Assembly (NCBI GenBank): GCA_964016885.1
Contig: OZ024754.1
Location: forward strand, 372,001-436,000
Direction of reading: 5' to 3'
Length of the DNA: 64,000 bases
From: Eledone cirrhosa
Lineage: Eukaryota
Position numbers and translations under genes: made by a program. Shown piece after piece: positions 1 to 64,000 of the stretch; within the stretch, counting starts at the first letter, position 1; each line of letters starts with the position of its first letter. The notes beneath the pieces are model-generated. The model was not told the DNA's origin. It made no database searches and saw nothing but the letters and a program-made list of their open reading frames with translations.

Positions 1-112
1 ATTGTAAAATATTTTTTCAGATTAGTCAGTATTAAAAATTTCCATGGCAACTAAAATAAAATTTTATAGGAAAAGATACAACCACAAACCATTTCATAAT
101 TGGACTTCATTA

Positions 113-1500
113 ACACAGTACAACAATATTTTGTCATGAGATATTGTTTTGATCAAGAGTTACAAGATATTATCACAGTACAACAATATTCTGTCATGAG
201 ATATTGTTTTGATCAAGAGTTACAAGATATTATCACAGTACAACAATATTCTGTCATAAGATATTGTTTTGATCAAGAGTTACAAGATATTATCACAGTA
301 CAACAATATTCTGTCATAAGATATTGTTTTGATCAAGAGTTACAAGATATTATCAGAGTACAACAATATTCTGTCATGAGATATTGTTTTAGTCAAGAGT
401 TAGAAGATATTATCACAGTACAACAATATTCTGTCATGAGATATTGTTTTAGTCAAGAGTTAGAAGATATTATCACAGTACAACAATATTCTGTCATGAG
501 ATATTGTTTTAGTCAAGAGTTAGAAGATATTATCACAGTACAACAATATTCTGTCATGAGATATTGTTTTAGTCAAGAGTTAGAAGATATTATCACAGTA
601 CAACAATATTCTCTCATGAGATATTGTTTTAGTCAAGAGTTAGAAGATATTATCACAGTACAACAATATTCTCTCATGAGATATTGTTTTAGTCAAGAGT
701 TAGAAGATATTATCACAGTACAACAATATTCTCTCATGAGATATTGTTTTAGTCAAGAGTTAGAAGATATTATCACAGTACAACAATATTCTCTCATGAG
801 ATATTGTTTTAGTCAAGAGTTAGAAGATATTATCACCGTACAACAATATTCTCTCATGAGATATTGTTTTGATCAAGAGTTACAAGATATTATCACAGTA
901 CAACAATATTCTGTCATAAGATATTGTTTTGATCAAGAGTTACAAGATATTATCACAGTACAACAATATTCTCTCATGAGATATTGTTTTGATCAAGAGT
1001 TACAAGATATTATCACAGTACAACAATATTCTGTCATGAGATATTGTTTTAGTCAAGAGTTAGAAGATATTATCACAGTACAACAATATTCTGTCATGAG
1101 ATATTGTTTTAGTCAAGAGTTAGAAGATATTATCACAGTACAACAATATTCTGTCATGAGATATTGTTTTAGTCAAGAGTTAGAAGATATTATCACAGTA
1201 CAACAATATTCTGTCATGAGATATTGTTTTAGTCAAGAGTTAGAAGATATTATCACAGTACAACAATATTCTGTCATGAGATATTGTTTTAGTCAAGAGT
1301 TAGAAGATATTATCACAGTACAACAATATTCTCTCATGAGATATTGTTTTGATCAAGAGTTACAAGATATTATCACAGTACAACAATATTCTCTCATAAG
1401 ATATTGTTTTAGTCAAGAGTTACATGATATTATCACAGTCCAACAGTCTGTCATGAGATATTGTTTTGGTCAAGAGTTACAGTACAACAATATTTTATGA
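113..1500. repeat. 60-bp tandem minisatellite (~22 copies), intronic
   Basis: Unit CAACAATATTCTGTCATGAGATATTGTTTT(GAT/AGT)CAAGAGTT(AC/AG)AAGATATTATCACAGTA repeats in register with the 60-nt lines. Confidence 0.97.
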
Positions 1501-1645
1501 GATATAGTTTTAATTAAGATTCACACAATCAACTCTTGTTACTATATTTGTTTTTGTTATTTTGGAATTCTGCTAATCTTCCATTCTATTCCTAAATGTT
1601 CATATTTGTTTTTGTTTGTTTTTTCTTCTGTTGAAACATTTCAAG

Positions 1646-1718
1646 TCTAAAAGAACACAGTATAGTATGGAAATATGTCGAGAGAATATTACAGATTGAT
1701 GAAGAGATTGGAGTTAAG
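1646..1718 (+). CDS. TGFBRAP1: TGFBRAP1 exon (LKEHSIVWKYVERILQIDEEIGVK)
   Basis: tcaag acceptor, aag|gtaagc donor; aligns to human LVWAYADWVLQKSEEVGVQ. Confidence 0.85.
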
Positions 1719-3273
1719 GTAAGCATTGCATACACAACTACATTTACTTAACTCTTTAGCATTTAAACCAGCCGTAACCGGCCAGAATTCTCTCACCTCT
1801 TTCTGTTCAAACTAGCCATAACTGGCCAGAATTCTCTCACCTCTTTCTGTCCAAACCGGCCATAGCCGGCCAGCATTCTCTCACCTCTTTCTGTTTAAAC
1901 CAGCCATAACTGGCTGCTCATATTGACATTAAGGTTTTGTTCTCAAAATAAATAACATTATCAAAATCTCTTAGATTCCCTATTATGTAAGATAATTATG
2001 TGAGATAAGGCCTTTACCATAAAAATAAATAGTAATGTAAATGCTAAAGGGTTAATCTTAACATCCTGTACTACAGGAAACTGCATTAGCAAGACATTCT
2101 TGACAAGACCAAAACAGCACTATGTCTAAATCATCATCATCATTATTATCATCCTTTAACGTCTATCTTCCATGCTACCATGGGTCTAGAGGCAAGATTG
2201 GTTGTCTCACTTGTATAGGACTGTCTGGCAGGTTTTCTATGGCTGGATGCCCTTCCTAACACCAACCACGTTTACAGTGTGGAACTGGGAGGTTTTTACC
2301 GTGTTACCTACACGGCCACATTACAGCGTGGACTGTGTGTTTTTTTTGTTGTGACACCTACATGACCTCATTTAATCACATGAAAAATTAAAGTCTTTAG
2401 TTTAATATTGCAAATTTTCACGATGCTCTTTAAAGATTCTATAAACATTTACCATATATATCCAAATATCATCCGAGGAATGTGACCAAAAGATCGATGT
2501 TAAAATGGGGAGATAGGCTCACATTCAGGAGTCAATATTTATGTGTTGATCAGCTGCCTCGTCTTATAAACGGGGTTTTGATTTTTTCCCATTTCTCAGA
2601 CATAGAAGAGGTCAGAGTCGGCTTACATTCAAGTATATACAGTAGATATTTTCTGCTATTTCATTACAGGATCAGCATCATTATTTTACGTCTTCTTTTC
2701 CCTGCTTGCAAGGGTGGGATGGGTTCTATTCAGCACAGCATCTCTCCACTTGTCACGATCCTTCGTTAATAGAGTTAATGATATTGGACTAAAGGTCAAT
2801 GAGTTGTTTGGAAGGTTTTCTACAGATGGATATCCTTCCTATAACCTTCATGTGTGGAGGAGTTTAGGGTAAGGTGAGGGTGAGGAGTACTTGAAGATAA
2901 TAAAATGATTAGATTTATGGAAATGAAATGTATCATATAGAAACAAGATGACTGCAGTTCATATGGTAGTCTCCAAGGATTGCAACAATATTTCTTTTTA
3001 TAAACTGAAATACTTATGGTCCTTCAATATCTTTTTGGTTTTTCCAGGTTTTCACTGGACGATCTGCAAGTGAAGAGGAAATGGATAAGATGGCACCGGA
3101 TACTATAGTGGATTTCTTGCATTCTTTCCCTTCCGCTGTCATTCTTTACCTGGAGTTTCTGGTCTTTCAGAAAAAACTCCAGGTTTGTGGAAACTATTTT
3201 TTTCATTGCTTTTTTTTTTTTCTTTCTTACTACCATTCATTATCATTATCACCATCATCATCATCATTATAAC

Positions 3274-3305
<32 letters not shown>

Positions 3306-5318
3306 CCATCATCATCATGTCATCACCACCACTACCATCCCCATCAACACCATCATCACCATTATCATCATCATCATATCTTAATCAGCACCACCACCAT
3401 CATCATCATATCATCATCACCACCACCACCACCATCATCATCACCATCATCATCACCATCATCGTCATTATCATCATATCTTAATCAGCACCACCACCAC
3501 CATCATCATCACCATATCATCATCATCACCATCATTGTTATCATTATCATCACCACCACCATCATCATCATCAATATTGTTTTATCTATTGAACATCCTC
3601 TCTCTGTGATATACAGGTACTTTTGATTGATACCTTTGTTGAATACAATGACATGTTCAACCCTTTTTGTTTTTTAATCTAGATAGAATGTGTAACTTGG
3701 AGATTAGAGAGTCTCTCCAGGTAGAGCTTCTACTCCTCCAAATTGAGAGATCATAGCTCTGATACTACAGGCAAAACCAATCGGCAGGGGATTCAGGGGC
3801 AGACTCTGAGAAAAGATGGTTGGAGAAAACAGAAAACAGCACAGCTTCCATGACTTTCGTAGACATTTTTTCACGCTCAGCGTTGCTGAAGCGTGGAACA
3901 AACTGCCTGCGTCAGTTGTTAGCTGCTGAGACACTGCATCCTTTAAAACCCTCATGCTTCCTGAAATTCGCCAAAACTACACCTGACGTACCCCTTCCAT
4001 ACACATGCACACATGTGTATATCATGACTCATGCACTGTTCATTTACCTGACGTTTGTACATTACCCTATGTACTATACATACACTTTTTGATGAGTTGT
4101 AGTGCACCTGAGCACTGTACACAATATTTCATTATTATTGTTATTATTATTATTATTATTATTGTTATAACATCCATAAGCTTGGTTGGTCTCGCTTGCA
4201 AATGGTTGCTTCTTACAGGATCCGCTGGAAGTAGTGTTTGAGGACTCTGTCATCACGACCGTCTCAGGAATAAGTTGGTGAAGAAGAAGAATCTAGAGAA
4301 GGTTCTAGAACTGTTTTACAGATAAAAATGTATAGGAGAAGATGATGATGATGAGTTAATAGTATTTTTTACTTGCACAGTGCTATGATAAATTGAATCT
4401 CTATATCTTTCAGAAAGAGAAATACCACACTCATCTAGCAGTCTTATATTTAGACCAGGTATTGAAACTACAAAAGGACAGCAATACTTTCAATGAAATG
4501 ATAGATATAGCTCGGTAGGTAACTTTCTCTCTATATAATTTACTCTCCGGTCCCAAATAATAGGAGTTGGGGGTGGGCTTTGAATAAATGAGGGCGTTGA
4601 AAAATAGATAATTTTTCTCGTTGTCTCCCTTCATTTTTTTTTTTTGAAAACCAGAATTAGTCCTTTAGTTTACCTATGGACCTCCCCTCCCCCTTTAATC
4701 CATCCTATTTATTTTCTAACATATGGGATTTCTTGTAATGTTCTATTTTTTTGTCCTGAATAATGTTTTTAATGTCTAAAGAAAATTAATTATCGCAGGA
4801 ATGCTACCATTTAACCCTTTACCATTTATATTACTCTATATTTACTATTGAATTTTCATGGTAAACACTTTGTTTCACATAATTATCTCACATACTATCG
4901 AATCTACAAGATTTTGATATCATTTATTTTGAGAACAATACCTTAACTTAAGTATGAGCAACCAATTAAGACTGGTTTGAACAGCCAGTTTAAATGCTAA
5001 AGGGTTAAAATAAAATTTCATCTGAAATAAACTAGCAAAATTTAATAAGCGGGGAGAGCTAATCATTGCAGAAATATTTACCACTGTCTCTTTCAAGGTT
5101 GCTTTTGTTAATGATTGTAGGTCAAAGTTGAGACATCTGCTACAGGTATCTAATCTCTACAGAGTACAACTTATCCTTGGCAAAGCTAGGGACATGAATA
5201 TGCACGCAGAATGTGCAATCCTCTATGGTAAGGTATGTTCGTAGTGTTACAAGAGAATTTAACTTAAGGTATGACCCCTGTGTTTCACTAAATATTGTTG
5301 TGTTTCTCGGTTTTCAGT

Positions 5319-5356
<38 letters not shown>

Positions 5357-8300
5357 CTGTGTGTGTATATATGTGTGTGTGTGTGTGTGTGTCTGTGTAC
5401 CCTAATGAATGACTTTTCTGTTTTTATAAGTGCTCATGTATTAGTATGTCTGTCAATAACAAACTTGTCAATTCAATTCTTGCTGGTTTCCTTTTAGCTG
5501 GAAGAACACGATAAAGCCTTAAAGATTTTAGTTCACAAACTGAAGGACTATGGTGCTGCTGAAAATTACTGCTTGGTTAATGCCAAAGACGCTGTCTATA
5601 AGAGAAAACTATTCCATATCTTACTTAGTGTTTACCTTGATCCAAGTAATGAGTAAGTTTTACTGTTCTTCCACCCATTATGAGTTAGACACACAGTAGT
5701 CCTCTCTCTGTGTATTCCACACATGTTTTAGCCATCCTTGTATGTTAGATATACTGTTTAATCCACCCCTGTGTATTAGGCAGACCTTGTAGCCACACCT
5801 ATGTGGTTAATCAGACCTTGTTTTTATGTCTGAGATAAGATAATAACAATAATATTAATAATAATAATTTCATCACCATATTGCTGCTGCAACCACCAAC
5901 ATGTTGATGATGCATGCACCAACATGTTGATGATGCATGCACCAACATGTTGATGATGCATGCACCAACATGTTGATGATGCAACCACCAACATGTTGAT
6001 GCATGCACCAGTTTATATTGTTGCAATTTATTCATGATTCATGAGTTTTTGGCAACATTTCAAAGCTACTCTGCAGCAGTATTTTGATGTGGATGCTACA
6101 CATACAGCAGCTATGCAGGATGCTACACATACAGCAGCTATGCAGGATGCTACACATACAGCAGCTATGCAGGATGCTACACATACAGCAGCTATGCAGG
6201 ATGCTACACATACAGCAGCTATGCAGGATGCTACACATGCAGCAACTATGAGGGATGCTACACATGCAGCAGCTATGCAGGATGCTACACATGCAGCAGC
6301 TATGCAGGATGCTACACATGCAGCAGCTATGCAGGATGCTACACATACAGCAGCTATGCAGGATGCTACACATACAGCAGCTATGCAGGATGCTACACAT
6401 GCAGCAGCTATGCAGGATGCTACACATACAGCAGCTATGCAGGATGCTACACATACAGCAGCTATGCAGGATGCTACACATACAGCAGCTATGCAGGATG
6501 CTACACATGCAGCAACTATGAGGGATGCTACACATGCAGCAGCTATGCAGGATGCTACACATGCAGCAGCTATGCAGGATGCTACACATGCAGCAGCTAT
6601 GCAGGATGCTACACATACAGCAGCTATGCAGGATGCTACACATACAGCAGCTATGCAGGATGCTACACATGCAGCAGCTATGCAGGATGCTACACATACA
6701 GCAGCTATGCAGGATGCTACACATACAGCAGCTATGCAGGATGCTACACATGCAGCAGCTATGCAGGATGCTACACATGCAGCAGCTATGCAGGATGCTA
6801 CACATGCAGCAGCTATGCAGGATGCTACACATGCAGCAGCTATGCAGGATGCTACACATGCAGCAGCTATGCAGGATGCTACACATGCAGCAGCTATGCA
6901 GGATGCTACACATGCAGCAGCTATGCAGGATGCTACACATACAGCAGCTATGCAGGATGCTACACATGCAGCAGCTATGCAGGATGCTACACATGCAGCA
7001 GCTATGCAGGATGCTACACATGCAGCAGCTATGCAGGATGCTACACATACAGCAGCTATGCAGGATGCTACACATACAGCAGCTATGCAGGATGCTACAC
7101 ATACAGCAGCTATGCAGGATGCTACACATGCAGCAGCTATGCAGGATGCTACACATACAGCAGCTATGCAGGATGCTACACATGCAGCAGCTATGCAGGA
7201 TGCTACACATGCAGCAGCTATGCAGGATGCTACACATACAGCAGCTATGCAGGATGCTACACATGCAGCAGCTATGCAGGATGCTACACATGCAGCAGCT
7301 ATGCAGGATGCTACACATGCAGCAGCTATGCAGGATGCTACACATACAGCAGCTATGCACATGACTTAGACGGAAACTTTGAATGTTACCAACCTTTTTT
7401 CATTTAAACCAGCCATATCCAGCCAGAGTTCTCTCACCTCTTTCTGTTCAACCGGCTGTAACCAGCTGCTCATACTGATTTTAAGGTATTATTCTCAAAA
7501 TGAATAATATTAAAATCTCGTAGATTCGATATTATGTGAGATAATTATGTGAAATAAAGTGAAAATACAATAGTAAATATAGAGTAATGTAAATGTTATG
7601 TGAGATAAAGTGTTTACTGTGAAAATACAATAGTAAATATAGAGTAATGTAAATGTTATGCGAGATAAAGTGTTTACCATGAAAATACAATAGTAAATAT
7701 AGAGTAATGTAAATGTTATGTGAGATAAAGTGTTTACCATGAAAATACAATAGTAAATATAGAGTAATGTAAATGTTATGTGAGATAAAGTGTTTACTGT
7801 GAAAATACAATAGTAAATATAGAGTAATGTAAATGTTATGTGAGATAAAGTGTTTACCATGAAAATACAATAGTAAATATAGAGTAATGTAAATGTTATG
7901 TGAGATAAAGTGTTTACCATGAAAATACAATAGTAAATATAGAGTAATGTAAATGTTATGTGAGATAAAGTGTTTACTGTGAAAATACAATAGTAAATAT
8001 AGAGTAATGTAAATGTTATGTGAGATAAAGTGTTTACCATGAAAATACAATAGTAAATATAGAGTAATGTAAATGTTATGTGAGATAAAGTGTTTACCAT
8101 GAAAATACAATAGTAAATATAGAGTAATGTAAATGTTATGTGAGATAAAGTGTTTACTGTGAAAATACAATAGTAAATATAGAGTAATGTAAATGTTATG
8201 TGAGATAAAGTGTTTACTGTGAAAATACAATAGTAAATATAGAGTAATGTAAATGTTATGTGAGATAAAGTGTTTACTGTGAAAATACAATAGTAAATAT

Positions 8301-11300
8301 AGAGTAATGTAAATGTTATGTGAGATAAAGTGTTTACTGTGAAAATACAATAGTAAATATAGAGTAATGTAAATGTTATGTGAGATAAAGTGTTTACTGT
8401 GAAAATACAATAGTAAATATAGAGTAATGTAAATGTTATGCGAGATAAAGTGTTTACCATGAAAATACAATAGTAAATATAGAGTAATGTAAATGTTATG
8501 TGAGATAAAGTGTTTACCATGAAAATACAATAGTAAATATAGAGTAATGTAAATGTTATGTGAGATAAAGTGTTTACTGTGAAAATACAATAGTAAATAT
8601 AGAGTAATGTAAATGTTATGTGAGATAAAGTGTTTACCATGAAAATACAATAGTAAATATAGAGTAATGTAAATGTTATGTGAGATAAAGTGTTTACCAT
8701 GAAAATACAATAGTAAATATAGAGTAATGTAAATGTTATGTGAGATAAAGTGTTTACTGTGAAAATACAATAGTAAATATAGAGTAATGTAAATGTTATG
8801 TGAGATAAAGTGTTTACCATGAAAATACAATAGTAAATATAGAGTAATGTAAATGTTATGTGAGATAAAGTGTTTACCATGAAAATACAATAGTAAATAT
8901 AGAGTAATGTAAATGTTATGTGAGATAAAGTGTTTACTGTGAAAATACAATAGTAAATATAGAGTAATGTAAATGTTATGTGAGATAAAGTGTTTACTGT
9001 GAAAATACAATAGTAAATATAGAGTAATGTAAATGTTATGTGAGATAAAGTGTTTACTGTGAAAATACAATAGTAAATATAGAGTAATGTAAATGTTATG
9101 TGAGATAAAGTGTTTACTGTGAAAATACAATAGTAAATATAGAGTAATGTAAATGTTATGTGAGATAAAGTGTTTACCATGAAAATACAATAGTAAATAT
9201 AGAGTAATGTAAATGTTATGTGAGATAAAGTATTTACCATGAAAATACAATAGTAAATATAGAGTAATGTAAATGTTATGTGAGATAAAGTGTTTACCAT
9301 GAAAATACAATAGTAAATATAGAGTAATGTAAATGTTATGTGAGATAAAGTGTTTACCATGAAAATACAATAGTAAATATAGAGTAATGTAAATGTTATG
9401 TGAGATAAAGTGTTTACCATGAAAATACAATAGTAAATATAGAGTAATGTAAATGTTATGTGAGATAAAGTGTTTACTGTGAAAATACAATAGTAAATAT
9501 AGAGTAATGTAAATGTTATGTGAGATAAAGTGTTTACTGTGAAAATACAATAGTAAATATAGAGTAATGTAAATGTTATGTGAGATAAAGTGTTTACCAT
9601 GAAAATACAATAGTATATATAGAGTAATGTAAATGTTATGTGAGATAAAGTGTTTACCATGAAAATACAATAGTAAATATAGAGTAATGTAAATGTTATG
9701 TGAGATAAAGTATTTATCATGAAAATACAATAGTAAATATAGAGTAATGTAAATGTTATGTGAGATAAAGTGTTTACTGTGAAAATACAATAGTAAATAT
9801 AGAGTAATGTAAATGTTATGTGAGATAAAGTATTTACCATGAAAATACAATAGTATATATAGAGTAATGTAAATGTTATGTGAGATAAAGGGTTTACCAT
9901 GAAAATACAATAGTATATATAGAGTAATGTAAATGTTATGTGAGATAAAGTGTTTACCATGAAAATACAATAGTAAATATAGAGTAATGTAAATGTTATG
10001 TGAGATAAAGTGTTTACCATGAAAATACAATAGTATATATAGAGTAATGTAAATGTTATGTGAGATAAAGTGTTTACTGTGAAAATACAATAGTATATAT
10101 AGAGTAATGTAAATGTTATGTGAGATAAAGTGTTTACCATGAAAATACAATAGTAAATATAGAGTAATGTAAATGTTATGTGAGATAAAGTGTTTACCAT
10201 GAAAATACAATAGTAAATATAGAGTAATGTAAATGTTATGTGAGATAAAGTGTTTACCGTGAAAATACAATAGTAAATATAGAGTAATGTAAATGTTATG
10301 TGAGATAAAGTGTTTACCATGAAAATACAATAGTATATATAGAGTAATGTAAATGTTATGTGAGATAAAGTATTTACCATGAAAATACAATAGTAAATAT
10401 AGAGTAATGTAAATGTTATGTGAGATAAAGTGTTTACCGTGAAAATACAATAGTAAATATAGAGTAATGTAAATGTTATGCGAGATAAAGTGTTTACCAT
10501 GAAAATACAATAGTAAATATAGAGTAATGTAAATGTTATGTGAGATGAAGTGTTTACCATGAAAATACAATAGTAAATATAGAGTAATGTAAATGTTATG
10601 CGAGATAAAGTGTTTACCGTGAAAATACAATAGTAAATATAGAGTAATGTAAATGTTATGTGAGATAAAGTGTTTACTGTGAAAATACAATAGTAAATAT
10701 AGAGTAATGTAAATGTTATGTGAGATAAAGTGTTTACCGTGAAAATACAATAGTAAATATAGAGTAATGTAAATGTTATGCGAGATAAAGTGTTTACCAT
10801 GAAAATACAATAGTAAATATAGAGTAATGTAAATGTTATGTGAGATGAAGTGTTTACCATGAAAATACAATAGTAAATATAGAGTAATGTAAATGTTATG
10901 CGAGATAAAGTGTTTACCGTGAAAATACAATAGTAAATATAATGTCAATACTAAAGGGTTAATATGTTGAAATAAAATATGTTTGTTTTTTTTCTTACAG
11001 GAAACGAGATATCTTAATTCCGCCTGCAATTGCTCTTTTAAACAGCAATGTTGCTGAGTTTGATTCTATAAAGGTTTGTCTATATTGATGCCATATATTG
11101 ATTAGAGATTTAATAACTAAGTAGAATATCGAAAATAATTGCCTGTTTATAAATTGACATTGCGCTTCATTCTCTATAAAGAGTATGTATATATGTGTGT
11201 GTTTATATATATATAAATAACTCATGATGCACATTATATATATATATAATGTGCATGATGCACATTATATATATAATGTGCATTATGAGTTATTTATGCA

Positions 11301-11728
11301 TTCACTTGAGAACATTCCCAACCATTTTTTTATAATTTGAACGTTTTAATGAATATCCCTTACACATACACCTATACATGCACACATGCCATTGTTTTTC
11401 TCTGTGACTTAATCATGCTTTTTCTTTCAATCTTACTTCTGTCTTCTATTTTATTGCTCTCGAACTCCCTTTCTTCTCTCACATTCACCCTCCCTTTTTC
11501 TCGCTTTGTCTCTCTCTATGCAATGTTCTCTTAGTCAATCTCTTTCTTTCAACACTTCTGTTTATTATTTCCCTTTACACATAGTTTTGCTCTCCCCTCA
11601 GTGTTTTTAATGACTCCATAACGGTTAAAGAATTTTTTTTTTTTTTAAAATAACATCTTAAACTCAATGATTTCATTGTTTTCAAATTATAAATATATAT
11701 ATATATAAATATATATAAATATATATAA

Positions 11729-11761
<33 letters not shown>

Positions 11762-13570
11762 ATAAGGTAATGGATTCTTTTACAATGGAATTAGCTCGAA
11801 GGAGGAAAATACCCACTGAGCCGTGTATAAACTAATATGTATGTGATGAAACACAGATACCAACACATCTGTATATATATATATACACACACCCACATAA
11901 AGAGTGATGTGCTCATGCATGGAGATGCTATAAAACATCTTATAGAACAGAATGAAGATCCTTAAATCAGGCTCTAGTAGTGGCTGTTTGCAACAATCTA
12001 TATTATAAGGAGCAACTATCAACATACGGCGGACTACCATGAAGAGAATATCTTGCTTAACTTTGATAATAGCAATCATCAGCAATATTTAAAGTCCATT
12101 TTGTCTGCTAGCATTAGTTAGAGTATGTCTATATGTGTGTGTCAGGAGAGTCAGTACTTAATCGGAGTTAGTGACATTTCAGGAGCCACATCTTATTTAC
12201 ATATGTTCCTGCACTCTATAGAGTGTTCCAGGGGCATTTTATCATTGCACCAGCATTAGGGGAGGGTGTTATGTCTTTGGCACATGTGAAGAGTCCACCC
12301 AATGAGGGGCAAAGGAAGCAATTGCTGCGGGCCTCCTGCAGTAGGGGGGGTCCCGCCATGCTGGCCTTGGCAATTTATTTGTGCCCTCAGCTAGGCTTTT
12401 AAGTTTTAAGATGGTTAGAACTTTTGAATTTAATACCTGTATATATAACTTTTCAATTCCAATTACTTGCATCCAAGCTGACTTTGATATGTAAAATTGG
12501 GAGGGTTTGCTGTGTTGAAGTGCCCCTCACAAACCTGAAGTGCCCTGGGGTCTCCCAAGGTCTAAATCAAGCCCTGCTTCATAATTATTTTCTATGTTTA
12601 CCTAAACAATTACATTGTTACACATACATACTCTGTTTCTTTGCAGGTTTTACAGCTCTTACCTGAACACTGGTCCATCAGTATTCTTTCGCATTTCTTG
12701 TCACGTTCCATTCGCCGCAGCATAAACCATTCACGGACAAAGAATATTGAACGCACACTTGCTCGCTGTGAGAACCTATCTGTGAAGCATTGTTTTATTG
12801 GTTTACAAAAGGAACCAATCATTATGACTGATGACAGGTGAGACTTTTATCATATCTCTCTCTCTCTCATTCTCTCTCACTGTTTGTTTGTCACTTCTCT
12901 CTCTCTCTTTACCAAGCAGACTTATGATCAACGGCATTTCATAAAAATTATCCTATAATAATGTACCCAGGGCTACATTATCTAATGTGTCCTTTTTTTT
13001 TAAAATCAGAAGCATATATTTTGAAGGATGTTAGTTAGCAGCTGATTGCAGGCATGGCTGTGTATTGTGACTTCTTAGACAAGGTTCTTCAGTCACAGAC
13101 TCTTTCAATGAACTTTTTTGTTATAGTATACTGTGGTTAAGCACCAGCATTTGGCCCTTAGTAGTCTTTAGCAGTGTACACTCTATTGCAAGCATTCAGG
13201 TGAGGTTTCCTGTCTGAAGGTAACTTCCTTCTTTGTTTTCACCAATTCTCCCTCACTGGATCATACCCTCAGGTTCATTAGATATCTACTAAAATGTTTT
13301 TTGGAGTTTTTATTCAATCTACTGAAAGTTACAAATCAATCCCTTGCAAATGTCTGACCTTGTGCCAATATAAAACGTAAGTCATTAAAGACATTTTTCT
13401 TTTTTTATCTCCTTTTCTCTTCTTGTAGGCTGTGTGCTGTTTGCAGACGTTCATTCTCAGATTCCACATTCTTGCGATATCCAAACGGAGTTATCACACA
13501 CATCCATTGTGCTAAAAACCCCAATATTTGTCCAGTTACTGGAAAACTGTTCAGTCTAAAGAAATCCTGA
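1646..13570 (+). CDS. TGFBRAP1: TGF-beta receptor-associated protein 1 (Vps3/Vps39 family CORVET subunit), last 8 coding exons; 5' part lies upstream of the window
   Basis: Eight phase-compatible GT-AG exons (1646-1718, 3048-3182, 4414-4514, 5121-5232, 5498-5652, 11001-11073, 12647-12837, 13429-13570) splice into a protein collinear with the human TGFBRAP1 C-terminal half: KEKYHTHLAVLYLD, AILYGKLEEHDKAL, LLPEHWS, LARCENL, C-terminal CxxC...RYPNG..H.HC zinc finger. Confidence 0.95.
1748..2055 (+). mobile_element. piggyBac-type MITE, copy 1, with three internal 44-bp repeats
   Basis: TTAA-CTCTTTAGCATTTA...TAAATGCTAAAGGG-TTAA terminal inverted repeats with TTAA target sites. Confidence 0.8.
2130..2370 (-). 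mobile_element. SINE 3' region with RTE-like (GAT)n tail
   Basis: Minus strand reads GGTTGGTGTTAGGAAGGGCATCCAGCCATAGAAA...CCATGGTAGCATGGAAGATAGACGTTAAAG-(GAT)n; related piece at ~13860-13990. Confidence 0.55.
2670..2766 (-). mobile_element. Extremely 5'-truncated RTE LINE 3' end
   Basis: Near-identical to the 3' end of the RTE copy at 38551-38655 (TTTTCCCTGCTTGCAAGGGTGGGA...CAGCACAGCATCTCTCCA). Confidence 0.75.
3048..3182 (+). CDS. TGFBRAP1: TGFBRAP1 exon (VFTGRSASEEEMDKMAPDTIVDFLHSFPSAVILYLEFLVFQKKLQ)
   Basis: tttccag acceptor, cag|gtttgt donor, 135 nt, phase 0-0. Confidence 0.92.
3235..3575. repeat. (CAT/CAC)n trinucleotide microsatellite
   Basis: Direct reading. Confidence 0.95.
3830..4165 (+). 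mobile_element. CR1/L2-type LINE 3' fragment with (ATT)n tail
   Basis: Translates RRHFFTLSVAEAWNKLPASVVSC*DTASFK (CR1-type ORF2 C-terminal FF..RV...WN.LP..VV motif), then a UTR and (ATT)n. Confidence 0.7.
4414..4514 (+). CDS. TGFBRAP1: TGFBRAP1 exon (KEKYHTHLAVLYLDQVLKLQ...)
   Basis: ctttcag acceptor, cg|gtaggt donor; near-identical to human KEEYHTHLAVLYL. Confidence 0.95.
4811..5008 (-). mobile_element. piggyBac-type MITE, copy 2 (short, unexpanded, inverted)
   Basis: TTAA-CCCTTTACCATTTA...TAAATGCTAAAGGG-TTAA; reverse complement matches copies 1 and 3. Confidence 0.85.
5121..5232 (+). CDS. TGFBRAP1: TGFBRAP1 exon (SKLRHLLQVSNLYRVQLILGK...AILYGK)
   Basis: ttgtag acceptor, aag|gtatgt donor; phase matches flanking exons. 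Confidence 0.95.
5498..5652 (+). CDS. TGFBRAP1: TGFBRAP1 exon (LEEHDKALKILVHKLKDYGAAENYC...LLSVYLDP)
   Basis: cttttag acceptor, ga|gtaagt donor; clathrin-repeat-like region. Confidence 0.95.
5893..6010. repeat. 23-bp tandem repeat (~5 copies) of palindromic motifs
   Basis: CACCAACATGTTGATGATGCATG unit. Confidence 0.9.
6091..7360. repeat. 27-bp tandem minisatellite (~47 copies), intronic
   Basis: GGATGCTACACAT(A/G)CAGCAGCTATGCA unit. Confidence 0.97.
7391..10962 (+). mobile_element. piggyBac-type MITE, copy 3, inflated by an internal 60-bp array
   Basis: 7391-7560 matches copies 1 and 2 (CATTTAAACCAGCC...TTCTCTCACCTCTTTCTGTTCAA); ends CTAAAGGG-TTAA at 10951-10962. Confidence 0.8.
7561..10940. 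repeat. 60-bp tandem minisatellite (~56 copies)
   Basis: GAAAATACAATAGTAAATATAGAGTAATGTAAATGTTATGTGAGATAAAGTGTTTAC(CAT/TGT) unit. Confidence 0.98.
11001..11073 (+). CDS. TGFBRAP1: TGFBRAP1 exon (KRDILIPPAIALLNSNVAEFDSIK)
   Basis: ttcttacag acceptor, aag|gtttgt donor; aligns to human AAVDLLNRHATEFD. Confidence 0.92.
12647..12837 (+). CDS. TGFBRAP1: TGFBRAP1 exon (VLQLLPEHWSISILSHFL...LARCENL...)
   Basis: ttgcag acceptor, ag|gtgaga donor; Vps39_2-type domain. Confidence 0.95.
13429..13570 (+). CDS. TGFBRAP1: TGFBRAP1 terminal exon (LCAVCRRSFSDSTFLRYPNGVITHIHCAKNPNICPVTGKLFSLKKS*)
   Basis: tcttgtag acceptor, TGA stop at 13568-13570; C-terminal zinc-finger motif. Confidence 0.95.
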
Positions 13571-14785
13571 CTAAGTATAAATCATTGTTAATGTGATGAA
13601 ATGTTTGAAATCAGACTATTAATGGCTGCAAATATTCTCTCTATCTTCTGTATCACAATAGCAGTTGAAGTAGAAGAGAAAGAAAAAGAGACAGGGGGAA
13701 AGAAAACTCTCAAAAGAAACAGAAAAAAAAATGTTAATTTAAATAATTCAAAAAATATATTATGAAAAATGTTTGTTTTTCTTTCTGCTGCATTTTTTTC
13801 TCATCCTCCTTTGATGTTATCAACCCCAATTTTGTCATGTTTTTAAATATAGTTAAATATCATCATCAGCATCATCACCACCACTACCACCACCACCACT
13901 GTTTTACATCCACTCTTTCATGCTGACATGAGTTAGATGGGTTTTCTTCGGCAGTTTTTTTTTTTATAGGCAGATGTCTTTCTAATTCCCAGTGTTTTTA
14001 GTTGCCTCTTATAACACACAAGGTTTACTTATGCTAAAACCAGGATAAACAGAACTGTGTTGGAAGTGTGGCCTTAACTAGATTTCTGTCATTGATTTGC
14101 TTTAGAATACAATGCGAGTTTAACGTGCTGGACTATTGACCACTAAATCATTAGTTTATATATTTCAGGTATCGTGTTTTGCTCCTGAGAACATCTCATA
14201 ACTCTGTTCCAGCATTGATTAAAAACATGTTTTTCTCTTACTTTACAGTTGAATAGTTATTGATAGGAGCTTCTAGATGTAGAAACAATTTCTCTAACAA
14301 ATAGCCCATTTCTACATAGGTTATCCTGGAAAAATGACACAGCCATCACTGTCAAATAACATTTCAGGAGTGCCACTCTTAATGTGGCCACACTGAAACA
14401 TAGATCTGGGGAAATTTTGGAAATGCTTGGGTGGAGATGAGTAGATGTGTGCTGTGTTGAGGAAGTGATATGGAGGGGAGCCTCACGAGACAACAGTACG
14501 ATTTTATTGTGCAAGACAAATTAATTTCTTACATGTTAGAAATTGGTTATAAATGCAAGAAATCCTGAAGGAGAACATAGGAGCTAAAATACCTCCTTGT
14601 TAATTATATGTTCAGGAAAGCAATCTGTGATGCAAAGGAGGCAGAGATAGACACATATGCCATAGAAAACAATTGGAGGTTACTAAGGGACACCCTTGAG
14701 AGGCTTCTGACGAGTCCAATGGATAGAGCAAGATAGCCTTGTGCCTAAAGTAGAAACAATTATTATTCAATATAAAAAAAGGGCA

Positions 14786-14971
14786 GTGGATTGGCAGTAT
14801 CGGTAGAGGGTCAGACACCATGCTTTGCTGTAAAGAGTTACGGCCCTTTATGGTCTGAGTTCAAATCCCGTCGAGGTTAACTATCCCTTTCATCCTTACG
14901 GGGTTGATAAAATAAAGTACCAGTAATACACTGAGATAATTGCTGGCCTTGTGCCAAAAGTAGAAACAATT
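14786..14971 (+). mobile_element. tRNA-derived SINE (dominant family in the window)
   Basis: A-box-like TGGCAGTATCGGTAG, B-box GAGTTCAAATCC, core CCTTTCATCCTTACGGGGTCGATAAAATAAAGTACCAG, tail GGCCTTGTGCCAAAAGTAGAAACAATT. Other copies: + 19915-20100, 25497-25662, 25973-26140, 36572-36745, 52816-53095, 57655-57998 (x2), 59486-59692, 60155-60338; - 27578-27760, 29622-29845, 48658-49045, 52563-52748, 62470-62640, 62861-63038. Confidence 0.9.
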
Positions 14972-15235
14972 AGTCAATATAAAACCCACATATGCATTTA
15001 TATATATATAATTAGTTACAACAGTGACATATACAGGTACTTAAGTATACATGCATATAACTTTATTTTTTTTGGGGGGGGGGGGGGAGTCTACAAACGG
15101 TTGTAGCAGTAGTAGTAGTATCACTACTATTGCTACTACAACAACCACCACAATTATGGCTCTTCTTCTTTGCTGAATTATTCCTGGGCTGGCAATGGAA
15201 GAGTCCTCAAACACACGCACGTGTGTGTGTGTGTT

Positions 15236-15288
<53 letters not shown>

Positions 15289-15931
15289 CAGGTCACCAGT
15301 TGGTGCTACTGGTAACATGTATCCCAGTACAACCTGTCTCGTGGTCGGGTCGTTGTCGACCAAACTGGCAACCCGACCAAGGTTTCTTGGTGAGGAGGGT
15401 GACTTTGGACATCCTGCAGGACTAAAAACAAAACCTGTCAAAGGGCAAAAGAGCTCTTAAGAGTCAATGGCCATCCAAAATCACCGGGAGAGATGACCCC
15501 TTAGCCTTTGTCAAGGCAAAATTCTAGAAGGAAAACTCTGATATAACACCTGCAACCAATGATGTTGACTTGTTCTTCTTTTTGGTAAATATCATCTTGA
15601 TTAAGAGAGTGGGACTGGCTTTGTGCAGTGCCTTTGCTCACTATAAAAGCTTCACGCTACAGGCATTGCTTTATATCTGGAGATCTCTCTGCACTTGTCG
15701 TCACATGGTACCATGAGCCCAGCACTATGTGTCAATAATTGTCACAAGTGTAGTGTTTGTACCAGAGTTTTCAAGTCGCTGGCTGGACTAAAAAGTCACA
15801 CTCGTTCAGTGCATCGGTAGGGGTTCTCCTACATGGATATAAATTAGTGGCCATACTCGAAAACGAGTTGGCAGCCACCATATATATATATATAATATAT
15901 AAGATCAAAAGATGGTTAAATGAGTTCCATG

Positions 15932-16002
15932 TATTTTATTATGCGCATTTCAAAAACAAATATCATCATGCAATAACATTTGTGTTTTCATCAGATAAAA
16001 TA
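15932..16002 (-). ncRNA. Minimal type-I hammerhead ribozyme motif (left arm)
   Basis: Minus strand: UAUUUUAU-CUGAUGA-stem II-GAAA-UGCGCA-UA^AUAAAAUA; 8-bp stem I, palindromic stem III AUGCGCAU. Confidence 0.75.
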
Positions 16003-17106
16003 GGACATGATATGAAGGTTAAAAAGCAATTGTGGATAGTGCAGTTTTAAATCAACATATAAAAAGTAGTTTTAGATTGATGTGTGATATTTTGAAAAAA
16101 TTTTGAGGGGGGGGGGGTGAAAAAGAGGAGGAGATGAGAGTAAAAAGTGGAGGGGGAGGAGTATAGTGAGGAAGGATGAGATAGGAGGAGAGATGGGTGA
16201 TAGAGAGATAGCTTTTATAACTGAGAAAAATATATTGTTTTACATAGAGAGGTTGAAAAAAACCGTTGGAAGATAATGTATAAATTAAAAGAATTTGAAA
16301 ATTAACGAAGAGAAAAATAATGTAAAGTTAAGGTTTGTATATTGAAGGGTTTAATAATATGTGCGATGAAAAGAAATTGTTAATATGTATTAAGAATAAT
16401 ATTTAAGGGTTTAATAATATGTGCGATGGAAAGAAAATGTTAATATGTATTAAGAATAATATTTAAGGGTTTAATAATATGTGCGATGGAAAGAAAATGT
16501 TGATATGTATTATTAAAAAAACAGAAGTAATGTAAGTAAGGATATATTGTGAGTTGAGACTGAATAAGTTAGATGAAAGGGAGAAAAAAATAATGAATAG
16601 AGGATGAATAATCTAACGTCAAAAATTGTTTATGTTTACGAAGGATTTTTTCAAGGTGATATGAAGTAATAATATGGTGTATTGTGTAGTAATTGTTTCT
16701 ATGTTAGGCACAGTGAGAAAAGGTACAGATTAGGGGTTAGAAATTAGGAGTGAATGTAGAATATAATAAATATAATAAATAATTTTGAAATAAGGTAGAA
16801 ATTTTCAAATTCTTTTAATTTATACATTATCTTCCAACGGTTTTTTTCAACCTCTCTATGTAAAACAATATATTTTTCTCAGTTATAAAAGCTATCTCTC
16901 TCTCTCTATCACCCATCTCTCCTCCTATCTCATCCTTCCTCACTATACTCCTCCCCCTCCACTTTTTACTCTCATCTCCTCATCTTTTTCATCCTCCCCC
17001 CCTCAAATTTTTTTCCCAATATCACACATCAATCTAAAACTACTTTTCATATGTTGATTTAAAACTGCACTATCCACAAGTGTTTTTTAACCTTCATATC
17101 ATGTCC

Positions 17107-17177
17107 TATTTTATCTGATGAAAACACAAATGTTATTGCATGATGATATTTGTTTTTGAAATGCGCATAATAAAATA
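17107..17177 (+). ncRNA. Minimal type-I hammerhead ribozyme motif (right arm)
   Basis: TATTTTAT CTGATGA AAACACAAATGTTATT GCAT GATGATATTTGTTTTT GAAA TGCGCA TA^ATAAAATA; same sequence as the left-arm copy. Confidence 0.75.
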
Positions 17178-17302
17178 CATGGAACTCATTTAACCATCTT
17201 TTGATCTTATATATTATGTATACTCCAGTCCTACAAACTGTAGAGTGCTTCTTATCCGATATCTGCATTGCTTTATTGTACTACAATAAAACTCACCTCC
17301 TA

Positions 17303-18176
17303 CATATATATATAAAACAGAGGATGTCTGTCTGTCTGTTTCCCTAAAACTCGAGAAGTACCCAACCGTTTTTTTTCAAACTTTACACATGTAACCCGTA
17401 TGACCCCGGAAGTGTTTTGAGCAAAAACAAATTTCAAATTATTCTGACCTAGGGATCGAATTAGTGAAGTGGCCAATGTCTGTACATAATGAGGGAGTGA
17501 GAGGGGAGAGAAAGAAACTGAGAGGCGAAGTGAAGAAGTGGCTCTCTACTCCTCCTCCTCCTTTGTCACAGCGTTTTTCGATAGAGGGGAGAAATGTGAA
17601 CGAGTTACAGAGAGGAAAGAAACAGACAGACTAAAAGAGGGGGATTGCGGGAGAGAGAGACGCTGGAAGAGGGGAAGGAAAGCTATATGTCTTGCTGTCT
17701 GCATTACGATACATATATATACACACACACACTGATCGCGCTATAATGACGTAATGCAGACAGTCAGACATACAGACAGATATTATAAGGCGCAACGTTA
17801 TATCTATGTATCTATCTAAAAAGAAAGACTAAGAATTATAGAGAGAGATCGCTAAATCACTTAATACGGTCCCTAGGGCATTGAAAATTTGAAATATTTT
17901 TTGCTCAAAACACTCACAGGACCATAAGTATTACATGTGTAAAATTTGAAAACATTCGGTTGGGTGGTTCTCAAGTTTTAGTGAGCTGACAGACAGACAG
18001 ACATTCTCTGTTTTAGATATATAGATATATATATATAATTATATATTCGTGTACAGATATTTTTGGATACACAATAACAAAATATATATAAAAGTATTTA
18101 TTTCACGAGGCTCAATAAGGATAAATATATAAGAACCCTAGAGCAAATCCCGAGTAACGCCGGGCCATTCTGCTAG
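17303..18176 (+). mobile_element. Non-autonomous Helitron containing an inverted copy of a Helitron 5' end (~17740-18025)
   Basis: 5' (TA)nAAAC..(TGTC)n..CCCTAAAACTCGAGAA; 3' hairpin CCCGAGTAACGCCGGG then CTAG|T. Confidence 0.7.
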
Positions 18177-18762
18177 TATATATATAAAACTGAGGATGTC
18201 TGTCTGTGTGTGTGTGAGTTTGAATCCCTAAAACTAGAGAAGCACCCAACCGACTGTTTTCAAACTTTAGACATGTAATACTTATGTTTCAGAGAGTGTT
18301 CTGAGCAAAAATAATTTCAAATTTTCAATGCCCTAGGGACCGCATTAGGCGATTTAGCAATCTCTCTCTATAATTCTTAGTCTTTCTCTTTTTAGATAGA
18401 TACATACATATAACGTCGCGCCCTTATAATATCTGTCCGTATGTCTGGCTGTCTGCATTACGTCACTTCCTACAATTCGCTCTGCGTCCAGAACGCGCCC
18501 TTATAATGTCTGTATGTCTGGCTGTCTGCTGCCTCCGGTTATTTCGCCACCCGTGCTCAAGACAAATCTCACACTCATTCCCCAAACAGTTGGTAAGTGC
18601 ACACAACTTCTTCCTCACGTTTTAAGCCACAGAGTTGCTTACTTACGTACCACCAGACCCTTACTTCTTTGCCAGCCGTGGTTTTGGCAATACTAAGCTT
18701 AGCTAAGGCGGTTATATATTTCACAATACCTTATCCCGTGCAACGCCGGGTACCACTGCTAG
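18177..18762 (+). mobile_element. Non-autonomous Helitron, in tandem with the previous copy
   Basis: Same 5' family sequence; 3' hairpin CCCGTGCAACGCCGGG and CTAG|T at 18759-18763. Confidence 0.75.
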
Positions 18763-19357
18763 TATATAATAAATAAGAGAGATGGTTTTATTTGTACATC
18801 ATTTTATTATCTAATTCATTATACGTATTTCCTAGATGCAAAGGTAGTTACACAATAACCACTTTACATGTTTTCTTCAGATGAATTGAGATGTGTTTTG
18901 CTATCCATTGATATGCGACTGGTTTAACGTGTCGTTAACCTCTCTGTCCAATACTCATATCACTAGATTCCTATTGTAGCAGTTCTATTTGGAGTGGGAG
19001 ACATTTTGTTGCTATTTAATCTATCAGTGTTTTCATGCTTGCTATTGTGTGTTTTTTTTCTCTATGGTTAATTGCTAGTTTTCTATTATTAATCTTCACT
19101 GTTTTGTGCTATAATTTTGGTTGAGTAAGAGAGTTTAATAATGTGTCGATTCCGCTGTACTTGTGTGATTGGGTAAACACTTAGCTAGACTTTTCTTTAA
19201 TGCGTTAGATATGTTTGTTTTTTTTTTGTAGTCTCAATGAGTGGGGAGGGTTATACCATTTAATGGAATGGGATCTCACCCTCTTATTTGATTTTATGGT
19301 AGTAGTTGAATTATATTTATTGACTTCCGGTATGTGCGTGTGTATGTATGTAAATAT

Positions 19358-19403
<46 letters not shown>

Positions 19404-20438
19404 GAAATAACTCTGTTGCCTTCTAAATAGCCACGACTTAAGCTCATGCTTAAGTATCAAGTGGGGCACTACTCAAAATCGAGTTGCTGCCCATGACCCT
19501 CCCCAAATATAAGAAAATATAAGAAAAATACACAAAACAATTCAAGGAATCGAAGATATTTATTAATAGAAATTATTTACAGTGAGGGAAACAGAACAAT
19601 AAAAACATTAGGAGGCTAGATAAGTATTAACATTTATATAAGATAACAGAGGCAGTTGAATATATAAATGCAACAAAAATTAGGAGCAGATAAAAGCATT
19701 AAAAATTAAAAACATGCTGCAACAGAAAAGTACAGTGAAAAACAAATGTCCGAAGTAGTTAATTTTTTTTAAAATAAAGTTAATAAGAGAAGGCATGTAA
19801 TTCAAATATAAATTTAAAAGTATAAATTTAAAAATACATCTCCAAAAAATATTTTTAATAATATATTTTTAAAAGTTCGACTACGTAATTCAGTCATGAT
19901 TATTATTATTCAAGGTTGATTGGCAGTATCGGTAGAGGGTCTGACGCCATGCTTTGCAGCATAGAGTTATGGCCCTTTATGGTCTAAGTTCAAATCCCGC
20001 CGAGGTTAACTTTGCCTTTCATCCTTACGGTGTCGATAAAATAAAGTACCAGTAATACACTGGAATAATTGCTGGTCTTGTGCCTAAAGTAGAAACAATT
20101 ATTATTCAAACCATCCAAAAGAATAAATAGAATCATCAAAGTAAAAAATCAAATATAGATTGAAGTGTTATCAAGACACATCATCCAAAAAGTACCACAT
20201 AGTTGAATAGAGAAGACAGTCATAATTAAGCGTTCAGAGCATCCATCTCTGGCCTTATGCTAGGATGGATGAAACGATCATAAGTGATTGTTTTAAACAC
20301 TCTTTGTCATTTACATTGTATTTCGGCTCTGTAGTATACTTGTAATTGGGTAATATTTATTATTACACACATTATATATATATTTATATAGCTGCAATTA
20401 TAGGTTTATCTTTTATAAAGTTTTATATTTCTCTTGTT

Positions 20439-21662
20439 TCATTTTTTTTTTATATCGTTCTTTTTATGTTTAAAAATGCCTTTTATTGTCTTGTCTTGTT
20501 TCTTAGATGTTGTTTTCTTCTTAAACCTGTATGTTATTTTTTGCTGATATATTTCTGGCAGTAAAATCAGTTCTTTTTGTTTTTCTAAATTATACGTTTT
20601 GGATTCCATATCTTTTCCATAAAATAGTATTTTCGTTAATGGGTTCGCTTCGCCATTTCCAAAATCGAATGTGCCTTCACAAACGATTTCTTCGGGTCCC
20701 TCTTTACTTTCATTTTTCACTATGCCTTCACAATGATAAGATCGATGGATTATGTCTTTCAATATGTTCTGCGCCTCTATTAGATTATCATCTTTTAATA
20801 TCTTTTCAAAAATACTGTCAGTAATATAGGTAAATTTCTTCATATCATCGATATCTCTGAACAAATGGAGTTCTGTCTCTGCAGACTCTAACGCTTCTAT
20901 TAATAAACGGTTAAAAAGCAGAACAGTTTTGTGTTTATAGACTTTTTTATGTTGTTGATATCTGGAATAAAACATGTCATAGAAATTATTGAGGGTTTTA
21001 TCACTGTAACATATTTCACCACCTATTATTCTCGACATCCTTATTATTCTGTTGTAATCAAAAGATAATCCAATACCGAGAAAATGAGCATCTCTAGATA
21101 AGTAGTCCCATTTATCAACATCGATACCACAGGATTTATTATTGATAATTTGGAAAAGAAACTTTTTCTCCTCGGTCGTCTTTGATTCACCGATAATAAG
21201 ATCCTTTATCAACTCGACTTGATTATCTAACAGTTGATATTTAATATTTGGGTTGCTGTCAATAAGATGCATAAACATTTTGCATGATGCTTTTTCGTGG
21301 CACCAGTCTCTGCGTTTTTTGATAGCTTCTTGAAAGACATGAGAAAAAGGACCATGTCCTAAATCATGACACAATCCGGCAATTTCAACACAAAGTACAT
21401 CGCTATCGGTTATATCCAATGTTACGTGTTGCTGCTTGAGATGGCGAATAAGTCTCCCTGCTAGATGACAAGTCCCTAAACAGTGCTCAAATCTATTATG
21501 TGAAGCCGATGGGTAAACATAATAAGTCAAACCTAATTGTTTGATGTTACGTAATCTTTGAAATTGAATAGTATTTATAATCTCAATACAAAGTGGTGGC
21601 AATTCCATAGAACCGTGAATGGCGTCATGAAAAATCTTGCTTGTTTGTTTAGAAAGGGCCAT
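20439..21662 (-). CDS. SAMHD1: SAMHD1-like HD-domain dNTP triphosphohydrolase, single coding exon, no SAM domain (407 aa)
   Basis: Motifs QFQRLRNIKQLG, SHNRFEH, IAGLCHDLGHGPFSH, WCHE, GIDVDKWDYLSRD, FDYNR, FYSRY..H..VY.HK are collinear with the human SAMHD1 HD domain from K116; ORF intact. Probably a lineage-specific paralogue rather than the orthologue. Confidence 0.92.
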   Translation of the reverse strand: MALSKQTSKIFHDAIHGSMELPPLCIEIINTIQFQRLRNIKQLGLTYYVYPSASHNRFEHCLGTCHLAGRLIRHLKQQHVTLDITDSDVLCVEIAGLCHDLGHGPFSHVFQEAIKKRRDWCHEKASCKMFMHLIDSNPNIKYQLLDNQVELIKDLIIGESKTTEEKKFLFQIINNKSCGIDVDKWDYLSRDAHFLGIGLSFDYNRIIRMSRIIGGEICYSDKTLNNFYDMFYSRYQQHKKVYKHKTVLLFNRLLIEALESAETELHLFRDIDDMKKFTYITDSIFEKILKDDNLIEAQNILKDIIHRSYHCEGIVKNESKEGPEEIVCEGTFDFGNGEANPLTKILFYGKDMESKTYNLEKQKELILLPEIYQQKITYRFKKKTTSKKQDKTIKGIFKHKKNDIKKK

Positions 21663-22197
21663 TATTAATGGTTTGACTTGCTTACATAAATTTCCTCAAA
21701 CCGATGTTGTTATTTCTCTTATGCTTGTCTTGTTTTCCTATTAAAAAATTAGCAAGTCGTTTGGAATCACTGGTCGAAACCTATCAAAGTTATTATATCA
21801 GTGAAAATAGGCATAAAGCTTCTACTGCGTCACTTTGATCATAGTGAAAATGAAACTAACTGAGACTAACGACGCAATTATGTTATAACACCAACTCCCA
21901 CCACCATCACTATAACAACCACTACAGAGATAATAACAGTCATGTGCATAGTCGCTCGCTATACACACACATTTAAGGATAACATAAATATACGCATACA
22001 TATATCCAGAGAGGCACGTACACACAGCAGTACGTTGTTCGATATTATTACGAAAAAGTGTAGCAGAGAATCCCGCATGAACTGCCTGTACCAGTTTATC
22101 TCGGCTCACTCAATGGGCAATGTAAGATACATTACCAGAGTATACACATAGTTATTTGCCTCAACACAACACACGTAAAACGGGTGCCTATATGGTT

Positions 22198-22310
22198 CTC
22201 GGACTCGAGTTTCTGCCGCACTAATGCAGCAGTAAGGTGCACTGCACCATCTCTCTGCATATATTATACAATAATGCACAATCGGCTTATGCGGCTTCAT
22301 CAGCGGGTAT
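22198..22310 (-). ncRNA. Hammerhead ribozyme-like motif with long stem-II insert (partly decayed)
   Basis: Minus: CCCG CUGAUGA A GCCGCA[insert]UGCGGC A GAAA CUCGAG UC^CGAG; palindromic stem III ACUCGAGU; stem I imperfect. Confidence 0.5.
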
Positions 22311-22849
22311 CGCCTAATCAATAACCAATCGATCGACAGAATCCAAACTCGGCCCATGCCGGTCATGACTGTTTGTGACAACCGACACGGTAAAGCGATT
22401 AGCAACTGGCACCCGATAGGACTCTATCTCTCAACTAGCCACTGATTTACACACTTTACGTGGGGACGGGAAGCTAAAAAGAATCAATCTTTTAGTTCCT
22501 GTCAGAAGCCCTCAGCCAACGTGACTCACACACAAATTATCAAGGGGTGAAAAGATGGCTATTAGAAATAGCAGTTCACATTGATATAAAATAGAATGGT
22601 AGCATTCGGTTCATGTCTCCAAGCCCCATGGCTAGAGGAAAGCGATGGTAACAATGGTAGTGCCAAGAACCTTTAACGGACTTTCAATGCGATCATCCAT
22701 TATATAACAATATAGTAGCGAGCTGAAATGTGTCAGCCACGTGCGTAGATAACCAGTCTAATTCACAACTTAAAAGAGAGACAAAATTAGTAGCAGGAAA
22801 AAGAGTGCATATCAAAACACAATAAAAAGTGAAAAATTGTTATATATAT

Positions 22850-22900
<51 letters not shown>

Positions 22901-23144
22901 TTTGAATCCCTAAAACTAGAGAAGCACCCAACCGACTGTTTTCAAACTTTAGACATGTAATACTTATGTTTCAGAGAGTGTTCTGAGCAAAAATAATTTC
23001 AAATTTTCAATGCCCTAGGGACCGCATTAGGCGATTTAGCAATCTCTCTCTATAATTCTTAGTCTTTCTCTTTTTAGATAGATACATACATATAACGTCG
23101 CGCCCTTATAATATCTGTCCGTATGTCTGGCTGTCTGTATTACG

Positions 23145-24330
23145 GTCCATTCTCTGCCAGGTTCAGGTGACCCCCCAAAGAGGATGTCCTCATCCTCGGG
23201 TCACCGATCCACCCACCGGCCATCCGCTGCACCATCAGGTCCAGGCTTCAACAGCTTCAGACTATTACGAGCCGACTGGGCTTGATTGACGGCCACCCAG
23301 CTCTCTTTCTGCTAAGGAACTGCTTCGCCATGACGAAACTCCTCTATACACTCCGCAGCGCTCCATGCTACACCCAGACATCTCTCCTCGCTGACCTCGA
23401 TACTTGTATCCGAGCAGCAGCCGAGGGATATGCAGCGTCAAGTTTGACGACATAGGGTGGCAACAGGCCACTTTATCTGTCAGGTATGGTGGCCTTGGCC
23501 TCCGGTCCCCGATCTCACTAGCTTTGCCGGCGTATCTTTCGTCGGTAACCTCGTGCCGCGTCCTCGCCAGCAGGGTTCTTCAAAACACAATAGAATCCTC
23601 TGTGTTCAGAGAACGTGAGGCCGCCTGTGAGACGTGGGACCGGCTGGGACTTAGCCCAGTAGACGTCCCTCTTCCTTCTCCCCCTGTTGACGTCAAGTCC
23701 CCCCAACGCACTTAGGATGCCATCCAGTGCAGCCTGTTCTCAGACAGGCTCACGCGCCAGCTCGACCAGCACCGCCTTGCTTGTTTTCGTGCGGCCTCCA
23801 AACCCCACAGTGGTGTCTGGCTCCATGCTCTGCCCTCCTTCTCCACTGGCACGCAGCTAGACAACCATAGCCTGCGAATCGGCGTTTCCCTGAGGCTCGG
23901 CCTACGGATCTGCCAGCCACACCAATGTCGCTGCGGTTCCACCGTGGACTCTTTCGGCCTCCACCCGCTTTCCTGTCACCACAGTGCCGGCCGCATTCCA
24001 CGCCATGCTGCCCTCAACGAGATCATTAAGCATGGCTTGGACGCTGCAGGCTTCCCTTCCCAGATCGAGCCGGTGGGGCTGGATCGAGAGGACGGCAAAA
24101 GGCCAGATGGCATGACCATCTTCCCGTTCCGCGGTGGCAAACCCCTCGTCTGTGATGCCACTTGCACCGACACTTTCTGCAGCTGCAACCTGGTGCAGTC
24201 TACGACTGACCCAGGTTCTGCTGCACGTCGGGCTGAGGGGGCCAAACTCCTCAAATACCGGTCGCTCTCCGACAGGTTTGCGGTCGTACCCCTGGCAGTG
24301 GAGACTTCTGGTGTCCTCGGCCCCAGGCTA
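23145..24330 (+). pseudogene. CRE-clade non-LTR retrotransposon fragment (RT C-terminus, zinc knuckle, restriction-like endonuclease), disrupted
   Basis: GC-rich. WQQATLSVRYGGLGLRS..LALPAYLSS; CRCGSTVDSFGLHPLSC; RHAALNEII; KRPDGMTIFPF..GKPLVCDATCTDT; PLAVETSGVLG. In-frame stop and frameshifts. Confidence 0.85.
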
Positions 24331-24384
24331 CCTCCTTACTCACCACCACGTGTTACATCCGGGTGTTTAAAGAAATTTTTTTCT

Positions 24385-24800
24385 GTTGTTAAAAACTGTA
24401 AATCTGTTTTAAAAAAATGTATTTCGCAGCAATTTTTTTCCTGTTAAAAACTGTAAATAAATATTCATGTAAAAATGAAGCATAGTGTTTCGGTTAAATA
24501 CATTTTTTTTAAAACAGATTTACAGTTTTAAACAACAGAAAAAAAATTTCTTTAAACAATATATTGTTGCGATATACAGTTTAAAATACTTTCGAAACAT
24601 TTACCTTCGTGAATATCGTGTGTTTAAAAAAAAAATGTATTTCGGAGCAATTTTTTTTCTGTTAAAAACTGTAAATAAATATTCATGTAAAAATGAAGCA
24701 TAGTATTTCGGTTAAAAACTTAAAAACTGTAAATAAATATTCATGTAAAAATGAAGCATAGTTTTTCTGTGAAAAACTGTAAATAAATATTTATTTTGTT
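24385..24800. repeat. AT-rich dispersed/tandem repeats inside the Helitron
   Basis: Recurring TTAAAAACTGTAAATAAATATTCATGTAAAAATGAAGCATAG. Confidence 0.8.
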
Positions 24801-26156
24801 CAAAAAATAAATAAAAAATCTAATTTTCTCTGTTAATATTTTAATAAATATTTATTCTAAAAATTCTTACATGCTTCATTTTTTCGTGTAAAAATGAAAC
24901 ATGTAAGAAAATGAATATGTAAAAATCAAGGAGCAGCAGCAGCTGATGACGTGTCGTGACGTATCGTGTAGTGGGTGGAGCTAATAATTGAATGTCGATG
25001 ATGATAATTTAGGACACTAAAACCAAGTATCGCCCCCTTGGCGAAATTGCGAAGAATGACGCGTGTTTTTATTTTAATTCTAATACATGTTAACCACCAT
25101 TAACAGTAATTGCATATCATCGACATTGCTATTTCGCTGTTAATAAACAACGCTTTTCACGTCGCTCCACTTCTCATTGTACGCCGTCCAGCCCTAAGTG
25201 CATATTTCTATTTTTTTTTTCCTGAAACTGCTTCTTTATAATAAACTTTCAATAATATTTTTCAAATTATTAACTTAATAAAAAGTGGCCCCGGGTGCAA
25301 CCGGGCTCAGCTGCTAGTTATATATAAACTTCATTAGGAGAAAATTAGTGACGGAAAATTAGCATGTTTATTTAAGCGATCGCCACCGGAAGTGTTGACA
25401 TTTCAGAAATTTTAAAGAAGTGAATCTTTAAATAAACAAAATATATTTAATGAACAGCCACGAAATTTAGTAGATAAATTATGTAATATTCATTCATTGG
25501 CAGTATCGGTAGAGGGTCGGACGCCGTTCTTTGCAGCAAAGAGTTACGGCCCTTTATGGTCTGAGTTCAAATCCCGCCTTTCAACCTTACGGGGTCGATA
25601 AAATAAAGTACCAGTAATACACTGGGATAATTGCTGGCCTTGTGCCAAAAGTAGAAACAATTATTTATTCAAAGTAATCCAAATTATTTTACAAACGGGA
25701 TAAAAAAAAAAAAATCGTACGCAATCCCGCAGACCTTCCTTTATTATAGTTTAGATATATATATATATTTTTTTTTTTTGAGAATGGAGAGAAAGAATGA
25801 ACGAATGCACGGTGGACAGAAGAAGAAAAGACAACTCATGTCAGGTATGATATCAGTCCACGTTAGAAGGTTAAGGTAGCTTTTGAAGGTTTAAAGTTTA
25901 AACCTTCAAACGCTACTTTAAACAAATATAAAAGAAGTTGTGTAATTATTAAGTGTTTAACTGTTATTGTCAGGGCGGTGGTTGCAGTATTGGTAGAGGG
26001 TCGGACAACATGCTTTGCAACAAAGAGTTACGTCCCTTTATGGTTAACTTTGCCTTTCATTTTTACGGGGTCGATAAAATAAAGTACCAGTAATACACTG
26101 GGATAATTGCTGGCCTTGTGCCAAAAGTAGAAACAATTATTGTCTGTTACAGCAGT

Positions 26157-27395
26157 CTACAGTTTTCTTCTAGTTTGTATTTCATCTAATTGTTTTATTC
26201 CAAACAATGCTTTTATTTCTTCCATGAAATTTTGATTCCTGCAGCTATAAATAATGGGATTTACACTTGAGTTGATGTAAAAACTATGTCGTGCAAGCCA
26301 ATAGAAAATGGCTGTGGCTACCGACATTCTGTCTTCGGATTTCAGTACTGCGTTTACCATCATGGCGATAATGCAAGGTAAATATGTCACTATAAAAACA
26401 ACAGTAATCATCATCATCGTTATAGTGGTACGGTGTATCCTATTCGCTTGTTCTCTAGCTCTTCTTTCGCTGTCCGTCTCTCGCAATTTAGTATTTTTCT
26501 TATTCATATTTGACACATTATCTGAAGAAACTCCAGATGACGTTTCTGTAATGGACAATTCAATTATCTCTATAGAAACATTCGAAGATAACTGACTGGA
26601 ATCAGTGGTTTCCGGTTTTTTAACAAATCGTTGTTCACCTTTCTCGAGAAGCACGACATCTGCAATGCTCTTTCGATTTTGTTGTGATTCAATTCTTTTT
26701 CTCTCTATGAATTTCAATTTTTGGAGAATTATGGTGTACAAGACAACGAGAAGAACGAACGCAAACACTGTTAAAAGAAAATAGAATGCAAAGAATCCAA
26801 GTTGATAATAATTCGGCTTCTTGGACTTTTTTGACGAGCAGGAATAGCTGTAGATACCAGGGTACTTGGTCGATTTCTTAATACTTCCATAGTAAAGAAG
26901 CACAATACTTCCCTGTATAGCACAGAAAAGAAAAATACAGACTACAATAATTTTAGCAATTTTCATAGTTATTTGTGGTTTCAGTGGATGACATACTTTT
27001 CTGTACCTATCTATAGCAATAGCGGCGAGGAAACCACAATTACAAAGTCCTGCAAATACAGATAAACACATATGGTTCTTGCACATTGCATCCCATGTTG
27101 TCATCAAGGGGTAAACATTTTGTACAATACGACCTGGTGTTATAATGGTACACATTATTAAATCAGCAGAAGCTAGCATGACAACAAACAGATAAGTTGG
27201 TGAGAGTTTCAAACGAAATCCGTAAACATAAATAGTTAAAATGTTACCAACGAAACCAAAGATCATTGTTAATATAACTAGAATGGTAGAAGGAATTCTT
27301 ATTAAAACTTGTTGCCTATTGAGTTCTTCAATAGTGACATTATATTCTGTACTGTTTACTGTTCCGTTCAGTATTGTTGTAGCAAACGACGTCAT
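26157..27395 (-). CDS. Class A (rhodopsin-like) GPCR, peptide-receptor-like orphan, intronless CDS; paralogue A (412 aa)
   Basis: Seven hydrophobic segments; GN (TM1), LASAD (TM2), Cys at the top of TM3 and in ECL2, AIDRY, NSSVNPIIY; N-terminal N-glycosylation sequons. Confidence 0.95.
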   Translation of the reverse strand: MTSFATTILNGTVNSTEYNVTIEELNRQQVLIRIPSTILVILTMIFGFVGNILTIYVYGFRLKLSPTYLFVVMLASADLIMCTIITPGRIVQNVYPLMTTWDAMCKNHMCLSVFAGLCNCGFLAAIAIDRYRKVCHPLKPQITMKIAKIIVVCIFLFCAIQGSIVLLYYGSIKKSTKYPGIYSYSCSSKKSKKPNYYQLGFFAFYFLLTVFAFVLLVVLYTIILQKLKFIERKRIESQQNRKSIADVVLLEKGEQRFVKKPETTDSSQLSSNVSIEIIELSITETSSGVSSDNVSNMNKKNTKLRETDSERRAREQANRIHRTTITMMMITVVFIVTYLPCIIAMMVNAVLKSEDRMSVATAIFYWLARHSFYINSSVNPIIYSCRNQNFMEEIKALFGIKQLDEIQTRRKL

Positions 27396-27829
27396 CCTTT
27401 TTTAGGTTTTTCACAATTTTTTAGGCTTTTCACAATTCGATCTGATTAGGTAAAAAAAAAAGAAAAAATAATGTAAAATATATTTCAAATACTATCCCCA
27501 CCATAACCATTCTCACAAGAACAACAGCAGCAGCAGCAGCAGCAGTAACAACAACAACAACAACGACAATAATAATAATTGTTTCTACTTTTGGCACAAG
27601 GCCATCAATTACCCAGTACATTACTGGTACTTTATTTTATCGACCCCGTAAGGATGAAAGGCAAAGTTAACCTCGGTGGGATTTGAACTCAGACCGCAAA
27701 GGGACGTAACTATGCTGGAAAGCATGGCGTCCGACCCTCTACCGATACTGCCAATCCACCACCGACGACAATAAAATAATAATAATATTAATAATAATAA
27801 TAATAATTGTTTCTACTTTATAATAATAA

Positions 27830-28545
27830 TAATAGAAATATAAAAGATAGTACTAATGGGAACTGCCCCTATACTAAGGAAGATTCTGTCAATATAAATA
27901 CATCACAAGTCTAAACACCTAAAGGTACATGTATGTGTGTATGTGTGTTCTTTCTTGAACATGGCGGACCTTGTTGTCTCTTGAGGTCAATGGTTGTGAC
28001 TTAGTGATAACTCGTATGAACATAAAGTAAGATAAATGAAAAAAAAAAATAATATAAGAGGAAAGGTGATTCACTGGCATTTATGCAAACTAAATAATTT
28101 ACCACATTCTGAGAAGTAGTGTGAGCATAAGCCAGAGTCGGTGATAGAAAACGGTCAAGTGAAGTTGCTGTGGGATTTCAGGATACAGACAGACAAGAAA
28201 TTAGAACACAATAGTCCTGACCTGGTGGCTTTTGACAAGGAAAAGAAGTCGTGCCTGATTGTAGATGTAACCTGTACCTTTGACACAAGAGTGCAAGAAA
28301 AGGAGGAGAAAATTAACCGATACCAGGATTTAAAGTGGGAGTTAAAAATGATTTGTGACTGTCATGAGATCAAGGTCGTCCCGATTGTCATAGGAGCACT
28401 AGGTACTATCTCAAAGAGTTTTCAAGGATGGTTAAAGAACATTAGTCCAGCCCCCTTTTTTGGAACTCTTCAAAAGCATGCTTGCTGGAAACAGCAAGAA
28501 CTCTCCGATACGTCCTGAATATCTGAGGCTGCAGGTAGAGGCTTG
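27830..28545 (+). mobile_element. R4/Dong-clade non-LTR retrotransposon 3' fragments (restriction-like endonuclease)
   Basis: IHWHLCK...VIENGQVKLLWDFRIQTDKKLEHNSPDLV...CLIVDV...KINRYQDLKWEL...VVPIVIGALGT; a second terminal piece IVLMGTAPILRKILS at ~27845-27897; adjoins a (TAA)n tract. Confidence 0.8.
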
Positions 28546-28549
28546 ATAT

Positions 28550-28850
28550 TCATTTGAACAAACTGCCAAGAGATCGCCGAACAAGTCTGGCGCGTATGCA
28601 TAATGTTCGTAGGGCAGACTATCCAAACCTGGCAATTTACCCCTCGTGCAGTCAGACATCGCTTCCCGTATTTCACCTGCTGTTATCGGCTTTTCGCAAT
28701 ACTGCGCTGCGAACCTTGAGAGCCGCGGAAGTCCGTCGAGGTATACACCGAAGTCAATATCCGATCCGATCTGCCGCTGCTCCCGAACAGTTCTGCTGAA
28801 AAGCCTCACACATCTGCTCGGGTTCGAGTAACATGCGCCCATTTTGGTGC
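28550..28850 (-). mobile_element. L1/Tx1-type LINE fragment
   Basis: CEKPITAGEIREAMSDCTRGKLPGLDSLPYEHY resembles the pre-RT K(S)PG.DGLP.EFY motif. Confidence 0.65.
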
Positions 28851-29239
28851 TTTATTTTATCGCTCTAACTTTGCTGTCCCAGTGCCTAAATTAGAAATCA
28901 ATATATCTCTGAAAGAAATGGAAAACTCTCTGACAAAAATCAAGATAACCAAAATTTAGTGATTGAAAATAGATGTTTAGGGAATTAGATGTAGAAAAAT
29001 ACATTAACAAAGCCCCAGGTCTTACACATGAACACCACGTGTAGAATATAGCACCACTTACAACAGGGCTGCAGGTCTTACACATATACATAAGTTGTGT
29101 ACATGTGTATACTTACACATGTACACAACTTGTTAGTGTGACAAAGTGGCCATATTCTGGAATATGCAAACTGATACAGACATGGGTGCTCTTGTCAAAG
29201 AAAAACCGGAAAAGAAATGTTTATTCATCAATGTATCAA

Positions 29240-29600
29240 TTACAAGAATCTGGCTAAGAGATTTAGGGATATTGTCAAGTCCAAGCTAGCTGTCGTAGAG
29301 TGCAGCCGATCAAATGTTTACAATGCAGCAAGTCTTTGAGAAATCGTGGGAGTATTGCCAAGAGGTGTATATTTGTTTCGCAAATCTCGAAAAGGCATAT
29401 GACCGCGTTCCACAGAAATTATTGTGGAAGGTTCTGTATGAGTATGAGATCGATGGACAGCTTCTTGTTGCCTTGAAATCTCTATACCAATGCCATTGTG
29501 TTTGTGTTTAGTTATATAGTTCTAAGCAAAAACTATTCAATGTGAGTGTCGGAATCCGACAATGGGGTGTACTGTCACCAGTCCTGTTCATAATTATTGC
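29240..29600 (+). mobile_element. RTE-type LINE reverse transcriptase fragment
   Basis: DQMFTMQQVFEKSWEY...CFANLEKAYDRVP..LLWKVL..Y...GIRQ..VLSPVLF. Confidence 0.8.
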
Positions 29601-30403
29601 GCAGGGTTGTTTAAATATGATAATAATTGTTTCTACTTTAAGCACAAGGCCAGCAATTTGGGGAGAGGGGAAAGTCAATTAAATCGACCTCAGTGCATTA
29701 CTGGTGCTTTATTTTATCAACCGCGTAAGGATGAAAGGCAAAGCTAACCTCGACCGGATTTGAACTCGGATCATAAAGGGCCGTAACTCAATGCCACAAA
29801 GCATGTTGTCCGACGCTCTACCGATACTGATAATCCACCACCCTTTAAATACGATAATTATAATAATAAAAAACAAACAAATATTACACTTACCGAAGCC
29901 AGTTGGAGATTCAGTCGTGGGAAGGTGGAATTAAAATGAAATCTTTGCAATAAGTCACAAATGTAACAAAAATATTCGTCTCCTTGCATAAAAACGTTCT
30001 GACCAACAGCCAAGAGATATAACAATAGGAATATTTGGAGATAAATATATTTTGTGTATCTTATTTGCCGAGACACTACAATAGGATGACATAAACTAAT
30101 TTCCTCGAAATACACTTGACTATACAATAGACGTGCGAAAGTGCGAAAGGCAGCTACTTAAAAAATGTTAATAGGAAAATTATTTGAAACATTAATTATA
30201 ACAGACCAGCCGGATAGCACGTGACTCTGGCATCAATTTCTATTGTCGAATTGTGTTAACTATATGAAATGACTGCTGAAGAGTAATTATACCAGTCCAA
30301 TCGTTGAAATATGATACTACTAGTAATTATGGGCAACGGGAAAGTCAATTAAATCGACTCCAGCATTTAACTGGCACGAGATATTATCGAGTCGAATTGA
30401 CTG

Positions 30404-31034
30404 AGTCGTTAGAACGTCAGATAAAATGGTAGTGTCATTAGAACGTCAGATAGAATGGTAGAGTCGTTAGAACGTCAGATAGAATGGTAGAGTCGTTAGA
30501 ACGTCAGATAGAATGGTAGAGTGGTTAGAACGTCAGATAGAATGGTAGTGTCATTAGAACGTCAGATAGAATGGTAGAGTGGTTAGAACGTCAGATAGAA
30601 TGGTAGAGTGGTTAGAACGTCAGATAAAATGGTAGTGTCATTAGAACGTCAGATAGAATGGTAGAGTGGTTAGAACGTCAGATAAAATGGTAGTGTCATT
30701 AGAACGTCAGATAGAATGGTAGTGTCATTAGAACGTCAGATAGAATGGTAGAGTGGTTAGAACGTCAGATAGAATGGTAGAGTGGTTAGAACGTCAGATA
30801 GAATGGTAGAGTGGTTAGAACGTCAGATAAAATGGTAGTGTCATTAGAACGTCAGATAGAATGGTAGAGTTGTTAGAACGTCAGATAGAATGGTAGAGTC
30901 GTTAGAACGTCTGATAGAATAGTAGAGTGGTTAGAACGTCTGATAGAATGGTAGAGTGGTGAGAACGTCAGATAGAATGCTTTGCGGTATTTGTTTCGGC
31001 CAGCTGCTTTCTGAGTTCAAATCCCGCCGAGGTC
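30404..31034 (+). repeat. 29-bp tandem array (~19-20 copies) forming the expanded head of a SINE
   Basis: TAGAACGTCAGATAGAATGGTAGAGTGGT units run straight into ATGCTTTGCGG...GAGTTCAAATCCCGCCGAGGTC (B-box). Confidence 0.9.
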
Positions 31035-31601
31035 AATCGTGTGTCAGTTAGATGCAGTTTATTCACGAGAGTTTCGAGCTGGCGAAGCTTGGACTTGAGG
31101 GTGAAAAAGATTTGTTCGGTAAGAATAGAATAGACAGATACGGCTTGACTGGAGCAAACTTGAAGCAAATGGTCACAGCGCAGACAGTTTCTCGTATCGA
31201 ACTTAACGATGAGATGCCTAGAATCAATGGACACCGGAACAGGTGGGCAGTTATTGATGAATTGGTTCCCTCACGTCAGCCAGCCACATCAACTTCGCCT
31301 CTCAACCAGTTCAGAAGTGACAAACCTATAAATAATGACGCCACCACTAAAAATTGTCAGGACCAGTTTACCATCACAATTCGAGCCTGTCGGCCCCGAC
31401 TGTAGTGACAGTGAGCGCTCAGACGTGATAACATTCTTCCCGTTTGAGGTGAGGCTAAATCTCTAATCTGGAACGACATGTGTTGCAGCATGTCGTAAGA
31501 AACTGGTATTATACCCAATTTATTCATCTATATATATATATATATATATTATAATGAAATGACAGGAGGCTGGATTTGTGTAAATCCTTGAAAGGTTTAT
31601 T

Positions 31602-31659
31602 ATACTATGATCATTTCCATGACCGGGTTCCGTATGAATCCGGTGATATCATCAGGTAT
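31602..31659 (-). ncRNA. Minimal type-I hammerhead ribozyme motif
   Basis: Minus: AUAC CUGAUGA UAUCACCGG[loop]CCGGUCAUG GAAA UGAUCA UA^GUAU, then AAUAAA; palindromic stem III AUGAUCAU. Confidence 0.65.
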
Positions 31660-32285
31660 TCGAAATATAATACGTGAATGTAATAGATAAAATCGAGGAC
31701 CCGAGGGCGACCGCTATTCTGCTCCTTCAACCTCAGCCGGTGGCCCTCGAGTGACGTGGCTAAAGTTTACAGTGTGCTACTACCGGTCAGATAAACGAAA
31801 ACAGAAAGGGATGGGGACATAAGTTAGCGTCAACTCATGCCACAAGATAAAAGAAAGAAAGAAAGGAAGGAGAGAGAAGAAGGGGGAAGAGAAGCCAGGG
31901 TTAATGTCAGCTATAAGAAGAAAGACAACTACTACCGGTCAGATATAGGCAAACAAAAGAGGTAAGGAAGATAAGTCTGCGGCAGGAAGACAGGGGGAGG
32001 AAAGAAGAGAAGGAAGAGAAGGGAGAAGTAGAAAAGTAAGGGTTGATGGCTACAAGAAGGAAGATAGAAAGAAAGAGGGAGAAAGGTCGATATTAATGTC
32101 AGGCCAGGAGATTTACACAAATCCAGCCTCCTGTCATTTCATTATAATATTTAACTCCGTAATAGCACCACCAACTACAAAAACAAAGACGGTTGAACTG
32201 CTTTACATTGAGTACTCTCTATATTATTACATTACGATTGACCATACGGAATAGACCAGCTCTATACAGTGGTGAACCTCAAACC

Positions 32286-32380
<95 letters not shown>

Positions 32381-32407
32381 GTATATATATATATATATAT
32401 ATATATA

Positions 32408-32464
<57 letters not shown>

Positions 32465-32567
32465 TTCTATTTAAATTGTTGGGATACAACAAGCAAATAT
32501 TTTTATAACTGATATTTGCATTCTTTAAGGGTATGTCAATATTTATTTATAAAACTGCTCTATATTA

Positions 32568-32632
32568 TATTTTATCTGATGAAAGCACACCATAATTTAA
32601 CTTGGTGTCTTTGAAATATGTATAATGAAATA
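32568..32632 (+). ncRNA. Hammerhead ribozyme motif, diverged relative of the 15932/17107 family
   Basis: TATTTTAT CTGATGA AAGCACACCA[loop]TGGTGTCTTT GAAA TATGTA TA^ATGAAATA, between (TA)n tracts. Confidence 0.6.
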
Positions 32633-32671
32633 AATATGGTTTTATAAATATAGTTTCCATTTGTTAATATC

Positions 32672-32728
<57 letters not shown>

Positions 32729-32731
32729 CAC

Positions 32732-32821
<90 letters not shown>

Positions 32822-33019
32822 TTATATACATTCATTTATTATGGCTATAGGTGAGCTTTGTTACTCTAAAGTTTCACCTGTGCACTCACAGATCACCAGT
32901 CTTACCTGGTGAGTACGCAGGTGAGACTCCAGAGTAACAAGGCTTAGTTATAATAAATGAATATTTAAACTCTACTTCGATATTGAGTTTTCATTCTTAC
33001 GTCCGTCAATAATTCACGT

Positions 33020-33367
33020 ACTCTCAGGTCCTGAATAATCGTCCCCACACCCCGCTTATTAATTTGTCTGATTCCCCACCCGCTTATTAAATTTTACTAA
33101 TATATATCTCCCTCGAAATTTTATTGTAAGTGATTCATATTGATACAGTTGTTGGAGAATCTAATAATAATTTTTTGTAAGTGATTCATATTGATACAGC
33201 TGTTGGAGAATCTAATAATAATTTTATTTTACATTTAAAAAAAAACATATATGACAAGAAGAACATTACAAGAAATTCCATATTTACGAACGTACCCTAT
33301 ACAATTACTGATTTCCCAAGGCCCCCTCCCCCATTATTGCTACCCTTATTATTTGGGCCCCGAGAGC
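33020..33367. mobile_element. Probable MITE with imperfect TIRs
   Basis: CTCTCAGGTCCTGAATAAT ... ATTATTTGGGCCCCGAGAG. Confidence 0.4.
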
Positions 33368-33369
33368 GC

Positions 33370-34600
33370 CACCTCACTGACAATGTGTTCAAGCTATGTA
33401 CCTCACTGACAATCTGTTCAAGCTATATACCTCACTGACAATCTGTTCAAGCTATGTACCTCACTGACAATCTGTTCAAGCTATATACCTCCCTGACAAT
33501 CTGTTCAAGCTATATACCTCCCTGACAATCTGTTCAAGCTATGTACCTCACTGACAATCTGTTCAAGCTATATACCTCCCTGACAATCTGTTCAAGCTAT
33601 ATACCTCCCTGACAATCTGTTCAAGCTATATACCTCCCTGACAATCTGTTCAAGCTATATACCTCACTGACAATCTGTTCAAGCTATGTACCTCACTGAC
33701 AATCTGTTCAAGCTATATACCTCACTGACAATCTGTTCAAGCTATATACCTCACTGACAATCTGTTCAAGCTATATACCTCACTGACAATCTGTTCAAGC
33801 TATATACCTCCCTGACAATCTGTTCAAGCTATATACCTCCCTGACAATCTGTTCAAGCTATATACCTCCCTGACAATCTGTTCAAGCTATATACCTCCCT
33901 GACAATCTGTTCAAGCTATGTACCTCACTGACAATCTGTTCAAGCTATATACCTCACTGACAATCTGTTCAAGCTATATACCTCACTGACAATCTGTTCA
34001 AGCTATATACCTCACTGACAATCTGTTCAAGCTATATACCTCACTGACAATCTGTTCAAGCTATGTACCTCACTGACAATCTGTTCAAGCTATATACCTC
34101 CCTGACAATCTGTTCAAGCTATATACCTCCCTGACAATCTGTTCAAGCTATATACCTCCCTGACAATCTGTTCAAGCTATATACCTCACTGACAATCTGT
34201 TCAAGCTATGTACCTCACTGACAATCTGTTCAAGCTATATACCTCACTGACAATCTGTTCAAGCTATATACCTCACTGACAATCTGTTCAAGCTATATAC
34301 CTCACTGACAATCTGTTCAAGCTATGTACCTCACTGGCATTCAGTTCAAGCTATGTACCTCACTGACAATCTGTTCAAGCTATATACCTCCCTGACAATC
34401 TGTTCAAGCTATATACCTCCCTGACAATCTGTTCAAGCTATATACCTCACTGACAATCTGTTCAAGCTATATACCTCAGTGACAATCAGTTCAAGCTATG
34501 TACCTCACTGGCATTCAGTTCAAGCTATGTACCTCAGTGACAATCTGTTCAAGCTATATACCTCAGTGACAATCTGTTCAAGCTATGTACCTCACTGACA
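33370..34600. repeat. 29-bp tandem minisatellite (~42 copies)
   Basis: CCTC(A/C)CTGACAATCTGTTCAAGCTAT(A/G)TA unit. Confidence 0.97.
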
Positions 34601-35539
34601 TTCAATACCATTACATTAATATGCTGATATTCTCACATATGACATGTCAACAAACACTTGAATATTTGATTTCTGGAACCCAGTTGGCTAGGAAGCAATA
34701 ACATAGTAACGAGAACACCCCAATCTATCCCATGAGCAATGTTATAAAAATTGGTGCCCTTTAAACAAGTTTTTCATCTTATTTCACTTCTGCAATAAAA
34801 GTCGAATCTTATTTTTTTATATTTTTTTCTTTATCATGATATGTAAGAACTACCTGAACTTATTGTTTTATTCCAATAACCTCCCACTGATTTAAACAGT
34901 AGGATCAATCTAATCTTTTAAATAATGTTGCTTTGAAAATGGTGTTAAGTGATTTAAAGAAACCCGACTTCAATATCGTTTTCCAGTATTTAAACATATA
35001 TTATTTCAAAAAGATAGAAACATTTCAAAGAATCATTATTTCACTGCAGGATATTACGTTATACATTGCTACTTTGAAAATAGAGTAAAGTGATTTGACG
35101 AAACCTTACTTCAATACCGGACATACAATTTTTCCAGTATATAAGGATGCATTATTTCAAAGAGATGGAAACCACCTCTTTTTAAAACATTGCATGACCT
35201 CAGTAACATAGATCCACTAACACAACAAATATGGCAACCATCACCCATCTACATTGAAGATGCTAACCAATAGCCCAGTCCTCAAAAATGGGCATTACAC
35301 CCATGTTGTGGAACAGTACTCAATGTTCTCAATTACCCGCCTCACCCTCTATCGCCACAAGAACCTACCTGCAGTACATTCGCCACCATCAACAGACTGA
35401 AGAAAGGCCGTTTTTCATCTTCTCTCTTATGTCGGCCTCACACGTCAAGGCTCAAATACATTCACAACGTGGAGATATAGCAGCTGTCTCTTCTCCTGCG
35501 TAGCTGCAGCCGTCCACTGTACGCCCAGGCGAGACAGCG

Positions 35540-36330
35540 AGTCTGGTTGATGCTCAAGCCTTGCTGATCAACCCCGCTCGGCTCAGGCGGCTTAGGAGGG
35601 TTCCTCTAACGATTCCGAAAGCAGCCCAGGTTCCGTTGACCGATGCCCTCGCATATTTAATTGAGAAGGCCTTGGACTCCAACTAATCTAATGGCTGAGA
35701 ATTACCTTTCTATTTCGCTTCACTCACACTCAGTCTCCCCAGTTCTGGTGCCGATCGAGGCGGCTTGTCAACAACGGCTTTAGTCAAGGCTAGCATTTCG
35801 ATGTTCGGGCAGATGCCCACCACATGTATGTCCAACGACGCTACAATCTGCTCATTCACCTACCTGCAGTCTTCCACCCCTGATGCTAGTTCAAAGCACT
35901 TATGCGACTGAGTAAACGCCAAATTAATCAGGGGTGATGTCTCTGTCGCAGCCAGAGTAATAGCCTCGGATGTCACCGACTTCTACCCCACCGAGGACGT
36001 TTTGGCCTCTCTTCAGCTCAAAAATCTTGTCCAACCCGCGGACCTCAAGTCCATACCTCCACCTGACCCTCAAACATCATCTCTATTAGGAGTTTCCCTG
36101 CTAGCAACAGAGATTTGTTGTCTCCCCTCAGTGCCGAGGCCGGGCACCGCCTGTTGAGCGTAATTGTGGAGCTTATTGACAGGTTGTTCCACGGCGCCTT
36201 GGATCCTTTATCCGCGGCATCTTCTTTTTGGCCAGCCTGACTGCTCTTAGGAAGAACTACAGTGGAATACGGTCTATCGTTGTGGGCAATGTCGTAAGAA
36301 GGCTGGCTGCTAATGAGACGGCAAAAGATG
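35540..36330 (+). pseudogene. Decayed CRE-clade retrotransposon fragment (pre-RT and RT N-terminus)
   Basis: IPKAA..., KLIRGDVSVAARVIAS, ASLTALRKNYSGIRSIVVGNVVRRLAA (cf. L.AL.K..GG.RPIAVG...RRLA); stops and frameshifts. Confidence 0.7.
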
Positions 36331-37515
36331 AGATGGCATCACGATCTTCCCCTTCTACCATGGAAAGCCCCTCATTTGGGACGCTACGCCTTCTCCAGCG
36401 GCAACCTGGTTCATTCTGTGACTAAAACATGCTTCGTTAGTCGTAAGTTGTCAAATTCTCGGTCGCTCTCTGTTTCTCTGTTCTGTCCACACACCAGAGA
36501 ACGGGCCCGATTCATTGGGATAACGATCTTATGACAGTATTAAATATTTTCTTTCTTATATTTTCATACCGCTGGCAATATCGGTAGCACATCGGGCACA
36601 ATGCTTTGCAGCTTAGAGTTATGGCCCTTTACGGTCTGAGTTCAAATCCTGCCGAGTTTAACTTTTCAAGACATCCTTACGGGGTCGATAAAATAAAGTA
36701 CCAGTAATACACTGGGGTTATTGCTCGCCTTGTGCCAAAAGTAGATAGTTATTTTCAAGACATTTCTATATAAATGTTTTATTAAAATGCAAAGAATTAG
36801 GAAAGATGGAGCCCCTCCAGGTGGTGTGGCTGATGGAGCGGGTATCGCTGGCAATGCCTTTGCCATTTTCTCCGTAGGAGTGCAACCGAAACACCACTCT
36901 GGCTTATGTGTAGAGTCTGTCGCTCTCTCCTCTTTCTTTCGTTACTTAACAATCCTTGTCCTTTCCCTCTTTTTCCTCTCGTTGTTTTATTTGCAGTTAT
37001 ATATCTGTAATATCATTGATTTTACTATCTTTTCATGTTATTTATTTGTGAATAAAACAAGATTTCATTAAATCACGAAAGAAAAAGACTTTATCTGCAA
37101 AATACTGTGTAAAGAGTGGACTGCGTTCTTTGTTCGTTTCGCCGTTATAAACTGTACTTCTTTTCTGCGTTCTTTTCCTCTTCCGTTCGATTTTGTCTAT
37201 CTGATGTACAAACATTTCGTTTACTGCAGCAGTAATTTAAACTTACTTCAAATCAACTATTCAACTATATCAGTAATCGGAAAACTGGAGAAATTCTGTG
37301 TTTTACCTTGTGAAGGCAAGGCTTCACAATAAAAAATCATTAACACCTTTCAACCGATTCAACAACAATATAACAAGAAGGTAAGCTTCAAAATTGTGTT
37401 CAGGAACATTTTAATTCACCTTAAAATTGTTAAAGAGTCTTTCGAAATTCATCTTCAAATTTGTTAAGATTTTTCTTCACATTATTGTAATTTCAAAATT
37501 GTCATTTATAGTTCT

Positions 37516-38450
37516 AACATCGTGGCGCCTTGTCGAATTTACATCTGACCAGACTGAAGAATATTCGCGCTCGCTTTTTAAGGAAAGGACGCGTTCCACT
37601 AGTTAGCTGGTCCTTCTATTGTCAATATCCTTTACACGGAGGATTTGGTATATCGTGGTTGATGATACACAGGCATGCACTGAGGCTGCGGCATATACAG
37701 ACATTCCATTCCGCGATGGTGATTAGGTGTGGTCACTTTATATCAAGCTTATCTGCACGTGCGACCAACCACTGGAACAACATCAAACAAGAAACAGTTG
37801 ACGCACCCTCAGGCAACATTTTAAAGTCAAGGCTCGAGAAGGGGTGGACCAACCACCCGCTAAAGTTTAACTATCGCTTCTCGTATTGATGTCCATCTGG
37901 GAGACATGGTTACTCAGAAGAGGATCTTTGGTATGAGTCTAATTACCCTTACCGGGTAACAAATGACCATACTTAAGATATATACTTAAGATATATACAT
38001 ATGCGGACAAGGTGACTGTGATGTTGTCGAATATTTCCGATTCTGAGGTTGTCGGCTACGTCTTAAATGAGTACTAAACGTTAACGAGACGAAATATCAA
38101 CCCGGACGAGTTTGTGAGTTTGGCGGTAACGTGAGGTGCTGGAGGACCGGTCCCGTTGCTTGGGGTCTAGTTTGGTCAGGATCCCCAGGTGAAGATTAAC
38201 TGGGAAGAGGTAACGGGCATGGTAGTCAGTCTCACTCAGAAATGGGCCTAGAGGAAGCTATCCTTGAAAGTTCGGGAACAGATGCTAAACACATACATCA
38301 CCTTCATAATACATTACCGCCTGACAGTCGTCCTTATTCTAGTTCTCATCGAACCTGATTGGGGCGTTTACTCTTTCCCTTCTAGTGGAAGGGTCAAGTT
38401 CCACTGTTTAATAAGTCGATCTGCTGTCAACATCTTTTGCACGGAGGAAT
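37516..38450 (+). mobile_element. Tx1/L1-type LINE fragments with an inserted CR1-type 3' end (~37750-37890)
   Basis: F.RKGRVPLV...CQYPLHGGFG; EQMLNTYI...YRLTV; ARATNHWNNIKQETVDAPSGNILKSRLE. Confidence 0.55.
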
Positions 38451-38456
38451 ATCGAT

Positions 38457-38550
<94 letters not shown>

Positions 38551-40180
38551 CATCATCATCATCATCATCATTTTACGTCCACTTTTCCCTGCTTGCAAGG
38601 GTGGGACGGGTCATATTCAGCACAGCATCTCTCCAATCGTCACGTTCCTTCGTCATCTCCTCCGTGAGCTTCAGCGATCTGAGTTCTACTCTCACCACCT
38701 CCGCCCATGATTTTCGTGGTCTTCCTCTACTGCGTCTTTCTTCTACTAGGATTTCTTGGCACTTCTTTACCCAGCAGTCATCCTCCATGCGTATCACATG
38801 TCCATACCATCTCAGTCTTCTCTCCCGCACACTACAGCTTATCCCTCTTATACACAGTTTCTCTCTCAACTCCTCCATGCTTGGTCGTTCACGCACATTG
38901 ACATTGCACATCCAACGGAGCATGCTTGCTTCATTTTTCTCCAGCCGTCGCATATTCTCCGCAGTTGCTGCCCATGTCTCACTACCATGCAACATCACGC
39001 ATCTCACACAGCCATCATATAACTGGCTTTTCGTTCGTAGGGAGAAACCCTTTGTCAACAGAGGAAGCAGCTCCCTAAACTTCTTCCAACCCGCCCTTGG
39101 AGCACCCTCCTCCCTTGCTAATCTGATCGCCTAGCTATCGGAAGTTATCAACCACCTCTTTAAATCCTACCTGCATTTGAAAAATGTGTCTATCACTGCG
39201 ACTTCTACTGTCAAATTTCCCTGTACATCGACTGCATATGTAGTTTTCCCTACCTGTTAGTTTGCCTGCTATCCCACTACATTTCTTGTGTACCCAAGAT
39301 CTGCATTGTATACATTCTATAGAATTTATGCCAACTCCTTTTCTACATATCGAACATGGCCATTTTCCTAATGGAATCAGAGTTTTGTCCTCTTTTCTAC
39401 TAATCAACACTTTAGTCTTAACTAGGTTCACTCTCAGTCCTCTTGATTCCAACTGCTGTTTCCATAGCCAGAATTTCTTCTCTACCTCCTCTACTGATTC
39501 TGCTATAAGTACCAGATCGTCAACATAGAGAAGTTCCCATGGGCAGCCAGTCTTGAACTCCTCTGTTATGGCTTGGAGAACTATAATAAATAATAGTGGG
39601 CTGAGGACCGAACTCTGATGAACTCTTACTTGTATCTGGAATTCCTCACTAAACTCCATCCCTACTCTCACTTTACTGACAGCACTTCTGTACGTAGCTT
39701 GTACTGTCCTCACAAGCCACTCCTCTACACCTAGTTTCCTTAGGAACCACCAGATGACAGATCGGGGTGTTCTATCAAAGGCCTTCTCTAGGTCAACAAA
39801 AGCTAAGTATAGTGGCTTATTTTTCTTTAAAAACCTCTCTTGTAGTTGTCTCACTAAGAAGAGAGCATCTGTTGCACTTTTCCCAAGCACAAAACCAAAC
39901 TGCATCTCATCTAATTTGACCCTTTCTCTAATTAGTTGCGCTAGTATTCTTTCTGTCACTTTCATAACCTGATCCATCAGTTTTATGCCCCTATAATTGC
40001 TCCTCTCCAGAGCATCTCCTTTACCTTTGGGTATGACTCTGCCATATATAACTTGATTGACTATGCATGCAACCAGTTTAGCTCCTACTTCTCCTGATGC
40101 CTTCAGCATCTCAGCAACTATCCCTGATGGTCCAGCGGCCTTACCATTTTTCATTTCCTTAATTGCCTCTTTGACCCTAT
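38551..40180 (-). mobile_element. RTE-clade LINE, 5'-truncated and decayed (RT, PHD-like Cys cluster, C-terminus, (GAT)n tail)
   Basis: KAAGPSG, NYRGIKL, QFGF, AFVDLEKAFD, Q.SVLSP, LLYVDDL, CSICRKGVG..SIEC..C..WVHKKC, LRWYGHV.R, RGRPRKSW; ORF broken near 39135. Confidence 0.92.
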
Positions 40181-40471
40181 AGTCTCAAACCGTTACTGAC
40201 TCAAACCGTTTTTTTTTTTCTTTTTTTTTTTCAATCCTCATCTCAGCGTTTCTTAAAACAACTTTATCGCACAAACATCCTGCGCTCTCTTCCAACACTA
40301 GATTTTTTTTTTTATTTGAATAGGGAAATTTAATAAATTTAATGAATATAACTAAAATAACTTTTATCATTACTGTTGGCTGGGAATATATAGATTTAGT
40401 TATAACTGTCTCAATTTTCTAATGTTTGTTTTCTGTTTTTAACTACTTCAGACTGGGCAGGAGCGGAACGG

Positions 40472-41656
40472 ATGATGTCGTTTGGTGATACAATGCAGAG
40501 CGGAACAAGCGCTACCCTTTATCATAATATCACTATTGATGAGTTGAACCGACATGAACGTTTATTACGACTCCCTTTTACCATATTAATTTCGTTAAGT
40601 ATGACTCTAGGCCTAATTGGTAATGCTCTAACTATTTACATTTACGGATTTCGTTTCAAACTCTCACCAACCTATTTCTTTGTCGTCTTGCTGGCGTGTA
40701 CTGATTTTTTACTGTGTTGCGTTGCAACTCCCAGTCGTATTTTCCTAAATATTTACCCTCTGACAATGACATGGGATGCAATGTGCAAGGCCAATTTATC
40801 TTTAACTATATTTATAGGATTTTCTGATTTTGGTCTCCTCGCCATTATTGCTGTAGATAGATACAAAAAAGTATGTATGCCGTTCGAACGTCAAATGACT
40901 ATGAAAGATGCTAAAATTATCGTAGTCACTATTTTTCTTGTCTCTGGTCTACAGGGAGTTAGTGTTTATATTTACTACGGCAGTGTTAAGAAATGGATCA
41001 AATATCCCGTTATCTATTCTTATACTTGCACGGTAAAGAGGTCAAAATTAATGGAGAATGTCCAAGTGGCATTCATCACTGTCTTTATAATCTCAGCGCT
41101 GGCTACGTTTATTATTCTCGTTCTTCTGTACATTGTAGTTCTTCGGGAGCTGAAATTAATGGAGCAAAGATATAAGAATACAAGTCTGGCCACTCTATGT
41201 TTTCCGGTTACAACTACAGTTGAAGAGGATAATCCGATAACTAGTTGTCCGTCTTCATCCACGATTGAGCCACGCGCAATTGACGTGCCCACTGTAGAAA
41301 TATCTAGATTCTCTGTAGAAAACAATAGAAGTAGGCAAAAGAGAAGCAGTCTGAATAAATTGTATGAGTTGAGCAGTAAAAGACGAGCTAGACAGAAAGC
41401 GAATAGGATACGATATACCACTATGACGATGATGATGATTAGCGTAGTGTTTATACTCACTTATTTCCCCTTCAGTTACGCATTACTAATGGATGCAATG
41501 ATTATAAATAAAAGAGAGCTTTCGAAATTACAAAGCTTTTTTTATTGGCTCGCACGACATAGTGTTTACCTGAGCTCTTGTTCAAATCCCATTGTTTACA
41601 GCTGCAGGAATAAAATGTTTTTACAAGAGGCGAAACGATTGTTTGGGGAAAAATAG
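40472..41656 (+). CDS. Class A GPCR, same family, intronless CDS; paralogue B (394 aa), opposite orientation
   Basis: GN, LACTD, WDAMC, AVDRY, FYWLARHS, SNPIVY; clearly homologous to paralogues A and C but uniformly diverged. Confidence 0.95.
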   Translation: MMSFGDTMQSGTSATLYHNITIDELNRHERLLRLPFTILISLSMTLGLIGNALTIYIYGFRFKLSPTYFFVVLLACTDFLLCCVATPSRIFLNIYPLTMTWDAMCKANLSLTIFIGFSDFGLLAIIAVDRYKKVCMPFERQMTMKDAKIIVVTIFLVSGLQGVSVYIYYGSVKKWIKYPVIYSYTCTVKRSKLMENVQVAFITVFIISALATFIILVLLYIVVLRELKLMEQRYKNTSLATLCFPVTTTVEEDNPITSCPSSSTIEPRAIDVPTVEISRFSVENNRSRQKRSSLNKLYELSSKRRARQKANRIRYTTMTMMMISVVFILTYFPFSYALLMDAMIINKRELSKLQSFFYWLARHSVYLSSCSNPIVYSCRNKMFLQEAKRLFGEK

Positions 41657-41706
41657 AAATAAATGGAAAGGAAATGAAATATGTTTTGTTTTTTTTTTTT
41701 CTGACT

Positions 41707-44445
41707 GAAATACGAACAACAAGAAAACTTTAGGCTGTCGTAAGAGAAGAGAAATACGAACTACAAGAAAACTTTAGGCTGTCGTAAGAGAAGAGAAATA
41801 CGAACTAGAAGAAAACTTTAGGCTGTCGTAAGAGAAGAGAAATACGAACTACAAGAAAACTTTAGGCTGTCGTAAGAGAAGAGAAATACGAACTAGAAGA
41901 AAACTTTAGGCTGTCGTAAGAGAAGAAAAATACGAACTACAAGAAAACTTTAGGCTGTCGTAAGAGAAGAGAAATACAAACTACAAGAAAACTTTAAGCT
42001 GTCGTAAGAGAAGAGAAATACGAACTACAAGAAAACTTTAGGCTGTCGTAAGAGAAGAGAAATACGAACTACAAGAAAACTTTAGGCTGTCGTAAGAGAA
42101 GAGAAATACGAACTACAAGAAAACTTTAGGCTGTCGTAAGAGAAGAGAAATACGAACTACAAGAAAACTTTAGGCTGTCGTAAGAGAAGAGAAATACGAA
42201 CTACAAGAAAACTTTAGGCTGTCGTAAGAGAAGAGAAATACGAACTACAAGAAAACTTTAGGCTGTCGTAAGAGAAGAGAAATACGAACTACAAGAACAC
42301 TTTAGGCTGTCGTAAGAGAAGAAAAATACGAACTACAAGAAAACTTTAGGCTGTCGTAAGAGAAGAGAAATACGAACTACAAGAAAACTTTAGGCTGTCG
42401 TAAGAGAAGAGAAATACGAACTACAAGAAAACTTTAGGCTGTCGTAAGAGAAGAGAAATACGAACTAGAGGAAAACTTTAGGCTGTCGTAAGAGAAGAGA
42501 AATACGAACTACAAGAAAACTTTAGGCTGTCGTAAGAGAAGAGAAATACGAACTACAAGAAAACTTTAGGCTGTCGTAAGAGAAGAAAAATACGAACTAC
42601 AAGAAAACTTTAGGCTGTCGTAAGAGAAGAGAAAAACGAACTACAAGAACACTTTAGGCTGTCGTAACAGAGATATACAAACTATAAGAAAACTTTAGGC
42701 TGTCGTAACAGAGAAATACGAACTAGAAGAAAACTTTAGGCTGTCGTAACAGAAGAGAAATACGAACTACAAGAACACTTTAGGCTGTCGTAACAGAGAT
42801 ATACAAACTATAAGAAAACTTTAGGCTGTCGTAACAGAGAAATACGAACTAGATGAAAACTTTAGGCTGTCGTAACAGAAGAGAAATACGAACTAGAAGA
42901 AAACTTTAGGCTGTCGTAACAGAGAAATACGAACTACAAGAAAACTTTAGGCTGTCGTAACAGAGAAATACGAACTACAAGAAAACTTTAGGCTGTCGTA
43001 AGAGAAGAGAAATACGAACTAGAAGCAAACTTTAGGCTGTCGTAAGAGAAGAAAAATACGAACTACAAGAAAACTTTAGGCTGTCGCAACAGAGAAGAAC
43101 TAGAAGAAAACGTTAGGCTGTCGTAACAGAGAAGAACTAGAAGAAAACTTTAGGCTGTCGTAAGAGAAGAGAAATACGAACTACAAGAAAACTTTAGGCT
43201 GTCGTAACAGAGAAGAACTAGAAGAAAACTTTAGTTTGTCGTAACAGAGAAATACGAACTAGAAGAAAACTTTAGGCTGTCGTAACAGAAGAGAAATACG
43301 AACTACAAGAAAACTTTAGGCTGTCGTAACAGAAGAGAAATAAGAACTAGAAGAAAACTTTAGGCTGTCGTAACAGAGAAATACGAACTAGAAGAAAACT
43401 TTAGGCTGTCGTAACAGAGAAATATGAACTAGAAGAAAACTTTAGGCTGTCGTAAGAGAAGAGAAATACGAACTACAAGAAAACTTTAGGCTGTCGTAAC
43501 AGAAGAACTAGATGAAAACTTTAGGCTGTCGTAACAGAGAAGAACTAGAAGAAAACTTTAGGCTGTCGTAACAGAAGAAAAATAAGAACTAGAAGAAAAC
43601 TTTAGGCTGTCGTAACAGAGAAATACGAACTAGAAGAAAACTTTAGGCTGTCGTAACAGAAGAGAAATACGAACTACAAGAAAACTTTAGGCTGTCGTAA
43701 CAGAGAAGAACTACAAGAAAAATTTAGGCTGTCGTAACAGAGAAATACGAACTAGAAGAACACTTTAGGCTGTCGTAACAGAAAAGAACTACAAGAATAC
43801 TTTAGGCTGTCGTAACAGCGAAATACGAACTACAAGAAAACTTTAGGCTGTCGTAACAGAGAAGAACTAGAAGAAAACTTTAGGCTGTCGTAACAGCGAA
43901 ATACGAACTACAAGAAAACTTTAGGCTGTCGTAACAGAGAAGAACTAGAAGAAAACTTTAGGCTGTCGTAACAAGAAAAATAAGAACTAGAAGAAAACTT
44001 TAGGCTGTCGTAACAGAGAAATACGAGCTAGAAGAAAACTTTAGGCTGTCGTAACAGAAGAGAAATACGAACTACAAGAAAACTTTAGGCTGTCGTAACA
44101 GAGAAGAACTACAAGAAAACTTTAGGCTGTCGTAACAGAAGAAAAATAAGAACTAGAAGAAAACTTTAGGCAGTCGTAACAGAGAAATACGAACTAGAAG
44201 AAAACTTTAGGCTGTCGTAACAGAGAAATACGAACTAGAAGAAAACTTTAGGCTGTCGTAACAGAAGAGAAATACGAACTACAAGAAAACTTTAGGCTGC
44301 CGTAACAGAGAAATATGAACTAGAAGAAAACTTTAGGCTGTCGTAACAGAGAAATATGAACTAGAAGAAAACTTTAGGCTGTCGTAACAGAGAAATATGA
44401 TCTAGAAGAAAACTTTAGGCTGTCGTAAGAGAAGAGAAATACGAA
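41707..44445. repeat. ~44-bp tandem minisatellite (~60-65 copies) starting ~50 bp after the GPCR B stop
   Basis: GAAATACGAACTACAAGAAAACTTTAGGCTGTCGTAAGAGAAGA; units shorten and vary toward the right. Confidence 0.97.
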
Positions 44446-44746
44446 TGTAGTGATGGGGGTCACCATTATGCAGAGGATGGATGTATTCTTTTCAGGATGA
44501 ATGATAAAAGAATGTTGCCAGGATTGTGATGTTGACAATGTTTATTTTACAATAACAAAATTCACTTGTTGGTACATTGTATATCGAGTAATAAAATTGT
44601 TACATCAATTATCACAACATTATTTTCTTGCATGCTACTTCGAGCTAGCGTGTATGCATGTATCACTAAAACGATACAATAGAAGTGAAATGACAGGAAG
44701 AAGAAAGGAATAGACAAAGTGTAGTAGTGAACAGTATAATGAAACC

Positions 44747-44821
<75 letters not shown>

Positions 44822-44893
44822 ATTAGTTTACGTTGTTCCTGTAGTTGGTCAATCTGCCGAGCTGGTATTAAATGTGAGAGCCTGTAAGGCCAG

Positions 44894-44934
<41 letters not shown>

Positions 44935-45329
44935 AAAGGTATGTGGAAAGTGAATGTGGTACATCGTTAATCTCTGACGGGCTGCTGCCTCGTAGTCCCT
45001 GCTTGTGGTTACAAGTGGAATATATTTATACTGATCCTATAGCTAGAAGGATGTGTATATGGATTGATTCAGGAGTGGCCATGTGTGTTTCATCTGTCAA
45101 GCACCTGTGGTCACAAGTCAAGTGGTATATATGTTTATCACAGTTGTCTCTTCACAGGACATGGTGGGAACTCGCAACAATATGTGGTTATAGAGGCGAG
45201 AATCCTCAGATTCGATTTCGAATCTTCGCCAAGTAAAACATAGAAGTATTCCGTTACACGAACGAGAAGAAAGCTTTTGGCTGTCGTAACATATATGTAT
45301 GTGTAAACTTTAATCTGTTATTTTAATAA

Positions 45330-45334
<5 letters not shown>

Positions 45335-45421
<87 letters not shown>

Positions 45422-45444
45422 ATACATACATATATATGTATATA

Positions 45445-45476
<32 letters not shown>

Positions 45477-45571
45477 GTATGTGTGTGTATATATGTGTGT
45501 GTGTGTACATGTGCATATGTGTATGTATATGTATATATGTGTATATGTGTGTGTGTGTGTATATATATATA

Positions 45572-45603
<32 letters not shown>

Positions 45604-45605
45604 GA

Positions 45606-45681
<76 letters not shown>

Positions 45682-45705
45682 CATGTGTGTGTATGTATAT
45701 GTGTG

Positions 45706-45752
<47 letters not shown>

Positions 45753-45830
45753 GTGTATATGTGTGTGTGTATATATATGTATATGTGTATGTGTGTGTGT
45801 TTATGGGTGCGCGCGAGTGTGTGAGTGTGT
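45335..45830. repeat. (TA)n/(TG)n compound microsatellite; similar tracts at 32290-32820, 46403-46720, 49420-49540, 56260-56560 and 57190-57267
   Basis: Direct reading. Confidence 0.95.
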
Positions 45831-46267
45831 TTTGTGAATGTATCTGTTGATTTTTGGCATATAGTTGAATAGTTTAAGAGAAATTTGAGGATAATTGTCA
45901 GATATGCACTCAGTATTTTGAATTTGTCTACAGAATTCTCTAAACCTTTGTCACTTAGTAGAACCTAAAGAATTTAGCTTTTAAAGAATCTCCCTTTCCT
46001 TTAAATCTATCTACCATGACTGACCCCCACTGATCTTATAGACACCTGTTAGCTTAAGAGAAACTTAATAATTAGGAGTGGCATGCCACCCTGAACCTGT
46101 TTATAGAATTCTGTCTGCCTTTGTTACTCTAAAAATAAAAATAAACTATAGCTTTGTAGAATTAGCTTTTAATGAATTCCCTTTTCTATCAACCAATGAC
46201 CTACACCCATCCCACTCCCCACCCTCTCCTTCACTTGTATAAATACCATACTTATTTTTTGATACCC

Positions 46268-46318
46268 AGATTCCTGATGATTTCTAAAGAATGAAACAGT
46301 TCTAGTCCTGTAGAATCT
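46268..46318 (+). ncRNA. Type-I hammerhead ribozyme motif with monomer-competent stem III
   Basis: AGAUUC CUGAUGA U UUC UAAA GAA U GAAA CAG UUCUAGUC CUG UA^GAAUCU; 6-bp stem I; stem II weak (U.U closing). Confidence 0.6.
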
Positions 46319-46400
46319 CATCTATATTAAAACTTTTATACTCTGCAATGTATTGAGTACCTTACTTACTGTGGTTACCTCCGATTCAACCCGGAATAAC

Positions 46401-46537
<137 letters not shown>

Positions 46538-47086
46538 AATACATATATAAATATACATATATATATATAAATATACATATATATACATATATATATACAT
46601 ATATATATATATACATATACATACATATATACATATACAGATATAGATATATATGTATATATATATATATATGTATATGTATATATATATATGTATATGT
46701 ATATATATATATGTATATGTAAAATATTAAACAAATAATGAATAAAACAATGAAACAGTTCCTTATATTAAACAAAAAAAGTTCATTATTTAACGATCGT
46801 TTCTAGGATATATATGTGTTAGAATTGGCATGCATATTCAACAGATCTATGTACAAAATTATACAAAATTATACAATTAAGTCAAATATGTAAAATTTGG
46901 CTTCGTGTATTATAAATTATAGATATACTGCTACTATATATATTTCGGTGACAGCCGAATTGGAATCATATGATTCCAGTTCCTCAGAGAAATAACAACA
47001 CAACCAGGAGCTGGACATATCGATGTATTAACAGAGTAAAACACACTTCAACAACATGTGAACCTGTCTTTCCCACACCAATTCGG

Positions 47087-47141
47087 ACTGCCTGAAGAGG
47101 TCACAGCCAATGATGGCTGCCACCGAAATATATATAGCAGT
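47087..47141 (+). ncRNA. Minimal type-I hammerhead ribozyme motif
   Basis: ACUGC CUGAAGA GGU CA CAGCCA AUGA UGGCUG CC ACC GAAA UAUAUA UA^GCAGU; G-C closing pair; palindromic stem III. Confidence 0.75.
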
Positions 47142-47151
47142 ATATCTATAA

Positions 47152-48027
47152 TCTATATATATAAAACTGTGGTTGTCTGTCTGTCTATCGATTTTTGGCA
47201 CACATCTCCTCTTAGAATCTCTCACGGAATTGCACCGAAATTGCTATACTTGTACATTGAGCCCTAGCGAAGACATCGGAAAAAAAAATTTCAAATTGAC
47301 CCACCCTATCTGACGAAATCGAATATAATGTATCGATTTTTGAGCGTAAGTTATCAGTTATTTCCCTTTGTTCTGTTTACATTGAGCGTCTTACGTAAAA
47401 AATTACGCTGGCTTTAACAGTTGTCGAGCCAGCAAAATATTGACCTGCAAAATTCATCAGTTCGAACACTAAGCTTCCGTTTTGCTTCATTTCCATTTAA
47501 AAGCATTTTAAAACAATATTTTTACTTGAAAACAAGTCTATTTAAAGACTACGTAAAACAAGCAAATATTTCGCCGTTAGGCGTGCAGACAGACAGTCGT
47601 ACAGACAGACAGTCGTGCAGAGAGGTGATATACGCGTGCAGACAGACAGTCGTGCAGAGAGGTGATATAGGCGTGCAGACAGACAGTCGTGCAGAGAGGT
47701 GATATAGGCGTGCAGACAGACATAACTGATAATTTGGTTACGCTAATGTTTTTATCTGCGTTGCAGTGTTTACATTTTCGATCTTTGTTAATAAATAACC
47801 AGTGCAGTTTTTATCCCCAGCATCCTCTTTTGTTATAACATTCGGGTTATCGTTATGTTTTCTTAACTTCATAAGGCATATTGTTGTTTGAGGGAATATT
47901 AATCAAAAACACCACATGCAAGTCTGCACAGTAGACACTACAGTTTTTAAGCCAAAAAAGAAACTTAACATTGTAACTTTAACACAGCTACTGAGCGACC
48001 CCGAGCAACGCCGGGCTTTACTGCTAG
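47152..48027 (+). mobile_element. Non-autonomous Helitron
   Basis: 5' A|TCTATATATATAAAAC..(TGTC)n; short internal tandem repeat at ~47578-47720; 3' hairpin CCCGAGCAACGCCGGG and CTAG|T. Confidence 0.8.
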
Positions 48028-48286
48028 TTTATAATAAACGAAGCAAATTTTACATATTTGACTTAATTATTTTATATATTAACCCTTTAGGAAAAATTAA
48101 CAAACTACCAAAACACACACCTATTTAGATATGTGGTACAATTTATGTACATGTTATGTTTATCACATATCGAACTTTTCTGATCATTTTAGAGTGCAAA
48201 GAGCTAAACTGATCACTACAACTAAATTGACAAAATTTGTTTCCCCCATTCAGAAATGCTTCCACCGCCCCTGAATAATAAGAAAG

Positions 48287-48324
<38 letters not shown>

Positions 48325-48400
48325 TTTTTGAGGGCAACTAACTTGTCTGTTGAAGTGAGAATATTTTCGTTTTTACCTTGCATACTACTGTTTGTTTTAT

Positions 48401-48600
48401 TTAGTACATCCTCTCCTTGAAGGTCGTGGATGTTGCATCGATGTAGGTGTGCTTAGCTTTTTGTATGTTAACCACACGTTTATAGACAACGCCATTCACT
48501 AGGCAATTCTTCTGTAGAGCGTATTGTGTGCCAACGCGGCAGTTGCAAGTTCTGGTTATATGCTGCTCACTATACGCTAGTCCCTGCGTAAATAATGGGC
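48401..48600 (-). mobile_element. Penelope-like element GIY-YIG endonuclease fragment
   Basis: TCNCR......NCLVNGVVYKRVV......TYIDAT.TTFKER, a decayed CNCR..C...CL..VVY...YIG.T..FKER motif. Confidence 0.7.
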
Positions 48601-49137
48601 AGCATATAACCAGAACTTGCAACATTATAAATAACATTCCTCGTTACCAATAATAATAATTGTTTCTACTTTTGGCACAAGACCAGCAATTATCCCAGTG
48701 TATTACTGGTACTTTACTTTATCGACCCCGTAAGGATGAAAGGCAATGTTAACCTCGACGGGATTTGAACTCAGATCATAATTGTTTCTACGTTAGGCAC
48801 AAGGCCAGCAATTACCCAGTGCATTACTGGTACTTTATTTTATCGACCCCGTAAGGATGAAAGGCAAAGTTAACCTTGGCGGGATTTGAACTCAGAATGG
48901 CAAGGGCCGTAACTCTATACGTCAACGCATGGCGTCCGACCCTCTACCAATACTGCCAATCCACCGCCCCTCAGATCATAATGGGCCGTAACTCTTTGCT
49001 GCAAAGCATGGTCCAACCCTCTACCGATACTGCCAATCCACCATACTCTGCTCCGCGTGAGCATCGAGTACTCAAACGGCATACCACCTACGGACCCATT
49101 TATTGTAACCTCACAACAACTATATATATATATATAT

Positions 49138-49210
<73 letters not shown>

Positions 49211-49331
49211 CATACATACATATATATGTGTGAATATATATATATATATATATAGTTCAAAAGGACAAACAAACGCAGGAGTCAATAGTAGATAGTTATA
49301 TTAGGTTCACGCTTGGTGAGAGTGGAGGAGG

Positions 49332-49367
49332 TTTCGACGTTTCGGACTTAAGTCCTTCATCAGGAAA
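49332..49367 (-). ncRNA. Ultra-minimal (36-nt) type-I hammerhead ribozyme motif
   Basis: Minus: UUUC CUGAUGA A GGAC UUAA GUCC GAAA CG UC^GAAA; palindromic ACGU stem III; extra A after A9. Confidence 0.65.
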
Positions 49368-49421
49368 GTTGAGAGAAACTCCGAGAGGGAGTAAGGAGGG
49401 ACGTTAACAAGAACATGATGT

Positions 49422-49543
<122 letters not shown>

Positions 49544-49574
49544 ATCCACAATATCCGACATGTATGGAGTAGAC

Positions 49575-49736
49575 CAGCGGTCGCCAACCTTTCGGACCTC
49601 GCAGACCATTAAATTCATAATTATAAATCCCACGGACCACTAATATGAATTTTTAAAAAAAGCTACATTAAAATAGATTCAAATTTTTCTGCGAACTACC
49701 AAACTTTTGTCTCGAACCCCCGGTTGGTGACCTCTG
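49575..49736. mobile_element. hAT (Charlie-like) MITE
   Basis: TIRs CAGCGGTCGCCAACC / GGTTGGTGACCTCTG; near 8-bp TSD GAGTAGAC / GAGTAGTT. Confidence 0.75.
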
Positions 49737-49999
49737 GAGTAGTTTATCTCGTATGTCCTTGCGCCTGAAGAGAAAGGCCAGTTTTAGAACCGCTACTCTA
49801 CTATACAGCGGTGGCCATAACTGGAACGGGAAACCTAAGGTCCTGCATGCATGTTATCTGTATGAACTTTAATATAAACACGTGAGCAGGTAAATAAAAA
49901 CAAGGAAGACATTTTTAAATATAAGAAGTAGAATTTATTTATTTAGGGGATCAACGTTCTGTGATTGACTAAATGGAACTTACTCCAAGAGGAAGATTA

Positions 50000-50305
50000 C
50001 TTGGGCAGATTTATGGAGGTTGGAACATTTCCGATTCTATTTTCTGTTACGGTCGGTTTAAGATACGCTACCAACCCCAACAAATGTGTACAAGTGGCGC
50101 ATGAGGGTTGAATTTTGCAGGATCTGTAAAAAAAGAGGCACTGTGGCTCATTTTATCAGGGAGGCAGCAGAACTGGCCTCTTGTTGGCTTTGAAGCAGGA
50201 GAGAGGAGATAAGCTGGAAGTCAGAAGTCGAAGATGGACAGTAATTTGGCCACCATTGCTGACCCACGAGCGAGAAGGTAATATGGTTGAGGGTTGAGAC
50301 ACCTA
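50000..50305 (+). mobile_element. Probable HERO/R2-superfamily LINE 3' end
   Basis: FIREAAELASCWL*SRREEISWK at ~50152-50220 resembles the EAAE.AS.WLW.RR..W C-terminal motif (recalled, not searched). Confidence 0.5.
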
Positions 50306-50860
50306 ATGGACTGTTGGACACCGATGACATCAACACCTCCTGGTCAAGACTATGGTCTGTTGGACACCGATGACATCAACACCTCCTGGTCAAGACTATG
50401 GACTGTTGAACACCGATGACATCAACACCTCCTGGTCAAGACTATGGACTGTTGGACACCGATGACATCAACACCTCCTGGTCAAGACTATAGTCTGTTG
50501 GACACCGATGACATCAACACCTCCTGGTCAAGACTATGGTCTGTTGGACACCGATGACATCAACACCTCCTGGTCAAGACTATAGTCTGTTGGACACCGA
50601 TGACATCAACACCTCCTGGTCAAGACTATGGTCTGTTGGACACCGATGACATCAACACATCCTGGTCAAGACTATAGTCTGTTGGACACCGATGACATCA
50701 ACACCTCCTGGTCAAGACTATGGTCTGTTGGACACCGATGACATCAACACCTCCTGGTCAAGACTATGGTCTGTTGGACACCGATGACATCAACACCTCC
50801 TGGTCAAGACTATGGTCTGTTGGACACCGATGACATCAACACCTGCTGGTCAAGACTATG
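50305..50860. repeat. 46-bp tandem minisatellite (~12 copies)
   Basis: TATGGTCTGTTGGACACCGATGACATCAACACCTCCTGGTCAAGAC unit. Confidence 0.97.
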
Positions 50861-51238
50861 TCCCACACGGGTAAAAATATAAGGGAAATAATTTGAAAAT
50901 GCAACTGGAGTCTTTTATTAATATTATTTACTTTACCGGTTTCACAGTTCTTATGATTATCAAACGTAAAATTCAAATGGAGGGTTTGTGATTCTGTTGT
51001 GATGTCTCTCATCATATATATGATAGAGGTATATAAGATGGCATATATGATCAGTATATGTATAATAAACATGCAGAAGTTTTATTATGTCTTAAGGTGT
51101 GAACATCCTTCTGTTTTATACTCTTTTGAAAAATTATTTCCTGACAAAACATTTTTTTCCTTTAGAATATATAAAATATATATATTGTTAGGTTTCACTT
51201 TGGTTTGTATTGCAGTTCAATTTCCTTTGTTTTTTCTC

Positions 51239-52495
51239 CTATTTCTTTATTCTAAACAATTTTTTCACCTCATCAATAAAATTTTGATTCCTGCAGCCAT
51301 AAATAATGGGATTTACACTTGAGTTAACGTAAAAACTATGTCGTGCAAGCCAATAAAAAATGGCTGTGGCTACCGACATTCTGTCTTCGGATTTCAGTAC
51401 TGCGTTTACCATCATGGCTGCCACGCTGGGTATGTAGGTGACTATAAAGATGAATGTAATCATCATCATTGTTATGGTGGTCCGTTGTACTCGAGTGACT
51501 TGTTCTCTTGCTCGCTTCATACTGTTTGTTTCCCTTTTCACGGTTGCCATTGAAGCCTTTTTCTTTATTTGTTTTTTCGGCTGAACTACGAAATTCTCGT
51601 TAGAATACACGCCCGATGATGATGAAGTCGTGTTTGACATATTCACCGTTGTAGAGATGTCCACAAATTCAATTTCTTGATTGGAAGTGGAACTGTCGGG
51701 AGGTTTTCCAACGGTCACTGTGGCTTCAGTTGTTTCCCCTTCATTTTTGGATTTAAAACTAACAGTATTACTTACTGATATTAGAGCTGGTTGACTTTTT
51801 TTGACGACGCTACGCATACGATTTAAAACAATACTGTACAATATAGTCAACAGAAAAATGGTAAAAATGGTAATCAGTAAATAGAATGCAAAGAATCCAA
51901 GTTGGTAATAATTCGGCTTCTTGGACTTTTTTGACGAGCAGGAATAGCTGTAGATACCAGGGTACTTGGTCGATTTCTTAATACTTCCATAGTAAAGAAA
52001 CACAATACTTCCCTGTATAGCACAGAAAAGAAAAATACAGACTACAATAATTTTAGCAATTTTCATAGTTATTTGTGGTTTCAGTGGATGACATACTTTT
52101 CTGTACCTATCTATAGCAATAGCGGCGAGGAAAGCACAATTACAAAGTCCTGTAAATACAGATAAACACATATGGTTCTTGCACAGTGCATCCCATGTTG
52201 TTATCAAGGGGTAAACATTTTGTACAATACGACCTGGTGTTATAATGGTACACATTATTAAATCAGCAGAAGCTAGCATGACAACAAACAGATAAGTTGG
52301 TGAGAGTTTCAAACGAAATCCGTAAACATAAATAGTTAAAATGTTACCAACGAAACCAAAGATCATTGTTAATATAACTAGAATGGTAGAAGGAATTCTT
52401 ATTAAAACTTGTTGCCTATTGAGTTCTTCAATAGTGACATTATATTCTGTACTGTTTACTGTTCCGTTCAGTATTGTTGTAGCAAACGACGTCAT
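51239..52495 (-). CDS. Class A GPCR, same family, intronless CDS; paralogue C (418 aa)
   Basis: Same motifs as paralogue A; the first ~205 aa differ from A at 5 positions. Confidence 0.95.
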   Translation of the reverse strand: MTSFATTILNGTVNSTEYNVTIEELNRQQVLIRIPSTILVILTMIFGFVGNILTIYVYGFRLKLSPTYLFVVMLASADLIMCTIITPGRIVQNVYPLITTWDALCKNHMCLSVFTGLCNCAFLAAIAIDRYRKVCHPLKPQITMKIAKIIVVCIFLFCAIQGSIVFLYYGSIKKSTKYPGIYSYSCSSKKSKKPNYYQLGFFAFYLLITIFTIFLLTILYSIVLNRMRSVVKKSQPALISVSNTVSFKSKNEGETTEATVTVGKPPDSSTSNQEIEFVDISTTVNMSNTTSSSSGVYSNENFVVQPKKQIKKKASMATVKRETNSMKRAREQVTRVQRTTITMMMITFIFIVTYIPSVAAMMVNAVLKSEDRMSVATAIFYWLARHSFYVNSSVNPIIYGCRNQNFIDEVKKLFRIKK

Positions 52496-52861
52496 CTTTA
52501 TAAATGAATTTCTTTCTGTCTACCTGGAACAAAAAAAAAAAAAAATAAATGTCAGACAAAATATTGTTTCTACTTTTGGCACAAGACTAGCAATAATTCC
52601 AGTGCATTACAGGTACTTTATTTTATCGACCCCGTAAGGATGAAAGGCAAAGTTAACCTCGACGGGATTTGAACTCAGAACACAAAGAACCACAACTCTA
52701 TGCTGCAAGCATCGTGTCTGATGCTCTACTGATTCTGCCAATCCACCGGCATTTGCTATTGGAAACATGAAAAGTCTTTATATATTTCCTAAAGTACTAT
52801 TATTATTTCAATAGTTCTGAGTTCAAATCCCACCGAGGTTAACTTTGCCTTTCATCCTTAC

Positions 52862-53030
52862 GGGGTCAATAAAATAAAGTACCAGTAATACACTGGGGTT
52901 GATAAAATAAAGTACCAGTAATACACTGGGGTTGATAAAATAAAGTACCAGTAATACACTGGGGTTGATAAAATAAAGTACCAGTAATACACTGGGGTTG
53001 ATAAAATAAAGTACCAGTAATACACCGGGG
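52862..53030 (+). repeat. 33-bp tandem repeat (5 copies) inside a SINE core
   Basis: GGGGTTGATAAAATAAAGTACCAGTAATACACT unit. Confidence 0.92.
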
Positions 53031-53143
53031 TTGATTTAATCGACTTTTCTTTCCCCGAAAATTGTTGGCCTTGTGCCTAAAGTAGAAACAATTATTTCAG
53101 TAGCGTGTTGGATAACATGCTTTGCGGCAAACGGTCACGCACG

Positions 53144-53214
<71 letters not shown>

Positions 53215-53325
53215 ACACACACACGTGTGTGTGTGTATGTGTGTGTGTATGATTCACACCAAAATATCCGGACTGTTGAACATTGTCTTAGTCATTTGTC
53301 ACGCTGGCGGTTAACAACTTTCGTC

Positions 53326-55100
53326 TACATCACATATACAGTGTATGACAGTGTATATTAGAGACTACCTCACATATACAGTGTATGACAGTGTATATTA
53401 GAGACTACCTCACATATACAGTGTATGACAGTGTATATTAGAGACTAGCTCACATATACAGTGTATGATAGTGTATATTAGACTACCTCACATATACAGT
53501 GTATGATAGTGTATATTAGAGACTACCTCATATATACATGTATGACAGTGTATATTAGAGACTACCTCACATATACAGTGTATGATAGTGTATATTAGAG
53601 ACTACCTCACATATACAGTGTATGATAGTGTATATTAGAGACTACCTCATATATACATGTATGACAGTGTATATTAGAGACTACCTCACATATACAGTGT
53701 ATGATAGTGTATATTAGAGACTAGCTCATATATACATGTATGACAGTGTATATTAGAGACTACCTCACATATACAGTGTATGATAGTGTATATTAGAGAC
53801 TACCTCATATATACATGTATGACAGTGTATATTAGAGACTACCTCACATATACAGTGTATGATAGTGTATATTAGAGACTACCTCACATATACAGTGTAT
53901 GATAGTGTATATTAGAGACTACCTCACATATACAGTGTATGATAGTGTATATTAGACTACCTCACATATACAGTGTATGACAGTGTATATTAGAGACTAC
54001 CTCACATATACAGTGTATGACAGTGTATATTAGAGACTACCTCACATATACAGTGTATGACAGTGTATATTAGAGACTACCTCACATATACAGTGTATGA
54101 CAGTGTATATTAGAGACTACCTCACATATACAGTGTATGATAGTGTATATTAGAGACTACCTCACATATACAGTGTATGACAGTGTATATTAGAGACTAC
54201 CTCACATATACAGTGTATGATAGTGTATATTAGAGACTACCTCACATATACAGTGTATGACAGTGTATATTAGAGACTACCTCACATATACAGTGTATGA
54301 CAGTGTATATTAGAGACTAGCTCACATATACAGTGTATGATAGTGTATATTAGACTACCTCACATATACAGTGTATGATAGTGTATATTAGAGACTACCT
54401 CACATATACAGTGTATGACAGTGTATATTAGAGACTACCTCACATATACAGTGTATGATAGTGTATATTAGAGACTACCTCACATATACAGTGTATGATA
54501 GTGTATATTAGAGACTACCTCACATATACAGTGTATGACAGTGTATATTAGAGACCACCTCATATATACATGTATGACAGTGTATATTAGAGACTACCTC
54601 ACATATACAGTGTATGATAGTGTATATTAGAGACTACCTCACATATACAGTGTATGATAGTGTATATTAGAGACTACCTCACATATACAGTGTATGACAG
54701 TGTATATTAGAGACTACCTCACATATACAGTGTATGATAGTGTATATTAGAGACTACCTCACATATACAGTGTATGATAGTGTATATTAGAGACTACCTC
54801 ACATATACAGTGTATGACAGTGTATATTAGAGACTACCTCACATATACAGTGTATGATAGTGTATATTAGAGACTACCTCACATATACAGTGTATGATAG
54901 TGTATATTAGAGACTACCTCACATATACAGTGTATGACAGTGTATATTAGAGACTACCTCACATATACAGTGTATGACAGTGTATATTAGAGACCACCTC
55001 ACATATACAGTGTATGGCAGTGTATATTAGACTACCTCACATATACAGTGTATGACAGTGTATATTAGAGACCACCTCACATATACAGTGTATGACAGTG
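53326..55100. repeat. 40-bp tandem minisatellite (~44 copies)
   Basis: CTACCTCACATATACAGTGTATGA(C/T)AGTGTATATTAGAGA unit. Confidence 0.97.
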
Positions 55101-55102
55101 TA

Positions 55103-55415
55103 CAACAACAGCAACAAAAATAACAAGACAACAACACCAACAATAAGAACACCAACAATAAAATCAACAACAACAACATAACAACATCAACAACAAGAGC
55201 ATCATCAACAACATCAACAACATCAACAACAACATCAACAACATCAACAACAACAGCAACAATAAAATAGCAACAACAGCAACAATAAGAACAGCAACAA
55301 CAACATCAACAACAACAGCAACAACAACAATAACAACAGCAACAACAACAGCAACAACATCAACAACAACAATAACAACAGCAACAACAACAGCAACAAC
55401 AACAACAATAACAAA
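55103..55415. repeat. (AAC)n-like degenerate microsatellite
   Basis: Direct reading. Confidence 0.9.
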
Positions 55416-55952
55416 TTCAGTGTAATGTCAACCTACCTTTTATCCAACAGACGACCGAGAAACTTCTATGTGAACCAACGATAAAGTCGTTCGACCCGCT
55501 AGAAATATCAACCAAATCTACCTCAAACCTTATCCAAGCTTTTTTATGATGGCTGAATATTCTGGAGGAAACCAGGTCATAGATATAAATAATATCTCAG
55601 AAAAGAAAACGAGCTTCGTTATGGCTCTGCACACGACGACCAAATGACACAGTTTATGAAGTAATGTCGGAAATTATTTGATATGGTGAGAATCCAATCA
55701 TTTATATAGTTTCAAATATACCTTTTAAATTTAATTTAGTATGAGGATGGTTTTCTGATTTAATTCCATTGGTCGATATATTTACGTCAAAGAATCCGCG
55801 CCTGTTTTCTAGATTGGGCTCTTCCGAAGGACTTACGCTTCACATGTTCTCAATTCATATTAATTATCTAATTACTGAAAGCTATAATTTGTATGAATTA
55901 TAACTTTTCTTCAGCTAATTAAGTTTTACATATGTATAATATAGGTCGTATA

Positions 55953-56750
<798 letters not shown>

Positions 56751-56788
56751 TATATATATATCAATTTTCTCTCTACATGGCTGAATAC

Positions 56789-57186
56789 AATAAATGTAAT
56801 CTGAGTTTTTCGAATATTAATAATAACATTCGATTCGTTTGCAATTATGCAAACAAGCCTCATTTTTAAAGCCATGTCAGTAGAATGAACACTTCATTCT
56901 TGCTCTTGTGTTGGTTTGTAAACAGAACTGCAGACACTAAGGTTTCTTCATCAGTACAGCTCACTGTTCACCTGCCAACTGTACAGCTCACTGTTCACTA
57001 ACTCTGACAGTTGGCAGGTGAACAGTGATACCCAGAAACATTAGTGTTCAGTTCTGTTTACATGCCACCACAAGAGCAAGAATAAAGGGTTCATTCTGCA
57101 ACATGGCTTTAAAAATGAGGCTTGTTTGCATAATTGCAAAACGAATCGAACGTTATTATTAATATTGGAAAAACTCAGATTACATT

Positions 57187-57190
<4 letters not shown>
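56789..57190. repeat. ~160-bp inverted repeat pair (fold-back; probable Penelope pseudo-LTR remnants)
   Basis: 56789-56946 is the reverse complement of 57034-57190; decayed hammerhead halves at the inner ends. Confidence 0.8.
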
Positions 57191-57271
<81 letters not shown>

Positions 57272-57459
57272 CATTTCTCACTCTTAGTACGGCTGATTCT
57301 GAAATGTAAGTATGTATACGTACATACATATATGTATACAGACGCACAGTAGTATGTATATATATACATACATGCACAGATATACATATGTACGTATGGA
57401 TTTACCGAACATTTATTATCATGTTCGGTTTGTTTGTAAACAAACAGCCCGAATGTATA

Positions 57460-57562
57460 TACATAATAAGGTTATGTTTCCGAGGCAATCCAAGATGAAT
57501 CGACATGGGAACGGACGTCCTATTCATCTTGGATTGCCTCGGAAACACAACCTTATTATGTA
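57460..57562. repeat. 41-bp-arm near-perfect hairpin
   Basis: Arms 57460-57500 and 57522-57562, one mismatch, 21-nt loop. Confidence 0.9.
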
Positions 57563-58149
57563 ACAAGCTGTCTGGTGATGTCACGACACTCGCACACAGA
57601 ACAGTGTGGCTAATGTCGTCAATGAAATATATAACACAGCATTATTATTAAAGGGCTTTCCAGCATAGTTACGTCCCTTTACGATCTGAGTTCAAATCCC
57701 GCCGAGGTTGACTTTGCCTTTCATCCTTACGGGGTCGATAAAATAAAGTACCAGTAATGCACTGGGTAATTGCTGGCCTTGTGTCTAAAGTAGAAACAAT
57801 TATTAAAGGGCGGTGGATTGGCAGTATCGGTAAGGGTCGGACGCCATGCTTTGAAGCATAGAGTTACCTCCCTTTATGATCTGAGTTCAAATCCCGCCGA
57901 GGTTAACTTTGCCTTTCATCCTTACGGGGTCGATAAAATAAAGTACCACTAATGCACTGGAATAATTGCTGGCCTTGTGCCAAAAGTAGAAACAATTATT
58001 ATTAAAGGACTTGAACATCTAAAACTACTTCGCTTTTACTTATTCGATATTTACTCCGTCACTCCTATGTGGAAAAAGTACGTTGAGTGCTTGAATTGAA
58101 TTGAATTGAATTGAATTGAATTGAATTTACCCTAAGTATATATATATAG

Positions 58150-58600
58150 GAGCAGCCAAGCTCATGGATGTTATCCAACCAACTTTCTCAAGGTCTACTC
58201 CTGGGGCTGCTGCCTGTAATATATGTCCAACAATTCTAACGACATGTCCATAATATCGGAGCTGTGATCTCTCAATTCAGAGAAGTGGCAACTCTACTTG
58301 GAATAACTCTCTGATTTCCGAGCTACAAACTCTATCGAGTGGCGTTCTTCCAAAGACTTCCAGATCCCTGAGGAACCTCATTTTAGCCGCTTGTATTCGC
58401 GATCATATTCTTTCGGTCGTTACCAAACATTGTTGACCATAGGTAAGGATTAGCACGAATTTTCGAATTAAAGATATCGAGTTTGGTTTTTTTTACCTAC
58501 CTCCCTTCTTCTGATGACCGAATGCCGAAGCTGGCGAATTACTGCACCAGCTCCTGCAATTCTTGCGCATAATTCAGCCTCTTGCTTTCCATCACTATGT
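58150..58600 (-). mobile_element. RTE LINE C-terminal fragment, decayed
   Basis: Minus strand ILTYGQQCLVTTERI*SRIQAAKMRFLR (cf. LTYG.E.W..TER.RSRIQAAEM.FLR). Confidence 0.65.
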
Positions 58601-58965
58601 CATTGATGAAAATAAAATACTATACTAGCAAATTGAAGTTGAATTCAATCAATTCTGAACCACTTTCGTAATTTCTATTTTAACAGATCGCGAATTGACA
58701 GAGTTGTTAGAACATCGGATAAAATGATTCATGGTATCCGGTCCGTCTCGCTGCGCTCTGAGTTCAAATGCTGCCTTTAACTTTTCGATATCGTTAAATA
58801 AAAAATGTTCTACATGAAACAACATATAAGATAAACCCCTCTATATATTTGTCTCGTTGTGTGAGCTTTACCTGACCTGAAATATACTGTAACTCAAAAC
58901 ACCACAGTCTGCATCTCTGAATGACGAAAGGGTTAGTTATATCTTATATATATCTTATATATCTA

Positions 58966-59322
58966 CAAGGGCAATCCCAAAAGTAAGGTCTCCTTCCGTT
59001 AAAATCATGTGGATAGTGCTTCGGGAAACCTCAGGAACCAAAATGCAGAGAGTGATCCGCCGATCTTTACGCATGTTTTCCTCGGAAGGAGACCTTACAT
59101 TTTGGATATAATAACTGCGCGAAATTCGCACTTGGCGGTAGCGTTCAACGGGAGCTCCATTCTCAACGGCTGCCAAGCCAACATTGAGCATCCCAGAGAA
59201 GCGCGCGCATGCTTGTTTGGGAGTGAAGGAAGCACCAATCACAACAGTGTTGCCAACAGCCGTACGAACAGTTTATCTGCGTCCCCATCGCTTTGGAGAC
59301 CTTACTTTTGGGATTACCCACG
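58966..59322 (-). mobile_element. Internally deleted mariner element
   Basis: TA-flanked TIRs C..GGG(C/T)AATCCCAAAAGTAAGGTCTCC; minus-strand remnant DRRITL....EVSRSTIHMILTE of the transposase HTH. Confidence 0.8.
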
Positions 59323-59896
59323 TATATAGCTATATCTATATAGCTATATCTTATATCTTCTATAAATGGATCTGCCTTATGTCACAGATAACAATATTAT
59401 ATTTAGCAAAATCGAGAAAAAGAACAAAGGAATTTTCTGACAAAAAACAAAAAACATTTTTTAAACCTATTCCTATCTCTCCACTGAGGCGGTGAATTGG
59501 TAGAGTGGTTTGAACGTCGGGTAGAATGGTAGAATGGTTAGAACGTCAGATAGAATGGTAGAATGGTTAGAACGTCAGATAGAATGCTTTGTAGTATTCG
59601 GTTCGGCTCTCTGAGTTCAAATCCCACCGAGGTCAACTTTATATTTCATTCTTTCGAGGTCGATAAAAAAAGTACCAGTCTAATACTGGGATCGATTCTT
59701 CCTATATATCTCTTTCTCATTTCCTCTCTCTCACTTTTTATCTTTCTCTCGAAGAAATCTACTGCATTCAGACCTGGAGAGGGGTGGGCTCTGCCAGGTC
59801 AGACCTGGAGAGGGATGGGCTCCAACAAGTTTAAAATGTTCAAGAAACGTCGTCTGTCAATACGGCACCCCTATGACTCTATCAGGTGTTACGGAA

Positions 59897-59966
<70 letters not shown>

Positions 59967-60804
59967 CTCCACTAGTCGCTATAATGTTGTAAAAGGACGC
60001 CAACTCCGAAGATCAATCGGAAATTTAGGATCCATGATAGGTACAAATCGATATCATTCTTAAGGTTTGTTTGGACTCTTAATCATCTTTTAATATGGAA
60101 TCCGCCTTTCAATCATTAAAAGGAGTTAATTACTATTAATATAAAGAAATTTAAGGGCGGTGGAGCGTCGGACACCATGCTTTATGGCATAGAGTTACGC
60201 CACTTTACGATCTGAGGTTAACTTTACCTTTCATCTTACAGGGTTGATAAAATAAAATACCAGTTGCACACTGAGGGCGATTTAAACGACTTTCCCTCCT
60301 CCAAAATTGTTGGCCTTGTGTCTAAATCAGAAACCATTATCAAGAAATTTACCTTTAATAGTAACTGGCTATTGTTTTGGAAATGTCAATTTGGAGCGTG
60401 GTTTTTAGCATGACGCAGTGTGTGAAAAGACTTCCCCTTTGAATTACAGGTACAGAGCATCCGATGGGCTTCCAGACAGTTTCCGTCTACACAATTTCAC
60501 TCACAAGGCTTTACTCGACTCGAAATTATGGTAAATGACACTTGTACAAGGACTCCAAGAGAAATTTTGCAAGGCGGAACAAGACACCTTTGGGGCTCGA
60601 AGCAAGCAACGATTTTTCTCAAAATAGATGTTGCATGATTTCTGTTAGGCCTTTTTAGCTCTTGGGCCCGGAACAAAGTTCCGACTGGACGCCACCCCTC
60701 ACTTCTCTTAGGCCCTGCACATGGCTAAGATGTCATCATGTAATGAGACCGACCCTCAAGACTTCATCATAGGGAAGTGAACTTTTTAGCCATTCAGATA
60801 TTCT

Positions 60805-61907
60805 AGGTTCACTCTTATATGTTGTAGTCCCAGATATACTATGTCTATATAGGTTCACTATTAGATGTTGTACTCCCAGATATACTATGTCTATATAGGT
60901 TTACTCTTATATGTTGTAGTCCCAGACATACTATGTCTATATAGGTTCACTATTAGATGTTGTAGTCCCAGATATACTATGTCTATATAGGTTCACTATT
61001 AGATGTTGTAGTCCCAGATATACTATGTCTATATAGGTTTACTCTTATATGTTGTAGTCCCAGACATACTATGTCTATATAGGTTTACTCTTATATGTTG
61101 TAGTCCCAGACATACTATGTCTATATAGGTTCACTCTTAGATGTTGTGGTCCCAGATATACTATGTCTATATAGGTTCACTATTAGATGTTGTACTCCCA
61201 GATATACTATGTCTATATAGGTTCACTCTTAGATGTTGTAGTCCCAGACATACTATGTCTATATAGGTTCACTCTTAGATGTTGTAGTCTCAGACATACT
61301 ATGTCTATATAGGTTCACTCTTATATGTTGTAGTCCCAGATATACTATGTCTATATAGGTTCACTATTAGATGTTGTAGTCCCAGATATACTATGTCTAT
61401 ATAGGTTCACTCTTAGATGTTGTAGTCCCAGATATACTATGTCTATATAGGTTCACTCTTAGATGTTGTAGTCCCAGATATACTATGTCTATATAGGTTC
61501 ACTCTTATATGTTGTACTCCCAGACATACTATGTCTATATAGGTTCACTCTTATATGTTGTAGTCCCAGATATACTATGTCTATATAGGTTCACTCTTAT
61601 ATGTTGTACTCCCAGACATACTATGTCTATATAGGTTCACTATTAGATGTTGTGGTCCCAGATATACTATGTCTATATAGGTTCACTATTAGATGTTGTA
61701 GTCCCAGATATACTATGTCTATATAGGTTTACTCTTATATGTTGTAGTCCCAGACATACTATGTCTATATAGGTTCACTCTTATATGTTGTAGTCCCAGA
61801 TATACTATGTCTATATAGGTTCACTATTAGATGTTGTAGTCCCAGATATACTATGTCTATATAGGTTCACTCTTAGATGTTGTAGTCCCAGATATACTAT
61901 GTCTATA
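60805..61907. repeat. 46-bp tandem minisatellite (~24 copies)
   Basis: AGGTTCACT(C/A)TTA(G/T)ATGTTGTAGTCCCAGA(T/C)ATACTATGTCTATAT unit. Confidence 0.97.
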
Positions 61908-62636
61908 AAATAAAAACCGGATGTTTACAATCTTGATTGCCTTTTAATCATGTTTTTCTTTTCTCTTTTCAATCATGCCTAACCTACACCACCAACAACA
62001 ACTCCACAACGTCACTATTGATAACAACACTCAATGACGTTCAATAGAATGGTCTATCTTCAAGCCAGGAGTAGGTTACAGACCCTTCCTACAACAATGA
62101 ACTTGAAACTGGAATATGTTAGATAAGAATACAACTATTACGGAAACTGTTTTTTACTGATACTTCATCATCCTGGTGAAACAGGAAGGAAAAGGGGGGT
62201 GTGGCGCAGGATATTATAGAACCTAACCTTCGGCCTGCTAATGTTGCTGCTGCTACTACTACTACTACTACTACTACATATACTTAGATACACACACAAG
62301 CACATATACTAACTATACATACACATCGCCAGAATGAAACACATACAAACATAAGTACTTGTCTGAACGTCAGCAATGATGGCATTGGATTGTTCATTGT
62401 CTCCAATAAAATTCCATTGAATCATGGGCCTAAACATGTATAAGTCAATGACTGTAGACATGTATATAATAATTGTTTCTACTTTTGGCACAAGGCCAGC
62501 AATTAACCAGTGTATTACAGGTACTTTATTTTATCGACCCCATAAGGATGAAAGGCAAAGTTAACCTCGGCAGGATTTGAACTCAGAATGGCAAGGGCCG
62601 TAACTCTTTGCATCAAAGCATGGCGTCCGACCCTCT

Positions 62637-62805
62637 ACAAGAGTCGGCTGAAAAGTTCATAGGCTGACTATGAAGAAGTGATGCTAGAGCTGTGAAATCT
62701 TGCAGGCATTAATTTCAACTCTTTTTATTAATAACTGCATTGTTTCATAAACCTCATTTGGTCATTTCATGAGTGTATCTTGGTCAGCTTATGAACTTCT
62801 ATGAA
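62637..62805. mobile_element. Probable mariner-type MITE truncating a SINE
   Basis: TA-CAAGAGTCGGCTGAAAAGTTCATAGGCTGAC ... GTCAGCTTATGAACTT. Confidence 0.5.
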
Positions 62806-63116
62806 CTATAGCCTATCTGGATGGGTTACTCTAAATATAGTTTTTAAAGAATATATATATCATTGTTTCTACTTTAGGCACAAGGCCAGCAATCACCCAG
62901 TGCATTACTGGTACTTTATTTTATCGACCCCGTAAGGATGAAAGGCAAAGGGAACCTCGGCGGGATTTGAACTCAGACCGTAAAGGGACGTAACTATGCT
63001 GGAAAGCATGGCATCCGACTCTCTACCGATACTGCCATACATGACAAAGGGAATTTTTTTAATTTCTTTCGTTCACAACATTCGTATTTGCTTACCTCTG
63101 TCATTTTATATATATA

Positions 63117-63580
63117 CTAGCAGAGGTACCCGGCGTTGCTCGGATATTAAATAGCAGTTGTGTATACCATTTATGTCAATACTTCAGTGCTGCTTCGAAA
63201 ACTATACTTTTACAAAATCATCGGCTTTTTCCAAAAGGGGGTTCCTGCCCCCAGGGGTCCCCTACCCAATATGTGCCAATTCTGAGAGTTCACATTCATC
63301 TGTAGGACAAGCGTAGCCCATATGTCAAGTTTTGTGAAAATCGGTTGCGAACTCCAGAAGTTATGACGTTTTGTTGCATTGCACTGCAGTGCTTCCGTCG
63401 ACTCCCAGGAAGTGGTTAAAGGGGTTATCTGCCGGGAGGCCCTATAATCAATATCTGTAAAAATGAAAGTGCCCATGACCATCTGGAGTACATAAATAAC
63501 CTATGTCTTAAGTTTGGTGAAAATACTGTAGAAATGCATAAGGTTTATACATACGCGCGTGCGTTCGTGTGAGGGGGGGG
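63117..63580 (-). mobile_element. Helitron-type element, 3' end at 63117 (other boundary uncertain)
   Basis: Minus strand ends CCGAGCAACGCCGGGTACCTCTG-CTAG|T. Confidence 0.6.
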
Positions 63581-64000
63581 TATATGTATGTGTATGTACT
63601 GGCCTAAATCTTCACTATTTACTTTTACTATTTTAATAACCTCTGTCATTTTCGTTTTCAATTTTATTTACATCATTCTTAAACTCCGGGGCTGGAAATC
63701 ATTCTGTTATTTTAAATAGAATATTAGTATAACGACTCCATTTATACCATAAACTTGGTCTTGTCTTTGCATGAAATTGTTCTTCACGCTCCACATAACG
63801 ACGTATTATCCTCGCTTTTTTTCCTGTTCATTGCCAGGGAACGTCTTCCTGTTTTCGTTCGGTTGCAACGTTTCTCGAAATATTTACTTCTGCATTCACA
63901 GATTACTCTCAGTTCAATTTGAATGGGAAATTCCTGTTTCATTGATTTTCTTGTAGCTTGAAAGTCGACCCAACGCCTCCTCGGGTCATTCTGCATAACT

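Follow-up and report, generated by a model that had tools for sequence, protein, structure and literature searches.

Partial gene conversion between paralogous class A GPCR genes of Eledone cirrhosa and the TM5-ICL3-TM6 segment that it spares

Receptor genes at the locus

The window analysed here, a stretch of 64,000 nucleotides from Eledone cirrhosa (assembly GCA_964016885.1, contig OZ024754.1, positions 372,001 to 436,000 of the forward strand), contains three paralogous receptor genes, A, B, and C, whose features are collected in Table 1. A preliminary description of this DNA had recognized A and C as a receptor pair, which stands, and had overlooked the inverted third paralogue between them. 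All three are orphan class A GPCRs: they match the Pfam 7tm_1 family (E 1e-37 for A, 1e-34 for C, and 3e-29 for B) and show seven helices plus H8, the DRY and NPxxY motifs, and C3.25 with the ECL2 cysteine, and an AlphaFold model likewise has 7 long helices and H8.

Table 1. Genes, homogenised tracts, and spared segments, in window coordinates
Feature	Position	Strand	Description
Gene A	26157-27395	-	single-exon ORF, 412 aa, class A GPCR (7tm_1 E 1.1e-37), A-type TM5-ICL3-TM6 segment
Gene B	40472-41656	+	inverted third paralogue, 394 aa, between A and C
Gene C	51239-52495	-	single-exon ORF, 418 aa, conserved C-type receptor
Acceptor-like site of A	27442-27465	-	46 nt upstream of the A ATG; from sequence alone
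Polypyrimidine tract and AG splice-acceptor-like site of C	52524-52545	-	28 nt upstream of the C ATG
Tract 1 in A	26779-27396	-	ATG-1 to codon 206: N-terminus, TM1-TM4, ICL1, ICL2, ECL2, TM5 to 5.43
Tract 1 in C	51879-52496	-	6 differences from A: 5 non-synonymous, 1 silent
Tract 2 in A	26227-26366	-	6.54, ECL3, TM7, start of H8
Tract 2 in C	51279-51418	-	4 differences from A
Spared segment of A	26367-26778	-	TM5 from 5.44, ICL3, TM6 to 6.53
Spared segment of C	51419-51878	-	

The middle segment of C identifies it as the orthologue of Octopus XP_029642552.1, CAI9729863.1, and XP_014784725.1 and of Argonauta GAB1609667.1, and that of B places this gene in the A-lineage. The relatives in O. sinensis share a single 77.5-Mb contig. 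Automatic annotation gives the Octopus relatives names that disagree within the family (alpha-2 adrenergic, tyramine, dopamine). Aminergic receptors carry Asp at 3.32; this position is Ser in A, C, and all C-types, and an aminergic identity was therefore rejected. The top Foldseek matches are peptide receptors at 14-19% identity. In the search for a ligand, solved structures queried by sequence and by fold gave only generic peptide or amine receptors (E 1e-15 or weaker, 14-19% structural identity), and no deorphanised receptor was found among the homologues (21 at E<=1e-30; 46 at E<=1e-45).

The acceptor-like sites upstream of A and C are unrelated to each other in sequence. Run X4, which is not recorded as RNA, contains one contig that departs from the genome at the AG acceptor-like site of C, and its contigs cover the specific middles of both genes; in RAD run X6, the gene body is not covered.

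Homogenised tracts and the spared hairpin

Ungapped comparison of A and C yields exactly 6 differences between 26781-27396 and 51881-52496 and 4 between 26228-26366 and 51280-51418, as had been counted by eye, with true edges lying 1-2 nt wider, and tract lengths of 618 nt (tract 1) and 140 nt (tract 2). The earlier observation that identity ends 1 nt upstream of the ATG was borne out. Identity does not extend to the acceptor-like sites, which lie 28 nt (C) and 46 nt (A) ahead of the ATG, and copying of tract 1 from a cDNA was discarded for this reason. Silent sites follow the pattern of partial concerted evolution, with homogenised tracts (dS 0.007 in tract 1 and 0.074 in tract 2), a saturated remainder (pS 0.74 in inner TM5 and 0.82 in inner TM6), and unrelated 300-nt flanks (52% alike). 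The longest run of identical silent codons, 184, was reached in none of 20,000 permutations, and among 28 intact related ORFs of the genome, such a step profile occurs in only 1 of 43 paralogue pairs of at least 50% identity. For the residual differences of tract 1 (5 non-synonymous to 1 silent), neutrality is not rejected (p 0.61); in run X4, the contig with the other letters of C lacks the one at 52186. GC3 (0.30 in tract 1, 0.33-0.39 in the middles, and 0.43 in tract 2) shows no pattern of GC-biased conversion.

What conversion leaves untouched is the hairpin of inner TM5, ICL3, and inner TM6. Inner TM5 and TM6 had been called barely alignable, a description that does not hold, as both align without gaps. 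Nucleotide identity in TM6 falls to 13/24 at the edge, which is the divergence peak, and reaches 19, 19, and 17 of 24 in the blocks further in, from 24 nt off the edge onward. The TM5 edge lies 25-30 codons and the TM6 edge about 37 codons from the first indel, and both fall within modelled helix. Positions 6.33-6.41, the most conserved part of TM6, have identical amino acids in A and C, yet are spared from conversion.

At the 29 positions that we take to form the ligand pocket, A and C are identical at 26, and all extracellular loops lie within the tracts; the three differences (5.46 L/I, 6.51 C/S, and 6.52 I/V) all fall in the spared part, at most 3 codons from an edge. The pocket of B differs from that of C at 19 of the 29. 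On the cytoplasmic side, the homogenised tracts take in ICL1, ICL2 (P34.50-L34.51), the DRY end of TM3, and the TM7-H8 hinge, and A and C agree at 19 of 24 G-protein contact positions, the exceptions being 5.61, 5.65, 5.68, 5.69, and 7.54, three of them conservative (I/V, L/M, I/V). The clean division originally proposed, a homogenised ligand-facing half against a divergent G-protein-facing half, thus has to be given up. The cytoplasmic tip of TM5 is hydrophobic in all C-types (V5.61, M5.65, V/I5.68, V/I5.69), and 5.69 is charged or polar in all A-types. Residues at 5.61, 5.69, 6.20, and 6.42 in the spared segment are fixed by lineage, and those at 6.51 and 7.54 nearly so (at 7.54, S in 10/11 A-types and G in 5/5 C-types). 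Two of the four tract 2 differences alter lineage-diagnostic residues, namely 7.44 I/V (26276/51328) and 7.54 S/G (26246/51298), which persist between runs of silent codons identical at 9/9 and 5/5, compared with 11/30 in the spared helices, although the argument from 7.54 is post hoc and concerns one site.

Segment trees and a second species

In the tree of tract 1, A and C group together with support of 99/99, and grouping by locus is rejected (p-AU 0.0019 and 0.0012). In the middle segment, they fall into separate, older A-type and C-type lineages, and an A+C clade is rejected (p-AU 7e-6; 4e-7 for the gap-free helices alone). Tract 1 and the middle thus group by species and by locus, respectively, rather than by locus throughout, and informative sites against the O. 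sinensis A- and C-types give the same picture (10 by species and 0 by locus in tract 1; 1 by species and 11 by locus in the spared helices). The tract 2 protein tree (46 residues) does not resolve A+C. The spared segment of C has 39% amino-acid identity to A and 69-70% to its Octopus orthologues. Gene B, with its long branch, was omitted from the AU tests, and the partial O. sinensis protein P0017 from the tract 1 trees; neither of the mis-joined models P0007 and P0019 entered the analysis.

In O. bimaculoides and O. sinensis, every segment sorts the copies by locus (22/0, 22/0, and 7/0 sites), so that Octopus shows no recent conversion and the pair can be maintained there without it. An ancient conversion as the source of the C-like pocket of some Octopus A-types gave p-AU 0.22. 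Rooting with 60 spared helix columns places the C-types with six further relatives (100/99.6), apart from the A-types. The same columns, however, do not reject a single octopod clade (p-AU 0.082), and an origin of A and C before the split from these six relatives is therefore only a possibility. The only other octopods that yielded A/C sequences were three Octopus species and Argonauta, the latter with a C-type alone.

Run X5 comes from a second species, in which the A-type and C-type middle contigs both reach from the 30-mer that ends at 51418 to the one that begins at 51879, the inner edges being those of the window to the base. The C-type middle contig has 50 differences in 520 nt. Tract 1 is covered by a single 620-nt contig (51879-52498) with 37 differences from the window (6%), compared with 6 between A and C of the window; in tract 2, where the latter differ at 4 of 140 nt, the second-species contig has 8 listed sites at which it departs from both. 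A and C of the window exchanged DNA after the split from the second species, and the same inner edges around sequence that differs by 6% suggest recurrent conversion. Shared edges and homogenisation in the second species are what the branching of contigs, rather than separate copies, points to, and the collapsed contigs from which homogenisation is read can also merge copies a few percent apart. Reads, silent sites, segment trees, and the second species together support the suggestion, already made in the preliminary description, of interlocus gene conversion between old paralogues.

Candidate explanations and related systems

The explanation that we propose, to which we assign an even balance of probability, is that A and C, orphan class A GPCR genes that arose as tandem paralogues long ago, have exchanged DNA repeatedly by gene conversion in two tracts, with selection likely removing exchanges that enter the inner TM5-ICL3-inner TM6 hairpin; the predicted outcome is one shared ligand and a difference in signalling strength, coupling, or shut-off. 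A and C likely bind the same ligand, because the pocket of C is unchanged at 29/29 positions in Argonauta and in one distant relative and that of A differs at only 3/29. We infer that their outputs differ, most likely through the cytoplasmic TM5 tip acting over the shared ICL2, and we consider it more likely that primary coupling is common to both and that they differ in secondary coupling, efficacy, or desensitisation than that their outputs are opposite; a true switch of G-protein class would be unlikely. Positions 5.65, 5.68, and 5.69, the cytoplasmic ends of TM5 and TM6, and ICL3 are reported to bear on G-protein selectivity, and ICL2 alone can confer Gq coupling on GALR1 (PMC9173784). A bolder version seems equally doubtful, in which A and C would be GPCR paired receptors serving one conserved cephalopod ligand with two G-protein outputs, conversion synchronising the pocket and selection fencing TM5-ICL3-TM6 as a co-adapted switch module with borders at 5.43/5.44 and 6.53/6.54.

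We also infer that selection, not loss of homology, holds the edges. A divergence peak under ongoing conversion is described as a signature of selection, and conversion is described as halting where substitutions or indels disrupt pairing (PMC3924837), for which reason stable edges are also expected without selection. A neutral homology barrier, in which ICL3, fast-evolving and rich in indels, was the first to escape, divergence then reached outward into TM5 and TM6, and the edges became self-perpetuating, with A and C differing mainly in promoter and expression site or serving dosage, is thus in line with this theory and is possible, albeit on the improbable side. It is favoured by the mostly unchanged G-protein contacts, the unrelated upstream DNA of A and C, and the great variation of ICL3 length among relatives, but it sits poorly with edges far from indels, with the sparing of 6.33-6.41 next to conversion of an isolated 140-nt island beyond, and with the survival of single lineage-diagnostic residues inside that island. 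The identity of 19/24 G-protein contacts and the shared ICL2 count against the reading in terms of selection, as does the Octopus pair, kept by locus without recent conversion.

Selection might instead guard the pocket floor (5.46, 6.51, and 6.52), as in opsin-like ligand tuning, so that the two receptors would differ in ligand preference or affinity, with the loop simply carried along. The position of all three pocket differences beside an edge, the local divergence peak at 6.46-6.53, and the L5.46 and C6.51 that A of the window has in common with Octopus XP_014771901.1/XP_029643035.1 agree with this idea, which we nevertheless hold to be quite unlikely: the pocket changes are conservative, S6.51 occurs in another A-type (O. 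bimaculoides XP_052827840.1, O. sinensis XP_029643071.1), and 7.54 and 5.69 are left unexplained.

A single recent event, whereby A is a young copy of C with its middle from an A-type donor or was overwritten by one recent conversion, would account for the greater likeness of tract 1 of A to Octopus C-types (89%) than to A-types (80-83%), but is highly improbable given the unrelated or diverged flanks and C-tail, the tenfold difference in dS between the two tracts, and the divergent tract sequence within the same edges in the second species. Furthermore, the dS between tract 1 and gene B, which lacks recent conversion, is about 0.55 (0.54-0.57), close to the 0.61 between the spared TM6 of A and B, compared with 1.3-1.4 between the spared helices of C and B, so that exchange predates the split of B.

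In short-read assemblies, runs X2, X3, and X4 give a 499-nt contig over the middle of A with 0 differences and runs X2 and X4 a 547-nt contig over that of C, each ending 30 nt inside each tract, and run X2 joins the tract 1 letters of A to its own upstream flank; polishing collapse, raised earlier as a possible undoing of the pattern, is contradicted by this branching exactly at the tract edges. That assembly or polishing copied one paralogue onto the other, as near-identity restricted to tracts in a large repeat-rich genome might suggest, is hardly credible, since mapping-free contigs of two samples give both junction sets with 0 differences and, among the X2 and X4 contigs listed, no hidden divergent tract 1 appears at 80% likeness (only short pieces, 81-83% alike, at 52250-52338).

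Within Creative-Commons PMC and bioRxiv texts, no paper was found on conversion sparing TM5-ICL3-TM6 or on the octopod cluster. In Siglec-11/Siglec-16 (PMC5701461), as described there, recurrent lineage-by-lineage conversion affects the ligand-binding part of neighbouring paralogues, and the signalling part stays distinct; the CD300A/C and CEACAM pairs are reported to be of this kind, and the predicted ligand-binding part is near-identical by conversion in A/C too. These receptors are, however, single-pass, with ligand and signalling domains on separate exons, whereas A and C interleave both functions in one exon of a 7TM protein, and two tracts are needed; moreover, their shared ligand and opposite signalling are reported as experimentally shown, whereas for A/C a shared ligand and distinct outputs are predicted. 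Among class A GPCRs, recurrent conversion in independent lineages is described for the tandem pairs CCR2/CCR5 and CCR1/CCR3 of mammals (PMC2880985, PMC8877049) and for CXCR1/CXCR2 (cited in PMC2684142); in the available parts of these accounts, the tracts cover mainly transmembrane regions and variably an extracellular loop, and no fixed spared TM5-ICL3-TM6 unit with shared edges is described.

Human LW/MW opsins (PMC3924837) and Leptodactylus ATP1A1 R/S (10.1101/2020.08.04.234435) are described as cases of selection against conversion, in which, as in A/C, a divergence peak lies inside converted paralogues and lineage-fixed residues persist across species; the opsin pair is, like A/C, about 24 kb apart. 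In those two cases, the sites under protection have been identified and tested (spectral tuning, toxin resistance), and conversion also extends to non-coding DNA; in A/C, by contrast, only coding DNA is converted, and the putatively protected block, 410-460 nt long, is a hairpin facing the cytoplasm. The cephalopod class A GPCR expansions of groups 1 and 2 (PMC6408891; Ritschard et al. 2019) resemble A/C in being mollusc-restricted, neuropeptide-receptor-like orphans in tandem clusters; the accessible text of PMC6408891 mentions gene conversion once in passing, with no segment analysis.

If selection holds the edges, the pair would be a natural GPCR chimera experiment that marks the stretch not swappable between two otherwise shared receptors, with 5.69, 6.20, 6.51, and 7.54 as candidate coupling or efficacy residues, and would extend the paired-receptor idea from immune Ig-type to 7TM receptors; if the barrier is neutral, it would be an unusually clean example of a known process. 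Since its pocket is unchanged across distant cephalopod-type relatives, C is a good target for deorphanisation. Genes of this kind are misplaced or collapsed by whole-gene trees and short-read assemblies.

Near-identical tracts in two paralogous receptors

The three class A GPCR genes A, B and C (see table) belong to one subfamily. With the first 205 residues of A as query, 63 matches were obtained in the species' own genome, the only close ones being A, B and C, while the next best, on a different contig, has 38% identity. Their closest named relatives in the homologue search are Octopus and Argonauta proteins, on which basis an octopod source is assumed; the family's database names contradict one another. 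Position 3.32 is Ser rather than the Asp that we take as the criterion for amine receptors, which disfavours an amine-receptor identity; the receptor is an orphan.

Features of the window (nt)
Feature	Position	Strand	Description
Gene A	26157-27395	minus	single-exon ORF, 412 aa, class A GPCR, Pfam 7tm_1 match
Gene B	40472-41656	plus	single-exon ORF, 394 aa, class A GPCR, Pfam 7tm_1 match
Gene C	51239-52495	minus	single-exon ORF, 418 aa, class A GPCR, Pfam 7tm_1 match
Tract 1, refined edges	26779-27396 (A); 51879-52496 (C)		
Tract 2, refined edges	26227-26366 (A); 51279-51418 (C)		
HD-domain ORF	20439-21662	minus	intronless, 407 aa, PF01966, E 7.9e-11
SINE-like repeat copies	25496-25665, 25984-26141, 27572-27763, 48651-48969, 52563-52754, 57655-58002, 62466-63037		
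Long minisatellite arrays	100-1500, 6028-7407, 7510-11065, 30403-30979, 33371-34604, 41707-44445, 53325-55102, 60804-61907		
Broken fragment	38573-40184	minus	translated motifs
Broken fragments	28120-28851, 23716-24447		translated motifs

The preliminary description had counted 6 differences between A and C in 616 nt of tract 1 and about 4 in 139 nt of tract 2, and both counts proved exact on recount. Between A and C, dS is 0.007 in tract 1 and 0.074 in tract 2. In the segment between the tracts (the middle, or spared hairpin), pS reaches 0.74 for inner TM5, 0.81 for ICL3 and 0.82 for inner TM6. The flanks are unrelated in sequence. When the 290 silent codons were permuted, the observed run of 184 identical ones was matched in 0 of 20,000 trials. 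The tract pattern is real, and DNA exchange between A and C is well supported as its mechanism.

Polishing collapse, raised earlier as a possible artefact, does not account for the near-identity, as short-read contigs reproduce both middles separately. These mapping-free contigs come from two samples of one study, the first giving runs X2 and X3 and the second run X4, each sample being possibly related to the source of the assembly. A's middle is a 499-nt contig with 0 differences whose ends lie 30 nt into tract 1 and tract 2 (X2, X3, X4), and C's is likewise a 547-nt contig (X2, X4); X2 and X4 contigs join C's tract 2 to C's own tail, X2 links A's upstream flank to A's tract-1 letters, and coverage of the gene by run X1 is patchy. 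X3 and X4 contigs contain four of C's tract-1 letters and lack that at 52186, possibly a heterozygous site or an error. The X4 contigs, 88 million letters against about 1,400 million for X1-X3, cover both middles; an 840-nt tract-1 contig departs from C exactly where an acceptor-like site has its AG (52525), leaving 220 letters unplaced, and looks like a spliced transcript, although X4 is not recorded as RNA.

History of the A-type and C-type lineages

The middle sorts homologues into A-type and C-type, gene C being 75-80% identical to the C-type copies of Octopus and Argonauta. Segment trees switch, as had been anticipated: in tract 1, A and C of the window are sisters (support 99/99) and trees keeping A-types or C-types together are rejected (p-AU 0.0019 and 0.0012), whereas the middle rejects a clade of A and C (p-AU 7e-6; 4e-7 with gap-free helices). 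The helices also reject a grouping of A with every C-type (p-AU 0.007); the complete middle does not (0.06). Because both types are present in Octopus, the A/C duplication is older than that split. In its tract-1 region B shows dS of 0.54-0.57 to both A and C, whereas in the spared helices dS to B is 1.3-1.4 for C and 0.6-0.95 for A; exchange was therefore already running before B left it. Octopus copies cluster by locus in all segments; conversion there is therefore not recent.

A second species (run X5, a separate study) has a 520-nt C-type middle contig with 50 differences and a 484-nt middle contig with the same two end words; by letters and length the 484-nt contig is classed as A-type. 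Tract 1 is a single 620-nt contig with 37 differences from window C, ending at 52498, 2 nt off the window's 5' edge, and the shared words start at 51879 and stop at 51418, the window's own edges. Silent letters at 52046 and 51347 are common to A and C, unlike the second species and paralogue B. Given these edges and a divergence of 1% between A and C against 6% between the species' orthologues, the paralogues are closer than the orthologues and the edges are probably older than the species split. Depths of 18.8 (C-type middle), 41.5 (A-type middle) and 55.1 (tract 1) are consistent with a tract-1 contig in which both types have collapsed, although depth is not copy number and contigs can merge slightly different copies. 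Over 51390-52498, the A-type middle has about twice the C-type depth, a hint, by a measure unreliable for copy number, of two A-type copies in the second species.

The spared hairpin and its possible causes

Generic numbering was anchored at N51, D78, R130, Y220, P340 and P380; since TM5 has no proline, its numbers rest on Y5.58 and agree with a kappa-opioid alignment. Tract 1 stops at 5.43 and tract 2 begins at 6.54. In the AlphaFold model of C (mean pLDDT 68, pTM 0.66), TM5 spans 196-234 and TM6 308-366, with low confidence over 236-316, so that about 70 helical, gap-free residues are spared besides the loop. In class A structures 5.43 lies opposite 6.55 and 5.44/5.47 opposite 6.52, so that both edges would share one membrane depth. 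Homogenisation extends to ICL1, ICL2, DRY and the TM7-H8 hinge. Outside the loop, the 11 A-types are told apart from the 5 C-types without exception at ten columns, nine in the spared helices and one (7.44) in tract 2.

We judge the chances evenly balanced that selection preserves the hairpin for a signalling difference. This reading is favoured by edges distant from indels, divergence that is greatest at the TM6 edge and falls further in, the form of tract 2 as a 140-nt converted island flanked by diverged blocks, the persistence there of lineage-diagnostic residues 7.44 and 7.54 among identical silent codons, and the rarity of such a profile, seen in 1 of 43 pairs with at least 50% identity (378 pairs, 28 intact ORFs, best 30 of 63 matches). 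Its narrower form, a G-protein class switch between A and C, would be doubtful. A neutral barrier, holding the edges without selection, is possible though rather unlikely. Against selection, coupling contacts are mostly common to A and C, which differ at 5 of 24 G-protein contact positions (34.50-34.51 and 5.65-5.69 among the 24 from PMC9173784); theory yields stable edges in its absence (PMC3924837); and Octopus retains both types without recent conversion. Ligand tuning is improbable. At the 29 positions that we take to form the pocket, A and C differ at three (5.46, 6.51 and 6.52, all spared). C's pocket is unchanged at 29/29 in Argonauta and in the homologous protein P0012, whose tract-1 identity is only 69%; four other Octopus A-types show 8-11 differences. 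Paralogue B, inverted and unconverted, differs from C at 19 and is, on sequence grounds, a candidate for a new ligand.

Tandem GPCR conversion is published for CCR2/5 (PMC2880985; PMC8877049), CXCR1/2 (cited in PMC2684142) and opsins (PMC3924837), selection against conversion for opsins (PMC3924837) and Leptodactylus ATP1A1 (10.1101/2020.08.04.234435), and conversion-maintained paired receptors for Siglec-11/16 (PMC5701461). Cephalopod GPCR expansions are treated in PMC11886862 and PMC6408891, without segment analysis in the parts covered here. In the literature searched, neither a spared TM5-ICL3-TM6 unit nor the A/B/C cluster was found described; the functional meaning of the A/C pattern is testable.

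Related receptors and other features

ICL3 has been remodelled independently in the A/B/C family: relatives include 369-aa forms without about 53 ICL3 residues (P0015 and P0016 versus P0013 and P0054), with a tract-1 region 92-95% identical. The 638-aa model P0007 (O. vulgaris CAI9729858.1) seems to combine pieces of two genes of the cluster, probably through faulty gene prediction. In the same genome, the near-identical GPCR paralogues L015 and L018 (G000:C24) have 22 codons that differ, all of them non-synonymously (binomial p 0.004, silent share assumed 0.22). Related single-exon GPCRs form a large tandem cluster (L009-L014, L017, L019-L023, L026 and L027; G000:C2, 147.8-148.1 Mb) with mainly non-synonymous pairwise differences, which among L009, L011 and L013 concentrate in ECL2, outer TM5 and ECL3, the opposite of the A/C pattern.

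The HD-domain ORF, possibly a retrocopy, has motifs that we take to resemble a SAMHD1-type dNTPase without the SAM domain, and the broken fragments are presumably reverse-transcriptase or LINE-like. Several minisatellite arrays yield spurious long ORFs. The SINE-like repeat, 150-200 nt long, occurs in many copies, among them one immediately downstream of A and others upstream of A and C.
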